Virus record (IMG/VR): IMGVR_UViG_3300049893_001743
Span: 1 to 54,153 of that record
DNA: 54,153 nucleotides
Origin: a virus
Lineage: Duplodnaviria; Caudoviricetes
Direction: 5' to 3' (one strand)
Part shown: in pieces, positions 1-54,153 of the stretch
Layout of the letters: each line of letters opens with the position of its first letter
Numbering within the stretch: the first letter of the stretch is position 1
Translations under genes and position numbers: made by a program
The notes under the pieces: model-generated
Databases searched by the model: none
The model's input: the letters and a program-made list of their open reading frames with translations, nothing else
Told to the model about the DNA's origin: nothing

Positions 1-89
1 ATATAATTATCTTATCTTCTCCGGTTCCATAATCCAACAGGTGCCGGCCCCAGGGGGGTCATGCGGCCCATGTCGTGCATGCGTGGAAT

Positions 90-176
90 TTATAAACATA
101 CCAAGCGGTATGTTAATGAAAGCGGCATCCGATATCGTGCATCGAGGCGGCGATTATAAACATACCAAACGGTATG
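90..176. repeat. Two 23-bp direct repeats, each containing a CATACC-N4-GGTATG palindrome
   Basis: TTATAAACATACCAAGCGGTATG (90-112) and TTATAAACATACCAAACGGTATG (154-176), one mismatch; TCGTGCAT lies upstream of both. Confidence 0.85.
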
Positions 177-335
177 GGAATAAATTTCGTGTGAAAAAAT
201 GGATGAAAATTTGCGTGAGTGTGTGATGTATCCCCTCACCCCCTTTCAGCCTATCTTACCTATATATAAGGCCGCTATGAGGCAGACCCAATTTTATGGG
301 CCGGATCCATGGCGAAACTATTTTAGTGCGTAGGC

Positions 336-364
336 TTGACAATAAGGTGTGTTTGTGGTAGTCT
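336..364 (+). promoter_or_regulatory. Sigma70-type early promoter
   Basis: TTGACA (336-341), 17-nt spacer, TG-extended TAGTCT (359-364); AAGGAGG SD before ATG 429. Confidence 0.75.
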
Positions 365-428
365 TGACATAGATGGATGGGGGACAAGTTTGGGTTAAAC
401 ACTAACACAACAAAGGAGGCTATTAGCC

Positions 429-818
429 ATGTATATATCAGTCAAAGAGTGGGCAAGGAATGTGTTGAATAGGGCAGGAATAGAGTACGAATACGGAGAA
501 GATGGTTTTACTAAGATGCTCAATACCTATCTCACAATCAGGCGGTTAGCTAAGAAACATCACAGGTTAGCGGAGTATTCATGTAATGGTGAGGGCGTGG
601 TAGGAGGTAGATTCTGGAGATTAGACAATCCTAGCGCGTTCTCATTGGACAAGGATGGGTGCGAAGTTGATGTGTTTGACATTGAGAGTGAGCGTATAGA
701 GGCGAAGATAAAGGCGCTGTGCGACAAGGTGGGCTTTAGGGTGGAGTTTCAAGGAGATCCTAGGGGTAATACGGTTAAGCTGTCTTACAATGGGAAGTTT
801 GTATCAATTAACGCTTAA
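429..818 (+). CDS. Hypothetical early protein
   Basis: 129-aa ORF with strong SD AAGGAGG, first gene after the promoter. Confidence 0.8.
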   Translation: MYISVKEWARNVLNRAGIEYEYGEDGFTKMLNTYLTIRRLAKKHHRLAEYSCNGEGVVGGRFWRLDNPSAFSLDKDGCEVDVFDIESERIEAKIKALCDKVGFRVEFQGDPRGNTVKLSYNGKFVSINA

Positions 819-837
819 TAATAGGGAGGGGATTAAT

Positions 838-993
838 ATGCTAAAGATAACTAAGAAGTTCTTAGAAGGAAATCTTGAAGGAGAAACATATACATTTAAA
901 ACTTATCAGCCGTTTGAATTAGGCAAGATATACAGCGATTGTATTACTGGTAAAAAATATGAAATTGTCGCCGTTGAAAGGATAACTGATTAA
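838..993 (+). CDS. Hypothetical protein (start moved to MLKITKK)
   Basis: GGGAGG SD upstream of ATG 838; stop overlaps next start (TAATG). Confidence 0.65.
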   Translation: MLKITKKFLEGNLEGETYTFKTYQPFELGKIYSDCITGKKYEIVAVERITD

Positions 994-1259
994 TGAATAC
1001 TTACCCTGCCTTCCCAGTATTGCCTAATGGAAATAATAACGTAGATAACTATGGATTCAAGATCTTTGCATATCCTGGTATGACCTTGCTTGATTGGTTC
1101 GCAGGTAAAGCTTTGCAAGGTCTATTATCTGCGCCTAGCGACACAATAAGCCAAGATAGCGGACCTAATGCTAGAGCTAACCCAGCTAAGGCGTCAGAAT
1201 GGGCTTATCAGCAAGCGGAAGCCATGTTGAAATATCGGGAGAATATTAAATGGACATAA
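993..1259 (+). CDS. Conserved phage hypothetical protein (GMTLRDYFA-type motif)
   Basis: PAFP...GMTLLDWFAGKALQGLLS motif, common in phage early regions. Confidence 0.75.
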   Translation: MNTYPAFPVLPNGNNNVDNYGFKIFAYPGMTLLDWFAGKALQGLLSAPSDTISQDSGPNARANPAKASEWAYQQAEAMLKYRENIKWT

Positions 1260-1711
1260 TGAAAATCTTACTACTAATAGCCCTACTCATGGGAGGGATA
1301 GAGGGAAGCGCATGTGCTAGTGAGGTTCTGATTGGGGATGCTGAGATAGTGCTTCAGACATTGGCTATGGAGTCCGCAAGCCATCCAGAGGGTATGCCGT
1401 ATGTAGCATTAACGCTCTACAATAGGGCTCTAATGCGTAATACGAGTATGTCTGAGGAGGCACTTAGAGCTAAACAGTATAGTTGCTGGAATAGCCAGAA
1501 ATGGGCTTATTCCTGGCTTTCTAGGCACTATACAGCATCAGTACAGGCTCAGGCGGTATCAAGCCTAGCCTTGGGGCTGGAAATGGCTAGAAATGGCATG
1601 TATAAGGGCATGAGACACTATCACACGATCAATACTAGCCCATATTGGGCGAAGGGGCATACGCCAGCTCTGATACTTGGCGGGCATAAGTGGTATGAGG
1701 GGATAAAATGA
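1250..1711 (+). CDS. SleB/CwlJ-like cell wall hydrolase (Hydrolase_2) with N-terminal hydrophobic segment
   Basis: LAMES (catalytic Glu), VALTLYNR, QYSCWN, HYH..SPYW, LGGHKWY motifs. Confidence 0.8.
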   Translation: MDIMKILLLIALLMGGIEGSACASEVLIGDAEIVLQTLAMESASHPEGMPYVALTLYNRALMRNTSMSEEALRAKQYSCWNSQKWAYSWLSRHYTASVQAQAVSSLALGLEMARNGMYKGMRHYHTINTSPYWAKGHTPALILGGHKWYEGIK

Positions 1712-1968
1712 GCGAACTAACAAAAGTAATTATATTTGAGCTAAAGAATAAACTTAGAAAGGCCACCCATTGCACTATTCAACATGATGGGTGGACGTGT
1801 GCAACGTGTTTTTTTAATCTCAGTAAATCACTAAATAACAAAGACTGGCAAGCCGTGTTATTGACCCGTGGAGATTACAAAAAAAGCGAACTGGATAATC
1901 TACCAAAGGACATTGAAGTATCAATAGAAAAGATACTTAAAATAATAAAGGGGATGAAGCAGATATGA
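1708..1968 (+). CDS. Hypothetical protein
   Basis: 86-aa ORF, ATGA overlap with upstream gene. Confidence 0.7.
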   Translation: MSELTKVIIFELKNKLRKATHCTIQHDGWTCATCFFNLSKSLNNKDWQAVLLTRGDYKKSELDNLPKDIEVSIEKILKIIKGMKQI

Positions 1969-2159
1969 GTGAACCATATGAGCCATGGCCAAGCGGGCCA
2001 TTCAGATGCCCATACTGTAAGGCAGAAGGGCAAGAAGCGGAGGATCTAGGGGATCATCCGGCATACCTAAGCGGGACTTGTGAAGAGTGTGGCAAGGACT
2101 TCTCGGTTAATACGTATCTGATGGAGTTCTATGATAATAAGGGGGATGTAATCAAGTGA
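1965..2159 (+). CDS. Zn-ribbon protein
   Basis: CPYC...CEEC; ATGA overlap. Confidence 0.7.
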   Translation: MSEPYEPWPSGPFRCPYCKAEGQEAEDLGDHPAYLSGTCEECGKDFSVNTYLMEFYDNKGDVIK

Positions 2160-2311
2160 GCGCCTACTATGTGCCTCGCTACAAATGGGAGCTTGTGGCG
2201 TGGCTTAGTCAGAACGGCATCAGAATGCCGAGCAAGGCTCCTAAGAGGCAGTTGTATGCGATCTATCACAGGATAATGAATGAGAGGATAAGCCATGGAT
2301 CAATTAGGTAG
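2156..2311 (+). CDS. Small hypothetical protein (51 aa, not in ORF track)
   Basis: GTGA overlap; translates MSAYYVPRYKWELVAWLSQ...; fills the gap in the operon. Confidence 0.6.
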   Translation: MSAYYVPRYKWELVAWLSQNGIRMPSKAPKRQLYAIYHRIMNERISHGSIR

Positions 2312-2552
2312 TGCCCAATGGGACTATGACAACATGGAGCCAAAGGACAGGCGCTCTGAGGGCGTCATAGAGTACCAGGATAGATCTACTCCCACGGAGC
2401 AGAAAGAGATATGCCTGGATTACCTGGAGCAGAAGAACCTCATGGCGGACTTTGAGGCCTGGTGGGACGAGCTAAGCGTCAAGGGCGCTTGGCTCGATGA
2501 TGTTGTGGCGTACTGTGAGGAAAGGGTGGACTTCTGGGACTGGCTGGAATAA
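2295..2552 (+). CDS. Acidic hypothetical protein
   Basis: 85-aa ORF, GAGG SD, rich in D/E/W. Confidence 0.7.
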   Translation: MDQLGSAQWDYDNMEPKDRRSEGVIEYQDRSTPTEQKEICLDYLEQKNLMADFEAWWDELSVKGAWLDDVVAYCEERVDFWDWLE

Positions 2553-2563
2553 CGGGGGAACAT

Positions 2564-3292
2564 ATGAGTAAATTATTATCAGATTATCTTTACTACCATG
2601 AGCCGGGACCACCAGATCTTAAGATTTACCACGGGAATTGTTTGGAGATTATGCCTCTACTCGACAAGGTGGACTTGGTGGTTATTGACCCGCCGTATGA
2701 GTTATCTGATTCAGGGCCAGGTAAATCCCATTGCAGGATGAGCCTCAATAAGTTTGACTCGGAATCTTACAAAGAAATAGTTACCGGATTTAATCACCAA
2801 AAAACATTTGGAATGATCGAATCTATTTGTAAGCCAATGCATCTATTCTGCTTCTGCTCTAACAAGCAAATATCAAAATTCATGCTTTATGGAGAATTAA
2901 AAGATTACCCGACAACTCTCCTTATTTGGAATAAAACAAATTCAGCCCCATTTGCGAACGGTGTTTGGCGTGGGGATGCTGAGTATTGCGTTCATATCAG
3001 AAAGCGTGGTGCTTATTTTGAGGGAAACGCAGAACTAAAAAGAAAGGTGATTCAACATCCAATAGTTTCAGACCAAGCACATCCAACAGAAAAACCTATT
3101 TTAATAATAAAGAAATATATTGAGATTGGTTCTTCTGAGAATATGACTATCCTCGACCCCTTCCTCGGCTCCGGCACAACCCTAGTCGCTTGTAAGGAAC
3201 TCAAGAGGAACGGTATTGGCATAGAGATTAACGAGAAGTATTGCGAGATAGCTAAAAAGCGTTTACAGAACACCCAAGTCCCATTCATTTAA
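2564..3292 (+). CDS. N6-adenine/N4-cytosine DNA methyltransferase, beta class
   Basis: DPPY motif IV precedes HPTEKP and DPFLGSGTT motif I. Confidence 0.92.
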   Translation: MSKLLSDYLYYHEPGPPDLKIYHGNCLEIMPLLDKVDLVVIDPPYELSDSGPGKSHCRMSLNKFDSESYKEIVTGFNHQKTFGMIESICKPMHLFCFCSNKQISKFMLYGELKDYPTTLLIWNKTNSAPFANGVWRGDAEYCVHIRKRGAYFEGNAELKRKVIQHPIVSDQAHPTEKPILIIKKYIEIGSSENMTILDPFLGSGTTLVACKELKRNGIGIEINEKYCEIAKKRLQNTQVPFI

Positions 3293-3313
3293 ACAGAGGA
3301 GGAGTAATAATCT

Positions 3314-3484
3314 ATGAATAGCATCAATGAGCTAAAGGTCTACGGACGGGCAGAGAAGATCAAGGGGATCCTTGAGTACATGTTGGATAGCGGCAAGAAG
3401 ATACCCTCTAAACAGCTATTAGAGGCCCATAGGAAGCTCGGAGAGGCCTTATACGCCCTCCAGGGTGAGCGGAGGGATAGATAG
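3314..3484 (+). CDS. Small hypothetical protein (56 aa, not in ORF track)
   Basis: GGAGGAG SD; MNSINELKVYGRAEKIKG... Confidence 0.65.
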   Translation: MNSINELKVYGRAEKIKGILEYMLDSGKKIPSKQLLEAHRKLGEALYALQGERRDR

Positions 3485-3523
3485 CTCTAATAGGCCTTAA
3501 AACGAATTTAAACAGGGGTTCTC

Positions 3524-3733
3524 ATGTCACCTAAGATAATCATGGATCAATTCAAGGATATTCAGCTATCTAGGCAAAGACGCCACCAGTTGAGGAAGCA
3601 ATTAGCCGGCTACTGTGCCAAGTGTATCAAGCCCAGGGTAGGATCAAAGTACTGTGAGTACCACATGTATCAGGAAGCCAAGTACCAACAGATTAGGCGG
3701 TATCGTAGGAAGAATGAGTTATCAAGCTCATGA
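3524..3733 (+). CDS. Basic Zn-binding hypothetical protein
   Basis: CAKC...CEYH motif, R/K rich. Confidence 0.7.
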   Translation: MSPKIIMDQFKDIQLSRQRRHQLRKQLAGYCAKCIKPRVGSKYCEYHMYQEAKYQQIRRYRRKNELSSS

Positions 3734-3907
3734 CCTCAAGTTCCTCAAATACCATCAGTACCAAAGGCATGGAAACTCGTTTGGTACTTGGCCCACGAAT
3801 AAGCGAGCTTTGGGGGGCTGAAAGCGCCCCCATAGCTTATTCTGGCCAAGTTGTCAAATACCAAGCTATATATATTAGTGTACTTGAGGTATTTGAGGTA
3901 TTTGAGG
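3734..3907. repeat. Putative replication origin: inverted arrays of 9-bp iterons flanking a long hairpin and an AT tract
   Basis: CCTCAAGTT-CCTCAAATA-CCATCAGTA (3734-3760) versus TACTTGAGG-TATTTGAGG-TATTTGAGG (3881-3907); imperfect palindrome ~3780-3858; CTATATATATTAG 3866-3878; directly 3' of the helicase gene. Confidence 0.6.
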
Positions 3908-3919
3908 ATTTTAATAGAC

Positions 3920-4873
3920 TTAATACAGAGATACTAGACTATACTTGCCTTCAGGGGTAATCTTGATTATTTTGGTACTTGAGAGCATATTTTTGATATC
4001 GAATGCCTTTTGCCTGTTATGAGACAAAAGCTCTCCGTTTGCCGCCGTCATTGCGGCTATGAATTCATTCATTGGGACCTTTGATCCATTCTTACTTGAA
4101 AGATAGTTTTCGGCCCATTCGCCTATGATGGTAACAGGATTATGCCAGTCGAATGACTTTGTGTCCTTGTTATACTTAATAACACGCTTTATAGCCTCAT
4201 CAGAATTACGAGTCTCAATGGCTAGTTCACGGTATTCTGTAGGTGTACGTCCTTCCATAGCTATGGTAGTAGAAGCCCATCCACGCATAGAGGTTGACCC
4301 ACGAATCATATCAAGTAATGAGGTTTTTTGCTTTGGGTCTCCCTGCTTCTTAAAGTGTTGAGCCATGATGACTGAAAAATTGAAGCGATCCTTTAGTATG
4401 TCTATCTCTCGGAAGAAATTAGCCATCTCGGTAGCGTTGTTTTCATTATACTTATGAAAGTTAATCATAGGGTCTATTTCAAGGACATCTGGCTTGAACT
4501 CATCACATTCTTGGGCTATAAGATTTGAATCACGTCCAAATATGACTTGGTTCTTTGTTGCCCATGTGCGTGAGTTACGCAAAAACTCCTCTTTCATCCC
4601 TGTATATGTAGGTGCAAGACGTTCTTTTAGACGAGCCTCACGCAATTCGGCCTGCAAGGATAATACCTTAAGTGGACGAACAACCTTGTATCCTAAAAAG
4701 TTACCGCCAGTTAGCAAGGCTCTTCGGATGTCATTTAGAAGAGTTGTTTTTCCTCCCTTTGACTCACACCCAACGAGCATTGTATCCCCACGAGAAAGCA
4801 TACCGCCTTCTATGAAGATTTCTTCAGGCCATTCTGTGTTAAGAAGTTCGTAATAAGATATGGAGTGAGACAT
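3920..4873 (-). CDS. RecA-fold RepA/AAA_25 family helicase/replication protein
   Basis: Walker A CESKGGKT, Walker B VLEIDP, HFKK..IRGST motif; no primase domain. Confidence 0.85.
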   Translation of the reverse strand: MSHSISYYELLNTEWPEEIFIEGGMLSRGDTMLVGCESKGGKTTLLNDIRRALLTGGNFLGYKVVRPLKVLSLQAELREARLKERLAPTYTGMKEEFLRNSRTWATKNQVIFGRDSNLIAQECDEFKPDVLEIDPMINFHKYNENNATEMANFFREIDILKDRFNFSVIMAQHFKKQGDPKQKTSLLDMIRGSTSMRGWASTTIAMEGRTPTEYRELAIETRNSDEAIKRVIKYNKDTKSFDWHNPVTIIGEWAENYLSSKNGSKVPMNEFIAAMTAANGELLSHNRQKAFDIKNMLSSTKIIKITPEGKYSLVSLY

Positions 4874-4884
4874 ATTGTTTGGCT

Positions 4885-4913
4885 ATATTAAAGGATGCGA
4901 ATTATCTTGTCAA
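4885..4913 (-). promoter_or_regulatory. Sigma70-type promoter for the helicase
   Basis: Minus-strand TTGACA (4913-4908), 17 nt, TAATAT (4890-4885); ATG at 4873 with no SD. Confidence 0.65.
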
Positions 4914-4954
4914 TGATATTCTTAAATTATTTATTGGACGGATAGAAAAAGTAT

Positions 4955-4983
4955 TTGACAAAGGTATATTAAAGAGGCATAAT
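4955..4983 (+). promoter_or_regulatory. Sigma70-type promoter for the HTH/recombination operon
   Basis: TTGACA (4955-4960), 17 nt, CATAAT (4978-4983), followed by AAGGAG SD. Confidence 0.75.
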
Positions 4984-5007
4984 AGTGGCATATTTAAGGA
5001 GAGCAAT

Positions 5008-5205
5008 TTGATTATTGCAACTAATGATTTGAAAAAATATCTTTCACTGTTTGCGACTCAAAAAGATGCTTGTGATCATCTTGAGATGGATGCCGCAACT
5101 CTATCAAAGATGGCTAATGGGCATGATGTGTCATCCTCTACCATTGCAAAGGTTTTGGAGAAAACGGGTTTTGACTTTGAGAAAGCATTTGAGGTGAAGG
5201 AATGA
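5008..5205 (+). CDS. Cro/XRE-like HTH regulator (TTG start, 65 aa)
   Basis: TQKDACDHLEMDAATLSKMANG helix-turn-helix pattern; AAGGAG SD before TTG 5008. Confidence 0.75.
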   Translation: MIIATNDLKKYLSLFATQKDACDHLEMDAATLSKMANGHDVSSSTIAKVLEKTGFDFEKAFEVKE

Positions 5206-5381
5206 TTCACCATTACCTGCGTTGTCCTCATTGCGAGAGTAAGTGGTTATTCAGCTACGATATTCCGTCTATGATATTCAACTTTTGGCGTGTGATGGCT
5301 GAGAAGGCGTATGTGGAGATGGAGTTTGCGAACCATCAGGTGGACTGTATTTTGGCGGAGGTAGAACATGAACACGTATGA
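5202..5381 (+). CDS. Small Zn-ribbon-like protein (59 aa, not in ORF track)
   Basis: ATGA overlap; MIHHYLRCPHCESKW... Confidence 0.55.
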   Translation: MIHHYLRCPHCESKWLFSYDIPSMIFNFWRVMAEKAYVEMEFANHQVDCILAEVEHEHV

Positions 5382-5513
5382 GGCGTTATTACAGAAGGCA
5401 AATGATGTGCTTGTAGAGCTTGGTATGTGTGAGGAAGGTCAAAGATTGCCTAAGATAGAGGCTATGTTCGTGGATGGGTTTTTGCAAGTTCAGAGGGAGA
5501 GAGAGTACGCTCT

Positions 5514-6368
5514 GTGAATCAAATTAAGTTCGATAACTCAAGTCTGCAGGCGTTCAAGGATTGTCCAGAGAGGTATCGCCTAAAGTATGTCCTTGGCCTT
5601 AAGAAGCGTGAGGAAGGTATCGAGAATCATGATATCAACTTCGGTAAGGCTATCCATAAAGGACTTGAGGCACATTATAAAGGTAAGGATTACAGGGAAG
5701 CTTTCACGTCTGAGTATGGTATTCAGTTGGATATCGAGGACAAGGCCAAGACATACGAGCATGGTCTACTTCTATTAGATAAGTACATAGAGTTCTATAA
5801 TGAACAGGATAAGCTGTTTGAGATCCTGGAAGTAGAGCAACCTGACCTAATAAAGGTAGGCGAGTTCGACTTTATCGTGAAGCGTGACATGGTCATAAAG
5901 CAACAGGGATGTATCTATGTCCTTGAGCATAAGACTACAAAGAAGTCGCTTAACTCGTGGGATTACTGGGGTCAATTTGAGCCAAATAGTCAGGTTACCG
6001 CACAGACGTACTCGTGCATGAAGAAGTACGGAGAATGCAGTGGGGTCATAATCAATGCCATGCAGGTGGGATTTAGGGAGAGAGCCTACAAGGGTGAGCC
6101 GGCGGGGTTCCACTGCTCGTTTCAGAGACAGATGTTCAATAGAACCAAGGAGCAGTGTGGGGACTGGTACGAGCAACACATAGAGTGGTTAGAGAGGCTA
6201 CGAGATAACAAGGAATTTGTTCCTAACTCTACCTGGCTCAAAAATGAGGGTCAATGCAGATATTGTAATATGAAAGAGATCTGTAACTCGCTTGCTGACG
6301 AGCAGATAATCGAGCAACTCTATGAGCGGCTTGATAATCCATTCAGCTATCTGGAGACAGAGGTATGA
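5514..6368 (+). CDS. PD-(D/E)XK Cas4/RecB-like exonuclease
   Basis: SSL..FKDCP, FGKAIHKGLE, D..EHKTT, Q..Y, C-terminal CRYC..KEIC (four Fe-S cysteines). Confidence 0.85.
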   Translation: MNQIKFDNSSLQAFKDCPERYRLKYVLGLKKREEGIENHDINFGKAIHKGLEAHYKGKDYREAFTSEYGIQLDIEDKAKTYEHGLLLLDKYIEFYNEQDKLFEILEVEQPDLIKVGEFDFIVKRDMVIKQQGCIYVLEHKTTKKSLNSWDYWGQFEPNSQVTAQTYSCMKKYGECSGVIINAMQVGFRERAYKGEPAGFHCSFQRQMFNRTKEQCGDWYEQHIEWLERLRDNKEFVPNSTWLKNEGQCRYCNMKEICNSLADEQIIEQLYERLDNPFSYLETEV

Positions 6369-7138
6369 GGTATACCGTAGACGAACTACAGAAGCCTGAC
6401 GTGCGTACATTCGTCAAGTTTCTAGTAAACGGTGGGCCTGGAACAGGGAAGAGCTATCACGGATTGACCTATCCTAAGGTTGCGTGGCTTGTGAACGAAC
6501 CTGGATGGAGAGCCTTGATCGAGTCTAATCCTGAACTTAAGGCTAACCTGGCTTGGGTGGAGGAGTTTATTCCAAGCCCGAATGAGGACGTAAAGTCTGT
6601 GATGACTCGCTTAGATACTGCTATTAAGCAGGCCCATGCGGACTTCAAGGAAGGTAAGGTCGATACGCTGTTCTTTGATAATATCTCGTTCCATGCAGAG
6701 AATCGGTGGCTCTATATCAATCAGTTCGAGCCAGTGAGAGCTATGAATGGGGCGTTAGATACGAGAGGAATGTATGGCGTATTAAGTAGGTATCTATATA
6801 AGTTTACTTATATGGATATATTGAGCTTCCCAGGAAATGTCGTGGTGTCGTGCCATGAACAGACCGAGGATGAGTCTGCTATGCAGAATAAGATAGATAA
6901 GAGTATGACCGTGGCTCCTGCCATCCTTGGAGGTTTCAGGGATAAGATCGCAGGGATGTTCACGGCATCTGTCTATCTTGAGAAGCGTAGGAAGGCAGAG
7001 AACACGTACGAGTACTGGGCAAGATGTCAGAAGGGGTCAAATAGGGATGCGAAGAATAGGTGCGGTTTACCTGAGCTTATTCAGAATGTGTCCTATAAGA
7101 CCATCATGGAGTACGTAACCAAACACAAGGTGAAATAG
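6365..7138 (+). CDS. AAA_24/Sak4-like ATPase (single-strand annealing protein)
   Basis: GGPGTGKS Walker A, LFFDN Walker B, VVSCHE, AKNR motif; lies between nuclease and SSB-like gene. Confidence 0.8.
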   Translation: MRYTVDELQKPDVRTFVKFLVNGGPGTGKSYHGLTYPKVAWLVNEPGWRALIESNPELKANLAWVEEFIPSPNEDVKSVMTRLDTAIKQAHADFKEGKVDTLFFDNISFHAENRWLYINQFEPVRAMNGALDTRGMYGVLSRYLYKFTYMDILSFPGNVVVSCHEQTEDESAMQNKIDKSMTVAPAILGGFRDKIAGMFTASVYLEKRRKAENTYEYWARCQKGSNRDAKNRCGLPELIQNVSYKTIMEYVTKHKVK

Positions 7139-7143
7139 GAGGA

Positions 7144-7725
7144 GTGGAGATGTTTGATGTCAATGACCAGATAGATGTGGTGGATCTAACAGACGTTAAG
7201 AAGGAGAGTATGGTGCTTCCTCCTTCCAAGAACGTCAAGGTGCGTATCGTCAAAACGGAGAAGTCTCCGAGGGTATTGACGAACGAGAACACCGAGAAGG
7301 GCAAGAAGGGGGACATTAAGTCTCTTGGATTATCCCTTGAGATAGCGGATGGAATTCCGACCACGAACGTTGAGACGGGAGAGGAGACGTTGAAGTTCAA
7401 GGGCATGAAGCTAAACACTGGCATCATGGACCTGATCGTGTGGGCAGACCTGGAAGTGTCCAACAAGAAGGGTGTCAAGAGATTAGACAATAAATGGTGG
7501 AAGAATAAGCAACATCTCGTAGGACTGAAACAGTTCTGCGTAGCGTTGGATATTCCTCTGGCAGGCCTTAAGGTCACGGATGCGTTCCTATCCGAGCTTA
7601 TCGGAAGGGAGCTTCTGATCGATATCGGGCAAGAAGAGGAAACGGTTGAGAACCCTCAAACGGGTGAGTACGTCAAGACTGGTACGATGAAGAATCGCAT
7701 CCAGGCGTTTAAGAAAGTCTCGTAA
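7144..7725 (+). CDS. DUF669-like single-stranded DNA-binding protein
   Basis: Position after Sak4-like gene; LKQFCVALDI..LIGREL..I..E..KNRI pattern. Confidence 0.6.
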   Translation: MEMFDVNDQIDVVDLTDVKKESMVLPPSKNVKVRIVKTEKSPRVLTNENTEKGKKGDIKSLGLSLEIADGIPTTNVETGEETLKFKGMKLNTGIMDLIVWADLEVSNKKGVKRLDNKWWKNKQHLVGLKQFCVALDIPLAGLKVTDAFLSELIGRELLIDIGQEEETVENPQTGEYVKTGTMKNRIQAFKKVS

Positions 7726-8138
7726 TGGAACAGGCTCAGGTGGTGGAGAAGCCGTATGGGATCGCTTTTAAACTGCCTGAGCCACCTCCATCTGTTAATA
7801 GTTTGTATAACGTCATATTCAGTTTAAAGAAGGTGGAGCTTAAGAACGAGGTCAAGCTGTGGAAGTCCAAGATGAAGTTGTATGTGCCTGTGTGGAGACC
7901 TAAGGTGGTTCCTGATTCACCTTGGATGTATTTTAGGATGGACGTACATATGGATCTATTCCATAAGAACGGTAAAGTAGCCAAGTTTGATGTTATGAAC
8001 ATGGAGAAGGCGTGTATAGATATGGTGTGTGAGAAGATCGGGATAGATGACAAGTTTATATCTGAGTGTCATACGAGGAAGATCCAGTCTGAGAATGAGT
8101 ATGTAATGTGTGAGATAGGATACTTAAGTCATGTCTGA
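7725..8138 (+). CDS. rusA: RusA-like Holliday junction resolvase
   Basis: PPPSVNSLY and DVMNMEK..ID....IDDKFI catalytic motif. Confidence 0.8.
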   Translation: MEQAQVVEKPYGIAFKLPEPPPSVNSLYNVIFSLKKVELKNEVKLWKSKMKLYVPVWRPKVVPDSPWMYFRMDVHMDLFHKNGKVAKFDVMNMEKACIDMVCEKIGIDDKFISECHTRKIQSENEYVMCEIGYLSHV

Positions 8139-8192
8139 GCATGAGGTATACATGAGATTGTATGGGTGGGCGTTGAGGATCAATAAAATTTA

Positions 8193-8313
8193 AACCTTCG
8201 CCGTAAGGCGGGTTGATGGTGGGCTGGTACCCTGACGATGAGGTGGCGTATATCGCTTCGGAGAAACAGCTTTGACTGGAGTATCCTTCGTTGCAGACCA
8301 ACTGCCCATCAAC
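8193..8313 (+). ncRNA. Putative structured RNA with a hammerhead-like core
   Basis: GTAA-loop hairpin 8193-8214; GTTGATGG/CCATCAAC closing stem; CTGACGA (8232-8238), stem, GAAAC (8263-8267). Confidence 0.35.
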
Positions 8314-8354
8314 AAAGATTGTAAGGGAATTGTAAGATTTGTGTGAGGCAAGAA

Positions 8355-8432
8355 TGGTTAGATGGTTGCTGAAACAAGCTGTGCTAGTGCAACCCAGCAT
8401 AGTGCTGAGAAGGTTAGAATCCTTCCTAACCA
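8355..8432 (+). ncRNA. tRNA-like element 1 (78 nt)
   Basis: 7-bp TGGTTAG/CTAACCA stem next to a GAAGG-TTAGAAT-CCTTC T-arm; D and anticodon arms non-canonical. Confidence 0.5.
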
Positions 8433-8497
8433 CTCGTCTATCGAACGGTGTTTCTTTCTGACGAGAAAGATAGGCATGAGTTTATGTAAGACAAGAA

Positions 8498-8643
8498 TGG
8501 CTAGGCCAGCGTGTCAGGGCTGGTGGTAAGAGACAGATGGAATTGACGGCTCGACATTACTACGATGAGTTTCTGACTATAGCTTATTGGAAGTAAACTC
8601 GCGAAGTCCGTCAAGGAGCGGGGTGGGGAATCCCGCCTAGCCA
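8498..8643 (+). ncRNA. tRNA-like element 2 (146 nt, expanded central arm)
   Basis: TGGCTAG/CTAGCCA stem, GCGGG/CCCGC arm, CCAGC/GCTGG arm, TTGACGG/CCGTCAA long arm; same CAAGAA leader as element 1. Confidence 0.45.
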
Positions 8644-8683
8644 GGGAAAATCCCACACAGCCAATCAACTAGAGGGGAATAAT

Positions 8684-8818
8684 ATGGTTAATTCTGAATC
8701 TATTGAGCTAGTCCTATATCGGTGGAGGAACAATTACTACGGTGCCACAATGAAATCCAATGATGACAATGCGGTTAAAGCCATTCGTGAATTATTTGAC
8801 CATGCCAAACATGAATAA
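8684..8818 (+). CDS. Small hypothetical protein (44 aa, not in ORF track)
   Basis: GAGGGG SD; MVNSESIELVLYRWRNN... Confidence 0.5.
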   Translation: MVNSESIELVLYRWRNNYYGATMKSNDDNAVKAIRELFDHAKHE

Positions 8819-9023
8819 GCTGTATAAGCCGAGTCTATTAGTAGAAATTGACAATCAGTATTATATGCCAGAGAGTTTAGAAGCTGTCACTGAATGGTGG
8901 CTCCGAAACTATCCTATCTGCGTCTGCAAGATGGCGAACAAACCGAAGGAGTGGCTAAGAGTCAGGAAATTCATGGAGAAACTGTATCTTGACATCCGTC
9001 AAATCAAAAGGAAAAAGAAATGA
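8811..9023 (+). CDS. Hypothetical protein (start moved to MNKLYK)
   Basis: Start overlaps upstream stop; ATGA overlap downstream. Confidence 0.6.
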   Translation: MNKLYKPSLLVEIDNQYYMPESLEAVTEWWLRNYPICVCKMANKPKEWLRVRKFMEKLYLDIRQIKRKKK

Positions 9024-9271
9024 ATAAGCTGGATGACTGCGGGTGTTATATTCATCCTAATTCTCTGGACAGGATTCTTCATAGTATGCAGACATCTGGG
9101 CTTGGGCGTGAAGAACAACGTGGTAAAGCCCGATTCGCAATAGTGAAGATGGTGAGGGGGATGATGCCTGACAGATTAAAGGCAAGTGTTAGTGATGATT
9201 ACTATGACCTTGGTTGGAATGAATGTCTCGACACCATCGAAGCTAAGCTGAAGGATCTTGAGAATGGCTAA
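9020..9271 (+). CDS. Hypothetical protein
   Basis: GWNECLD motif typical of small phage proteins. Confidence 0.65.
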   Translation: MNKLDDCGCYIHPNSLDRILHSMQTSGLGREEQRGKARFAIVKMVRGMMPDRLKASVSDDYYDLGWNECLDTIEAKLKDLENG

Positions 9272-9650
9272 GCCAAAGAAGCAGAGGAAACATAGACATA
9301 TATACAATATCTGTGCCTGTTGCCAGGTAGAACGTTATGGATATTGTGGCTGTTCGTTTGCTGAACAAATGTGTGAGTGCGGGGAAAGGAAGCCATGACA
9401 GACATTCAATGGAGCTTAATTGGCCTTGTCATTGTCGGGAATATTATTTTCTTTTGGCTAGGAACTCAGTTTGAGGCTTATAAGAGGAGTAAGGAGTGAC
9501 CGACATTCAGAAGCAGATTGAAGTGGTGAGAAGTCGTCTTGAATATATAACAGACAGGTTTACTGGCCTAAAAGGTTTTGAGGAGGCATTGGAAGCCCTC
9601 TCAAGAATCGAATCCTACATCAAGAGTTTGGAAGCGAAGGAGGGGAAGGG

Positions 9651-9914
9651 ATGAGAGTTGACATTAAAGATGTAGAGGTGTCCGAGTCTTTCCACGAAAT
9701 TTCTCCATGCGATTATGGGGATTGTAAAAAACCTAGCCCATACATAATTTGGCCTGACAGTTTATTTCCTGGAAATACTTATGCTTGTAATGAACACGTT
9801 AATCATTTGTGGGCTGGCAGAAGGCATCTAGGAGTTCATTTTTCTATTGGGTATAAAATTTCAGCGATTCAGCAAAGATTGAATGAATATAAATTAATGG
9901 AGGCCAAAAGATGA
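9651..9914 (+). CDS. Hypothetical Cys/His-containing protein
   Basis: GGAGG SD; CDYGDC..CNEH. Confidence 0.65.
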   Translation: MRVDIKDVEVSESFHEISPCDYGDCKKPSPYIIWPDSLFPGNTYACNEHVNHLWAGRRHLGVHFSIGYKISAIQQRLNEYKLMEAKR

Positions 9915-10306
9915 AGTCGAATAAGGAGATAGCAAGAAAGGTAGCCGATAGCGACAAGTGCTATTGTGAAGCCGCTGTTGCTTACGAGGCACGAGTTGAC
10001 AAGTGTGAATACTGTCAAGTCATCGAAGCCCTTGACGCAAAGGATGTCCAAATTAAGGAGTTGGAGAAGCGGGTGGAGGAACTTAACGAACAGATTAAAA
10101 GACTTTGTTCGCCGATTTACAAAGACACTTCCACAGAACTTGTTTTATGTCAATCCCGCCTCAAAGATGCCGAGAAGATGCGTAAGGCATTAAATGAGAT
10201 AAAAAACCTTGATGTAGTTGGTGCTGATAATACAGGAAATCTTTACTTTGGAAAGATTGGTTGTATAGCACAACAAGCCCTAGCCGAATGGGAGAAGGGG
10301 AAATGA
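9911..10306 (+). CDS. Hypothetical coiled-coil protein
   Basis: 131-aa ORF, heptad-like segment, ATGA overlap. Confidence 0.7.
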   Translation: MKSNKEIARKVADSDKCYCEAAVAYEARVDKCEYCQVIEALDAKDVQIKELEKRVEELNEQIKRLCSPIYKDTSTELVLCQSRLKDAEKMRKALNEIKNLDVVGADNTGNLYFGKIGCIAQQALAEWEKGK

Positions 10307-10575
10307 GACACGAACCTGAATGTCGTTGGGAAAAGACCACACCTTATGAATGTGAGTTTAGAAATACGCATCATTATTGTCCGCATCCTGAACACGGATG
10401 CACTTGTGAGCTTGTAGAATGTGCTACTAAAGCAACCGCAATTCTGACAGCCATCAGAAACGCCGAGGTTGGAAGTGACATAATCGTAAACAATGATGAT
10501 GGAAGCATATTCTGTATCTTAACTGTTAAATGCAAGGAGCATCCAGAAACCATTGGAGAAGGGGAAGGAGAATAA
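10303..10575 (+). CDS. Hypothetical Cys/His-rich protein (start MRHEPEC)
   Basis: ATGA overlap at 10303; purine-rich SD. Confidence 0.6.
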   Translation: MRHEPECRWEKTTPYECEFRNTHHYCPHPEHGCTCELVECATKATAILTAIRNAEVGSDIIVNNDDGSIFCILTVKCKEHPETIGEGEGE

Positions 10576-11225
10576 GTGAAGACGTTAGAGCTATTTTCTG
10601 GAACAAAGAGCTTTAGTCGGGTAGCGGCCAAACTTGGGCATCAAACGCTCACAATAGATAATAACGCTTCTTTGAATCCTGATATTTGTTGTGATATTTT
10701 GTCTATTCCTTTAAGCAATTTACCAACAGGAAATGATATTATTTGGGCCTCTCCACCATGTACAGCGTTCTCAGTTGCTTCTATTGGAACACACTGGGCT
10801 GGTGGATCGAGGGCATATATCCCAAAGACAGACTCGGCACGAATCGGTATAAAACTTGTGGAGAGAACGATATGGCTGATTGAAGTGTTGAAACCGAAAT
10901 GGTGGTTTATCGAAAACCCAAGAGGTGTCTTGAGGAAGATGCCTTTCATGCAAAATTTCAAGCGTGTCACAGTTACATACTGCCAATACGGTGATGAACG
11001 TATGAAGCCAACTGATATATGGACAAACGCATACTGGTGGGAACCGAAGTCTCTCTGTAAGAACGGTGATCCCTGTCATGTCAAAGCTCCTAGAGGGTCA
11101 AAGACTGGAACGCAAGGATTAAAAGGAGCTATGGAGCGTGGGGCTATACCACCAAATTTATTTATAGAAATATTTGAACAGATTCCAAAACAATTTTCAT
11201 TAATGGAGAAGGGGAAGGAGAATAA
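10554..11225 (+). repeat. 22-bp direct repeats bracketing the C5-MTase gene
   Basis: TGGAGAAGGGGAAGGAGAATAA at 10554-10575 and 11204-11225; partial GGAGAAGGGGAA at 10291-10302. Confidence 0.9.
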
Positions 11226-11229
11226 ATGA
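10576..11229 (+). CDS. Short phage-type C5-cytosine DNA methyltransferase
   Basis: LELFSG motif I, WASPPC motif IV, IENP motif VI, YCQYG..KPT. Confidence 0.85.
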   Translation: MKTLELFSGTKSFSRVAAKLGHQTLTIDNNASLNPDICCDILSIPLSNLPTGNDIIWASPPCTAFSVASIGTHWAGGSRAYIPKTDSARIGIKLVERTIWLIEVLKPKWWFIENPRGVLRKMPFMQNFKRVTVTYCQYGDERMKPTDIWTNAYWWEPKSLCKNGDPCHVKAPRGSKTGTQGLKGAMERGAIPPNLFIEIFEQIPKQFSLMEKGKENK

Positions 11230-11594
11230 GCCGAGATAATGAGGCGCGTATTTATTCAGATTTACAAGATGCTAAGGATGCTCTTAGGAAAGCTCTTAAA
11301 GATATAAAGGAATTAGATGACAAGCTCGGGGGATATAATACTTTTAGTGGAGAGGTAGCTCCGATTATAGACGAGATATTCCCAGGAGAATTGGAAGGAA
11401 AATAAATGAGGTATCAAAGGGAGTCTAAATGAACGACTACGATCTATTTGACTGGTTGATGGCAATAGATGGAGGGCGCTCATGATACTAACCCTGGCAA
11501 TATACGGCTTAGGGGTATCCCTTGCAGTATTAATACTCGCCTCTATTGCCATAGCAATACTCAGTAAGACGGACTGGTGGATGGGGAAAGAATA

Positions 11595-11825
11595 ATGGAT
11601 AGCTTATTTGATCCTAGTAACATAAAAATATCCTCTGGAATAAAACCTCCAAAGAACCGTGGTTGGGCTAAGAATCTAATGTTATCTATGAAAGTAGGAG
11701 AACACGTGGATCTCCCAGACCCGTTCAAATGCCAATCAGTCTACTCTGCCGCTAAGACGCTTAAGTATAAGGTTAGATGGATTTGTGTTAATAGTAACAA
11801 GTATAGGCTTTGGAGGATTAAATGA
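11595..11825 (+). CDS. Small basic phage protein, probably DNA-binding
   Basis: GIKPP..MKVGE...YRLWRIK pattern. Confidence 0.6.
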   Translation: MDSLFDPSNIKISSGIKPPKNRGWAKNLMLSMKVGEHVDLPDPFKCQSVYSAAKTLKYKVRWICVNSNKYRLWRIK

Positions 11826-11841
11826 GCGAGAAAGAGTGTAA

Positions 11842-12879
11842 ATGAAATATCTATTTCCATTAAGCCCATGGAATCAGCAACGTCAGTTTGAGAAGCCGGC
11901 ATGGGTATACCCTGCTCATCTTGCCATGTATGCTACACATCTGAGAGATCGTGGCCATGAAATCCTATGGGGCCTTACGGTAGATAAGGTGGATAGAGTA
12001 ATCTATGATGATACTCAGATTAATATTCCGTTTGAGAATCTTCCTTTTCCAGATAGAACGCTTACAGACGCCAAGAATCCTCGTTGGCAAGCCTATGGTA
12101 ATTACAAGTTTCATCCTGCTACCCATTACATGTCTTCTAACCTCTGTTGGTGGGCCGGCGCTAAGGGATGCATATTCTGTGTAGATTCTAGGAAGATTAT
12201 AGGGGGTGAGAAACGTGGAGTGCGTTCAGTTGCACATGTCATGTCTGAAATAGAGAATTGTGTATCACTTGGATTCAAGGAGATGTTTGATGATGCAGGC
12301 ACAATTCCCATTAATGATTGGTTGGAGGAATTATGCGAGCAAATGATTCTAAGCGGTCTAAGCAAAAGAATTGTCCTTGGATGCAATATGAAACCAATCC
12401 GTCAGAACTTCTCACTTATGCGGGAAGCGGGTTTCAGATTCATTCTAGTAGGAGTCGAGTCAGCAAATCAAAGCACCATAGACAAAATCCAAAAGGGTCA
12501 GCACTGCGAAAAGGTTATTGAGAATATCAAGTCTATGTCTGATGCAGGCCTTGAGCCGCATGTTACCTCCATGTTTGGGTATCCATGGGAGACTCACGAG
12601 GATGAGATGAGGACGGTAAGATTGGTCCAATTTCTCCTTAGGAAGGGTTATGCTAAGACAGCCCAGGCCTCAGTTTATTCTCCTCCAAGAACTCAGCCAG
12701 ATCCTCTCTCTACCGGTCATAAGTATATCCCAATGATCTATAACGCTTATATGCATCCTGAATTCTGGCTCAATAAGCTAAAAAGTGTACGTAAATGGGA
12801 AGATGTAACTTACATGGCAAGGGGTGGAAGGTTGATACTTGAGGAGAAGATAAGAAAGCTATGCATAAGAAAAAAATAA
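11842..12879 (+). CDS. Radical SAM enzyme resembling B12-binding family, with atypical CX7CX2C motif
   Basis: CWWAGAKGCIFC, LPFPDR, RSVAHVMSEI, GVESANQ..IDKIQKG, MFGYPWET. Confidence 0.85.
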   Translation: MKYLFPLSPWNQQRQFEKPAWVYPAHLAMYATHLRDRGHEILWGLTVDKVDRVIYDDTQINIPFENLPFPDRTLTDAKNPRWQAYGNYKFHPATHYMSSNLCWWAGAKGCIFCVDSRKIIGGEKRGVRSVAHVMSEIENCVSLGFKEMFDDAGTIPINDWLEELCEQMILSGLSKRIVLGCNMKPIRQNFSLMREAGFRFILVGVESANQSTIDKIQKGQHCEKVIENIKSMSDAGLEPHVTSMFGYPWETHEDEMRTVRLVQFLLRKGYAKTAQASVYSPPRTQPDPLSTGHKYIPMIYNAYMHPEFWLNKLKSVRKWEDVTYMARGGRLILEEKIRKLCIRKK

Positions 12880-12982
12880 GCTTAAATTATCTTGGGTTTG
12901 GTAATGGAAATCAATTCAGGGGAAAGATATTTAAGGAGGATATAGTTAAGCTTCAGTTAAAAGGCCTGTGCAATGAAGCTAT

Positions 12983-13750
12983 TCAGCACTCACCGAGCTT
13001 TAAACGCTTCTTAAGAGAAAATATGAACCCACGGGCAAAGAGTGATGGAAAACGATCCGCCAGCCACTGGTGAACACTATCTGGTATTAGACGTAAGATT
13101 CCACCCACCCATTCCTGTCGGCTACCACAGGCTGTCGGGGAGATATAGTATTTTTCCTCGCAAATGTAGAACAGCTTGGACACGAGGCTTCGGGCTTGTT
13201 TTAAATTCGGAAGGTGTAAGTGTTTCCCTGATCCTGAAAAACAATCAGAATCAACTATTCCACAAAGACATCTTAGCCTGTGAAAGATCGTGGTTTCGTT
13301 TGGTACAGAGACAACTAGCACGCCATCATCAGATAGGCTCTTGGAAATCGATACGAGAACGTCTTGTGGATCAATTAAATGCTCTAGTGTCTCAAGACAA
13401 AGGCAAGCATTACAGGAGATTGGCTCAAAGCCATGATTTAAGTCTACTACCTTTGTCTCGTGGTGATAGGGGGCGCTATCAAGTCCAATATACCGAACAC
13501 TTTTCGGAAAGTACTTCCTTGCCTCGTGCGTGAAGCATCCTACATCAAGCACTGTATCTGAGTCCTTAAGATAAGGTAGGAGCATCCTAGCAGATTTCAT
13601 TACACGATCCCTGGCATATTTGTCCCTGCGATACATCTGGTGCCATGGAGTATTATCCGTGGAGGCCGATGCGGATGTACTTGGCAAACCTTTGGGTATA
13701 ATAGCCTCTAGGTGTCCTACGAGAAATAATAGGCCATAGAATATCTTCAT
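12983..13750 (-). CDS. Class I SAM-dependent methyltransferase
   Basis: VLDVGC, YIGLD, CLETLEHL..P, VVSVPN. Confidence 0.85.
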   Translation of the reverse strand: MKIFYGLLFLVGHLEAIIPKGLPSTSASASTDNTPWHQMYRRDKYARDRVMKSARMLLPYLKDSDTVLDVGCFTHEARKYFPKSVRYIGLDSAPYHHETKVVDLNHGFEPISCNACLCLETLEHLIDPQDVLVSISKSLSDDGVLVVSVPNETTIFHRLRCLCGIVDSDCFSGSGKHLHLPNLKQARSLVSKLFYICEEKYYISPTACGSRQEWVGGILRLIPDSVHQWLADRFPSLFARGFIFSLKKRLKLGEC

Positions 13751-14663
13751 CTGTCATCCTCTTGGCTTGAATCGTCTTCCTCTTCTGTGTGTTCACTTTC
13801 CAGTTCTTCAAAAAAGCCCATATCCCCTGTAAGATTTTTACACCTTGACCAACCTTGAATGTGCCAACCATTGCAAGGGCCGCAAAAAACCAGATAGTCA
13901 AATGGATTGGTATTATCCATAGGTGCTCCTTTCCAAGATTCTTATATAGCATAGTTAAGTAATTGCGACACCCCATGAACTGTACTCTAGTAGTGTTGTA
14001 ATGCTTCCTGACAGGCTTATATTTAGTATTAAACTTATGCTCACAGTAACTGGATGGAACCCATAGGACTTTAAATCCCATAAGCCACATACGCCATGAG
14101 AGGTCAGTTTCCTCTCCTAGGATAAAGAAGTCCTCATCGAATCCCCCCACCTCATAAAATATACTCTTACGGACCATACATGAAGCAGATTTGCCGGCTA
14201 GGATATACTCAGGCTTATCATACTGGCCTTCATCCACGATGTTCTGGCCTGCCCTGGACCACAGGAATCCTGTTGAGGTAATAAATGATCCTGCCTCATC
14301 GAAGCGGTTCTTATGCTCAAAATTGTGGAGCTTGCCATAAGCCATACCTGCGGTAGGTTCGGCTAGGAGCGCCTCGTGCATATTCTCTATACACTTAGGA
14401 TAGATATGCACATCATCATCGAAGAAAGCTACGTACTCTGACTTTGCCATACGGATACCCACATTACGCTTCTTAGCCGGCCCCTCGTTCATATAAATCA
14501 TAGTACATTCAGGTATACGTATGGACTTATCCGAGGTAACCACAATAACGTCTAGTTTATACTTACAGTTCTTGCGTAGGGATAGGAAAGCCTCATGGAT
14601 TAATATGCCTATGTGATGACAGAATACTACGCTAACAAGTATGTCGGACTTTGAAGATTTCAT
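13653..14663 (-). CDS. GT2 family glycosyltransferase
   Basis: KRNVG..A..EYVAFFDDD (DxD), VGGFDEDF..EETDLSWR. Confidence 0.9.
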   Translation of the reverse strand: MKSSKSDILVSVVFCHHIGILIHEAFLSLRKNCKYKLDVIVVTSDKSIRIPECTMIYMNEGPAKKRNVGIRMAKSEYVAFFDDDVHIYPKCIENMHEALLAEPTAGMAYGKLHNFEHKNRFDEAGSFITSTGFLWSRAGQNIVDEGQYDKPEYILAGKSASCMVRKSIFYEVGGFDEDFFILGEETDLSWRMWLMGFKVLWVPSSYCEHKFNTKYKPVRKHYNTTRVQFMGCRNYLTMLYKNLGKEHLWIIPIHLTIWFFAALAMVGTFKVGQGVKILQGIWAFLKNWKVNTQKRKTIQAKRMTDEDILWPIISRRTPRGYYTQRFAKYIRIGLHG

Positions 14664-14880
14664 AGAATTTATCTCTTAATTCCTCTGCATTATAGTCTAG
14701 CTTGTAGAAATCCAGGAATGCCTCAAGGGAAGTTCCTTGAATAAATACCATAGCCTCTTTAGCTTGAACAACTCTATTAGATACGTGTTTGGTCATCTTA
14801 GCCATAGAGTTCGTGATGGTAAATGAATAACTCGCCTCCATGAGAGTATGTTTTAAGATACTCTCCTGTAGCTCGGTCAT
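14632..14880 (-). CDS. Hypothetical protein
   Basis: Fills operon gap; start uncertain (MTELQES at 14880). Confidence 0.55.
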   Translation of the reverse strand: MTELQESILKHTLMEASYSFTITNSMAKMTKHVSNRVVQAKEAMVFIQGTSLEAFLDFYKLDYNAEELRDKFYEIFKVRHTC

Positions 14881-14914
14881 AAGAAATACTGACTTATGAT
14901 CTACCTTTACCAGT

Positions 14915-16153
14915 TTAAAATTCTGGGTTGAGCCAGAGGTGTTTGACTGGTGTAGGTTTCCAATCCAGCTTCTTACGGCTGTAAGCGAATTTGACCCTGA
15001 GCCTAGGGTATCCATGTTTCTCCATTAGGTTAAGTCTCATGCCGCCTTGATAACCTTCTGTTCTAAAATGATTAATTAATCCTGTAAAGAGTGGGTAGGG
15101 AAGTCCTGATACACGATGATTTCCTAGAGCATACTTAAGATAATTGGTTAGGCGATTATTGAAGGCGTGAGAGGGACGCTTTTGTAGCTCATTGAATGGT
15201 CTTGTGACCATGGATTGACGCTTGGTCCATAAGTCGTATGCCTGAACCATACATAATACCATAGCTAATTCCGAAGGAAGCACCAGTAGAGACGCAAATA
15301 TAGCCATGTGAGCAGATAGGATCCATGCCCTTTGATACACCCTCGGAAGGACCTTCCTCATAAGGTAGCTTAGAACTACTGGTACTATTATCCATATATA
15401 CTCCATTCTAATTGTAGTTATAAGTAATACTATAGGTACTATACCTATGTAGTAATTCTTCTCCCAATATCCAGGAGATACATCCTCTCTGCTATGGGAG
15501 CGTACGGTCTTAGGAAGGTATTTTAGGAATGGTATAACTTGAGGGGAACCTATGACTAGCCCTATCAGGAATGGTAGGGTCTGCGGAAAAATGGAGTAAA
15601 CCGCAGGGAGCAGATACATGGATAATGGGTAGTATCCACTGAGGAGTATCATTCCTATTCCGACAGAAGCTAGCCATAGGTTATTAGTATCTAAACCAAG
15701 TAGCGTCCATGGAAGCCAACTTAGAGTATATATAATACAAGGTTGTTGTTTCAAGTGGTATGTTTGATAGGTGAACGTAATGGCCCCAAATAACGCAATA
15801 GGAGCCTCAAGGTGAGGTAGGAAGAGGTAATACCACCCAACACTAGCCATGAGGTAATGAGCAAGACTCTGATAGACGTAGGCCGTAAAGGAAAGATCCA
15901 ATCCAAGCTTGTGGCAACACATAGACACCAGGCGGCTGAATGGATAATAAGTACTAAGGACAGGATGCCCAGGCATGTTATACCAGTAATAAGGGTCAGT
16001 TTTTTCATTGTACCTCCATGAGGGAAAGAACGTGGATAGGGATTCACTTGTAGCCAGTGTAAACGGCTTCGTATAGGCCCACCAGAAGAAGATGAGGTGG
16101 TAGGCTATTAGAATATAGATGGATAGGCTTGCCATGAGGTACATCCTTTGCAA
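14915..16153 (-). CDS. Multi-pass membrane protein, YfhO-like GT-C fold
   Basis: Many TM segments; PYYWY..PGHP....YYP, SWLPW, LLSGYYP patterns; soluble C-terminal domain. Confidence 0.65.
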   Translation of the reverse strand: MQRMYLMASLSIYILIAYHLIFFWWAYTKPFTLATSESLSTFFPSWRYNEKTDPYYWYNMPGHPVLSTYYPFSRLVSMCCHKLGLDLSFTAYVYQSLAHYLMASVGWYYLFLPHLEAPIALFGAITFTYQTYHLKQQPCIIYTLSWLPWTLLGLDTNNLWLASVGIGMILLSGYYPLSMYLLPAVYSIFPQTLPFLIGLVIGSPQVIPFLKYLPKTVRSHSREDVSPGYWEKNYYIGIVPIVLLITTIRMEYIWIIVPVVLSYLMRKVLPRVYQRAWILSAHMAIFASLLVLPSELAMVLCMVQAYDLWTKRQSMVTRPFNELQKRPSHAFNNRLTNYLKYALGNHRVSGLPYPLFTGLINHFRTEGYQGGMRLNLMEKHGYPRLRVKFAYSRKKLDWKPTPVKHLWLNPEF

Positions 16154-16947
16154 ACGCCATTATATTCTCTTCTCATATGTGAATCCCGAATAGAGCGTAA
16201 CCTATCAGAACTCCAATAATCATGGATATTGTAGCTACTAGAATATACTCCAGAAGATTCGACTCCTTTTGGGTCATTGCAACAGATCGTAATTTCACCA
16301 TTCCATCGGATGGCAGGTGCAAGCCATAAGTGGTAGCATGGATATCTATCGGCCCCAGATTTTTCATCCAATCCCCATTTGGCTGTGTCAATGTATCCTC
16401 CATAATTATGTAAATGCTTTACTTCCTTTTGGAACCCTTCCCATTTCTCAATCTCCCCTTCTGGCGTTTCTTCAATGAGGAACCGGATGAGTCCGATACG
16501 CTTAAGTAGAGATAGGGTGAAGTCATCGAAGTTGTTTTTTCTCCAACTCCATATGATCTTATCAACGTGTAGTTCAGAAAGTTCCCTGGAAAATTTATTA
16601 AGAAGAGTTCCATTAGTCGTAAGAAGGACCGTATTTCTTCTGTTCGCTTGCTTAATATACCTGATTGCGTCAAGTATTCTGGGATAGAGCAGGGGTTCTC
16701 CGAAGAGATGGAGTGAGAAGCTTCTTGGTCCGTAGTGCTTGGCTTCATCGATGATGGAGGTAAAGAGGGAGAAGTCCATGTCCTCTTTCCTATTTTCCCT
16801 TGGGCAAAATTCACATGATAGGTTGCAGTTTGCGGTGGTTTCGATAAAGAGGTGTCTTGGGAACTCATAGTCTATCCAGTTCTGTGCGAGGATTTTGTAT
16901 AACCATGATGGCAGGCTCCTTGAGAATGAGGCGTATTTAGTTAACAA
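16108..16947 (-). CDS. Radical SAM enzyme with SPASM/twitch domain
   Basis: CNLSCEFC, GEPLL, TTNG, C-terminal CYHLW..ICCND..CKGC. Confidence 0.9.
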   Translation of the reverse strand: MLTKYASFSRSLPSWLYKILAQNWIDYEFPRHLFIETTANCNLSCEFCPRENRKEDMDFSLFTSIIDEAKHYGPRSFSLHLFGEPLLYPRILDAIRYIKQANRRNTVLLTTNGTLLNKFSRELSELHVDKIIWSWRKNNFDDFTLSLLKRIGLIRFLIEETPEGEIEKWEGFQKEVKHLHNYGGYIDTAKWGLDEKSGADRYPCYHLWLAPAIRWNGEITICCNDPKGVESSGVYSSSYNIHDYWSSDRLRSIRDSHMRREYNGVCKGCTSWQAYPSIF

Positions 16948-18442
16948 GTTCTACAGCAGACTCAGGTTTGGCACTAGAGGCTATGCCAGTTTTAGTCCTT
17001 AGACCCCACGAATCACGTATCTTAGACTCTGGCGTAAGGGTCATCTTAAGGAGAGACAGTCCTGCAGAGGCATATCTCTTAAACTGCCCTGGATTCTTCA
17101 CCTCAAGGACTCTATCGAAGACGAACTTTGGGTTAAGATAAAACTTCCCATAGAACCATCTAAGATGGGACTCAAGTTCATTGCGTGTATATATCTGGTC
17201 CCATAGAGGAGGCCTGAAGTCATCATTGATACGATTTGCATAATCACGCCACGGATCACCCACAATAACGCCTTCCTGTAAGGCTCGTAGATATATCTGG
17301 GTAGCTGGAAATGGTGATAGGATGGTCATCTGCATAAAGTCAGGCTTGATGCGCTTAGATAGACGTAGCGTATCCTTGACATCATCTAGAGTCTCAGTGG
17401 GATTACCCATCATAAAGTAAGCAAGCGTCTTAATCTTGTACCTCTTACACAGATCAAATGCCTTCTCTACCTGCTCAATGGAGGTCCCCTTATTAAGCTC
17501 CCTTACGACACGTGGATTGCCTGTCTCAACACCGAAATGGATGCGCTCACAGCCAGCCTCCTTCATGTTCTTAAGAAGGGCCTCATTGACCACATTTACC
17601 CTTGTGCGTACGTCCCACTTTATCTTAATTCCCCTTCTCTTAATCTCATCACATATCTCATTAACACGCTTCATGCTCACAGAGAACGTATCATCATAGA
17701 AGAAGACTTCCTTAATGCCGTTATCTTGGCACCACTGCATCTCATCTGCGACACGGTTGGCGTTCATAGCACGAAATCCCTTACCAAGGGCCGGCCTATC
17801 ACAATAAGCGCATGAGAAAGGACATCCCCTGGAGGAGAAAGCTGTGGTAGTGGGAGTATCCTCAGATAATACAGAATAATACTTATCTATATTTGTAAGC
17901 TCTCTTGCAGGGAAGGGTAGCTCATTTAGATCCTGAATGAAGCTGACCTGCCTATAGGTACGCCTCTCAATGGATGCCGTAGTATCGATTTTCCCATTAG
18001 CGATATCCTGAGCTAATGTATCCAGTGTTATCTCTCCCTCACCGACTATGACGTAATCCGCTCCTAGCCCATTAGGATTGAAGCACTCGTTAGGATAGAT
18101 TGCTGTATGAGGTCCACCTATAACCACTGGTGCTGAAGTACGCTTCCTTAACTCCTGCATGACCAGTTTGCAGTCCACCAGGGTAAACGTCATGGCAGTC
18201 AGACCTATGAGGTCTGGCTTTAAATCTGCCGCTATCTGAGCTACCTCAGGATGGTTCCACCCCTCTGCTTGGCAATCCAGTACATGCATATCGTATCCCT
18301 TATTCTTAAGGTAAGAGGCGATATAGAGTAGTCCAAGCGGAGGATACACGCCCTGCTGATCCTTAATAATTACAGGGTCATTTCCGACTAGTTCATATGT
18401 ATTAGGTACGTTTATTAGTACTATACGCATTAGTGTCTCCAA
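16937..18442 (-). CDS. Cobalamin-binding radical SAM enzyme (class B methyltransferase-like)
   Basis: PPLGLLYIAS, VIGGPH, GEGE B12-binding domain; SRGCPFSCAYC; GVETG. Confidence 0.92.
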   Translation of the reverse strand: METLMRIVLINVPNTYELVGNDPVIIKDQQGVYPPLGLLYIASYLKNKGYDMHVLDCQAEGWNHPEVAQIAADLKPDLIGLTAMTFTLVDCKLVMQELRKRTSAPVVIGGPHTAIYPNECFNPNGLGADYVIVGEGEITLDTLAQDIANGKIDTTASIERRTYRQVSFIQDLNELPFPARELTNIDKYYSVLSEDTPTTTAFSSRGCPFSCAYCDRPALGKGFRAMNANRVADEMQWCQDNGIKEVFFYDDTFSVSMKRVNEICDEIKRRGIKIKWDVRTRVNVVNEALLKNMKEAGCERIHFGVETGNPRVVRELNKGTSIEQVEKAFDLCKRYKIKTLAYFMMGNPTETLDDVKDTLRLSKRIKPDFMQMTILSPFPATQIYLRALQEGVIVGDPWRDYANRINDDFRPPLWDQIYTRNELESHLRWFYGKFYLNPKFVFDRVLEVKNPGQFKRYASAGLSLLKMTLTPESKIRDSWGLRTKTGIASSAKPESAVELVN

Positions 18443-18490
18443 GCGTTAATAACGATAGTGGATACCACCTTAAGTAGTTTCTTATAAACT

Positions 18491-19066
18491 CTACTCACGA
18501 TAATACCTAGTAAGCATACAAAAAGTATTAAGCACATTATCTGGACGACTGTAAAGAAGCTTGCAGAACAGGTTAGGAGCATTATTACCTCCAACGATAT
18601 CGAATGGGTGGATGTAGAATATAGGTCTATTGGGTATGCTTTGCTTGATCCAAGAGTGCTTTAGGACACTTACGTGATTCTTCTTATTAGAATATATATC
18701 ATCAGTCTTATAGTGAAACCATGGAGAACGGTAATGAGATACGTCTCCAAGATAGTTTAGAGATACTAATTTATCTAGTTCAGATAGTCTTTTATCACTA
18801 TACTTAGTATGAAAGTGTCCATGAGATCCTATGGCGTGGCCTGCATCTGCTATTGTCTCAACTAGATTTGATGTGTGTTCCAAGACCTCTGTTGAGATGA
18901 AGAAAAGCGCTCTAATGCCCCTATCTCTAAATAGATCCAATATCACAGGTATCCCATACTTAATACCATCAAAAGTATTGATTCTTCCTCCCCAATCCTT
19001 CTCTACATCTACCGTCCACGTAAAAATGACCGAATCCTCCGTGTCCTGAGTGCCAATCCTACCCAC
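18491..19066 (-). CDS. Polysaccharide deacetylase (NodB-like)
   Basis: TVDVE.DW, ALFF, IGSHGHFH, YRSP, YIHPFD. Confidence 0.85.
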   Translation of the reverse strand: MGRIGTQDTEDSVIFTWTVDVEKDWGGRINTFDGIKYGIPVILDLFRDRGIRALFFISTEVLEHTSNLVETIADAGHAIGSHGHFHTKYSDKRLSELDKLVSLNYLGDVSHYRSPWFHYKTDDIYSNKKNHVSVLKHSWIKQSIPNRPIFYIHPFDIVGGNNAPNLFCKLLYSRPDNVLNTFCMLTRYYRE

Positions 19067-19731
19067 AAAATATAGTACATAGTTACAAATCCATCTCTTA
19101 ATAACCTTACCCTGGACTTTCCGAAGTTCCTTGGCTGAACGTCTATAGGAAAATAAGCTACCTTATGACCATCAGTTACAACCGACATGGTAAGGGACGT
19201 AGTAAAGCTGAACGTATCACATAAGATAGGGGAATAGCTGTGGGCCATATCTCTATCAAATATACGCATACCTGAGTTAAGATCTACGAGGTAATGAGAT
19301 GCGATACAGGAGGCTATGAAGTTTATAATCTTTCTGAATATCCATCTTATGGGACGTTCCTTAAGGTTCCACCTGCATCCAACCACCATCTTGCAGTCTG
19401 GTATCATCCTGAATACTGTAGTTAGCTTAATAGCATCAGATACGGTATGTTGACCATCTCCATCCATGGTAAGAACAACTTTATTTCTAGAGGCCCTAAT
19501 GCCCTGTTTTATGGCATATCCATAGCCCATATTGGGCCAATAGTCCAAGGAAGGAACATCCAGCTCTACTGTATCCCCATCATTTACGATTATGACCTCA
19601 GCTCCTATGGAGGTTAATTCGGAATAAGTTTTATTAAGAAATGACGGATCTTCTTTATAGACTGGTATAACTACAGTTACGCCGTCTAGGGCTTTGGAAA
19701 GGCTTTGAGACTGAAGTATAGATTGTTCCAA
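19009..19731 (-). CDS. DPM1/GtrB-like polyprenol-phosphate glycosyltransferase (GT2)
   Basis: VIPVY, VNDG, NMGYGYA, MDGDGQH, VVGCR, DLNSGMR, R..GKSR motifs. Confidence 0.88.
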   Translation of the reverse strand: MEQSILQSQSLSKALDGVTVVIPVYKEDPSFLNKTYSELTSIGAEVIIVNDGDTVELDVPSLDYWPNMGYGYAIKQGIRASRNKVVLTMDGDGQHTVSDAIKLTTVFRMIPDCKMVVGCRWNLKERPIRWIFRKIINFIASCIASHYLVDLNSGMRIFDRDMAHSYSPILCDTFSFTTSLTMSVVTDGHKVAYFPIDVQPRNFGKSRVRLLRDGFVTMYYILWVGLALRTRRIRSFLRGR

Positions 19732-20225
19732 GTATTATACTCCGTAATAACGAATCTCTTAGAGATATACCCACGTATCTTACTATGAGAGTTCCTTATA
19801 TGAGTATCTCCTATAAGTTTATAATATAAGTCTGTAATAGGATTCTTCATGGGAGAAGCAACATAGAGAACTCTTTTGGTTATCTTATGTATCTTAAATA
19901 GAATAGGCTCTAAATCCACGAACTCAAGGTAGCTTGCACATACCACGGCATCAAACTTCCACTCATCCTTGACCTCTTCTATTCTGTCTGCCAGCTTAAC
20001 CCTAACAGAGTGTTTCTTAAGCTCATCCAGGAATATTCCAGGGCCGCTTCCAAGGTCGAGTATGTTGTAGTAATAATCACTCCCTATCATGTCCACGATC
20101 ATCTGTAGCTTATGTCTATAGAAGTATCTATAAGGGAATGTATAGTACTTCTTAATGGCATAGTTTCCTAAGCCCTCATATTCCTCTAGTGTGCGTAGCG
20201 AAGGCAGGATAAGACTGTTAGGCAT
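19686..20225 (-). CDS. Class I SAM-dependent methyltransferase
   Basis: ILDLGSGPG, FDAVVCASYLEFV. Confidence 0.8.
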   Translation of the reverse strand: MPNSLILPSLRTLEEYEGLGNYAIKKYYTFPYRYFYRHKLQMIVDMIGSDYYYNILDLGSGPGIFLDELKKHSVRVKLADRIEEVKDEWKFDAVVCASYLEFVDLEPILFKIHKITKRVLYVASPMKNPITDLYYKLIGDTHIRNSHSKIRGYISKRFVITEYNTWNNLYFSLKAFPKP

Positions 20226-20419
20226 AGGATTGTAAGACAGAATATAGAAGTAAACGCTGATACGAATTTGTCAAACAGGTATAGCTTCCAAACAGCAGAG
20301 AACATGGTTTTAGGATTGACGCCGGCTTCTTCCAGCTTATTGATTAGTTCCACAGAATCCTCAATAAGAGGACGTAATGTATACTCACAGAACGCACCAA
20401 GCGGTTTAGGATCCAACAA
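20186..20419 (-). CDS. Small membrane protein
   Basis: C-terminal hydrophobic helix. Confidence 0.55.
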   Translation of the reverse strand: MLDPKPLGAFCEYTLRPLIEDSVELINKLEEAGVNPKTMFSAVWKLYLFDKFVSAFTSIFCLTILCLTVLSCLRYAH

Positions 20420-20753
20420 CAGCTATGACCTCCGATTCACGGACAAATAGGATTGTCTTCCCATTCATCTCTTCTCTCTGACCTCCAAAACGGGATACCA
20501 TGACCTGATTTCCTACATGGATGTCCATCTTAACTTTGGGGCCTACTGAGATGACTTCTCCAGTACCAGGATACTTCTTGACTGCATCCTCAGCTATGTC
20601 AGGAGCTACAAGCTTACCTGACTTAAGAGCCTCAATAGCTTCTCTGGTAAAGCCAGTATAACGTCCCGCCTCCATCCTAGGATCATCTTCTATGATAATA
20701 ACGATATCATTCAAAGCCTTCAAATTGAACTTCTGTGATTTCTCCTTTTTCAT
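20406..20753 (-). CDS. groES: GroES/Cpn10 co-chaperonin
   Basis: LNDIVII..GEVISVGP..VGNQV...FGG...GK.ILFVRESEVIAVV. Confidence 0.88.
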   Translation of the reverse strand: MKKEKSQKFNLKALNDIVIIIEDDPRMEAGRYTGFTREAIEALKSGKLVAPDIAEDAVKKYPGTGEVISVGPKVKMDIHVGNQVMVSRFGGQREEMNGKTILFVRESEVIAVVGS

Positions 20754-20859
20754 CTACCCTCCATTGCCCTCCGCACCAGTGGCACACATGCATATCGCTT
20801 GAACTGACTTTCTCTAACTCATTATTATCTTTCGGGCAAAAAACACCCGATTTAGTCAT
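20707..20859 (-). CDS. Small Zn-ribbon protein
   Basis: Start MTKSGVFCPKD overlapping upstream stop (ATGA); CHWC. Confidence 0.55.
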   Translation of the reverse strand: MTKSGVFCPKDNNELEKVSSSDMHVCHWCGGQWRVDEKGEITEVQFEGFE

Positions 20860-21815
20860 ATCATTCTCAAATCTTTTATCTTGAGATAAGTCCATATAAA
20901 TCCCTGATAGATATATCCAATTAGGGTTGGTTTGATCCAACGGCTGTAGTATCTTCGGAAGTTTGTCCATCGATGTTTAGTACGAATCCTCTCTTTATAC
21001 ACTCCAGCCTTAGAAGGTCTATGATAGAGTCTGCAGGCATTCTTATAGATGAGCGTGCCGACTTTTGAAAGTTTAAGCGCAAGATCGACTTCACACCATT
21101 CTGATGTGCGTGTATAACCACTGTCGAAACCTCCAGCATTTATAGCCTCCTTTTTTCTGACAGACATATTGCACGCTTCAAGGTAAGCAACTGGTCCATC
21201 GTAATCGCAATCAGGGTCATTAGAAGCAGTAGACACAGCCCCACAAGGGCTAATACGCCCAGGAAGATACTTAAGATTGCCAAGAAAGATAGTATCGTAC
21301 AGTCCTTTAAGAAATTTAAACTTGAACAAATCACGGTTATTACGATATTCATCTGTTATGACAGTAGGACCGGATACGCCAACTACTCCCTTATCTTTGA
21401 ATGACTTAAATACGTTTTCAGCCCAAGTTGGTTCGCAATAAACGTCATCGTCAATAAACGAGACAATATCCGATGTTGCATTCTCAAGCAGTGCTTGTCT
21501 ACATTTGGACAAGTCGCCAAGTTCTTCATTGATGATAACTTCGAAGTTTTTGAACGTTTGTTTGGAGAGACTCTTGAGCGTTTCATTTAAGCTCTCTGGC
21601 CTCCCAACAGTACAGATGGCAACTGTAATATCCGTCTTAGTCCTAGGTGGACAATCATGATGCCGTATGTAACCACTGTCGCAAAACACATTATCGGGTG
21701 GACGAACCACGCTATATCCCTGACCTTCAAATAACCTCGTATACTCAGGATTAACGGTTCTATAAAAGTAACCGACACGAGTATGAACCAGATCAGTTTG
21801 CATATGTCCTCCCAT
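20856..21815 (-). CDS. GT2 family glycosyltransferase (true start probably downstream of 21815)
   Basis: ITVAICT.GR, QT..NFEVII, SFIDDD, ACNMSVR, GGFD..EVDLAL. Confidence 0.88.
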   Translation of the reverse strand: MGGHMQTDLVHTRVGYFYRTVNPEYTRLFEGQGYSVVRPPDNVFCDSGYIRHHDCPPRTKTDITVAICTVGRPESLNETLKSLSKQTFKNFEVIINEELGDLSKCRQALLENATSDIVSFIDDDVYCEPTWAENVFKSFKDKGVVGVSGPTVITDEYRNNRDLFKFKFLKGLYDTIFLGNLKYLPGRISPCGAVSTASNDPDCDYDGPVAYLEACNMSVRKKEAINAGGFDSGYTRTSEWCEVDLALKLSKVGTLIYKNACRLYHRPSKAGVYKERIRTKHRWTNFRRYYSRWIKPTLIGYIYQGFIWTYLKIKDLRMI

Positions 21816-22534
21816 TTACTGAAATCTACGAGGTGCCATCTTCTATTCTTATTGAAGGCGTGTTGAAGGCCGTATCGATAACGCTTGATAAAGAATGAGA
21901 ATATATTTCCACCAGTGTTATGGATTATTCTCTGTCTGACAATGGCATAAGCATCATAACCTTCAAGAACTAGATCATATGGATTATCTATATGATAGTA
22001 GTTATCCAAATCAGATTGACTTATTACCTCTTTTCTTATAAAGAAACCATTGTCACCTAAGGACGGAGTGTTGTTAGGACTGAAATACTTGATAGTATAA
22101 TCTCCACATCTCTTTAATCCACCAGGCCACTTACCTATCGGAAATCGGTCATTCTTACCTAGATATAAACTAAGAGGATCATTTCCTCCTATAAGTGAGA
22201 AATATTTTCCAAGTCTGTCCATACCCATCTTTGGATAATAATTTCCTGGGTATGAACCAGTAAGCCAGGGTAGCTCAAATAGCGGTCTAGTAACTTCTGA
22301 TAAGAAATGAAGGCCATTAAGTTCATTATCACTAGCTAGTATGCCTATGATCTTACCCTTGGCTCTCCTAATCCCAATCGCCTTAGCACTCTCAGATGTA
22401 CCTTCAGTAATAATAAGAGTCTCCATCTTGTCCTTAGGGAAATCCTGCTCCTCTATTGACCGAAGTAGTTCAGCCAATTTAGGGTCATTCTTATCCTTAG
22501 CTGTTATCACTAGGCTTAGTAGGATATTTTCCAC
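21587..22534 (-). CDS. GT2 family glycosyltransferase with C-terminal membrane helices
   Basis: LSLVITA, SIEEQD.P, AKAIG..AKG..I..LASDN, GDNGF; two hydrophobic C-terminal segments. Confidence 0.82.
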   Translation of the reverse strand: MENILLSLVITAKDKNDPKLAELLRSIEEQDFPKDKMETLIITEGTSESAKAIGIRRAKGKIIGILASDNELNGLHFLSEVTRPLFELPWLTGSYPGNYYPKMGMDRLGKYFSLIGGNDPLSLYLGKNDRFPIGKWPGGLKRCGDYTIKYFSPNNTPSLGDNGFFIRKEVISQSDLDNYYHIDNPYDLVLEGYDAYAIVRQRIIHNTGGNIFSFFIKRYRYGLQHAFNKNRRWHLVDFSKWEDICKLIWFILVSVTFIEPLILSIRGYLKVRDIAWFVHPIMCFATVVTYGIMIVHLGLRRILQLPSVLLGGQRA

Positions 22535-23297
22535 TCTTTAGATACTCCAGATTAGCTTCGGGATCACAATCAAAATACTTCTTATCACTAAAGTTACCCT
22601 CACCTACTTTGAAATGGAACGGGGCCAAGTCATCTGGACCACAGCATGGATAGTGGGTCATGTAAATAGCTCCCTTATCCTTGAGCATAGAGGTTAGATA
22701 TTTATATAGACCATTAGGATTAATGACATGCTCAATGACATCCTTAGCCATGATGAAGTCGAACATGCCATCTATTTTAGAACCTGATTCAATAATATTG
22801 ATGCTTAATCCACACCTCTTACTAATATATCTCATCCAGGCTAAGCATAGAAAATTGCTCTCTATGAAAGTAACGTTATTTCCTTTAGAGGCCATATGAA
22901 TAGAGAATCCGCCTGTTCCTCCAGCAAAATCCAGGATATCTCCCTTAACTTGGTCGCTTATATCAATGAACATATTCCTGTGCATTCCATCCATCATGCG
23001 AATAATGTTATTAAAGAAGTGAAATGGAGAGAATCTGTAGAAGTCATCTAGTTGTTTCTCATTTGATGGCCTAAAAGTCTTGAATAGGTCAGCATTAATC
23101 CTTGTGCCAACTCTGGCATAAGCTAAGGCTTCTTCACGTTCTATAGGATTCTTGGTATATCCCATAAATGAGTTATAGAACTTGATTGCCTCACTTAAAG
23201 CCCACTCATCTAAGAATATAGTTTCATAATATCGATTCTTTATGAAATCATCGAATCTATGGAACTCTCTAGCTGAATCGATTTTATATTCTTGCAA
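22497..23297 (-). CDS. Class I SAM-dependent methyltransferase
   Basis: ILDFAGGTG, VTFIE, FDFIMAKDVIEHV..P. Confidence 0.85.
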   Translation of the reverse strand: MQEYKIDSAREFHRFDDFIKNRYYETIFLDEWALSEAIKFYNSFMGYTKNPIEREEALAYARVGTRINADLFKTFRPSNEKQLDDFYRFSPFHFFNNIIRMMDGMHRNMFIDISDQVKGDILDFAGGTGGFSIHMASKGNNVTFIESNFLCLAWMRYISKRCGLSINIIESGSKIDGMFDFIMAKDVIEHVINPNGLYKYLTSMLKDKGAIYMTHYPCCGPDDLAPFHFKVGEGNFSDKKYFDCDPEANLEYLKSGKYPTKPSDNS

Positions 23298-24234
23298 TAT
23301 CAGCCTCTACCATTTCTTTGACTAGTTCCTTGAACCTTATCTTAGGTTCCCATCCTAGGACCTGTTTAGCCTTGGAATAATCACCACGAAGGTAATCTAC
23401 TTCAGATTGACGCTCCATAGTCGGATTCTGGGTATAGACATCCCAGAAATCCACCCCTCCAGCTTCACAGGCCGCTTCAAGCCATTCCTTAACAGTGTGA
23501 GTCTCATTAGTGGAAAGGATGTAGTCATCGGGTGCCGGCTGTTGGAGCATAAGCCATGCCCCATACATGAACTCTTTGGCATGACCCCAATCTCTTGAAG
23601 CGTTGAGGTTGCCAAGACAAATCTTCTTACCTGTAGCTTTGTATTCAGCAATACCTTTGGTAATTTTTCTAGTGACAAATTCCTCTCCTCTGCGTGGAGA
23701 TTCATGATTGAACATTATTCCGCATGAGATGTGCATTTTATAGGCTTCTCTATAATTAACGGCAATATAGTGAGCAAAAGCCTTTGATGCTCCGTACGGA
23801 GAGCGTGGATAGAAGCGAGTAGTTTCTTTCTGAGGAGTTTCTTGGATCTTGCCGAACATTTCAGAGGTCGAAGCTTGAAAGACTCGGCAATCCGAATGAT
23901 TATTTCTAATAGCCTCAAGTAATCTAAGTACTCCAAGCCCTGTGATATCAGAAGTTGTTGTAGGGGCTTTAAATGAATATTGGACATAGCTTTGCGCCGC
24001 AAGGTTGTAGACTTCATCTGGTTTAATGCTCCTAATTGCGTTATCGAGTGAGGATTGATCAGTAAGATCTCCTGGTATCAAGTTAAGCTTATCCTTAATA
24101 TGGTCAATGCGCCATAGATTGGTACAAGCAGAACGTCTTACCAAACCATGAACCTCATAGCCTTTTTCTAGAAGAATCTCAGCTATGTATGATCCGCCTT
24201 GTCCTGTAATTCCTGTAATAAGCGCTTTAGGCAT
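23284..24234 (-). CDS. gmd: GDP-mannose 4,6-dehydratase
   Basis: ALITGITGQ, PDEVYNLAAQS, QASTSEMFG, PRSPYGASK, FNHESPRRG..FVTRKIT, RDWGHA. Confidence 0.95.
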   Translation of the reverse strand: MPKALITGITGQGGSYIAEILLEKGYEVHGLVRRSACTNLWRIDHIKDKLNLIPGDLTDQSSLDNAIRSIKPDEVYNLAAQSYVQYSFKAPTTTSDITGLGVLRLLEAIRNNHSDCRVFQASTSEMFGKIQETPQKETTRFYPRSPYGASKAFAHYIAVNYREAYKMHISCGIMFNHESPRRGEEFVTRKITKGIAEYKATGKKICLGNLNASRDWGHAKEFMYGAWLMLQQPAPDDYILSTNETHTVKEWLEAACEAGGVDFWDVYTQNPTMERQSEVDYLRGDYSKAKQVLGWEPKIRFKELVKEMVEADIARI

Positions 24235-25015
24235 AAGTCTCCTTGAACCATTTTTCTGTCCTTGTTAATCCTAATTCCCTTCCAAATAACACCTCCATTT
24301 TCTCCGGTGCTTGGCTAAAAGGAATATCAAATGAGCGTTTTGGCTTATAAATCACTTTAGGCATCTTTCCGTATATAGTTTTACAAAGGTCATCGACTGA
24401 GATTGGATTAGAATATCCTAAGCTGACTGTTCCTATGGTCCATGAAAATAAGGCTAGTTTCTTAATGTTATGAACTACATCCTTTACGTATGTAAAGTCT
24501 CTTTTCTGTTTCCCATCTCCATAAATAATAGGTGGATATTTCTCTAGTTTAGCTTTGAGGAATAGAGGTACCACAGCATTACTCTGTGGAGGTTGATATT
24601 CTCCAAAGACATTATAGAGTCTTATATTGAGCCAATTCTTATGAAGTTTACCCATACTTTCCCCAAACTGCTTTGTTGCCCCATATAGGCTTCTTACGTC
24701 ATTCACTGAACTTGAGGAGATATTAATGACACGGGCTTTAGGGTAAGTTTTAGCTATGAGGTATGTACCGTAACAGTTGGTATCGATGAATTGTTTAGGA
24801 TAAAGCTCTCCCATTGGGACAGAGCGCTTTGCGGCAAGGTGAATAACCACGTTAATATCTTTATCGTTAGGTAACTGATAGAGGATATCATTACCTTCTT
24901 TCAAATCTATATTGATAGAGTCAGATGGAAGAAGTGCCATAAGATGTCGGCCTATGAAGCCACTACCACCAGTGACTAGGATTTTACCTGTATATATCGG
25001 GCTTTGACTGGTCAT
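24227..25015 (-). CDS. NAD-dependent nucleotide-sugar epimerase/dehydratase (extended SDR)
   Basis: VTGGSGFIG, HLAA, YGATK, RLYNVFG, GDGKQKRDFTYV. Confidence 0.9.
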   Translation of the reverse strand: MTSQSPIYTGKILVTGGSGFIGRHLMALLPSDSINIDLKEGNDILYQLPNDKDINVVIHLAAKRSVPMGELYPKQFIDTNCYGTYLIAKTYPKARVINISSSSVNDVRSLYGATKQFGESMGKLHKNWLNIRLYNVFGEYQPPQSNAVVPLFLKAKLEKYPPIIYGDGKQKRDFTYVKDVVHNIKKLALFSWTIGTVSLGYSNPISVDDLCKTIYGKMPKVIYKPKRSFDIPFSQAPEKMEVLFGRELGLTRTEKWFKETYA

Positions 25016-25307
25016 AGGCCTTAGATAAGAACGTCATAAAGGTTACATCTGTGATACACAACAGGGTATGTCTTTCTCCAGGATCGAAGCAGAATAGGGA
25101 GTATTTAGATAGTATTCTCTCATCATTTACCATAAGGACACCTTTTAGGATATAAAAGTATTCCGTAGTTTCTTTATGGAAGTGATTACCGAGAACCGAG
25201 TCCTTTTTAGCATTGTATATATTAACCTGTTCTATCTTAGAGGAGAATAGCTGAGTTATAGTACGTCTATTGTCAGAGTGGGTAAACTCAGGCTCCAGAA
25301 GTCTCAT
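24984..25307 (-). CDS. Cupin-fold sugar isomerase/epimerase (FdtA/WxcM/RmlC-like)
   Basis: HSDNR, GNHFHK...EYFY, PGERH. Confidence 0.75.
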   Translation of the reverse strand: MRLLEPEFTHSDNRRTITQLFSSKIEQVNIYNAKKDSVLGNHFHKETTEYFYILKGVLMVNDERILSKYSLFCFDPGERHTLLCITDVTFMTFLSKAYDQSKPDIYR

Positions 25308-25477
25308 TAGGCAGGCTTATTTTGATTCTGTTGGTTAAGGATCTGGCTAAGTTGCTGATTGATGATTTGGAGCTTACCTTGGAGAATCTCAAGCTGAGTT
25401 ACAATTTCACCTTTTTGGGCGAATAACTGGTTAATGTCAACTACCTGGACATTCTGAGGAATAGGCGTAGTACTCAT
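25307..25477 (-). CDS. Small Gln-rich coiled-coil protein (56 aa, not in ORF track)
   Basis: AAGGAG SD; MSTTPIPQNVQVVDINQLFAQKGEI...; overlaps both neighbours. Confidence 0.65.
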   Translation of the reverse strand: MSTTPIPQNVQVVDINQLFAQKGEIVTQLEILQGKLQIINQQLSQILNQQNQNKPA

Positions 25478-27198
25478 TTTGGCTCCTTTAGGATTTTATC
25501 TAATAGCTGTGATTCATTGACTGTCTTAATACCTTCCCTTTGAAAGAGATAATTCTCGGCATGCTTAAGTTGTATCTGAGCATCTCTGATGGAGGATGCA
25601 ACCTCATCCTTGCGTTTCTGATCAGGAGCTTGAGACATCATAGTATTAAGGTTATTGATTAGGTCATTAAGCCTCTTATGCTCTCCCATGACGATAGAGA
25701 TTGGGCGTTGGAGAGAGGCTTCTAGCTCCTTATACTCTTTCCTCCATTGCTCAGGGAAATGGCATGACTTGGCGCTTAGGCAACGTTCAAGGATAGGCAA
25801 AGCTGACCTAAGTTTGGCTAAGCCACCGTCATAATCGCCATGAGATATCATGGTCATAGCTTCCATACGTGTAGATGAGAAGATATTGTACCAAGATACG
25901 TCGTAGTCTGGATTAATTGATGCCCCTAACTTCCATGCGTCCATTGATGCTCCAGGCATGCCATAGTTCATGTAGGTAACACCAAGATTTCCTAGGGCTA
26001 CCTCAGAGTCAGGAAATTGCCAGTGGTTGGACTGGTAGAAGCGTAGTTCATTATCGTATGTAGGTAATTGCATCCAGGTCCTGACGAGGTAGCCGGCGAA
26101 TACCATAGAGTAGATTATGAGATGGTCCTTTGTGAGGAAGGCTATAAGAAGGCATATTCCTACAGATGGTATGAAGACATAGCGTTCTGTTATGAACTGC
26201 TGTATTGTGATCCAGTTAAGGAATATGAATAGGAATGAGATGAACCATAGGATGGAGAGGCGTATCTCAAGATATGGTGTGAGGAAGAATATAGCTATGA
26301 GAGATACTATGATAAGTAGGCCAGTAAAGAAGCTGGCGTCCTCTCTTTCCATATCCTTGGAATAGTGAAATCCATAGGTATGGTATAGGCCCATGCGGTT
26401 TGGAAATATGACGTGCTTGATGTAGTAATAGAATGTCTTAACCGCCACGATAATCTTACGCCAGTGGAACACCGTGGATTGGCCCATTTGCTGTTTCTTG
26501 AACTCTGAGACTCGCATACCGATAGTCTGCTTAATGATATCTAGGCACATTATGGAGGATATGATGAAGCCTAATAGGGCATACTGCCAGAAGCCATAAA
26601 ATAGGAGTATGACCCATACCATCATAGCCGTGAACATGGCGTGGATGCCTAGAAATTGCATGAGGCTAAAACCTATGAGCAGGAATAAACTATATTCTGG
26701 ATTAACACCCTTGGCCCAGAACACGAAGTTTAGGGTCGTAGTGATCCAAAACAAGCAAAGGGGATAGCCTAGTGCAGAACACCAGGCTACGGCTTGGGTG
26801 CCTATGGGATGAACGATGAAGAGAGCGGTTGTCATAAAAGCTATCTCATCTGAAGTTACCTGTCTAAGCCACGCATAAAGAGACAAAATAGCTACATTAA
26901 AGACTAGGATAGATAGGGTATGGTGCCTAGATGGTATCTTACCGAGTGGTATCTTATTGCCGGCCCCATCCTTCTTGTCTGAGGGGAAATTACCTCCTAC
27001 GATAGTGTATCGGAGCCAACGGCTTATCATACCGTATTCCTTACCTTGGAGCTTCCCGTCAAAGGAGAGGATGCCTGCTAGATCGTCAGATACAAATCCG
27101 CACTTGACCGTATAGGAGTATGTGAGCCATACTAAAAGGGTGAGTACAAGGTAATTCTGGTGGGGTGCCAGGAGCGATAAGATATCTTGTATGCTCAT
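25474..27198 (-). CDS. TMTC-like GT-C membrane glycosyltransferase with C-terminal TPR
   Basis: FVSDD after TM1, LFIVHP..TQAVAW, ERYVFIP, many TM helices, TPR-like ALGNLGVTY..A..INPDY. Confidence 0.82.
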   Translation of the reverse strand: MSIQDILSLLAPHQNYLVLTLLVWLTYSYTVKCGFVSDDLAGILSFDGKLQGKEYGMISRWLRYTIVGGNFPSDKKDGAGNKIPLGKIPSRHHTLSILVFNVAILSLYAWLRQVTSDEIAFMTTALFIVHPIGTQAVAWCSALGYPLCLFWITTTLNFVFWAKGVNPEYSLFLLIGFSLMQFLGIHAMFTAMMVWVILLFYGFWQYALLGFIISSIMCLDIIKQTIGMRVSEFKKQQMGQSTVFHWRKIIVAVKTFYYYIKHVIFPNRMGLYHTYGFHYSKDMEREDASFFTGLLIIVSLIAIFFLTPYLEIRLSILWFISFLFIFLNWITIQQFITERYVFIPSVGICLLIAFLTKDHLIIYSMVFAGYLVRTWMQLPTYDNELRFYQSNHWQFPDSEVALGNLGVTYMNYGMPGASMDAWKLGASINPDYDVSWYNIFSSTRMEAMTMISHGDYDGGLAKLRSALPILERCLSAKSCHFPEQWRKEYKELEASLQRPISIVMGEHKRLNDLINNLNTMMSQAPDQKRKDEVASSIRDAQIQLKHAENYLFQREGIKTVNESQLLDKILKEPK

Positions 27199-27206
27199 GG
27201 AAGATA

Positions 27207-27236
27207 AGAATAGGACTATGAGTTAATGGGTGTCAA
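27207..27236 (-). promoter_or_regulatory. Sigma70-type promoter for the glycan cluster
   Basis: Minus-strand TTGACA (27236-27231), 18 nt, TATTCT (27212-27207); ATG at 27198. Confidence 0.65.
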
Positions 27237-27245
27237 GGAGAAAAA

Positions 27246-27308
27246 ATGGTAGAATTATTAGCGTTTGTACTTTTAGTTATTATAGCTGATGCATTCTTAG
27301 ATTCTTAA
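27246..27308 (+). CDS. 20-aa hydrophobic peptide MVELLAFVLLVIIADAFLDS
   Basis: AAGGAG SD 5 nt upstream; stop overlaps the convergent gene's stop within TTAA. Confidence 0.45.
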   Translation: MVELLAFVLLVIIADAFLDS

Positions 27309-28399
27309 GAAGAGGCTTTTGAGTATAAAGCTCTCTTAATGAATCCAGGAATAAATGGTGATGCGGCGGCTGAGAGTCCTCCGATAACTACCGCACCCTT
27401 TATCTTTCTATAAGTATCTTCATTAAATTTAGCTTTTTCAACTTCTTTGGAAATTCTAGGAGCAAATCTTTTTAGAGCTACAGAAGCCCTATCTCCTAAT
27501 TTACCTCCAGCGCCACTCATCTGCTGTAGAATATTTCCACCAAACACATTCTCTGGACCTCTAGAAGACTGAATTGGAGATATAGCTTCCTTAAAGTTTT
27601 CTGCATGCTTACCAAACTTCTCCATAACTGGAGTCATGGATGGATCGGCTTTACGCATCCTATCGCCTATTTCTTTAGACAAGGTTCTCTCATCTAAATA
27701 CTTAGGAGATATCTTCTTACCACTCTTAATATTCTCAGGAATTATTGTACTAAGACTATTCCTAAGATCCTGGGCTTCCTTCATGGTATAAATACCTTTT
27801 GGCTCAGGTAATCCTAATTCTATTTCGATATCTCTTAAGTCAACCTGACCCCATGATTTCTCAAGAGATTTACCGTAAGATTTCCCAAGCGCCCTTCTTC
27901 TATTAAGAAGCTTCTTTTCTACATTCTTTGTAAAATCCACACGGGATTCTGCGGAGCGATATGGAAATTTCTTAGATATAGCCTTAGCGCCGCTCTGTAC
28001 TACCTTTGGACCCAGAAGAGCTTCTGGATCAGAAACCATGTCAAGGAGCATTCCACCTGCCCCAGGTGACGCTTCCTGAGCGATATCTGACTTAATATCA
28101 TGCCCAGTCATGTAAGGTCCTAGTCCAGGAACCTTCTTAAGTCCTGAGAATGTGCCTTGTATGGCTGATCCAAATGGATTAGAGGGGTCCATTGGCTTAG
28201 GGGGAAGCATTGCATCTGAGACATTTTGTTTAATTATGTTAGATGCTTTTTGAAGCATATTCATAGCATTAGGCCTATGATTATACTTCTTCTCAATGCT
28301 TGCCATAATCTCATCCTGGTCCTGATCATTTAAGGACAGGAAATCCTGGTCATTCATTAACTCATCAATGACAGATTTAGGAATATTGCTCAATTCCAT
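27305..28399 (-). CDS. Putative internal virion/DNA ejection protein
   Basis: Last gene of the structural operon; helical, M/G/K-rich composition. Confidence 0.6.
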   Translation of the reverse strand: MELSNIPKSVIDELMNDQDFLSLNDQDQDEIMASIEKKYNHRPNAMNMLQKASNIIKQNVSDAMLPPKPMDPSNPFGSAIQGTFSGLKKVPGLGPYMTGHDIKSDIAQEASPGAGGMLLDMVSDPEALLGPKVVQSGAKAISKKFPYRSAESRVDFTKNVEKKLLNRRRALGKSYGKSLEKSWGQVDLRDIEIELGLPEPKGIYTMKEAQDLRNSLSTIIPENIKSGKKISPKYLDERTLSKEIGDRMRKADPSMTPVMEKFGKHAENFKEAISPIQSSRGPENVFGGNILQQMSGAGGKLGDRASVALKRFAPRISKEVEKAKFNEDTYRKIKGAVVIGGLSAAASPFIPGFIKRALYSKASS

Positions 28400-29349
28400 C
28401 CCCTCTCTTTAAGTTTCTTCATAAGACGAGATTTAGGGTCCTCATTAGATGTGATACTTGCATCTTGAGCGGTATCAGCACGAGATTGACCAGAGGCATC
28501 AAGTAAGGGATTGGCTGTTCCTCTTCTTAAGTCTCCTACTCTAAATCCCCTTTGAGAATATAGATTAAGTAATAATTCTTCTCCTTCCTGAAGTCTCCTT
28601 ATAGCCTCATTAGCTTTATTCTTGTACACCTCTGGAGGATCTGTAGGCATAGGATAATCGGGTTCTAACCATCCTAATTCCTTAAGGGCGGCTTGGGCAC
28701 CAGTTGTTTCCTTCCTAAATTGTTGAAATACTTTATCCGTTTCAGCTTTAAATGTTAGGAAATCAGTAGCTGAAGTATCTCCTGTCATAGACTGAGCTTT
28801 AAGTAAGAAATTACTTCCAGGCATTCTGGAAGCACTATAACTTAAGGGACTCATCCTCTTTTCGACACCAGGATTCATTAGATTCAGATTATTAGTAAGA
28901 TTCTGCCTAGTTCTTCTAAAAGAACCTATCTCAGCAGTAGACTTGGAATCTAGTGGGTCCTTAAGTTTAGGTGCGTTCTGAACTATCATCTGACCTTTAT
29001 ACCTAGTAACAGTAGGATTCTGGATATAGTCTGACTCATCAAATCCAGATTCAGAAGCAAGAGATTCTAGAGACCCGTTGCTTGAGCCATCAAGCCCTAT
29101 ACGCTTATTAAGATCTGCCGCACTACGATACATTTCAGTCTGAGCTTTCTCCTTCTCATTCATAGGAAGCTCATTCTCAAACTTTTTTAAAGCCATCTGA
29201 CCACCGAGAGTCTTACGTAGAGTCCTATCCTCTTCCTGGCGTTTCTTAAAGTCCTCAAAGATATTATCTGAGGTCATGCCGAATGCAGAACGTCTGGACT
29301 TTCCTACGGACTGTCCTACCTCAAATGCCTTAAATGGGTCTATAGCCAT
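28390..29349 (-). CDS. Putative internal virion/DNA ejection protein
   Basis: Position; RKETTGAQA..KEL..L....P...D motif typical of ejection proteins. Confidence 0.6.
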   Translation of the reverse strand: MAIDPFKAFEVGQSVGKSRRSAFGMTSDNIFEDFKKRQEEDRTLRKTLGGQMALKKFENELPMNEKEKAQTEMYRSAADLNKRIGLDGSSNGSLESLASESGFDESDYIQNPTVTRYKGQMIVQNAPKLKDPLDSKSTAEIGSFRRTRQNLTNNLNLMNPGVEKRMSPLSYSASRMPGSNFLLKAQSMTGDTSATDFLTFKAETDKVFQQFRKETTGAQAALKELGWLEPDYPMPTDPPEVYKNKANEAIRRLQEGEELLLNLYSQRGFRVGDLRRGTANPLLDASGQSRADTAQDASITSNEDPKSRLMKKLKERGWN

Positions 29350-30242
29350 CAGATTAGTCCCTCATTACCGTAGATGCCATTCTGTAAGAACATACTACCT
29401 ATATTGGAGAATGATTTCTTGAACTGTGCCGCCTCTTCTGAGGACATGCCAAGCTCAAGCATGATTGTGGAGATATCGTAGTTGGCTATCTCTTTAAGCT
29501 TCTCTAATTCCTGAGATGAAGCCTGAGTACCTGCCAGAGCGATAGCATCTGCCCTGTCTATAGTCTGCTGACGATTAAGATTAGACACCTCTCTTTGATA
29601 TGCTGTATCTGTCGTAGGATCGAATCCAGGGTGGAGATTCTTATAGATGTCATTTATACGCTTCATCTCCTGATCCTGTTTAATTTGAATAGAGCGATTA
29701 ACGGCTCCCTCAAGCTCAGGGGACATCTTCCCAGGTTGGAATGATTTAAGAGACTGTATACTCTCAAGCGAGTTAATGTCTGGAACAGACTTAGATTTAG
29801 GAGCCGCTAAGTCACCTATTAAGTTCATTCCTAGACCAAGCATAGTCTGGTTAGGATTCTTTCCAAAGAGTTGATTCATCCAGTCGTTGCCAGATTCTTT
29901 CGGAGTATTCTGAGGGCCAGATCTTGTTTCGGATGGGAGAAACTTTTTTAGGAAATTTACTCCCTGAGATGGATTAGGGTTGGTTGTAGAGTTAAAACCT
30001 GGGAGAGCAGAAGCCATACTTTGAGGAGATGACGAAGGAGCAATGGGGGTTCCTTGAGATGGCTTAAATGACTGAAAAGCTTGATTTCCTGAGGCCTTTC
30101 CAGCCATACCACCTATTGCATTTGAGATACCACTGACATTTCTTACGGCACCGCCCAGAGCTTTGCCTACAGAACTTGCACCCTGTATGAATGGGGTGAA
30201 AGCCTTCTGAATATTACCAAATAAGGATGAAAGAAATTCCAT
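29349..30242 (-). CDS. Putative internal virion/DNA pilot protein
   Basis: G/A/S-rich amphipathic N-terminus; position. Confidence 0.6.
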   Translation of the reverse strand: MEFLSSLFGNIQKAFTPFIQGASSVGKALGGAVRNVSGISNAIGGMAGKASGNQAFQSFKPSQGTPIAPSSSPQSMASALPGFNSTTNPNPSQGVNFLKKFLPSETRSGPQNTPKESGNDWMNQLFGKNPNQTMLGLGMNLIGDLAAPKSKSVPDINSLESIQSLKSFQPGKMSPELEGAVNRSIQIKQDQEMKRINDIYKNLHPGFDPTTDTAYQREVSNLNRQQTIDRADAIALAGTQASSQELEKLKEIANYDISTIMLELGMSSEEAAQFKKSFSNIGSMFLQNGIYGNEGLI

Positions 30243-30826
30243 TAGAAACTCCTTCCCTGCTCCGCACCGAATTGTCTATTGAACAGATCGAATGCTCCAG
30301 AGCCTTCTTGTTGTTTACTACGTATAGCTTGCAAAGCTTTATTAAGAACTCCAGTACCAACATTTGCTCCACCACCTTGAGTCCCACCACCGCCAGGAGG
30401 CGTAATAGCATTTGGCTGAGGCTGAGGCATTTCTTGTTGAACGAATTGTTGCGGTTGAGATTCTTGCTGAGCTTGGTTACCACCTTGACCAAATGCATTC
30501 ATTCCAAGTCTTGTTGCACTATATATACCAGCAGGAGCTTGCCAAGGACCAGGAATAAATGAGAAGAGATTAGCGGCTGGTTCTAAGAAATCATTAATTT
30601 TCTTATAGTAAACTCCGTTCGCCTTATGATGAGCAAACTCTCCTTGATCTCCATCCTTCAGGTGGTCAAGTTCGTGGATAAGGTTCATAGCGTCCAAGAC
30701 CTTAATACCTGTTTTCCTAACGTAGGCAGTATTTGTAGAAGGATCTGCCACACCTAAGCTTGAGTGCATATCTGGGTAATCTAAACTTTCGAAATCTTTG
30801 TCATCCAAGAACTGTACTTTGTACAT
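30242..30826 (-). CDS. Putative internal virion protein with HEXXH motif
   Basis: LIHELDHL followed by G/Q-rich tail. Confidence 0.55.
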   Translation of the reverse strand: MYKVQFLDDKDFESLDYPDMHSSLGVADPSTNTAYVRKTGIKVLDAMNLIHELDHLKDGDQGEFAHHKANGVYYKKINDFLEPAANLFSFIPGPWQAPAGIYSATRLGMNAFGQGGNQAQQESQPQQFVQQEMPQPQPNAITPPGGGGTQGGGANVGTGVLNKALQAIRSKQQEGSGAFDLFNRQFGAEQGRSF

Positions 30827-31256
30827 AATTCCTCCTATAGATTTTGATTAATCTGTCAAAAGGTTCCCTATGGTAATAACCCTCTGTTACAAATGGAAAC
30901 TTTTCTTCAATAGACTTTTGAAGGGCTTTTCTAATTGAAACTGTCCATTTTGAACAGATCATTTTATCGATGTATATTTGATGACCCAATGGGTTATCCT
31001 CAGGTATATCCCAAGTACCTTTCTTATAAGAATTAACAAAATCTTTCGTGAGAAAGTATACTATTAGGCATATAATACGCCCTCTATCCCATATTACCAT
31101 TATGCGGTTCATACGCAACATGGCTTCAAGGTATGCCCTAAAGTTCTCATATTCATGGTCTTTTATCTTATAACCCCAACTGTACATTAAGTTTGCGATA
31201 GAATGGAACGTCATAAAGTCACACTCCATGTAGATACCCATGCTGTACCAAACCAA
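30801..31256 (-). CDS. Possible acyltransferase-like (GNAT/HlyC-like) tail-associated protein
   Basis: Position between nozzle and ejection genes; WD..ED...G..IYID pattern; family call weak. Confidence 0.4.
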   Translation of the reverse strand: MVWYSMGIYMECDFMTFHSIANLMYSWGYKIKDHEYENFRAYLEAMLRMNRIMVIWDRGRIICLIVYFLTKDFVNSYKKGTWDIPEDNPLGHQIYIDKMICSKWTVSIRKALQKSIEEKFPFVTEGYYHREPFDRLIKIYRRNYVQSTVLG

Positions 31257-31444
31257 ACATATTGGGTGTGTCCGCCTGTAGATGGGGCTAGGATCACGGC
31301 TTCACCTATCTGACCGGACCAAGATGGAGCGGAGGTTATGAATGGAATTTGATACTTTCCAAAGTTCCATACATTGGTAACTGTATCTCTAAAATTCTCT
31401 AACTCGGTAGATATGTTGGCAAATGAGTAGGGTTCTATCTTCAT
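31211..31444 (-). CDS. Small virion/tail protein
   Basis: 77 aa; P...GE......YVWFGTAWV motif. Confidence 0.6.
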   Translation of the reverse strand: MKIEPYSFANISTELENFRDTVTNVWNFGKYQIPFITSAPSWSGQIGEAVILAPSTGGHTQYVWFGTAWVSTWSVTL

Positions 31445-34311
31445 CCTGTTACCCCACGACCTATTCCCTTTTCTGACTGTAATAGATCATATCTAACCAG
31501 CTTCCATGGCTCTGAGGTTCCATTAGACGATGTTAGACGAAATTGGTATGTATTATGGGTACTCTTAATATCTGTTGTTCTTAAACATAAGAGAGAGCTT
31601 TCGGCTCCAGTAAAAGGTGAAAATGGGACCATTTGAGCAAAAGTTCTGCTTAAATCCACCCTATCCTGAAAATATATCATTCCATATGAGTCGTGGCCGA
31701 AATAGAAGTCTATTTCATGCGCTTTTGAGACTATCTGAGGAGAGTTCTTATACATGATAGGAGAATCATATATCTCATTTACAGGCATAGAGTATGAGTC
31801 TAGATTTCCAGAATTCAGGATATGGACGAAACCTGAACGATCTATAGCCATAAGAGCCTGTTGGTTATTTGACTCTGCGATACACATAGCTTGATACCCT
31901 TGATTGGAATAGGGGTACATCGAAAGGGTCCTAGCGTTTAAGACTATGGCGTGAGTAGTTTGGGTAGAGTTAGGTCCAATGACAAGATTGAGCCTATATT
32001 CCTGTTCTACCGGATCTGACTCAGCATGAGAAACTATAAGTCCAGAGCCGGCATAGCTTACTTTCTTTAAAGCAAACTCACAGTAATCATTATCATTCTC
32101 AACGTTATCAGATATAATAATGTCTCCGAATCCGTCAAATACACGTATTCTTCGTTGCCAGTCCAGACCAACAGCTACTTGCTCGCCCTTTATTGTAACA
32201 AGTTTTACCGTTCTTGGAACGAATCCCCAATCCTTAATCTTTAGATATGACCAGTCAGGATTACCTCCGACAAAGGCTACCCTGAATATGCGATATCTTG
32301 TAGAGATATATAGAAACTTTGATAATACGAATGCGGCAGTTATTTCATCATCTGCGGATGATGGAAAGTCGAATCCATCTGACCAGTCATCCGTAATCTG
32401 TAGATTCTCATCGGCATACTTAAATCCTCTTCTTCTGACATTATTATTAGAATCCATGAAGTTTAGAAGGATTAAGAATCCGTTATAGTTAATAGAGTAT
32501 TTAGCAGACGGAGCTGAGTTGATAGCGAGGACACTGGCAAAGGACCCTGCAGATCCAGCCCAATAAAGTGTTGGGTCATAGGAATCGGATGTAGCAACTA
32601 GGATATTCTTGGATCTCTCAAAGTATTGGTAATTCTGGGTTCTAGAAGATGCGATTGTGACGAAAGAGGCGCCTCTATTTGAAGAAGCTACAAGTCCAGT
32701 TCCAGCGGCTACAACTAACCACCTAAGGGAAGATGCTCCAAAATCGAACATTCCCCATCCGAATCCAGAAAATCCTCCAGAAAAAGTATTCCCTGTTCCT
32801 CCTCCATATAAGTCAGAACGTTCACTTAAAGTTAATACTTTCTTCCAGAATCCAGTTTCATCTTGCCTCATATCAGCATGAGTAGTTGCGAAGCTTTGTA
32901 GAGAATCACTCATGGCTCCTAGAACAAAAGGCGCTGAACCTATTCTTAGACCTGTAGTATAAGCGGCTGTATTGATATTAAGATTTACAGATATCCCTAT
33001 GTGGGAGTTGTTGCTGTGCCAAGCCACAATGTTATACCAAGTAGCTGTATTTAAAGCTCCAATCGAACTCGCTTGTACTGTAGCAGACTGAGAGCTACCA
33101 TTGGCTGAAACTCTAAATGTGGCATTTTGATTTGTATTGATATAGAGCCAATATTCGTAGTCATTTACCTTATAAGCTCTTGCAGGAGGAGTGAAGTTTG
33201 AGGTCCAACGTGCAATTCCTTTTGTAATCCTAGCTTCATCCATTAAACCTTGAAGACCTGCTAATCCAGCAGCCTGACCACCTAAATTTATTCCATCTGC
33301 TGGAACGCTGTTCGAAATTGACTGCGTAGTTCCATACTGAGTACCGTCAATAAAAACTCTAACATCATTATTTCTTCTTGTTATTGCAAAGTGATACCAT
33401 GTATTTACGGACAATGCAAAACCAGTAAAATCATTAAATGGAGCGCCAACTGAAACTCTAAATCCACCAGCTATTGATGGCGTATAGTTTACTGAGAAGT
33501 TTGAGCTTGTATCATAAGCTATTAGTACATTATCTGTATTAATAGTTGTCATCATAAAAAAGAAATCTACCGTAAAATCTCCTGTACCAAAATTCCAATC
33601 AGAACTACTAGATGACTTTATTGCATCCACAACATTAAATTTTGAAGCATTAACGAACTTTGCAGTTGTAGAAGAAAGAAGTACATTTCCTCCTGTAGTT
33701 AATGAATGTGCGGCAGGAGAGGAGTCCGTGAAAGGAGTTCCATCCATGTGGAGAAGAAGGACTGTGGCCGAGTCTATCTCAGGATCACGTTTAGAGATAA
33801 TGCTTCTTTCAAGAGTAGTAGATGTGGAATTAAGGTATATCCAGGTAGACATTGAAAAGTTGATGTTACCTGTTTGGATACTTCCAGTGTTTGCTCCAAC
33901 GAGAGCATTAGAAGCTGAGGCAAGAAATAAGGCGGCTTGATTCCTTATACCTGTAATTGACTGAGTAGTATTTACATCAAATAGAGTTAATGAACTAAAT
34001 GCATCTGATCTATTTCCACTTATTTCGTCTAATTTCCAATAATTTTGTAAACTTGTTGATAGCGAGTTACCAGAATCTATTGTCCATCCAGCCGCTCCAG
34101 TAGAGCCAATGGAGATAGAGTTTGTTGTAGATGAGCCATAACGTTTCTGGATAGAGCCATCAAAGTTCCACTTAATATCCATGGAATTTGGTGACTGATT
34201 AGGGTCATTCTTCATGATGTCTGATCGGGTAACCAGACCCTTATTGAAATCCTGGCTTGTTAAGAACTCATTTTTCTGTAGCATCTTAACGTCTATACAT
34301 CCATTCTTCAC
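31441..34311 (-). CDS. Tail nozzle/stabilisation protein (P22 gp10/T7 gp12-like) with inserted LamG domains
   Basis: N-terminal FNKGL....D..PN...GSIQKR.G motif, beta-propeller-like C-terminal half, two LamG signatures; likely start 34284. Confidence 0.75.
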   Translation of the reverse strand: MKNGCIDVKMLQKNEFLTSQDFNKGLVTRSDIMKNDPNQSPNSMDIKWNFDGSIQKRYGSSTTNSISIGSTGAAGWTIDSGNSLSTSLQNYWKLDEISGNRSDAFSSLTLFDVNTTQSITGIRNQAALFLASASNALVGANTGSIQTGNINFSMSTWIYLNSTSTTLERSIISKRDPEIDSATVLLLHMDGTPFTDSSPAAHSLTTGGNVLLSSTTAKFVNASKFNVVDAIKSSSSSDWNFGTGDFTVDFFFMMTTINTDNVLIAYDTSSNFSVNYTPSIAGGFRVSVGAPFNDFTGFALSVNTWYHFAITRRNNDVRVFIDGTQYGTTQSISNSVPADGINLGGQAAGLAGLQGLMDEARITKGIARWTSNFTPPARAYKVNDYEYWLYINTNQNATFRVSANGSSQSATVQASSIGALNTATWYNIVAWHSNNSHIGISVNLNINTAAYTTGLRIGSAPFVLGAMSDSLQSFATTHADMRQDETGFWKKVLTLSERSDLYGGGTGNTFSGGFSGFGWGMFDFGASSLRWLVVAAGTGLVASSNRGASFVTIASSRTQNYQYFERSKNILVATSDSYDPTLYWAGSAGSFASVLAINSAPSAKYSINYNGFLILLNFMDSNNNVRRRGFKYADENLQITDDWSDGFDFPSSADDEITAAFVLSKFLYISTRYRIFRVAFVGGNPDWSYLKIKDWGFVPRTVKLVTIKGEQVAVGLDWQRRIRVFDGFGDIIISDNVENDNDYCEFALKKVSYAGSGLIVSHAESDPVEQEYRLNLVIGPNSTQTTHAIVLNARTLSMYPYSNQGYQAMCIAESNNQQALMAIDRSGFVHILNSGNLDSYSMPVNEIYDSPIMYKNSPQIVSKAHEIDFYFGHDSYGMIYFQDRVDLSRTFAQMVPFSPFTGAESSLLCLRTTDIKSTHNTYQFRLTSSNGTSEPWKLVRYDLLQSEKGIGRGVTG

Positions 34312-35392
34312 CTATATGATGAATATCTTGGTTATAATTTCTGGTCTTATATAAGCGCTTACCATCAGATAGGACTTCGGCTAGGATAAGTTTATAGCCA
34401 GATACCTGAGGATCATCTTGGTCAGAAACTACTTGGAGTATGGCTCCATATAGTAAAGCTGGATGCATCTTTGACGGCATTTGAGGAGATGAACTTATGG
34501 TATATCTGGCTGAGGTTGCGCTGGATTGACCAAAAGAGACTCCTAAAGTAAGAGAAGAATTTCCGCTTATGGCAATAATTGGGTACCATTCAGAATCTGA
34601 TCCTGTCCCAAAATCGTCTATCCTGAAATAATCTCCAGTAGTTGCTTGTGTAAAGAGAGTGCTTCCATCACCCGTGACACTTGTTCCATTTGCTGAGATG
34701 GATACAGTGCCGGCAGTTGTTTCCCTTAGTGGCTTAGGACGAAGAAAATAATCATATCGGTAACTTTTATCTATGGCTGAAGGAGGATTAATCTCAAGGA
34801 GAGCGTTGCCGGCTGTATCAGTTCCGATTATACGACAAAATTTGGCATCATTGGACGGAGTGGATGAATAATCATCTCCCCATTCTTGGAATGGTTTCTC
34901 TGGAATAATTTCCTCTTTGCCGCCTCTGTAGTTAATAAGACCGCCATTCTTGGGAAAACGGTCAAAATTCTCAGCTAAGGAGTATTTGGATTTGAATAGG
35001 TTATAGCTAGTAGATGAGGCATTTTGATCCCCAGAAAGTACTGGAGAGATGTTTAGGCTAGTAGTTCCTGCAAAAGTTACATCATAGATATAGCTATTAC
35101 CTGATATCTTAAGTTGATATCCAGTGTAAGATGACCCCATAGTGACACCTGAGAACGTGGCTGTGGAGCCTCCAGTCGTAGCAGAAACAGTCCCATCGGC
35201 TACCTTCTTATTCACGGTAAGAGTTGATGATGTTAAAAAGAAATTCCAATCTTCTTTTCTTGGAAATTCTCTTACGTAAACATCATTAATTATTCCACGG
35301 ATCTTACCCTTTACCTGCGCCCTCTCACGAGAAAGCTCCTGAACCCTCTCTACGAGTTCAGTAAAGGGGATGTTGGCTATGTTTTTACTCAT
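34286..35392 (-). CDS. Head-tail adaptor/tail tubular protein A with inserted beta domains
   Basis: FTELVERV..IND.Y......WNF, YSLAENF, PQMPSKMHPALLYGA. Confidence 0.7.
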   Translation of the reverse strand: MSKNIANIPFTELVERVQELSRERAQVKGKIRGIINDVYVREFPRKEDWNFFLTSSTLTVNKKVADGTVSATTGGSTATFSGVTMGSSYTGYQLKISGNSYIYDVTFAGTTSLNISPVLSGDQNASSTSYNLFKSKYSLAENFDRFPKNGGLINYRGGKEEIIPEKPFQEWGDDYSSTPSNDAKFCRIIGTDTAGNALLEINPPSAIDKSYRYDYFLRPKPLRETTAGTVSISANGTSVTGDGSTLFTQATTGDYFRIDDFGTGSDSEWYPIIAISGNSSLTLGVSFGQSSATSARYTISSSPQMPSKMHPALLYGAILQVVSDQDDPQVSGYKLILAEVLSDGKRLYKTRNYNQDIHHIGEEWMYRR

Positions 35393-35410
35393 GAAGGCTC
35401 CACATAAACT

Positions 35411-35677
35411 TCATTTCCAGTTGAATAGATTAAATAATGAATATGTATTACCGCTCTTATCCTCATTTTGAGTAGCGATAATACCCTGATTGTCACCAAC
35501 TTGCTGTGTAGGTTGAGCGGTCTTATGAAGCTTAGACTTCACTACACTGACTACACAGAAAGCTATTGTGATGATTACTGTTAGACAGAATCCTAGTACT
35601 ATGGCCTTAGCATAATTCTTGCCACTTATGAATCCAGTGAAGAATTTCTTCCAGGACCATGCTTCATCAAGTGGCAT
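35411..35677 (-). CDS. Membrane-anchored protein (possible spanin/lysis accessory)
   Basis: Single TM then polar tail; in membrane-gene trio. Confidence 0.5.
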   Translation of the reverse strand: MPLDEAWSWKKFFTGFISGKNYAKAIVLGFCLTVIITIAFCVVSVVKSKLHKTAQPTQQVGDNQGIIATQNEDKSGNTYSLFNLFNWK

Positions 35678-35678
35678 A

Positions 35679-35825
35679 TTAACCTACTTTGAAGAACTGC
35701 TTGATAACGCCAATAATAGTAACTGCCGTAGTGTTCTTCTTTTCAACCATATAGGATTCAAGTACACGTAGAAGAGCGAGAACTGCCGCCGCAATTTCTA
35801 CCCAATGTGTTTGAATAAAATCCAT
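35679..35825 (-). CDS. Putative holin (48 aa, not in ORF track)
   Basis: AAGGAGG SD; MDFIQTHWVEIAAAVLALLRVLES... Confidence 0.55.
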   Translation of the reverse strand: MDFIQTHWVEIAAAVLALLRVLESYMVEKKNTTAVTIIGVIKQFFKVG

Positions 35826-35834
35826 ATATCCTCC

Positions 35835-36041
35835 TTATATTTTAATTACTTTTAAAGCTACCTCTATTATGACTAAGGCTCCTCCTATTCCATAGATTAC
35901 CTTATCATGGAATTTAAGCCTGTCATCATGCTCCTTCACATCATCTATGATATGGTCCAGCTTCGCATCTATACGAAGAAGTAAATCATGATCATCTGCG
36001 TTCAAACCCTTCCTCCTTTCAACACCATCCCATTTTGTCAT
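35835..36041 (-). CDS. Coiled-coil plus C-terminal TM protein (XhlA-like lysis-associated)
   Basis: WDGVERRK..DHDLL.RID.KLD, C-terminal TM. Confidence 0.6.
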   Translation of the reverse strand: MTKWDGVERRKGLNADDHDLLLRIDAKLDHIIDDVKEHDDRLKFHDKVIYGIGGALVIIEVALKVIKI

Positions 36042-36799
36042 TGGTAAGATAGAACTCCACTAGCTTTTGCTACAGGACTGTTATATGGAGTACCAAAGTT
36101 ACTATTACCAGAGTAATCCATAATACTGTTTGATCCAGAAGCTATTGCTCCATCAGGGAATTCATTGAACCATAGACTTAGGACATGGTTTGAGGGAGTT
36201 GATGCTAGCATCTTAGGTACTGTGAATATTCTTGATTTAGCGGCTATTTCTATCTTTTCTGGAGTTAGAACCTCACGGTATGCATCAAATGATAGAATTT
36301 GACCTGTGTTCCACCTAGTCGCATCATGACGATTTCCTACATAAAATATCCCATCTGGAACTCGCTTTGAACCAGATCCATTTTGTGATGTCTCCAAACC
36401 TGCTATTTGGGAGCCATTAATATAATATGTAATATCTGTGGCGTTAGATCCTCCTCTATACACAACACCTATATGAGTTGGAGTGTTTAGCGGGATACCT
36501 ATGGAGGTAACCGAGAACATAACTGTAGTAGAATAATCTTGTTCAAACGAAACTCTAGGAGATGTAGTTCCCCCTTGAGTTCCTGACCAAATTAATAATT
36601 GCGCCTGAGTTGTTGTGGCACTGCCTATATTAACTTGAAATACTCTAGGATCCCCAAGACCAACTATGCGTTGAGTTGTTGGAATAACCCATGTAAGATA
36701 AGTTACGCTTCCATCCATAAGAAGAGATAAGGATGATCCGCATGATACTCCACCACTATTTGCATCAAATAATAGTGACATTAAATTGAACCTCTGCAA
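36038..36799 (-). CDS. LamG/concanavalin A-like domain virion protein
   Basis: THIGVVY..YYING, VGNR..GQI...Y..VLT..I, DYSGNSNFGT; likely start 36781. Confidence 0.75.
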   Translation of the reverse strand: MQRFNLMSLLFDANSGGVSCGSSLSLLMDGSVTYLTWVIPTTQRIVGLGDPRVFQVNIGSATTTQAQLLIWSGTQGGTTSPRVSFEQDYSTTVMFSVTSIGIPLNTPTHIGVVYRGGSNATDITYYINGSQIAGLETSQNGSGSKRVPDGIFYVGNRHDATRWNTGQILSFDAYREVLTPEKIEIAAKSRIFTVPKMLASTPSNHVLSLWFNEFPDGAIASGSNSIMDYSGNSNFGTPYNSPVAKASGVLSYQ

Positions 36800-39700
36800 G
36801 CAATAGCTGGAACTGCTGTTGCTATTTGATTGCCCGTTGTGTTGGAATAGTCTGCCGCAAATCCATTGGATGGATTTACTCCTACTTGAAGATATAGATT
36901 AGGAGTCGTTCCAAGATCTGTTCCTAGACCAAAGATAGGATAAGCTCCTCCAACAGCTATTGTTCTAAGAGTTACGGCTGATTTAATTGAAAGATATGAA
37001 AACCAATATAATTCTCCAGCAGATAATGTAATTGCAGGGTTATATCCTACAAGGGTAGTATTTGTGGCGCTTATATTAAGACCACTTGTTGATACGGCTC
37101 GAAATGGATATAGAACATTTGGAGAAGAGTTTGTATATATACCAAGCTGGATTAAACTCGTCGCAGATCCAGCTATCGTGGCTACAACTCCAAGCGTGTC
37201 TACCTTAAGGAATGTGGTGGAAATGAATGGAACAAAGCAGGCTGAGTTAATCGGAATTACGGTTGCTCCAAGGGCTGTGGCATTAACATGACTTGCTAAC
37301 CATAATCTTGTTGTAGCATTTCCGACAACAATTTGATTTGTTCTTAAACTATAAAAACTGCCATATCCCTCTGCCGCATTATCAAGATACAGAAGAGAAC
37401 CTGATGTTCTTATCGATATAGCAGTTCCGGCAGTAATAACTTGTTCATTAAAAAGCGTCCCATTATCTGACCAGACTACATAACATCCTCCAGTACTAGC
37501 TAATCCACCTGATCCACTAGCTATAGTTTGTGTACCAGATCGATAAATAAGTCCTGCGGCAAGGAGTTCATTATTACCTGCATTATTGCCTGCAGAGCTT
37601 GATATACGGAGCTTTATCATGTTGCAAGCGGCAAACGAGACTAAATTGACAAGAGGTATCGTTAGTTGCTGTGCTTGGCCTGCGGAATAGCCTGCAACAT
37701 ATGTAAAGCTAGCTGAGTTTATTAGACCAAATGTATCATTATGAGCGCTTACAGATCCTGTGTTGGTGCCATATCCCCACTGGTCTATAATCCATGTTGT
37801 AACTCTTGATGCAGATAATGACGAACCATTACTGAATTGAAGATGAGCTGTAGGGGATCCTGAATAATCGCACGGAAGAACAAACTGCCATACTCCATAT
37901 TGTTGAGTGGCAGTTGAGTACAATAATCTCCAAGTTCCTGTTCCAGCATCAATTACAGCAGAAGAAGTGTTTCCATATAGCTTAGCGGAGTAAACAGGTA
38001 ACTGAACAAATCCTCCAGAGGATATATTTGTGTTAGAAGCTCCTCCTCCAGTAGAAGCATTGATATAGAAAAAAGTAGAGTCTGTATGAGTCGTAACAGA
38101 TGAACCTGCTTTAAGGATTAAATCTCCTGTAAGAGTCGCATCTGATGTGAAAACTATGTATGGTCCACCTGTCGGTGCATACGTTACACCCCCAGGAGGA
38201 CTTGTAAGAGCATTGATATATATTGCAGTTGCATCTGTTACGATAGATACGCTACTACCTGCTGTTAGGATTTTCTCTGATGATAATGTTGCGTCTGCGG
38301 TATAGGTAACATAAAACCCGCCAGTGCTAGCAAGTCCTCCCGAACCTGTAAATAGGCTTGTTGTTGCATTAATAAACATATTAGAACCAGTAATATGCGT
38401 GGTTACACTTGATCCTGGTTTAATATAAAGAGCATTAGGCCATCCTGCGACAAGGGAGGATAGGATGAATGTTGCACCAGTTCCAGCGAGGCCACCTGAA
38501 TTAACGGGAACATTTGCAGTATTAGCGTCTATGTATATAGCTGTAGCATCTGTCCTGACTGTTGTGGAAGAACCTGAGGTGAGAGTCTTCTCGGCTGAGA
38601 GAGTTCCGTCTGCGGCATAGCTTACATAAAAGCCTCCAGTGGATGCCAGTCCTCCGCTACCTGCAAATGTGTTGGTTATAGCATTTATCCAGAAGAATGT
38701 TGAGTCAGTAACGATGGTAACTGAGGAGCCGGCTGTAAGGATTTTCTCTGTGGTAAGGGTAGAATCGGAAGTATAGGCAATATAGGGACCGCCTGTAGGG
38801 GCATAGACTACCCCACCTGCGGCATTAGTTAAGGCATCAATATAGATACTTGTAGCATCAGTTCTAAGAAGGACAGATGATCCAGCGGTGAGTATTTTCT
38901 CATTAGATAGCGTAGTGTCACCAGACCAAGTTACTGCGAATATGCCTGTACCTGCGAGGCCAGCAGAGTTTGATGCGCCTGCACCTGTAGTAGCTGAAAC
39001 ATAAATGGCTGTAGCATCTGTTACTATTTGGACATTAGTTCCTGCGGTTAGGATGCGAGACTGAGGAAGAAGAGGTGATGCTGAGGTGACTACAAATAGG
39101 CCTCCAGATCCAACAAGTCCAGCAGACATCGACGCTATTGAACCTGCTTGATAGTCAAATGTAAGTCCAGCTAGTTCGGCTTGTCCTACAAATCCACCAC
39201 TAGCGGAAACACGCATTCTCATTAGGTTACCGCCATTAAATGAGACTACATTGGTGAGGGGGATTGTGAGACTTTGCAGGGTTCCAGATGAGTAACCAGC
39301 TTGAAACACTGTCCCAAATGTGTTAGCTAGACCGAATGTATCTAAGTACATCCCTGAGTTAAGACCTGGAGAATATCCCCATTGCTCAACAAGCCAGGTG
39401 ATGCTTTTAGCAACGGACATACCTGAGTTAGAACCATATAGGATTCTAGTAACAGCATCTGATGAATAGTCATTTGGTAGAGCAAACTGCCATATACCGT
39501 ATTGCTGAGTTGTGGCAGAGTATAGGAGTCTCCAAACAGAGGTTCCTGCGTCAATTAAAGCGGCTGAGTTATTGGGGTAAAGCTTTGCACCTTGCACAGG
39601 TAGCATGTAATAGGGATGAGGAAGGATTGTTCCTGTTGCAACGAATGAAGCGTTGTTTGTTAGAGCATCAATGTAAATTGTGCTTGCGTCTGTGCGAATC

Positions 39701-40281
39701 TGGACACTTGAGCCGGCTGTTAGGACTTTTTCATTTGAGATAAGAGGATCAGCACTCCAGGTAATGAGATAGTTGGCGGTTCCCATAAGACCAGCGGAGG
39801 AAGAGGATACAGTTCCGTCTGTATGGGATAAGCGAGTGTAATAAGCTGTCCCACCTAGGTAGTACTCTAAGAGAACTCCTGCTGAGCTTAAGACCCAGAA
39901 ATCACCTGTATTAGGGGAAGCTATTTGAGTTGTAAGTGCTTGGAAATTAAGAGCCGCTACACCTGCGCCTGTAGATACTTGAACAGGAGCGTCATCTAAA
40001 GTAGTTCCGTTAGCCGGATAATAGGCGATATTGCCTGCGGAACCTGGATTGATTACAGCACTTCCAGCCCCTGTAGATGCGGCTATAGTGATCGTAGTGG
40101 CATCTGTTGTGATACTTACATTTGCTCCTGCCGTCAGGATCTTCTCATTAGACAATAAGGGGTCTGAGGACCAAGCTACGTAGAAGCCTCCTGTACCGGC
40201 TAAACCGCCTGAATTAGAGGATCCTGTACCACCCCCACCACCATCATTTCCTGTGTTCCTAAGTCTAGTTTCTAAGGACAT
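36781..40281 (-). CDS. Long tail fibre/adhesin with ~10 internal repeats and a duplicated globular domain
   Basis: Repeats GGLA.TGG.YV....D..LSNEKILTAG.SV.I.TDAT.IYI.A.T; two copies of LPV..AKLY..WRLLYS..TQQYG.WQF.LP.DY. Confidence 0.8.
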   Translation of the reverse strand: MSLETRLRNTGNDGGGGGTGSSNSGGLAGTGGFYVAWSSDPLLSNEKILTAGANVSITTDATTITIAASTGAGSAVINPGSAGNIAYYPANGTTLDDAPVQVSTGAGVAALNFQALTTQIASPNTGDFWVLSSAGVLLEYYLGGTAYYTRLSHTDGTVSSSSAGLMGTANYLITWSADPLISNEKVLTAGSSVQIRTDASTIYIDALTNNASFVATGTILPHPYYMLPVQGAKLYPNNSAALIDAGTSVWRLLYSATTQQYGIWQFALPNDYSSDAVTRILYGSNSGMSVAKSITWLVEQWGYSPGLNSGMYLDTFGLANTFGTVFQAGYSSGTLQSLTIPLTNVVSFNGGNLMRMRVSASGGFVGQAELAGLTFDYQAGSIASMSAGLVGSGGLFVVTSASPLLPQSRILTAGTNVQIVTDATAIYVSATTGAGASNSAGLAGTGIFAVTWSGDTTLSNEKILTAGSSVLLRTDATSIYIDALTNAAGGVVYAPTGGPYIAYTSDSTLTTEKILTAGSSVTIVTDSTFFWINAITNTFAGSGGLASTGGFYVSYAADGTLSAEKTLTSGSSTTVRTDATAIYIDANTANVPVNSGGLAGTGATFILSSLVAGWPNALYIKPGSSVTTHITGSNMFINATTSLFTGSGGLASTGGFYVTYTADATLSSEKILTAGSSVSIVTDATAIYINALTSPPGGVTYAPTGGPYIVFTSDATLTGDLILKAGSSVTTHTDSTFFYINASTGGGASNTNISSGGFVQLPVYSAKLYGNTSSAVIDAGTGTWRLLYSTATQQYGVWQFVLPCDYSGSPTAHLQFSNGSSLSASRVTTWIIDQWGYGTNTGSVSAHNDTFGLINSASFTYVAGYSAGQAQQLTIPLVNLVSFAACNMIKLRISSSAGNNAGNNELLAAGLIYRSGTQTIASGSGGLASTGGCYVVWSDNGTLFNEQVITAGTAISIRTSGSLLYLDNAAEGYGSFYSLRTNQIVVGNATTRLWLASHVNATALGATVIPINSACFVPFISTTFLKVDTLGVVATIAGSATSLIQLGIYTNSSPNVLYPFRAVSTSGLNISATNTTLVGYNPAITLSAGELYWFSYLSIKSAVTLRTIAVGGAYPIFGLGTDLGTTPNLYLQVGVNPSNGFAADYSNTTGNQIATAVPAIACRGSI

Positions 40282-42149
40282 TAAACTGCCACCATGCTAA
40301 GTTTTGCGTCTCTATTAATGGTTATAGTAGAATCCCTACTAATCCTAAAAACACCATAATTGATACTGCTTGAAGAGAAGTTATCTCCACTATTGTAATG
40401 ATAACCTAAATCTAGGGCTGTCAAGCCTGGGTCTACGGTACCATCTGAGCGAGCTATGCCTCTTACTCCACCGCCATATGGGAATAAATCAGCGGGTAGC
40501 CAAGCTGGTGGCGTGTAAGGATTGACAGTCCCCATTTGGATTGCACGAGAGGAGGCTTGAAGATGAACATCTGGGGCAGTGCCAGTGTATGATACGATTA
40601 GTGGTGAAGAATTGGTACTTGCCGAATCTTGGCTTGTGCCAGAGCGCCATTGTTCTAATGTTATGCTACCTGATCCACCGCCTGTCTTAAATATATCTGT
40701 GCCGTTATTAATCTTCCAAAAAATGTTATAGTTTGAGTCTAGGTAGGTTGATGTGGAGGTCCATATATTCACACCACAGTTACTGTTTGATCCTATTACG
40801 AAGATATTATTCTTAATGTGAAATGTACCGTTGATTGAGTTTATATCTTCCCAATACATACCCATGACGCCTCCTGCCTGGAGACGACTTATGACAGTAT
40901 TGTTTATGACATATATTTCCTCCATGGTGTTCTCTGGAGCGTTAGCGTTATCGATCCTAGTGGAGTCATAGCTTGAATTATGTATTAAGTTATTTACTAT
41001 GTAAACTTTCGTAGTAGGCTTAGTTGTTGGATGTTCTGAGCCTGCGGCTATGCTAGCTCTGCCAAAGCCAAGTGTATTATTGACGCCTGCATTGAACGAT
41101 ACGTTTCCATATAGGAATATATCTGAAGCGCCATCTACGTAGATATTTGGGTCAGCACTGTTAGCATCTTCCCAACGACCATTGTTAAAGACATAGCAAC
41201 GCAGACATCCACCGCTATTTACGGCAGTATTGGCATTGAAATCTAGGAAGTCAACACCTGCCATAAAGTTGTCATGGACTCCACCTATGATAGTAGTTCC
41301 ATTATGGGATCCACAATCAACAATCCAGCTTTGTGCGGCATACGTAGTCCATCCTTGACCAGCACCCGATCCTGCGTTATTAGCGGCGGCATAAGAGATT
41401 TCGCCTCTATACCAACGACAATCTGTGGCGTTTTCCCCTGAGCCAGCTATTTCAGCATAGAATAGAACCCCATCTATACCTGCTCCCATTACAGCACAGT
41501 CATAGAAGTAGTTTCCTGGGGATGAGGAGGACATGCCTACACCATTGGCACAGACTACTTTGAGGTTATACCAGTTTACATATGAACCTCTAGTTCCATT
41601 TGCACGAGAGGATGAGACAAGGCCTCTGGCGCCATCTGCAGAGGAGGAGTGGGCAAAATTAGCTACACGGACTTCTGATACGGAGGGATCAGCATCATCC
41701 CATAGATGTACGTAAAGGTTGCTTCCTGAGCGCTTAAATGTGCCGGCTACAAGATTAGATGTAGTTCCGTTCCATAATCCTAAAGCTCTATTTGAACCTT
41801 GGGTAACTACTTTAAGGTGTGTTTGATTTTGACCTGTAAGAGTGTAGATACTGGATACGCCTGTGGCAATCCATCCTAGAAGAGTTGTATTAGCACCATA
41901 GAATACAGGATCAGGGCCTGTTCCGTATGTGGTTATTGTTATTTTATTAGCTTGAGTTCCTGATGAGTTTACAACGACTTCTGCAGATGAGCTTAGCCAG
42001 AAATCACCTCTTTTGAAATATACGGTATCTCCTGGCTGGAGAAAGTAGTTTCCGTCACATTTGCCTTTGAACATTCCCCAAGGGTTACCTTGGGAACCAT
42101 CTCCTGTGGTATTAGAACCTGTAGATGAAGAGATGTAATAAGAGGCCAT
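40281..42149 (-). CDS. Right-handed beta-helix (pectate-lyase-like) protein, possible depolymerase/tailspike
   Basis: YYISS..G....DGS...PW, LQPGDTVYFKRGD, repeated IVNN/VINNT/IKNNIF rungs. Confidence 0.75.
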   Translation of the reverse strand: MASYYISSSTGSNTTGDGSQGNPWGMFKGKCDGNYFLQPGDTVYFKRGDFWLSSSAEVVVNSSGTQANKITITTYGTGPDPVFYGANTTLLGWIATGVSSIYTLTGQNQTHLKVVTQGSNRALGLWNGTTSNLVAGTFKRSGSNLYVHLWDDADPSVSEVRVANFAHSSSADGARGLVSSSRANGTRGSYVNWYNLKVVCANGVGMSSSSPGNYFYDCAVMGAGIDGVLFYAEIAGSGENATDCRWYRGEISYAAANNAGSGAGQGWTTYAAQSWIVDCGSHNGTTIIGGVHDNFMAGVDFLDFNANTAVNSGGCLRCYVFNNGRWEDANSADPNIYVDGASDIFLYGNVSFNAGVNNTLGFGRASIAAGSEHPTTKPTTKVYIVNNLIHNSSYDSTRIDNANAPENTMEEIYVINNTVISRLQAGGVMGMYWEDINSINGTFHIKNNIFVIGSNSNCGVNIWTSTSTYLDSNYNIFWKINNGTDIFKTGGGSGSITLEQWRSGTSQDSASTNSSPLIVSYTGTAPDVHLQASSRAIQMGTVNPYTPPAWLPADLFPYGGGVRGIARSDGTVDPGLTALDLGYHYNSGDNFSSSSINYGVFRISRDSTITINRDAKLSMVAV

Positions 42150-42463
42150 TAATTGCCTCCGTATTCATGCACAACGGCTGTTACTGTTGCTCCTCCAGAT
42201 TGGGTCCTTAGGGCCATGGTGAAGTTGTCTACTACGCTATCCCAGAACTTTGCTCCACCTGAGGTATTAATAAATATACCTGCTGAATTTACAGCTAGAC
42301 CTGATAATCCATAATAGAGTAGTGCTGTATTAGCTAAGTTGGCTATTTCAACGGCTCTTGCACCAGAAGAGATTTGGTATAGTGTTTCGGATGAGGTGAT
42401 GGATAGTAGTTTAGAGGTAATTATAGACCCTAATTGGAGATCACTTATTCTTCGTATCGGCAT
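42149..42463 (-). CDS. Small virion structural protein
   Basis: 104 aa, beta-rich, in structural operon. Confidence 0.6.
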   Translation of the reverse strand: MPIRRISDLQLGSIITSKLLSITSSETLYQISSGARAVEIANLANTALLYYGLSGLAVNSAGIFINTSGGAKFWDSVVDNFTMALRTQSGGATVTAVVHEYGGN

Positions 42464-42674
42464 TTAATCTCTCCAATGTTTCACTTATGGCTCGTTCCTT
42501 TACTCTTTCAATTATCTTCTTATCTATTTCAGAGGATATTTGTAGACCTATCTCTAGACCCTTGTTTAAGCCCTCAATGTAGGCAGAGTCTAGGGGTGTG
42601 GCATGAGGAATAGAGTTAGTTTCCTTACTCTTGAACTGAGTAAACCACTTTAAAAGTGTCATTTGGACTCGCAT
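42441..42674 (-). CDS. Hypothetical protein
   Basis: 77-aa ORF overlapping both neighbours. Confidence 0.5.
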   Translation of the reverse strand: MRVQMTLLKWFTQFKSKETNSIPHATPLDSAYIEGLNKGLEIGLQISSEIDKKIIERVKERAISETLERLNADTKNK

Positions 42675-42924
42675 TTGTTATGTTAAGAACATATTTACCA
42701 GAAACAGGTACAGCTATTCCAGTTTCGTTTAACTCACCACGGGAGAATCCCCAATTCATGACGGTAGTGTTATTCTCGTCCACCATGTTTACTCTGAATA
42801 CGGTAGTGTCAGTTAAGGCTTGAACTACAAGATGTCTTAATAAGCCACCTATTACTGAAAGAGTGGTGGTTGAGGTAGATCCTGCAGATGTTAATAAGGA
42901 CGTTTTATGTTGATAGATTCTCAT
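42625..42924 (-). CDS. Small virion structural protein
   Basis: 99 aa, beta-rich, ATGA overlap. Confidence 0.6.
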   Translation of the reverse strand: MRIYQHKTSLLTSAGSTSTTTLSVIGGLLRHLVVQALTDTTVFRVNMVDENNTTVMNWGFSRGELNETGIAVPVSGKYVLNITNASPNDTFKVVYSVQE

Positions 42925-44780
42925 GTCCAGCCTTGGGTAAAGTAAATGGATGATGGAATTGCCTGTGGAGGAGTAACGGGGGCGCTAGAAAATATCCAGC
43001 CTGTATTACCTCCTCCGTCTACCGATGGAGGCGTAGCTCCAGCGTAGAAGGTTGCACCTCCTGTTGAAATGATGTTAGTGAGGTTAACTGATTCCCAGGT
43101 TACTAGACCAGATGCTTTGGATAGAGTGGCTGATCCTGCAGATGCTGTGAAGGTTATTATATTGGAACCATTTTCAAGACCAGCATCGGTTATGAGAGTA
43201 GTTGTAGTAGATCCAGGAAGAGTTATTGACTTCGTTCCTCCCCCATCTGTGTAGATGCGGTTGAAGGTGTTGGAGCCTGTGATAGATTGAACATCAGAAC
43301 CAACGGAAGCCGCCTTGATTTGTAAATCGTTATAGGTTAATCCGCCCCCAGCAAAGGTCTTTGTTGTCGCTGAAATATTAGACAGAAATATCGTAGAACC
43401 AGACGAGTTAAAAGTTAATCCGGTTGTCGTTCCAAAAGACCATGATGTTGATGACCCAGTAACTGTGGTTGTAGCAGAACCAAGTGTGATGGCTTTTGTA
43501 GCTGTTCCAGAAATATTAAGATTTGCAAACTGCATTGAAATATTATTTGTGTTTAGGAATGAGCCATTCGTTAATGTAAAATTACCACTCACACCACCTA
43601 TTGCGTCTTGTGGTGTAAGTGTTCCTCCGACCATAGAAATTGTTAAAGCGTTTGGAAATGTTTTTCCAGCGGTTGTAAGAAGAAACCCCGACCTACCCTC
43701 AAATGTTGTAGTTATTCCAGTATTTCCAGATAATGTCATTCCAGATATTAGTTTAAGGTCGCCATAAATTGAGTGCGATATTGAGCTAATTGTCCAATTC
43801 GGCGTCCCACTCGCCCCCGTCCAATCAATAGACTTTCCAAGGCGGGGCATATCGGCTGTGATGGTTCCCCCTGTGACACCTGACATGCTTACGTCGTCTT
43901 GAGGCAGAGGAACACGGCTAGTCCATTTGGCTACACTTGACCAGTTATCTGTGCCGCCTGTGTAGGTTTGGGTGGCGGCGGTGGTGAAGGTGATGCCTGA
44001 GTTGCCTCCGCAGTCTCCTGAGTTGCCTGTGATGGCGGATAAGTCCCATGAGCCAGCACCTGCTCCTGTGATGTCACGGAAGTCGGCGTTTGAGATTGTG
44101 TTGCTTGCCGATGTGATTGTGCGAGCAGTTCCTAGAGTTGTTGACGCAAAAAGTATTCGATTGGTGGAGGAGTTTCCAGCCAATGTAAAACTGTTGGTAA
44201 CGACAAACCCTGTAGTAGTGAATATGCTGGTTTTTGTGTTTGCGCCATTAAGAACTAGGTTATAAAAAGACTGTCCACCCGTGTCGATTACCCTTGTCCC
44301 ACCCATGTGATTCATAGTAAAAGTTTTTCCATTCGGAACAAGAGTCCCTGGGAAGATAGTAAAATCTCCAGCTGATGAACCGTTGCCAGAGGTAATGTCA
44401 TCTCCAAAGGTATATGTTCCAGATGCCATCGTAATTCTTGGTAAGGCTTTTGTTCCAGATGTGAGTGTTCCTGTAGCATTCATAGCGAGAACTGCCCCAG
44501 AAGAATAGTTATACGTCATCGTAGAAACAAGTGTTATAGAACCAGATATGGTAAGAGTGATGCTAGCATTATGCGTCAACGTCCCCGTATACCCCGTACA
44601 GGTAAGCGACTTTCCTACGGAGGTGGCGGAGATGGTACATTGACCAGAGCCAGCGTCCATGATGCAGTCATCAGCAGATGTGGGTGGGCCAGAGGAATCA
44701 CCGCCTGCGGAAGATACGTTTGACCACGTTGCGGCGTCTGTCCAGTTTCCGCCTGCGGCTTTAAGGTAGAGAGTGGCCAC
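42921..44780 (-). CDS. Ser/Thr/Gly-rich beta-solenoid virion adhesin
   Basis: GGNW....TWS...P.SADD and WSS..KW....P..QDDV starts; LT..G.L rungs; few charged residues. Confidence 0.7.
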   Translation of the reverse strand: MATLYLKAAGGNWTDAATWSNVSSAGGDSSGPPTSADDCIMDAGSGQCTISATSVGKSLTCTGYTGTLTHNASITLTISGSITLVSTMTYNYSSGAVLAMNATGTLTSGTKALPRITMASGTYTFGDDITSGNGSSAGDFTIFPGTLVPNGKTFTMNHMGGTRVIDTGGQSFYNLVLNGANTKTSIFTTTGFVVTNSFTLAGNSSTNRILFASTTLGTARTITSASNTISNADFRDITGAGAGSWDLSAITGNSGDCGGNSGITFTTAATQTYTGGTDNWSSVAKWTSRVPLPQDDVSMSGVTGGTITADMPRLGKSIDWTGASGTPNWTISSISHSIYGDLKLISGMTLSGNTGITTTFEGRSGFLLTTAGKTFPNALTISMVGGTLTPQDAIGGVSGNFTLTNGSFLNTNNISMQFANLNISGTATKAITLGSATTTVTGSSTSWSFGTTTGLTFNSSGSTIFLSNISATTKTFAGGGLTYNDLQIKAASVGSDVQSITGSNTFNRIYTDGGGTKSITLPGSTTTTLITDAGLENGSNIITFTASAGSATLSKASGLVTWESVNLTNIISTGGATFYAGATPPSVDGGGNTGWIFSSAPVTPPQAIPSSIYFTQGWT

Positions 44781-45079
44781 TAGGGTATAACCTCATCAGC
44801 GGCTGGAGCTACAGCGATCTGAGCATCAAGTTGAGCTATTTGTTCAAGAAGATTAGCTTTATCAGCTTGAAGCTGTTCCTTTGTAAGGACAACTGGTGCT
44901 GGAGGATTATTGATGAGGTTTGAATAATTAGTTAACCTCTTTGACTTCTCAGCCTCATGCGATCCATCAGCTACTTTAGATTGATACTCAGCCATTGAGC
45001 TGTAATAGATAGCATCCCTATAAGTAGCGCCAGAAACTTGTTCCTCAAATATAACTTGAATCTTAACTTGTTCAGTCAT
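44780..45079 (-). CDS. Hypothetical protein (possible fibre chaperone)
   Basis: YRDAIYY motif plus C-terminal coiled coil; GGAGG SD. Confidence 0.6.
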   Translation of the reverse strand: MTEQVKIQVIFEEQVSGATYRDAIYYSSMAEYQSKVADGSHEAEKSKRLTNYSNLINNPPAPVVLTKEQLQADKANLLEQIAQLDAQIAVAPAADEVIP

Positions 45080-45087
45080 TTATCCTC

Positions 45088-45363
45088 CTATCTATAATAA
45101 AGTATCGCTGTGCCAGCTACGAGAGTCTTAACATATAGCTTCTCGAATTCGACTCCACCTAAATACGTAGAGATAGAAACTGGATTATTATCAGGTGATG
45201 TCTGCCTGAATACTATTTGAGCCGTATTAGTCTTCAGAGCGAGTTCAAGAACACTAGTAGTATTTGTTGCTATTAGAAGGATACTTTGTACGTCCATAGA
45301 AAGATCAATATTAAGTCCTGCACTATCAACGTAGAAGCCACACCCTATAGATCCATTAGCCAT
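45088..45363 (-). CDS. Small virion structural protein
   Basis: 91 aa, beta-rich. Confidence 0.6.
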   Translation of the reverse strand: MANGSIGCGFYVDSAGLNIDLSMDVQSILLIATNTTSVLELALKTNTAQIVFRQTSPDNNPVSISTYLGGVEFEKLYVKTLVAGTAILYYR

Positions 45364-45960
45364 TTAGAACCTCCCGTAGTCTTTAGTTAAGTGGCTACGA
45401 GAAGTTTCGTGCCACAAGTTATCGGTTGCTGAGTAGAAAAGATTTAGGATTGCGCCTGAGTCCATTACAAAGCGACTGGTATAAAGAGCAAGTCCACTGC
45501 TATCAAAAAACGTTATGCTAGAACCTATGCATAGGAGAGTTATCTGCTTGCCCTGATAGGCTGATGTAATCTGTGGAGTAGACATGGAGGTAACGTTAAT
45601 GTTGGAGCCTGAGATGTATGTCCAGGGCTTATCATTCCAGGCTATAGGCTGACTTGTGGTATAGACGATAACCTTTGTTGATTCGGGTGGAATAATGTAG
45701 GCGTTTGATCCAACGAATACTGAGTTATCACGTTCTCCATCTCCGATATCGCCTTCCCCACCCAAGGATATCTTGGATAGAGGAGGCGTATCGAATTCGG
45801 CTGGAGAGACATCTGAGCCTTTATCACTTACAGGACGACCTGCTTCTCTAGTGTAGGCATTAGGATAAGAGGTAGTTGGTTGGAATCCGAATTGAAAACC
45901 ACTTCTCTCAGAATTCCACCATCTAAATCTTTCGCTTTTCCTACGACTAGGAGTAGCCAT
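45364..45960 (-). CDS. Virion structural protein
   Basis: 198 aa; C-terminal LFY....LWHE.SR beta-domain pattern. Confidence 0.6.
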   Translation of the reverse strand: MATPSRRKSERFRWWNSERSGFQFGFQPTTSYPNAYTREAGRPVSDKGSDVSPAEFDTPPLSKISLGGEGDIGDGERDNSVFVGSNAYIIPPESTKVIVYTTSQPIAWNDKPWTYISGSNINVTSMSTPQITSAYQGKQITLLCIGSSITFFDSSGLALYTSRFVMDSGAILNLFYSATDNLWHETSRSHLTKDYGRF

Positions 45961-45966
45961 GTTAGG

Positions 45967-46371
45967 TTACACCTGAGTGTTTAGGGATACCCTGTTGGCT
46001 AAAGCTGACCAGTCTGTGCCATTGTGTAGGAACGACAAGGTTTCTCCATTGAGCATAGTAACGTTTCCAGCAGTCGTAAAGAGAACACCACTCACACCCG
46101 ATCCTGTTAGCACAAGGCTAGGGATACGGATACCACCTGCGGAGTTCTGGATAACAACCGCTCCACCAGTGTTGCTGTAGACATGGATAACTTTACCAAG
46201 TTCACCACCATCAAAGTTAGTGATCGTGAGAGCAGATGCGCCAACGATGAAGTAGGTTCCGTAAGATACGTCTGGGGTAGTGTCTCCTGCCGTGAAGGTG
46301 TAGGCAGTACTTCCTACTCCAGGTTTAACGTAACTTAGACCGTAAGGAAGTCTCGTGGGTTGATGAGGCAT
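45967..46371 (-). CDS. Virion structural protein
   Basis: DTTPDV..ITNFDGG..G..F.HNGTDW pattern. Confidence 0.65.
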   Translation of the reverse strand: MPHQPTRLPYGLSYVKPGVGSTAYTFTAGDTTPDVSYGTYFIVGASALTITNFDGGELGKVIHVYSNTGGAVVIQNSAGGIRIPSLVLTGSGVSGVLFTTAGNVTMLNGETLSFLHNGTDWSALANRVSLNTQV

Positions 46372-46427
46372 TTTATATTCCTTCTTTGCTTACACCAGGC
46401 TTTACTGGAATAAGACTTTAAGTAACC

Positions 46428-46453
46428 GTGGATGGGGATTTCTCCCCACCCAC
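46428..46453 (-). terminator. GC-rich GAAA-loop hairpin downstream of the capsid gene (weak terminator or stabiliser)
   Basis: Minus strand GTGGGTGGGGA-GAAA-TCCCCATCCAC; no poly-U tail. Confidence 0.5.
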
Positions 46454-46466
46454 AGCCACGACATTT

Positions 46467-46508
46467 CTATTTCTTCTTCGTACCCTTTTTCTTACCGCCG
46501 CAAGGCAT
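46467..46508 (-). CDS. 13-aa Lys-rich micropeptide MPCGGKKKGTKKK
   Basis: AGGAG SD inside the capsid gene's last codons; ATG 1 nt after its stop. Confidence 0.5.
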   Translation of the reverse strand: MPCGGKKKGTKKK

Positions 46509-46509
46509 T

Positions 46510-47439
46510 TTACGCTCCTGCAGAGAAGTAGATGTTATTAGGCTTATTGCACTCAATGGAATAGCGGAAGGTTACCTTGAACAAGGCATCCCCTGTTTCA
46601 AAGTCACCATCCTGTGCGAAGTCCACATCACGCCTCATATAAGCGATGATACCGCCGTTAGATGACGGAGGATCGGCCCACAGCGTAAAGGCATCCGTAT
46701 CGGTCAGATACGGGGTGACGATAAGCTGGAGGTTGCGCTCTTTCAGAGCATTGATGGAGTTATTCGCTGACTCAGGATCATAACCAGAGTTTAAGAGTTC
46801 CTTGGCTTTCCATGCGTTAGCAGGGTTAACCAGGATTTTCTTAGCTCTGATCATCTGGATTTTACCTGAGTCATCTCTCGTGTTCTCAAACTCATCCAAG
46901 GCGGCCTGAAGAGAGGTCGCTGAAAGGTCTGAGGCGGGAGCAAGCAGGTTATTCCAGGTACCACCACGAAGACGGACTTTGCCAGTGGAGAAAATTGCAT
47001 TCCCCAGGCCATCCGTATGAGTGGCAGTAGCAGTTCCATTATTGATGATATCGAATCCAAGGATCTCAAGAGTCTCACGAGCCGAAGAACCAAGTTCCTC
47101 AGAGAACTGTTTCATCTGAGTAGGAACTTCAGGGTAGAGAGAATCCTCAATGAGTTCCTCCGTGATACGGACACCTAGACCATAGGTCTTATGAGTCCAT
47201 CTCTTGGTAGGACCTTGAACGAATTCATCATATGCAATCGGAGCGCCTTCTTCCTTGGAAGGAATCAGTCCTAACGCACCGAAGTATGCGCTCTCCTCAT
47301 AGGCACGTTTGGATGATTTCCAATCGCCACCTGTGAGAATTTCTTTGGACATTAAGTCCGAAGAGCGAGGTTTATAGCTATCTCTCATAAAGGAGAATAA
47401 GCCAGGAACCACGCTCTTATTAAACGTTGTTCTATTCAT
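46510..47439 (-). CDS. Major capsid protein (HK97 fold, Mu gpT-like family)
   Basis: K.EG..I.YD, HKTYGLG..ITEELIED.LY, DG..IFST, DLS..SL, PYLTDTDA, GDFETG; follows scaffold. Confidence 0.88.
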   Translation of the reverse strand: MNRTTFNKSVVPGLFSFMRDSYKPRSSDLMSKEILTGGDWKSSKRAYEESAYFGALGLIPSKEEGAPIAYDEFVQGPTKRWTHKTYGLGVRITEELIEDSLYPEVPTQMKQFSEELGSSARETLEILGFDIINNGTATATHTDGLGNAIFSTGKVRLRGGTWNNLLAPASDLSATSLQAALDEFENTRDDSGKIQMIRAKKILVNPANAWKAKELLNSGYDPESANNSINALKERNLQLIVTPYLTDTDAFTLWADPPSSNGGIIAYMRRDVDFAQDGDFETGDALFKVTFRYSIECNKPNNIYFSAGA

Positions 47440-47453
47440 GGTTTATGCTCCTA

Positions 47454-48056
47454 TTAGACGGATACGCCAACTTTAGTGTTGCCTAGTTGATGGTTTGCAA
47501 TACGAACAACCCACTCACAATAGTTACCAGGAGAATTTAATGTTCCATCCTGGTTAACCTTGTCCTGCGGATACAGAATCTGTAATGCGCCACCAGTACC
47601 TGCCGCCGCCGTGGAGCGATCTAGGACAGCGTATGAGTAACCGGTAGTCGTATTGCCAGTTCCTGCATCGATGTAGGTGAAATCAGCAGTATTACCGATT
47701 TCAGAGGTAGTTAATGCAGAACCACCCGTGTCTTCTTCAATCAAGTACCTTTGTGCTGGACTGTCAGTTACTCCCACCCAAGCGTCCGTACTTGCAGGTA
47801 GATATGCTCCTGCCGATAACGAGGTAATTCCACTTGGAAGGCCTGCATGGTTAAGATCCAAGAAGCCTACAACGGAGCCAAGAAGAGGAAGGTTCTGACC
47901 AACTGCCACTTGAGCAACCTGGCCTGAGTTATTCAGGGCAACGGGTTGATAGCGGTAGATAGCCAGAGCCGTATTAGCTCTGTAGTAGGTAACTTGAATG
48001 TTACCAGTAGGACCTGTAATGGGAAATAACCCACGAATCGATGAGTCATTAGCCAT
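47454..48056 (-). CDS. Capsid cement/decoration protein
   Basis: MAN....GLFP start, V.DSP...Y.IEED, terminal VVRIANHQ; directly upstream of MCP. Confidence 0.65.
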   Translation of the reverse strand: MANDSSIRGLFPITGPTGNIQVTYYRANTALAIYRYQPVALNNSGQVAQVAVGQNLPLLGSVVGFLDLNHAGLPSGITSLSAGAYLPASTDAWVGVTDSPAQRYLIEEDTGGSALTTSEIGNTADFTYIDAGTGNTTTGYSYAVLDRSTAAAGTGGALQILYPQDKVNQDGTLNSPGNYCEWVVRIANHQLGNTKVGVSV

Positions 48057-48079
48057 TTAAGTCTCCTAAGTTGAAGTTA

Positions 48080-48658
48080 TTATTCTGTTGTTTGAGCTTC
48101 TTCACGGGCATCCTCGCCAGTGAGCTTAGGTTTATAGTACGACTCTCCACCTTCTTTCCATTTCTCAATGGGGAGATTTCGCACTCTCTCTAAAGATTCA
48201 AGGCCAGGCCTCTGCCGAAGCTTGGTTGCTTGCTTTAAAGGCATGAATCCAAGTATGGAATCACCTCTTTCTATTGTGCCTATTGCGGTAAATAGGCTCC
48301 TGGAAAGGTCAGGAAAGTACGTACGGTTAGCTATATGCCACCCTCGTACAGTTGTTGCCCTATCGATCATCCGTTTATCTTTATTGATCCAACGGAATGC
48401 GAATCGAGAGGAATACTTTTTGTCTACCTCATCAGGAAGGGATAATGAGTGTTTACCTTCAGGGAGGTCTACTTCTTTGACTTCGATATCGTCTAGAGAC
48501 TTAGGCTGTTCTCTAAGCTTCTCATGAACGTATGCGTCAATATTGGATGTGAGGACTAGGGGCTGTGCGGATTGAGTTTCTTCAGCCTTCGGCTCATCTT
48601 TTACTTCGGGCTTAACTTCTTGCTTAGGCTCTTCCTTCTTATCCCATCTACCCATCAC
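48080..48658 (-). CDS. Conserved head-module hypothetical protein
   Basis: FRWI..GW..GD.IL..MP pattern between scaffold and capsid genes. Confidence 0.65.
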   Translation of the reverse strand: MMGRWDKKEEPKQEVKPEVKDEPKAEETQSAQPLVLTSNIDAYVHEKLREQPKSLDDIEVKEVDLPEGKHSLSLPDEVDKKYSSRFAFRWINKDKRMIDRATTVRGWHIANRTYFPDLSRSLFTAIGTIERGDSILGFMPLKQATKLRQRPGLESLERVRNLPIEKWKEGGESYYKPKLTGEDAREEAQTTE

Positions 48659-49464
48659 GCACCACCTTTTCTTCTCTCATCGAGAATTTTACGTTCTCTG
48701 GCGTAATCCTCTGGCTTAATACCGTTGGATTTACAGAATTCCAGGTCATCTTTGGATAGAACTATCTTTGTGGTTGAGGGAGAGGAGGAGGCTTGAGATA
48801 CGGTGCCGGCTCCAGCCCTGGCCTGTCTATTGACCTCAGTTTGGACCAACTTCTTAGTAACAGTATCAAGTTTGCCTTGTTCACGGAGTTTAAGCTCCAT
48901 GTCATGCATAGCTAAGACAGGACCGAATGGATCTGCGGTATAGTCAATGTTCTCTGAGACGATTTGTTGGTACAAGAGTGCTTTCTCGCTCATGGCATCG
49001 GCTAACTCTGGATGACGCTCAAGGACCTGACGCTTGGACTTCTCAAAGTTCTCTCTGCGTCTAGTTTCTTGAGCTTCTATGAGTTGTTGCTGGCGTTCTT
49101 TCTCCATTAGGTTCTTGAAGCGTAACTCGGCTAACTCCTCTACGGTTGCCTTCCAGTCTTTGTTGAGCTTCTCATCCCATTCAGAGGGGGGGCTTTGAGG
49201 CTGACTAGGCTGTGAGGGCGGTTGCATTTGAGAGAGGAGGCGTTCTAGTTTTTCCTCTAACTTGCGAGCCGAGGTATTTTGATAGTTAATACCTTTTTGG
49301 ATCTTCTCTAGTTGTTCAATAGTGACATATTGAGGCTCAGATTTAGGCTTGGGTTCTGGCTTAACAGGCTTATTGTCCTGGTCAAGCTCAACCTCCTGAT
49401 GGTCTGAGGGACTCTCAGGCACTACCTTCTCCTCTTTCACTGCTGAGGGCGTATTAGTTTTCAT
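48655..49464 (-). CDS. Capsid scaffolding protein
   Basis: E/Q/K-rich coiled coil; terminal LSKDDLEFC...GI.PEDYA helix. Confidence 0.75.
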   Translation of the reverse strand: MKTNTPSAVKEEKVVPESPSDHQEVELDQDNKPVKPEPKPKSEPQYVTIEQLEKIQKGINYQNTSARKLEEKLERLLSQMQPPSQPSQPQSPPSEWDEKLNKDWKATVEELAELRFKNLMEKERQQQLIEAQETRRRENFEKSKRQVLERHPELADAMSEKALLYQQIVSENIDYTADPFGPVLAMHDMELKLREQGKLDTVTKKLVQTEVNRQARAGAGTVSQASSSPSTTKIVLSKDDLEFCKSNGIKPEDYARERKILDERRKGGA

Positions 49465-49484
49465 TGTATTACTCCTTCTTTCTC

Positions 49485-49751
49485 CTAGTTGTAGGGCTGT
49501 TCTTCTTCTGTACTTACTTGTGTGTTACGTTCTACTTCATAAATAGCTTGAGATATTCCGTCTATGATTCCTTGTAGACGGTTGGCTCCATCATAGTCAT
49601 GGATGCGAAGGTTTTCCGACTTCTCCTTCTCTTTTCTTATCGAGAGCCTCTCCCATAGGGCCTGACACATTCTCCACTGACGGTTGTTGACCAGGCTTTT
49701 CAGAAGCTCCTTGTCCTCCTTTGTCAGGTAATCCTGCTGAGACACTTCCAC
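49485..49751 (-). CDS. Small helical protein after portal
   Basis: W......RLQG..DG motif typical of this position; overlaps portal 3' end. Confidence 0.6.
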   Translation of the reverse strand: MEVSQQDYLTKEDKELLKSLVNNRQWRMCQALWERLSIRKEKEKSENLRIHDYDGANRLQGIIDGISQAIYEVERNTQVSTEEEQPYN

Positions 49752-51858
49752 CTCCTACTTTTGCCATTAGCGCCATCATTTGTTGCAACATGGCAAAATG
49801 TTGCTCTACGTGTAATTTATTGTACTCCATGATCTGGTTTGTCAATTCAGGGGCTGTTTGCTGAAGTTCCAGGAAATGAGGGGATTTGGCGAACTCTAAG
49901 TGTTTGTGGATATGGAATAGATGATTCTCTGCCATTTGGGGTATGACACGGGAGAAGTCACCGTTAAGCATTAGAGTATTCTCATCTTCTGGGTCAGTTA
50001 CGTCATCGGTCATAGGGGCAGGACCAAGGTAGCGTTCAGGGTCACGTCCATAGGCCTTGAGGAAATCAGCCGTTACGGTGTATATCTTAACGGGGTCAGT
50101 TCCTACGAGAACATTCTGCATGAGGATGGAATACATCATGCCCATGAGTTGGCGTTCGGTTTCCTTTGAACCCATGGAGGGATCGGCTAATTGGAAGGCC
50201 GTGAATTCTCCGTTTATTCCTTGGGCTGAGAGTTCACCATCTGAGAATATCTTTTCACCTTTTTCTCCAAGCACCTTCTCTTCCATGCCGATGGGGATAT
50301 TTAGTTGGATGATATCCAGGTGTTGCTGAACTATGCGTGAAGCTCCGAAGCGCAGACGCTCAGATGGAAGAGAGAAGCGTATCTCGGCAGATTGGACGAT
50401 AGCTTGGGTCCTTGTAGCTGTACCTGAACCACCTACGGTCCCAGACTCACGACCCATGACGTATTCAGAGGCGGCTGTGAGGCGTTCTATGAATTCAAGA
50501 GTAAGGCGTATGGCGTTTATGAGGCGTTCTGTCGGGATGTCTAGAGGAGGAAAGTAGACGTTCCTGTTGGGGTCTGTTACAGGCATACCCTTGTTGGGGC
50601 CAAGCTTAATGGCAGGGGCATCTACGTCTCCCGAAGGGTCATAGAAGAATGGGCGTAAGACTCCTAGCGTATTGGCATCTGTCATTTGGTTAAAGATGGC
50701 ATCTACTTCTTCTGCAAGTTCACGGACTTTGGTAAGAACGCCCTCGCCCTCTAGGTCATCTGGACGTTGGAGATAGTTGTCATATTTTGTGAGGTCTAAA
50801 GGGCGTTTCCCAGACTTTGTGACATCACGCATGCGGATACCGCCCAGGTAAACTCTGTGTTCGGGTGATACCCAGACTCGGACAGATTCGGGTGTTCCTA
50901 CGCCATCTACGTCGTAGTGCATGTATTCACGGACTACCTCAACGGGGATGTTGCGGATCTTAATTCTACGAAGGCGTTCACGCTCAGATGGGTCCGCATT
51001 TTCAGGTATGCCTGGGACTATAATCTTGGTACGTAGTTCATCTAGGTTGATTATGGCTCCACTTAATTCTAGTTCCTCTAGGATACGGAAGGGGACTTCT
51101 TCTCGTATGATAACGGGATCTTTTTGGATATCACGGGAGTGTTTTAGGAAGAAAACGCTATCCTTGGGAATGACACGGGATTTAGTCTTCTCAACCTTGA
51201 TTTGCTTGGGAACCTTAGTTTTGCCGGCTCCTACGGGCTGACCGTCTGGACCTAGAACATCGAGTTCCTCTGTGGTGTGGTTAACTTCTACGTCCCAGTA
51301 AGTTTCTGTGAGAGAGTCTCCGATACTGGCGGTATGCTTAGTCCAGAAGTCGAAGAAGGGTCGCATGGGTGACCATACACGCACCCACCAGTCCATGAAT
51401 TTAGAAATGCGTTCTGTCTTAGGGACATAGACGCTTGCCATGGCTCTCCATCTGGTCAAGTCTTCGTTCCATACAGAAGGGAAGAGACGGGCATGGATGA
51501 GGTCTACTACGGATGTGGCAATACGGATGGAGCGGTTAGAGCAGAATTTCCATGGGACATCCTTGGGGATACGATTCCCATTGTACATATCTATGATACG
51601 TTTGTACCATTCCTTGAAGTTGAGTTTTTCTCCCTTGGAAGTGGTTCCGTAATCTACTTTCTCCTTATCTGACTTGGCTCTCTCATAGTCATCTAGAACC
51701 GTATCTAAGAGCATCTGGAACAGATTAGGATCTCTGGTTATTTGTATATCAATAGGAGAGGAGCCAGACTGCGAAGCATCTGCGGTTTGGTCTACGTTTA
51801 TAGGTGTGGCAGGTTCGGCCTGGCCCCTCTCTTCTAACTTTGTCTCAAGTCCTGGCAT
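49597..51858 (-). CDS. Portal protein (P22-like)
   Basis: 753 aa; G.G......L..EV..IFNQ..D, G....GTAT, Q/M-rich C-terminal barrel; position. Confidence 0.85.
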   Translation of the reverse strand: MPGLETKLEERGQAEPATPINVDQTADASQSGSSPIDIQITRDPNLFQMLLDTVLDDYERAKSDKEKVDYGTTSKGEKLNFKEWYKRIIDMYNGNRIPKDVPWKFCSNRSIRIATSVVDLIHARLFPSVWNEDLTRWRAMASVYVPKTERISKFMDWWVRVWSPMRPFFDFWTKHTASIGDSLTETYWDVEVNHTTEELDVLGPDGQPVGAGKTKVPKQIKVEKTKSRVIPKDSVFFLKHSRDIQKDPVIIREEVPFRILEELELSGAIINLDELRTKIIVPGIPENADPSERERLRRIKIRNIPVEVVREYMHYDVDGVGTPESVRVWVSPEHRVYLGGIRMRDVTKSGKRPLDLTKYDNYLQRPDDLEGEGVLTKVRELAEEVDAIFNQMTDANTLGVLRPFFYDPSGDVDAPAIKLGPNKGMPVTDPNRNVYFPPLDIPTERLINAIRLTLEFIERLTAASEYVMGRESGTVGGSGTATRTQAIVQSAEIRFSLPSERLRFGASRIVQQHLDIIQLNIPIGMEEKVLGEKGEKIFSDGELSAQGINGEFTAFQLADPSMGSKETERQLMGMMYSILMQNVLVGTDPVKIYTVTADFLKAYGRDPERYLGPAPMTDDVTDPEDENTLMLNGDFSRVIPQMAENHLFHIHKHLEFAKSPHFLELQQTAPELTNQIMEYNKLHVEQHFAMLQQMMALMAKVGGGSVSAGLPDKGGQGASEKPGQQPSVENVSGPMGEALDKKREGEVGKPSHP

Positions 51859-52035
51859 TTATTTACCCTGCCATGTTTTCCTGAAAGAGTGACGTTTAGT
51901 GGAGCTTCCTTCTGGGCAACAAGAGTCGCTCATTTCTTTTCTGTGAAGCTTGGCTTTGCCTATGGCATAACGTCCATCTGAGCCGACCCCTCTATCGTTA
52001 GGAACGCTTATCTTCTGAGGCTTTGCTTGGGACAT
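51859..52035 (-). CDS. Small basic protein (58 aa, not in ORF track)
   Basis: AAGGAG SD; MSQAKPQKISVPNDRG...WQGK; abuts portal ATG. Confidence 0.55.
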   Translation of the reverse strand: MSQAKPQKISVPNDRGVGSDGRYAIGKAKLHRKEMSDSCCPEGSSTKRHSFRKTWQGK

Positions 52036-52681
52036 CTATGATCTCCTTTGATTTAGCTTTCTTTATCTTATCTAGAAGCCATTCACGCTTGGCTTCAAGT
52101 TCCTCATCGGACATAATGTTGTATTGATTGAGGGTGAGAGAGTGTATGCCGTCACCCTCCATCTCCTTGCGAGAATGCTCTATCGTAGTCAACAACTCTC
52201 GCACGTTTCCTTTGGTCTTGGCTTTCTCGTATAGCTTCTCTACACGTTCCAAGCGGACCTTCTTGTGAGACATTGGAACATCTTCCAAGGTAGCTAAGTA
52301 TTCCTGCCTGTATTTGCTTATGATAGGTTGCCATTTTTTAGTGGATTTGTAGGCGGTGACGAGGGATGGTGTAATGGAGATGCGGAATATGTCTTGGACT
52401 TGTTCCACGATGTCGGATGGTGTGACATATTTTGCAATACCACGCAGTATGTAATCTTTAACGTCATATCTTTCGTCCAGTTTTCCTATGCCAGTCTTTC
52501 CACGACCTTTGTTCACGTCTTCAAGGTCGGATGTTTTTATGAGGTACTCATCCTTCGTGTCCTCTGGATTTACAATAACAGGTTCTTGTCCTTGTGCAAC
52601 TTGCTTAGAGGTGTCACGAGGCGCAGGAGCAGGTTTCTTATGGAACGGATTAAGGTTAGTAAGGAGCTTCTTCAAGTTCAT
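51998..52681 (-). CDS. DUF2280-like protein, candidate terminase small subunit
   Basis: VK.YI...IA...TPS.IV..V...F..KW...R..Y....VP......RL pattern; SDEEL C-terminal motif. Confidence 0.6.
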   Translation of the reverse strand: MNLKKLLTNLNPFHKKPAPAPRDTSKQVAQGQEPVIVNPEDTKDEYLIKTSDLEDVNKGRGKTGIGKLDERYDVKDYILRGIAKYVTPSDIVEQVQDIFRISITPSLVTAYKSTKKWQPIISKYRQEYLATLEDVPMSHKKVRLERVEKLYEKAKTKGNVRELLTTIEHSRKEMEGDGIHSLTLNQYNIMSDEELEAKREWLLDKIKKAKSKEIIDVPSKASEDKRS

Positions 52682-54098
52682 AATCTATTCCTGCCATACG
52701 GCTTGAGGTTGGGTTGGACATGCATAGGTAGCGTACACAGTCAGCTCCGTGAGTCTCCTTGTCCTTGGATTTCTCCTTGGGGTCCTTCTCATCTGCAGTT
52801 TTGCCGATCCACTCCTCGTATTGGTGGTTCATGATGGAGTGTATAGTCTTGGGAGCGAGGTACTTGTGGAAGAAGAGTTTAGGCTTATTGGTGTGGGAGA
52901 TGGGCATATCTTTGTCGTAGTGGAGGTACTCTTTTACCTTAAGACGGCCTTCGTCCTTGGCGTCATCGGCTTCTATCCAGCCTCCACAGCCGGCATGATA
53001 GAGTTCCTGGATGACGGTACGGCCCGTGGTTATAAGGGGCTTGCGACCAAAGTTAGGGTCTATGATGCGTTTTTTCATGCGGTAGCCTTGCTTGCGTTCG
53101 TGGGACTTTATCATGGTAGCTAGTTCCTGGATGGTGCAGTGAACGGATAGCTCAGAGTGTACGAATACGTCATCATTGCGGTCTATGATGGCCCATATGA
53201 CATGGTGCGGTTGGCGGTCATGGGGGTCTAGGATGGAGATGACGGGATCTGGGTATTGGTAGGAGAATTCTATCTTGTGGACATCACAGAATTCCCTGTA
53301 GACGATACCTCTTAGATGATAGAACTTTCCGTGGATGCGAGTCTCACGGGTCTCATCATCCCACATGGTTTCAAATTTCTTGATATTCTCCTCTGAGAGA
53401 ATGGGATTTCCCTTAATATCGAACTTGTTGTCCCGCATATCCACGATGAAGGATTCGATGCGTTGTCCGTCTGATTTATCAACTAGCTCCTCCTTCATCC
53501 ATGGCTCAATTAGGGGGGTAAAGGTTAGGATGGCACGACCTCCACGGTCAATTAAGCCACGCATGATGGCATCGAAGCGTTTCTTGGATTGAGGCTCATC
53601 TCCCCAATAGAAGTCCCAGTCCTGGGATTCGAATTTCATAACGTCTTGTTCGTTGGATAGGAAGTCTACTGTGGATCCGTCTGCACATACGATACGGGCA
53701 ATGTAGCCACCTGTTATACGCTTAATGTGGGTTATGTAATTTGAGGGAAGGTAGGACATAATCTTGGGTTCGATAACCTTCTCCACGATGGCGTTATCGG
53801 TTCCAACTACTACAGCCTTGATGGGGTGGAAAAAGCGGCGTTTACGAGGGAAGTAATCGGGATATTTTCGTGTAAGGTGCATGGAGAGTTCAACTGCCCC
53901 TATGGTAGATTTACCCGACCTATTCCCTCCAGAAAAAAGAATTATATCGGCTTCAGATTTGTGGGCCTTAAGTTGCATCGGGTTAGGAATATAATATTTC
54001 AGGCCCTCCGAAGTGCGTCGCCTTTGGCGGATCGCATCTATGGCCTCCAGCTCGGCTAAGGCCTGCCGCAATGTCAGTTCGTCCTGCACCTGTTCCAT
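52656..54098 (-). CDS. terL: Terminase large subunit
   Basis: P.Q..H, GGNRSGKS Walker A, WGDE Walker B, TFTP, ILDPH RNase H-like Asp, HGADCVRY. Confidence 0.93.
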   Translation of the reverse strand: MEQVQDELTLRQALAELEAIDAIRQRRRTSEGLKYYIPNPMQLKAHKSEADIILFSGGNRSGKSTIGAVELSMHLTRKYPDYFPRKRRFFHPIKAVVVGTDNAIVEKVIEPKIMSYLPSNYITHIKRITGGYIARIVCADGSTVDFLSNEQDVMKFESQDWDFYWGDEPQSKKRFDAIMRGLIDRGGRAILTFTPLIEPWMKEELVDKSDGQRIESFIVDMRDNKFDIKGNPILSEENIKKFETMWDDETRETRIHGKFYHLRGIVYREFCDVHKIEFSYQYPDPVISILDPHDRQPHHVIWAIIDRNDDVFVHSELSVHCTIQELATMIKSHERKQGYRMKKRIIDPNFGRKPLITTGRTVIQELYHAGCGGWIEADDAKDEGRLKVKEYLHYDKDMPISHTNKPKLFFHKYLAPKTIHSIMNHQYEEWIGKTADEKDPKEKSKDKETHGADCVRYLCMSNPTSSRMAGIDYELEEAPY

Positions 54099-54104
54099 GA
54101 CTGA

Positions 54105-54132
54105 ACGCTAGCACAATGAAGGTGCGTGTCAA
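54105..54132 (-). promoter_or_regulatory. Sigma70-type promoter for the packaging/structural operon
   Basis: Minus-strand TTGACA (54132-54127), 16 nt, TG-extended TAGCGT (54110-54105); terL ATG 7 nt downstream. Confidence 0.65.
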
Positions 54133-54153
54133 GAAGCGAGGGGCGGTATAGGG

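Follow-up and report, generated by a model that had tools for sequence, protein, structure and literature searches.

A candidate family of structured phage RNAs and two of its putative members in the early gene arm of a Caudoviricetes genome

A non-coding gap in the early gene arm

The window analysed here, 54,153 bp long, is a complete virus record. On the + strand, positions 429-13,073 are taken up by early genes and by genes for recombination and methylases, and structural genes follow at 13-54 kb on the - strand, with the terminase gene at 52656-54098 within this structural arm. The + strand genes include those for a PDDEXK nuclease (5514-6368), an AAA_24 protein (6365-7138), an uncharacterised protein here called g7150 (7150-7725) and a RusA-like protein (7725-8138), and there are two DNA methyltransferase genes in this arm, at 2651-3292 and 10576-11229 (+). 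Among the genes of the - arm we also noted one (16937-18442, -) for a 501-aa protein with B12-binding and radical SAM domains (E 1e-25 and 2.5e-27). No other non-coding stretch of the + arm is as long as the gap at 8139-8683, which houses two structured elements, E1 and E2; the next start codon in the window lies 41 nt downstream of E2. Searches for DNA similarity to known phages gave nothing for this gap, and for the wider region 5000-12900 the matches were confined to methylase and AAA pieces.

The smaller element, E1 (8355..8432, +), is 78 nt long and is closed by a helix, P1, in which TGGTTAG at 8355-8361 pairs with CTAACCA at 8426-8432. The 5' strand of P1 is followed by the linker AU, an arm GGUUGC/GCAACC (8364-8369 with 8389-8394, +), a small hairpin with a 5-bp stem and a 3-nt loop (8395-8407, +) and a 3' hairpin GAAGG-UUAGAAU-CCUUC (8409-8425, +) that abuts the 3' strand of P1. 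A spacer that holds a weak hairpin (8433..8480, +) separates E1 from the leader of the second element, and the stretch 8433-8497 does not fold significantly better than shuffled sequence (z -1.24). The second element, E2 (8498..8643, +), is 146 nt long, and its P1 is formed by TGGCTAG at 8498-8504 and CTAGCCA at 8637-8643. Within this helix are a hairpin P2 (8505-8510 with 8519-8524, +), a junction GGUAAG (8525-8530, +), a variable middle with a long arm at ~8543-8614 (+), the motif AGGAGC (8614-8619, +) and a second hairpin, P4, with the sequence GCGGGGUGGGGAAUCCCGC (8618-8636, +), which can be folded with 5 bp and a 9-nt loop or, alternatively, with 7 bp and a 5-nt loop.

The letters and pairings that an earlier note on this DNA had read from the sequence are all where it placed them, including CAAGAA directly before both elements (8349-8354 and 8492-8497), the two closing helices, and the compensated change from T-A to C-G, which is the sole difference between the 7-bp helices of E1 and E2. 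It had also described a shared leader, and this is longer than was claimed: a direct repeat of 24 nt, 8338-8361 versus 8481-8504, is identical at 20/24 positions with the 5' strand of P1 included, its first 17 nt forming the leaders of E1 (8338..8354, +) and E2 (8481..8497, +). Allowing up to three mismatches, the repeat matches the window twice, against 0.03 matches expected. The note was likewise correct in describing E1 as tRNA-sized, with a loop TTAGAAT and without a canonical anticodon arm, whereas the T-arm-like hairpin that it placed next to both closing helices is found in E1 (5 bp, loop TTAGAAT) and not in E2, where the loop has 5 or 9 nt rather than 7. A promoter reading of the leader was dropped, as there is no good sigma-70 fit and the genome has no further copies of the motif; no single-subunit RNA polymerase was found among the eight large window proteins scanned.

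Both elements fold better than shuffled sequences on the + strand. For E1 the minimum free energy is -27.5 kcal/mol, with z-scores of -3.13 on the + strand and -3.87 on the - strand, and for E2 it is -56.5 kcal/mol, with z-scores of -3.72 and -2.12, respectively. The fold of E1 is strand-neutral, all 28 of its 28 pairs being Watson-Crick with 0 G.U, whereas the + strand of E2 has five G.U pairs, and its fold is 16 kcal/mol better than that of the - strand. A 7-bp helix with an adjacent 5-bp hairpin occurs at five places in the window on both strands, three of them here, and the same bare geometry has 289 occurrences in 2.0 Mb of other loci. Thus the geometry is common, and the case for the elements stands on more than geometry.

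A further unit may precede E1. The stretch 8212..8313 (+), here called E0, has a long-range stem (8212-8228 with 8297-8313), has GGTT(A)GATGGT in common with the start of E1, and is identical to the interior of E2 at 17 of 24 positions in a 24-nt stretch. Its fold is not significant (z -1.18), and in a relative, on a contig of 151 nt, the leader motif stands directly before an E0-like piece. Judging from these similarities, we consider E0 a possible but weak candidate for a third, decayed unit of the series.

Several other readings of the gap were considered. The elements might be small ORFs, and we dropped this reading because of negative codon usage and a lack of relatives: measured on the phage's own usage, the ORFs over the elements score -0.11 and -0.21 bits/codon, compared with positive scores for 13 of the 15 small genes of the phage, and for the ORFs crossing the elements the best PHROG match, with E 0.091, does not pass the cutoff of E 0.001, and tblastn finds nothing similar in phages. 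A tandem-repeat reading was dropped since TRF finds nothing and the three 143-nt units are poorly alignable, and an attC-like reading was dropped on inspection because the order of the core sites is reversed. Matches of the element loops to antisense targets within the phage were at chance level, and a terminator scan found no + strand terminator 3' of the elements. At 8193-8215 there is a hairpin, CCTTCGCCGTAAGGCGGG, which is followed by a T-rich run on the - strand only and which, by its sequence, looks like a terminator acting within the gap on a transcript of the - strand. At 8347-8318, a weak promoter-like site was also noted on the - strand.

Relatives of E2 and their shared architecture

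Relatives were sought through sequence patterns, neighbouring proteins and metagenomes. The 3'-end pattern of E1 had one match in IMG/VR, apparently in coding sequence, and the leader pattern had 107 matches, 0 of them with the element architecture; both sets were discarded as chance. Neither searches of IMG/VR with single proteins (RusA-like, AAA_24 and g7150) nor an AAA_24 search of the genome collection gave relatives. A metagenome scan gave one relative (L121), which is 76% identical over 6559-8126 and is the closest found, but it diverges right after RusA and the contig then stops, so that it is uninformative on E1 and E2. In this contig, RusA is followed not by the non-coding gap but by a small ORF (~1590-1700) whose Cys and His residues come in pairs. 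A DNA sequencing run provided four 151-nt contigs of relatives, none of which covers E1 or E2, and the terminase relatives L003-L010 are without the early module, the elements and tRNAs.

The AAA_24 relatives (alignment A4, 26 of 78 proteins found) led to six IMG/VR loci, four of which have PDDEXK, AAA_24, g7150 and RusA in common with the window. In L144, a 210-nt gap 1.6 kb past RusA contains an element with E2's order of parts, namely a closing helix, a 6-bp hairpin, GGUAAG, a variable middle, an AGGAGC..GUGGG(G)AAUCC.GCC hairpin and the 3' strand of the closing helix. The P1 and P2 sequences are unlike those of E2, and the pairing is compensated. Directly 3' of this element lies a long and nearly perfect hairpin of ~75 nt (9457-9540, +), so the L144 gap likewise has two structured units. 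No element was found within the 6 kb examined in L143 and L145, which have the same gene module. Two other loci have a different non-coding gap at the equivalent place: L146 at 8000-8410 (z -0.44, no ARAGORN call), with a stretch that resembles a class II tRNA D arm, and L147 at 7905-8135 (z -2.15).

A pattern for the 3' block of E2 matched nine stretches of IMG/VR DNA, of which ~4 were estimated to be expected by chance, and these correspond to six distinct loci: L149, L144 (=L150), L151, L152 (=L154, L155, L157), L153 and L156. P1 and P2 are in register in five of the six; the remaining locus, L149, has P2, the junction and P4 and no evident P1. There are two tandem copies in L151, of 104 and 83 nt. 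In the genome collection, a contig of a Desulfobacterales metagenome-assembled genome (MAG), L158, contains a clear member and L170 a possible one, while the remaining P4-pattern matches were set aside as GC-rich or coding and without the architecture, one of them (L159) lying inside a 1087-aa ORF. The architecture of E2 thereby recurs in five other phage contigs and one bacterial MAG contig, and conserved structure in related phages, a prediction of the earlier note, was found for E2. Eight members were compared: E2, L144 (9352-9454), the two copies in L151 (7373-7470 and 7525-7603), L152 (12150-12283), L153 (3189-3296, -), L156 (107-238) and L158 (1559-1702, -).

These members have a closing helix P1 of 7-13 bp that is free in sequence except that its innermost pair is always G-C, and the 5' strand of P1 leads directly into the hairpin P2 (4-7 bp). 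A purine-rich junction, usually GGUAAGG, follows P2; GG(U)AAG(G) or a near form of it is present in 8/8 members and the exact GGUAAG in four. The middle part is very variable in length. It is followed by the 3' block, which consists of AGGAGC and then P4, GCRGGGU-GGGGA-AUCCYGC, running straight into the 3' strand of P1. The P4 of E2 matches the family P4 exactly.

For the comparison of helices, the members were anchored where P4 ends and where P2 begins, and the pairs of P1 and P2 were counted by a script instead of a pair-count tool, because MAFFT misplaced 4/8 of the 5' ends and left the 5' strands out of register; no tool alignment keeps P1 in register. All 56 of 56 inner cells of P1 pair (2 G.U), with 3-4 pair types at 6/7 positions, a figure that is partly built in, since P1 and P2 were picked by complementarity next to fixed anchors. 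When the 3' strands of P1 were exchanged among members in derangement shuffles, the mean paired fraction was 0.50 and the maximum 0.625, and by our estimate the chance that the 200 nt upstream contain a 7-bp match is ~0.19 per member. In P2 there are 3-4 pair types per position and one mismatch, in L153. P4 behaves differently, in that 5/7 pairs never vary, one covaries (AU 3, GC 3, GU 2) and the remaining one is invariably G.U; in each of two members a single cell is unpaired. The claim that structure is kept while sequence changes therefore holds for P1 and P2, which pair in all eight members despite their differing sequences. A covariance model, R2, built from one compact member recovered L151A, L153 and L144 at full length, L156, L158 and L152 with wrong bounds, and of E2 only P4. 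Rfam 15 has no match for the window, L153, L158, L151 or L143-L147.

The position of E1 is less direct. It has the leader, P1 including the innermost G-C pair, and, in a hand alignment, the 3' block GAG..GAAUCC..C in common with E2. It differs from the family in having a 2-nt linker found in E1 only, no GGUAAG junction, and a 5-bp hairpin with the loop UUAGAAU. Compared with P4, its 3' hairpin has two changed pairs, and the second pair is A-U instead of the C-G of the family. The covariance models fail to link the pair, the E1 model missing E2 and R2 missing E1. Based on the leader repeat, P1 and the hand-aligned 3' block, and given that the junction and the long hairpin are absent, we read E1 as a putative diverged and shortened paralogue.

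In 8/8 loci examined, the element and the long ORFs that flank it share a strand. This orientation, together with the invariant G.U pair of P4 and the G.U pairs of E2, argues for an RNA made from the + strand. The members are located in early, replication or recombination modules, and no neighbour gene is conserved across all of them. The element follows RusA in the window, small early genes in L144 and a gene for a Lin1244-like protein in L158; in L149 it has AAA_24 and DUF669 on one side and a family-A DNA polymerase gene on the other, and in L154 it lies near a pyrimidine-dimer glycosylase gene. In L152, a tRNA-Trp(CCA) gene at 12294-12365 (+) begins 8 nt past the element in the same intergenic region (also L154, 5608-5679, -), a position that speaks in favour of a link to tRNA processing. 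The tandem copies in L151, a complete genome with terminal repeats, have an integrase gene on one side and an opposite-strand tRNA 3' fragment on the other. This fragment (7667-7700, -) represents the 3' end of a tRNA or tmRNA, with T arm and acceptor strand, 60 nt past the elements, and is probably the attachment site of that phage.

Comparison with tRNAs and other known RNAs

The earlier note had interpreted both elements as tRNA mimics, and of this interpretation the general shape of the smaller element is what stands. The elements resemble tRNAs (RF00005) in their multi-arm fold, in the terminal closing helix and in the hairpin stacked directly on its 3' strand, and one family member lies beside a tRNA gene. 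E1, with its 78 nt, also has the order and spacing of a tRNA, that is, a 7-bp helix, a 2-nt linker, an arm, an extra arm of 5 bp with a 3-nt loop, 1 nt, and a T-like 5-bp stem with a 7-nt loop closed by G-C and no spacer before the closing helix. Its loop, UUAGAAU, is one position off the common T-loop consensus. In a search for a perfect 7-bp helix abutting a 5-bp stem with a TTNRANN loop, E1 was the sole match in the window, and 2.54 Mb of control strands gave five matches, three of them distinct and one a real tRNA. E1 is also the best sub-threshold ARAGORN candidate of the window.

However, the programs made for the purpose do not recognise a tRNA. ARAGORN at default settings reports 0 tRNA genes in the window, and with relaxed cutoffs E1 is called only at <=93% of the threshold, where calls come at noise frequency: there is a mean of 0.8 calls per shuffled window at 90%, and there are 16 sub-threshold calls per 1.27 Mb of control loci at 92%. 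The forced fit of E1 has a 3-bp D stem, an 8-nt 'anticodon' loop and one mismatch, and in the minimum free energy fold the anticodon region is a single irregular arm of 31 nt without a 5-bp stem and 7-nt loop. The RF00005 model has no match at E<=10 in the whole 54-kb genome, whereas 14/14 control genomes match, so that the Infernal check also fails to bear out the mimic claim. At the gathering score Rfam gives nothing, and cmscan of 8100-8750 at E<=10 gives two junk matches only. Likewise, there is no covariance-model or ARAGORN call for tmRNA (RF00023) in the window. No tRNA gene was called in five terminase relatives. In L145, ARAGORN reports a tRNA-Gln(UUG) in the early operon (10489-10563, +) where Rfam at E<=0.1 reports none.

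Strict mimicry would mean that the elements imitate the acceptor and T arms of tRNA and are processed by RNase P, RNase Z or the CCA-adding enzyme, or divert tRNA-directed nucleases or sensors. The tRNA-Trp gene 8 nt downstream of one member is in line with such a role, as is GGUA within some of the P2 loops, a sequence that the D loops of tRNAs also contain. Yet the family does not carry the features on which the resemblance of E1 depends. With P1 of 7-13 bp, the members do not fit the fixed ruler of a 7-bp acceptor and a 5-bp T arm, the geometry seen in E1. The family hairpin has a loop of 5 or 9 nt and a sequence unlike a T loop, and the 2-nt linker after P1 is restricted to E1. From the sequences compared, the T-loop-like loop is peculiar to E1 and not a family trait. 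tRNAs carry a conserved D-loop GG and U8; the elements have neither, and there is no anticodon arm, which agrees with the earlier statement that they are non-decoding. When tRNA 3' ends with the acceptor sequence of these elements were sought in one genome per bacterial or archaeal species, two of the ten stretches found were in called tRNA genes. We therefore consider strict mimicry rather unlikely. The lesson is that a tRNA-like outline in one sequence is no evidence of mimicry, and the comparative data show another conserved core.

Other non-decoding RNAs offer further points of comparison. The ends of the bacterial Y RNA-like YrlA lie in a Ro-binding stem and not in an acceptor-like helix, and the elements also differ from it in having no Rfam match. 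As described in PMC4201824, YrlA resembles the elements in being a non-decoding RNA with a tRNA-like module that occurs in phages too. RNAC and RNAD of phage T4 are, in the accounts of PMC3014915 and PMC9697503, transcribed from the tRNA region and of unknown roles; compared by description, they resemble E1 and E2 as a pair of phage small RNAs linked to tRNA genes, but the T4 pair is made late (PMC9697503), whereas E1 and E2 lie among early or replication genes. A survey of IMG/VR, the same data source, predicted 8,495 candidate structured RNAs, some of them tRNA-like (PMC10690425). These are similar in being covarying intergenic phage RNAs without known function, although the tRNA-like candidates, as presented there, overlap ARAGORN calls and E1 and E2 do not. 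The E2 family may already be listed among them. A word-based, not sequence-based, search of the literature on tRNA-like phage RNAs and decoys gave no description of the E2-family architecture.

Possible functions of the family

We favor the interpretation, to which we assign a probability of about 0.6, that a conserved family of structured phage RNAs outside Rfam 15 includes E2, with E1 as a paralogue that has diverged and become shorter; the family is apparently unannotated. Under this interpretation the RNA would be transcribed from the + strand within an early or replication-gene transcript, and a stable small RNA, the ends of which may be defined by P1, would be excised from it. In L152, tRNA-processing enzymes could trim the RNA next to the tRNA 8 nt downstream. 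The varying neighbours and the tRNA in L152 are in keeping with a self-contained early RNA trimmed by tRNA-processing enzymes and not with a gene-specific sensor. Selection on the closing helix would have led to the compensated change from T-A to C-G, and the two copies may have arisen by tandem duplication. The invariant P4 and junction could serve as a binding site for a conserved partner, either a host or a phage factor. Their presence in phages that otherwise share little is suggestive of one such partner, or of catalysis. The multi-arm outline would then be tRNA-like in shape, including the T-loop-like 7-nt loop of E1, while the family is presumably neither tRNA nor decoding.

Catalysis would imply a new self-cleaving ribozyme, in which P4 and the junction form the catalytic core, P1 and P2 the scaffold, and cleavage takes place near the end of P1. 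The small invariant core, the free helices and a middle of any length are what one would expect of a ribozyme, and this reading would also account for the tandem copies, which are found in two of the seven phages, and for the tRNA-adjacent position. Furthermore, the family is almost wholly confined to phage contigs, and known small ribozymes are common in phage DNA. Against this, the Rfam ribozyme families (such as hammerhead, twister, hatchet, pistol and HDV-like) give no match at E<=10, a cleavage site cannot be assigned, and the pattern of conservation would suit an RNA that binds a protein or a ligand just as well, so that we hold a ribozyme of this design to be unlikely.

We also considered a cis-acting regulator of the downstream early-operon genes, be it a riboswitch-like sensor, an attenuator or an RNA-polymerase modifier. 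The location within an operon, on the gene strand and shortly before a start codon, is what such a regulator would require, and the closing helix with an invariant junction core is aptamer-like. However, the downstream genes differ among the members, the next gene in L152 being a tRNA, and the region after E2 (8644-8690, z -0.39) forms no terminator and no alternative fold that would sequester the Shine-Dalgarno sequence. A tandem pair with different middles is also unusual for a sensor, and in our view a regulator of this kind is quite improbable.

Still less can be said for a function at the DNA level, in which the folded single-stranded DNA would serve, for instance, as an origin of replication, a site of single-strand initiation or a site of recombination. 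A location among replication and recombination genes would be natural for it, the L151 copies are flanked by an integrase gene and a tRNA 3' fragment, and E1 folds alike on either strand. Yet the invariant G.U of P4 and the G.U pairs in P1, P2 and the arm of E2 become A-C mismatches on the other strand, the orientation is always that of the genes, and no integrase gene was found among the window proteins scanned, all of which makes a DNA element very improbable. That the elements are functionless, decayed relics of phage tRNA genes, of which E1 would keep nothing but a tRNA-like 3' end, is hardly credible given that every helix is intact, that no tRNA gene is called in the window or the five terminase relatives, and that a 19-nt hairpin and the overall architecture persist among phages that have no proteins in common or whose common proteins show 23-51% identity.

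A bolder and rather improbable reading is that the family represents a new functional class of phage RNA, acting either as a self-cleaving ribozyme or as a dedicated decoy or sponge, the invariant 19-nt hairpin and junction of which would capture a conserved host factor at an early stage of infection. Few phage non-coding RNAs have a proven role. In this family, a 19-nt hairpin and a junction are sharply conserved while the helices covary freely, in members down to 83 nt. Together with its occurrence in phages that share few or no proteins, these traits are the marks of an RNA with a specific role, for example in binding or catalysis.

Follow-up and report, generated by a model that had tools for sequence, protein, structure and literature searches.

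A conserved glycan and radical SAM gene cluster as a candidate lipid-carrier glycosylation system of uncultured tailed phages

The locus described here raises the question of what a tailed phage does with a glycan gene cluster that takes up more than a quarter of its genome. The window (the whole stretch analysed, 54,153 bases) is a whole, metagenome-derived IMG/VR virus record with a CheckV completeness of 100%, and encodes terminase, portal, capsid, and baseplate genes. The cluster (11842-27236; 15,395 bases, 28.4% of the record) consisted of a 20-gene minus-strand operon and one converging radical SAM (rSAM) gene. ORFs, gene order, and relative size agreed with those given in an earlier sequence-only reading, whose domain calls were all borne out by Pfam, NCBIfam, and PHROGs, and by models for both membrane proteins. 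The Zn-ribbon gene and the 127-aa, 56-aa (25307-25477), and 77-aa (20186-20419) ORFs were absent from that gene list. In operon order, followed by the converging gene, the features were:

25474..27198, minus strand: first operon gene; 574-aa GT-C-fold glycosyltransferase carrying a TPR domain at its C-terminus (TMTC/PMT-like architecture)
25307..25477, minus strand: 56-aa ORF; homologue in L006 only, among eight relatives searched
24984..25307, minus strand: small cupin, probable sugar isomerase or epimerase (Cupin_2 E 3e-5, below cut-off); kept in relatives at 44-55%
24227..25015, minus strand: short SDR nucleotide-sugar epimerase/reductase (epimerase/dehydratase; PF01370, 86.9 bits); an HNH endonuclease gene takes its place in L004
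23284..24234, minus strand: GDP-mannose 4,6-dehydratase, Gmd (PF16363, 400 bits; TIGR01472, 402.3 bits vs. a cut-off of 415); absent from L005
22497..23297, minus strand: class I SAM methyltransferase (Methyltransf_23, 36 bits); missing in the four closest relatives, present in L103 and G003 at 28-36%
21587..22534, minus strand: divergent GT2 with two C-terminal hydrophobic helices (by hydropathy, orthologue, and PDB profile)
20856..21815, minus strand: GT2 glycosyltransferase (PF00535, 47.5 bits)
20707..20970, minus strand: Zn-ribbon protein (PF13453 E 7.5e-4, below cut-off); kept in relatives at 47-59%
20406..20753, minus strand: GroES-like co-chaperonin (Cpn10, 37.5 bits)
20186..20419, minus strand: 77-aa protein with C-terminal hydrophobic anchor; kept in 8/8 relatives examined (33-45% identity)
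19686..20225, minus strand: small methyltransferase-like protein, 179 aa (Methyltransf_23 E 0.0019, below cut-off)
19009..19731, minus strand: polyprenyl-phosphate-sugar-synthase-type GT2 (PpgS/AglJ/ArnC/GtrB class, by NCBIfam and PHROGs)
18491..19066, minus strand: CE4 (NodB-type) deacetylase (PF01522, 38 bits); signal peptide not visible
16937..18442, minus strand: B12-binding-domain rSAM enzyme (PF02310, 90 bits; PF04055, 96.5 bits)
16108..16947, minus strand: rSAM/SPASM enzyme (PF04055, 37.1 bits; PF13186, 25.5 bits)
14915..16153, minus strand: GT-C-fold membrane glycosyltransferase, 412 aa, by predicted model; no Pfam match
14632..15015, minus strand: 127-aa protein, overlapping the preceding ORF (14915-16153) by 101 nt; the different-frame overlap is also found in L003 and L004
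13653..14663, minus strand: GT2 glycosyltransferase (PF10111, 41.5 bits; PF00535, 39.4 bits)
12983..13750, minus strand: class I SAM methyltransferase (Methyltransf_23, 40.8 bits); last operon gene
11842..12879, plus strand: third rSAM enzyme, converging (PF04055, 47.9 bits; class-B-like core)

The GT2 at 21587-22534 gave no Pfam match itself; its L003 orthologue matched PF00535 (35.3 bits), and a PDB profile search found the GT2 structure 6p61 at 6e-5.

The operon was tightly packed, with 18 of the 19 junctions among its ORFs overlapping or abutting and a 48-nt gap at the remaining one; overlap lengths are upper bounds, since each ORF was started at its first possible start codon. A TTGACA motif is present at 27236, but the operon's own promoter claimed there found no support, promoter-like sites being fewer in the region than in shuffled sequences (29 vs. 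44.2 ± 7.2). The gap ahead of the first gene was not kept either (45 nt in L002, overlapping ORFs in L004). In relatives the operon and the tail genes share a strand, and the operon comes after them with a small gap or none, which suggests that it may be expressed late. Late expression would be an odd timing for envelope remodelling and counts against the explanation favoured below. Unlike classical seroconverting prophages, the window had no integrase, and one of five relatives has one.

Composition and related records both placed the cluster in the phage. In tetranucleotide usage the cluster showed a correlation of 0.905 to the left arm and 0.903 to the right arm, and the two arms showed one of 0.87 to each other. 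Eight IMG/VR records are related to the window through their capsid, terminase, or baseplate genes, and in these the cluster genes appeared in conserved order wherever the DNA reached, with protein divergence down to about 25-45%. All five records extending past the tail genes into the downstream region carried the cluster in the same place, and in four relatives the whole cluster was syntenic (36-81% amino-acid identity), adjoining homologous baseplate genes. Nearly all parts were kept in the more distant contig L103 (B12-domain rSAM 49% identical). Records G001-G003, whose capsid genes were 56-59% identical to that of the window (terminase 51% and portal 42% in the head-gene region of G003), all had the GT-C/TPR protein, Gmd, GT2s, the PpgS-type GT2, the B12-domain rSAM, the third rSAM, and a 412-like GT-C. 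G003 lacked the genes for the deacetylase and the SPASM enzyme, which are thus not universal. Because composition matched both arms and related records kept the cluster in order, host contamination does not explain it. The misgivings voiced in the sequence-only reading (misassembly, a host locus, no related phage) are answered by this composition and by the eight relatives in conserved order.

Metagenomic homologues amounted to 149 matches for the GT-C/TPR family and 108 for the 412-aa family, and no contig bearing one of the matches listed exceeded 54,153 bases. The patterns used retrieved no GT-C/TPR homologue from GTDB representative genomes, and the nearest cellular B12-domain rSAMs were 43-45% identical, with no close cellular copy. 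In the tree of this enzyme all viral rows fell on one side of a branch (SH-aLRT 99; 16 rows), and the viral branch obtained 87 when G001 and G003 were included (11 rows); a single origin in phages may be envisaged. Judged from these comparisons, the cluster is carried by the phage and is under selection, and it forms a hallmark module for an uncultured family of tailed phages.

The two membrane proteins escaped profile searches. The 574-aa protein had no Pfam match, Pfam PMT_2 or TMTC matched 0/48 members of its family, Pfam GT-C families recognised 0/44 members of the 412-aa family, and seven PMT_2 proteins yielded no match when compared by profile. Predicted models were more informative. For the 574-aa protein (pLDDT 92.9, pTM 0.88) the top 42 VIA rows in structure comparison were all GT-C, the best match being Pmt1-Pmt2 (Z 16.5, rmsd 4.5 Å over 320 residues, model residues 5-396). 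Its TPR repeats follow the membrane domain, with a TPR profile matching OGT (E 1e-15), and the residues D38-D39 and E338-R339-Y340, invariant in 48 sequences of the family, fall at the TMTC motif M1 and M7 positions, as located in PMC7801869. The proposed TMTC-like GT-C/TPR identity was therefore upheld by fold, repeat position, and motif placement. For the 412-aa protein (pLDDT 89.3, pTM 0.90) the top 19 of 48,161 chains were GT-C-type, AftA being the best match (Z 14.8, rmsd 4.5 Å over 386 residues), and its Atlas model neighbours included YfhO, PTPS_related, and PMT_2 clusters; of the earlier label "YfhO-like GT-C" the fold was confirmed, and the YfhO membership itself is putative. On these models both proteins are of GT-C fold, and donor and acceptor lie beyond what a fold shows. 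According to an excerpt of PMC11127046, the donors of GT-C enzymes are lipid-linked, and the enzymes act at the outer face of the membrane.

A lipid carrier was also suggested by the GT2 at 19009-19731. Its best family matches were PpgS (4e-15), AglJ (1e-11), and ArnC (5.7e-6) in NCBIfam and GtrB-like (1.7e-9) in PHROGs, in keeping with the DPM1/GtrB-like label given before, and its sole PDB match was ArnC 9bhc, nearly full length (E 0.008). Since all scores stayed far under the cut-offs of the curated families (PpgS, 55.8 bits vs. 370), we infer a lipid-phosphate acceptor from family class and neighbours only. PDB matches of the CE4 deacetylase were GlcNAc deacetylases. The B12-domain rSAM was the best conserved cluster gene (76-81% identity among close relatives) and had AprD4 as closest solved structure (6fd2, 1.6e-26), whereas that of the SPASM rSAM was BtrN (6e-7). 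The substrates of AprD4 and BtrN are aminosugars or aminocyclitols of aminoglycosides, and both structures favour aminosugar chemistry. The third rSAM, in which a B12 domain was not recognisable, presented a CX7CX2C or CX4CX2C Cys motif and lay on the opposite strand in relatives (65-67% identical).

The phage core (small methyltransferase, PpgS/ArnC-like GT2, CE4 deacetylase, B12-domain and SPASM rSAMs, and GT-C) mirrors an uncharacterised cellular module, in which the nearest B12-domain rSAMs lie beside polyprenyl-phosphate-type GT2, flippase-like, and GT-C genes. Among cellular or metagenomic homologues 36-43% identical to the phage enzyme, a homologue of the 19009 GT2 occurred within 3 kb in 23/33 loci; the same linkage was found in 2/44 loci at 30-35% identity and in 2/63 below 30%. 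Cellular loci also had LPG_synthase_TM, GtrA, PMT_2, PMT, or YfhO genes together with small methyltransferases (187-201 aa), and the 179-aa phage protein matched that of locus L019 (BLASTP E 0.002). There, a TPR membrane protein aligned with the phage GT-C/TPR profile (hhalign 97.7%, E 1.3e-12, 407 columns) adjoins GT2, B12-domain rSAM, and methyltransferase genes. Locus L111 (SDR, UDP-sugar dehydrogenase, GT2, CE4 deacetylase, B12-domain rSAM, LPG_synthase_TM, PMT_2, GtrA, in this order) forms an Arn-like path into which an rSAM is inserted.

With a confidence somewhat above even, we propose that the cluster encodes lipid-carrier ("three-component"-type) glycosylation outside the cytoplasmic membrane, delivering an rSAM-tailored sugar to an extracytoplasmic target. 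The substrate, step order, chemistry, acceptor, and benefit to the phage are what we infer. The PpgS/ArnC-like GT2 (19009-19731) would load an N-acetyl-hexosamine onto polyprenyl phosphate, and the deacetylase (18491-19066) would free the amine at the cytoplasmic face, as in the ArnD, NaxD, and PpgS pathways. The B12-domain and SPASM rSAMs and the small methyltransferases could then tailor the lipid-linked aminosugar, e.g., by C-methylation, deoxygenation, or oxidation. A flippase of the host, or a phage protein that escaped recognition, would flip the donor, and the two GT-C enzymes would then move the sugar to acceptors beyond the membrane; the enzyme with the TPR domain may act on protein. 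A sugar derived from GDP-6-deoxyhexose might be provided and attached by Gmd, SDR, cupin, and the three further GT2s. The earlier idea of an unusual modified sugar, carried on polyprenol and transferred by two membrane GT-Cs, is supported. A self-contained pathway goes further than these results: GtrA, LPG_synthase_TM, and other flippase families were not found in any of five related phage records, which leaves the phage without one part of the three-component scheme.

The sugars might instead decorate the phage's own capsid or tail proteins, shielding virions or aiding adhesion. Mycobacteriophages glycosylate their virions with a few soluble GTs. Such decoration is regarded as established there, and Freeman et al. 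(2023) reportedly described it. The operon lies directly downstream of baseplate/tail genes, on the same strand and with a gap that is not conserved, and soluble GT2s, a nucleotide-sugar arm (Gmd, SDR, cupin), and low-complexity Ser/Gly/Pro/Asn-rich stretches in neighbouring structural-side proteins (e.g., 29349-30242) would all suit this explanation. We nevertheless consider it unlikely, as the conserved family core is formed by two GT-C genes and the polyprenyl-phosphate-type GT2, and cellular counterparts carry flippase-like genes in envelope-glycan contexts. Moreover, tailed-phage virions assemble in the cytoplasm, whereas GT-Cs act at the outer face of the membrane with lipid-linked donors. 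Host DNA misassembled onto a phage contig, or a recently captured island without phage role, deserves scarcely any credence: the record is metagenome-derived, a read-placement test did not bridge the cluster borders, and cellular glycan loci typically hold genes of these kinds, but this reading is already contradicted by the gene order conserved in eight related records (after the tail genes in the five reaching there), the uniform composition, and the lack of a close cellular copy.

Two further explanations were considered. The GT2, deacetylase, and B12-domain rSAM could make a stable, unusual glycolipid head group altering the host membrane, as HpnI, HpnK, and HpnJ do for the hopanoid cyclitol ether, or calditol synthase. 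Their order parallels the HpnI, HpnK, and HpnJ steps, and lipids are frequent substrates of class B rSAMs (both according to PMC13459092). HpnJ was indeed the best NCBIfam match of the B12-domain rSAM, but its 176 bits fall short of the cut-off, 577.6, so that it is not an HpnJ equivalog; the 19009 GT2 is of PpgS/AglJ/ArnC class rather than HpnI, two GT-Cs needing a lipid-linked donor are conserved beside the trio, and the cellular homologues have PMT_2, PMT, or YfhO genes as neighbours, which makes this outcome quite improbable. A capsule- or EPS-like polymer or oligosaccharide built on infected cells by the four GT2s and two GT-Cs appears more doubtful still. Four GT2 and three methyltransferase genes exceed the needs of a one-sugar decoration, the GT2s at 13653 and 21587 have hydrophobic helices, and EPS glycosyltransferases (EpsD, HpsN) were matched in NCBIfam, all below cut-offs; against this, Pfam detected no initiating phosphoglycosyl transferase, Wzx/Wzy, ABC exporter, or Wza-type protein among window ORFs of at least 80 aa.

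The sequence-only reading knew of no described phage system of this composition. For the exact gene composition this stands, none having been found in the literature searched, but the general phenomenon is less unprecedented than was held, because large glycan gene sets with rSAM cassettes adjoining tail-fibre genes are described for cyano- and pelagimyophages in sections of PMC7029224 and PMC12801897. For the lipid-carrier glycosylation proposed here, the target is probably the host envelope, and the likely purpose is to alter a host surface glycan or protein serving as phage receptor. If the receptor is altered, superinfection would be excluded, or progeny would be spared adsorption to infected cells and debris.

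The 54,153-base window corresponded to one complete IMG/VR virus record (linear class, 100% CheckV completeness), in which no tRNA genes were found. Its main features, with radical SAM enzymes abbreviated as rSAM, were as follows.

1 to 11.8 kb, plus strand: left arm, with endolysin-like, two DNA methyltransferase, primase/helicase-like ATPase, PD-(D/E)XK exonuclease and Sak4-like annealing protein genes
11842-12879, plus strand: third rSAM gene, converging on the operon
14915-16153, minus strand: second GT-C gene (412-aa protein)
16108-16947, minus strand: SPASM rSAM gene
16937-18442, minus strand: B12-rSAM gene
18491-19066, minus strand: CE4 deacetylase gene
19009-19731, minus strand: PpgS-like GT2 gene
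19686-20225, minus strand: small methyltransferase gene
25474-27198, minus strand: GT-C/TPR membrane protein gene (574-aa protein), first of the operon
27.3 to 54.1 kb, minus strand: right arm, with baseplate, capsid, portal and large terminase genes

The genes named by the sequence-only reading for the cluster at 11842-27236, and their order, were all confirmed when the ORFs were listed and compared with three profile libraries. Four further genes or ORFs came to light: one for a Zn-ribbon protein, two ORFs of 127 and 56 aa, and a membrane-anchored one of 77 aa that is kept in 8/8 relatives. The cluster took up 15,395 bases (28.4%), over a quarter of the genome as claimed, and 18 of the 19 operon junctions were overlapping or abutting, the other one being a 48-nt gap. 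The TTGACA motif proposed as the operon's own promoter was present at 27236 but its promoter function was unsupported: promoter-like sites in the region were fewer than in shuffled sequences (29 vs. 44.2 ± 7.2 in the promoter/terminator scan), and in relatives the first operon gene trails the tail-side gene by 45 nt or overlaps it. For these reasons a separate promoter was given no weight, and co-transcription of the cluster with the late genes is at least as likely. No RNA run was listed among the sequencing runs containing the stretch.

Other particularities of the window were recorded. The 412-aa GT-C ORF and the 127-aa ORF overlapped by 101 nt in different frames (14915-15015, minus strand), with the same offset in the related phage records L003 and L004; the arrangement may reflect either a pair of overlapping genes or programmed frameshifting. 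The two DNA methyltransferases of the early arm (2564-3292 and 10576-11229, both on the plus strand) comprised one of N6/N4 type and one C5-like fragment (217 aa). A 194-aa protein (30242-30826, minus strand) displayed an HExxH-like motif, identified by eye, followed by a Gln/Pro/Gly-rich tail, and its N-terminal ~90 aa occurred as two to three tandem paralogues in relatives (upstream regions of L002 and L004).

Composition of the cluster matched that of the arms, with a GC content of 0.418 (0.433 and 0.435 in the arms) and a tetranucleotide usage correlated with each arm at r = 0.90 (0.87 between arms). The whole cluster, converging third rSAM included, occurred in the same order in four other IMG/VR records at 36-81% amino-acid identity, where it directly follows homologues of the window baseplate genes. 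A search with a baseplate-side structural protein found it in 5/5 relatives reaching the region, one further contig ending too early, and the metagenome scan gave 15 short close-clade contigs with the same local gene order. In L103, a more distant metagenome contig of 19.6 kb, the B12-rSAM was 49% identical and nearly all cluster parts were kept. Another three virus records came from the wider scan, namely G001 (95 kb), G002 (41 kb) and the complete G003 (58.6 kb), with a capsid gene 56-59% identical to that of the window; in the head-gene region compared for G003, the terminase and portal were 51 and 42% identical, respectively. These three records carry the GT-C/TPR protein (34-42% identity), the PpgS-like GT2 (39-46%), the B12-rSAM (39-44%) and the second GT-C (25%), along with cupin, Gmd, GT2s and the third rSAM; in G003 the deacetylase and SPASM genes were not detectable, and a second B12-type rSAM was present instead. 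The methyltransferase at 22497-23297 was missing from the four closest relatives, and Gmd from the related record L005. A large protein collection contained 149 homologues of the GT-C/TPR protein and 108 of the 412-aa protein; the contigs of the matches listed did not exceed 54,153 bases, and about twelve of these matches were on contigs of 45-54 kb.

Composition, shared gene order in relatives and the phage-sized contigs of homologues, taken together, indicated that the cluster characterises a sizeable family of uncultured phages and arose neither by misassembly nor by recent acquisition. Misassembly with host DNA, named earlier as what would overturn the proposal, was thus not what we found, and the search of IMG/VR for related phages with co-localised genes was successful (the four close records plus G001-G003). 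Contigs from two sequencing runs covered the stretch in short pieces only, none spanning 12.9 kb or 27.2 kb, and so say nothing for or against the borders. Among GenBank phages (INPHARED), the cluster was unmatched by megablast and the GT-C/TPR protein by tblastn, and the B12-rSAM gave three distant records only (~22% identity). In GTDB representative genomes, two peptide patterns from the GT-C/TPR alignment produced 56 pattern matches, none of which was confirmed.

Some relatives presented features of their own. In L004, an HNH endonuclease gene (12279-12695; PF13392, 42 bits) occupied the place of the SDR gene of the other records, probably because a homing endonuclease gene has inserted itself into the operon. 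In L103, a 440-aa ORF adjoining the converging rSAM (15823-17145, minus strand) displayed a weak match to a TonB-dependent receptor beta-barrel (E 3e-4, below cut-off). In G003, one and the same 63-aa DNA-methyltransferase-like segment was matched near both ends (2633-2821 and 56325-56513), where the glycan genes of this record also sit; the matches suggest that the record has a terminal repeat or was assembled in permuted or concatemeric form.

The closest GenBank phages were distant from the window (terminase 26% identical, capsid gene 28-35%). The hosts of the nearest cultured phages, at this level of capsid identity, are Roseobacter, Pelagibacter, Caulobacter, Planktothrix, Synechococcus and Alcaligenes, and these phages are too distant to be used for a host call; the nearest cellular homologues were spread across many phyla. 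The sequencing run containing the whole stretch, possibly its source sample, is labelled as freshwater sediment metagenome. A second freshwater-sediment run (X2) contained short contigs ~92-95% identical to cluster genes, at window positions 12264-12347, 15243-16408 and 26714-27251, and therefore a near relative was present in another sample. No match to the integrase family PF00589 was found in the window. A tyrosine integrase was present in 1/5 records, the related phage record G004 (52.8 kb, CheckV 100%; PF00589 at 104 bits, G004:C1:43298-43771, L194), and absent from the window and three others; no counterpart of the G004 locus was detected in the window. Since G004 encodes this enzyme, the phage family may not be uniformly virulent.

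Regarding the core enzymes, the GT2 at 19009-19731 matched PpgS (4e-15), AglJ (1e-11) and ArnC (5.7e-6) in NCBIfam and a GtrB-like family in PHROG (1.7e-9), and its sole PDB match was ArnC, nearly full length (E 0.008). Its former designation as 'DPM1/GtrB-like' was thus right as to class, but every score lay below the curated cut-offs (55.8 bits vs. a cut-off of 370 for PpgS). Directly downstream, the CE4 deacetylase matched PF01522 at 38 bits (cut-off 23.1) over profile positions 13-79 of 124; its catalytic motifs were recognised by eye and no signal peptide was visible. The B12-rSAM was the best conserved protein of the cluster (76-81% identity among close relatives), with matches to PF02310 (90 bits, a predicted B12-binding domain) and PF04055 (96.5 bits) and with C207, C211 and C214 of the CxxxCxxC motif invariant; it was not an equivalog of HpnJ (TIGR03471, 176.2 vs. 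a cut-off of 577.6) or of AprD4 (NF033070, 124.2 vs. 500). The SPASM rSAM matched PF04055 at 37.1 bits (cut-off 29.5) and PF13186 at 25.5 bits (cut-off 21.5). Closest solved structures were AprD4 for the B12-rSAM (1.6e-26) and BtrN for the SPASM rSAM (6e-7). AprD4 is a diol dehydratase and BtrN a dehydrogenase, both acting on aminosugar or aminocyclitol rings of aminoglycosides. Such ring substrates fit a deacetylated HexN; the matches are at superfamily level only, and the phage enzymes would differ in having a lipid-linked substrate. Gmd matched PF16363 over its full length (400.1 bits) and TIGR01472 at 402.3 bits, just below the equivalog cut-off of 415. The flippase families PF04138 (GtrA_DPMS_TM) and PF03706 (LPG_synthase_TM) were found in 0/5 phage records, window included, and the description of the pathway as self-contained was accordingly unsupported.

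The third rSAM (11842-12879, plus strand) displayed a non-canonical Cys spacing, CX7CX2C in the window and in the related record L006 and CX4CX2C in L005 and L008, and retained only a remnant of the N-terminal domain of B12-type enzymes. In some relatives the B12-rSAM itself carried an insertion of ~240 aa just before CxxxCxxC (P0230, 745 aa, and L008:8290-10909; in L008 the alignment starts only at query residue 200). The insertion matched Intein_splicing (E 3.5e-12) and, weakly, HNH endonuclease, and it resembles an intein within a phage rSAM gene.

Neither of the two membrane proteins had a Pfam, NCBIfam or PHROG match, and no likeness of one to the other was detectable. Pfam GT-C families were matched in 0/48 members of the 574-aa family (PMT_2, PMT and TMTC_DUF1736 included) and in 0/44 of the 412-aa family, and PF13231 in 0/5 phage records. 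By hhalign, the 574-aa family reached a probability of 2% against a 7-protein PMT_2 alignment, and the phage membrane proteins did not match single PMT_2 and YfhO proteins; the profile of the 574-aa family matched TPR proteins only among PDB sequences, and alignment A3 did not match the 476-aa protein of L023. For the 574-aa protein, a Foldseek search of PDB returned GT-C rows at probability 1.00 but none with an E value as low as 0.001. The GT-C fold was settled by structure with VIA-align only. The 574-aa model, built from the 48-sequence alignment (pLDDT 92.9, pTM 0.88), matched GT-C enzymes in all of the first 42 rows, over model residues ~5-400, with Pmt1-Pmt2 as best match (Z 16.5, rmsd 4.5 Å, 320 residues), followed by ALG12 (16.3), STT3 and AglB (15.7 each), Pmt4 (15.1), PglB (14.4) and ArnT (13.3); the rows after the GT-C set were TPR proteins (Z ≤ 8.6, residues 376-498).

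Residues D38-D39, which come immediately behind the first helix, and E338-R339-Y340 were invariant in the 48 sequences of this family, whose mean hydropathy indicated ~10-11 membrane helices and a loop (229-288) with a short hydrophobic helix. The C-terminal TPR domain matched OGT TPRs at E 1e-15 (positions 400-477), and TPR_1 was found in 15/48 members. According to the available part of PMC7801869, TMTC proteins present DD in the first outer loop (M1), a DUF1736 loop between TM7 and TM8, and ERxxY between TM9 and TM10 (M7); the phage protein has the acidic pair of M1 and the ER..Y of M7. It shares with the TMTC/PMT O-mannosyltransferases described there a GT-C domain of ~10-11 helices followed by TPRs, DD after TM1, a loop with a short hydrophobic helix before TM8 and ER(Y) before TM10, and differs from TMTC in being viral and in that motifs M2 (SHKSYRP) and M4 (KETxxT), as given in that text, were not evident. 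Hence, the architecture and fold implied by the label 'TMTC-like GT-C/TPR' were borne out by models, motifs and TPRs, whereas membership by sequence was not found in any of the 48 members. A protein acceptor is plausible for this enzyme because of its TPR domain, with OGT TPRs as closest sequence matches, and its PMT-like fold.

The 412-aa model (pLDDT 89.3, pTM 0.90) was compared, independently of Foldseek, with 48,161 representative chains. Its first 19 rows were all of GT-C type, with AftA as best match (Z 14.8, rmsd 4.5 Å, 386 residues), then AglB (14.5), Pmt4 (14.3), STT3B (14.0), PglB (13.2) and ArnT (13.1), and unrelated rows from Z 7.2. Thus, the cluster encodes two GT-C-fold transferases, the 574-aa protein (Pmt1-Pmt2, Z 16.5) and the 412-aa protein (AftA, Z 14.8). 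The ESM Atlas model of the latter was nearest to clusters annotated YfhO, PTPS_related and PMT_2, the likeness to the YfhO clusters being at fold level (TM 0.77-0.82 by query). YfhO (PF09586) was matched in 0/44 family members, hhalign against one YfhO protein gave 1.8% probability, and no longer homologues were found, which is weak evidence (YfhO has ~800 aa, with a C-terminal outer domain). The label 'YfhO-like GT-C' therefore stands for fold and architecture, as modelled, and not for sequence membership.

Outside the phage family, the nearest B12-rSAM relatives were 38-45% identical (1.84 billion representative sequences). Neighbourhoods were compared in 80 loci from GTDB genomes and 80 from metagenomes. 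A PpgS-like GT2 homologue was found within 3 kb in 23/33 loci with an rSAM 36-43% identical (14/20 of those with at least 1.5 kb on both sides), in 2/44 at 30-35% identity and in 2/63 below 30%. Recurring cellular neighbours by Pfam were GT2 and B12-rSAM, often nitroreductase, a small methyltransferase of 187-259 aa, LPG_synthase_TM or GtrA, and PMT_2, PMT, YfhO or TPR membrane proteins, in loci labelled Nealsonbacteria, Saccharibacteria, Iainarchaeum, PVC group, Omnitrophota, FCPU426, Scalindua, Thermodesulfobacteriota and Thalassospiraceae. In the cellular locus L111, the order was SDR, UDP-sugar dehydrogenase, GT2, CE4 deacetylase, B12-rSAM, LPG_synthase_TM, PMT_2 and GtrA; this order is that of an Arn-like path for lipid-linked aminosugars into which the rSAM has been set, between the deacetylase and a flippase-like gene. 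In another one, L019, a TPR membrane protein adjoining GT2, rSAM and methyltransferase genes matched the phage GT-C/TPR profile (hhalign 97.7%, E 1.3e-12, 407 columns), FV(S/F)DD and HPxxTQAV stretches included. In rSAM trees (quick maximum-likelihood searches, midpoint rooting), viral rows were all on one side of a branch (SH-aLRT 99 with 16 rows, 87 with 11 rows including G001 and G003), and the viral group was nested among GT2-linked cellular sequences. These trees are compatible with a single origin of the rSAM in the phage family but do not prove it.

The interpretation offered by the sequence-only reading was supported overall, with the reservations given here. As best mechanism, we lean slightly towards a lipid-carrier glycosylation that delivers a radical-SAM-tailored sugar outside the cytoplasmic membrane. 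The PpgS-like GT2 would load a sugar on polyprenyl phosphate, as implied by its enzyme class, and the CE4 enzyme would deacetylate a lipid-linked HexNAc on the cytoplasmic face, given the position of its gene directly downstream of the GT2 and the lack of a visible signal peptide. Deacetylation of lipid-linked HexNAc on that face also takes place in the Arn, NaxD and PpgS pathways. The free-amine sugar may then be the substrate of the operon rSAMs, fitting AprD4 and BtrN as closest structures, and the product of Gmd, SDR and cupin would be a derivative of GDP-6-deoxyhexose, used by at least one of the other GT2s. Flipping would be carried out by the host or by an unrecognised protein, since no flippase family was found in the five phage records. 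That a whole phage family applies radical SAM chemistry to a polyprenyl-phosphate-linked aminosugar, yielding a sugar known from no described glycan, and that its GT-Cs install this sugar outside the membrane, one of them as a TMTC-like, TPR-guided protein O-glycosyltransferase, is a tentative and, as a whole, rather doubtful proposal.

As to purpose, a modification of the host surface receptor would be favoured by analogy with gtr cassettes (PMC11127046) and with pelagi- and cyanomyophage regions (PMC7029224; PMC12801897), as far as the available text of these sources describes them; the window without integrase and the location of the operon on the late strand fit this purpose poorly. Glycosylation of the virion is a live rival, in keeping with an operon that adjoins the tail genes and in conflict with GT-C action outside the membrane. 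A pathway of hopanoid side-chain type, in which the modified lipid-linked sugar is itself the end product, was considered because HpnJ, the top NCBIfam match of the B12-rSAM, follows a glycosyltransferase and then a deacetylase in the hopanoid pathway of PMC13459092. We ranked it lower because a ring-contracted carbocycle is no glycosyl donor, yet two GT-C transferases are conserved beside the trio. Glycosylation of DNA was rejected as incompatible with GT-C and lipid-carrier enzymes, and RiPP maturation by the rSAMs was rejected as well, no precursor peptide being seen among neighbours that are sugar enzymes.

To our knowledge, most of what has been learnt about phage-encoded surface modification comes from seroconversion cassettes of three genes, and the rest from loosely described glycosyltransferase sets of very large marine phages. 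The three-component periplasmic systems, GtrA/GtrB/Gtr* of P22 and Shigella phages and CsbB/GtcA/YfhO, combine a GT2 of the polyprenyl-phosphate-sugar-synthase class with GT-C transferases in the part of PMC11127046 available, as the cluster probably does, and are likewise phage-borne with a plausible host-surface change; that source mentions one Caudoviricetes genome with a pentofuranose three-component system, in its SI Fig. S12. Compared with the systems described there, the cluster has ~20 genes instead of three, two GT-Cs, no recognisable flippase and no integrase in the window, and it is extended by three rSAMs, a deacetylase, methyltransferases and a nucleotide-sugar arm. P22/SfX-type phages are not related to this phage family, whose capsid gene is ≤35% identical to that of any GenBank phage. 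Arn-type aminosugar pathways comprise ArnC/ArnD/ArnE-F/ArnT, FlmF2/NaxD/FlmK of Francisella and mycobacterial PpgS/Rv3779. They share with the cluster a GT2 followed directly by a CE4-type deacetylase and then by a GT-C, and in the cellular locus L111 the Arn-like order is complete, with a UDP-sugar dehydrogenase and a GtrA-type gene among its members; in contrast, the cluster has rSAMs between deacetylase and transferase, no ArnA/ArnB-type genes and scores far below cut-offs. HpnK is a YdjC-type, not a CE4, enzyme. In the available text of PMC13459092, the HpnI/HpnK/HpnJ hopanoid pathway consists of a glycosyltransferase, a deacetylase and a B12-rSAM acting on lipid-linked glucosamine; the GT2 of the cluster is not HpnI-like, hopanoid genes are absent, HpnJ reaches 176 bits vs. 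577.6, and the presence of GT-C genes argues that the cluster makes a donor and not an end product.

For T4-like cyano- and pelagimyophages, which are of lytic type, the consulted parts of PMC7029224 and PMC12801897 describe, as LPS/cell-wall gene sets and 'host recognition clusters', many glycosyltransferases, sugar-nucleotide enzymes and rSAM cassettes by tail-fibre genes, with host-surface modification as proposed role; they list the soluble families GT8, GT2, GT11 and GT25, and GT-C enzymes, polyprenyl-P synthases and B12-domain rSAMs are not mentioned in those parts. Unlike these sets, the cluster represents 28% of a 54-kb genome and its gene order is conserved. Cyano- and pelagimyophage genomes are several times the window size. 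In the literature searched, which covers few subscription journals, no phage was found combining GT-Cs, a polyprenyl-P synthase and B12-domain and SPASM rSAMs, in agreement with the earlier statement that no described phage system of this kind was known to the first reading, and the cellular GT2/B12-rSAM/GT-C module was found nowhere described. The cluster would belong to the known phage modification of host glycans by lipid-carrier systems and is unusual in its size, its conservation and its proposed radical SAM tailoring.

Should the doubtful proposal of a radically tailored sugar installed by phage GT-Cs hold, no viral GT-C system for protein glycosylation would precede it. The cluster would then also be a compact, portable version of the GT2/B12-rSAM/methyltransferase/GT-C module found repeatedly in genomes of Patescibacteria, DPANN, Omnitrophota and PVC, and would make that cellular module accessible to experiment. 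The nearest cellular relatives of the cluster form a widespread module (lipid-phosphate-sugar synthase, B12-rSAM and GT-C) in uncultured lineages, and the phage operon, being compact and self-delimited, could be expressed and assayed, which would open both the chemistry of radical tailoring of lipid-linked sugars and the biology of what the phage gains. The order of ~20 genes was kept while the proteins diverged to 25-45% identity, which argues for a strong and specific benefit, and the cluster could serve as a marker for an abundant phage family of sediment and groundwater.
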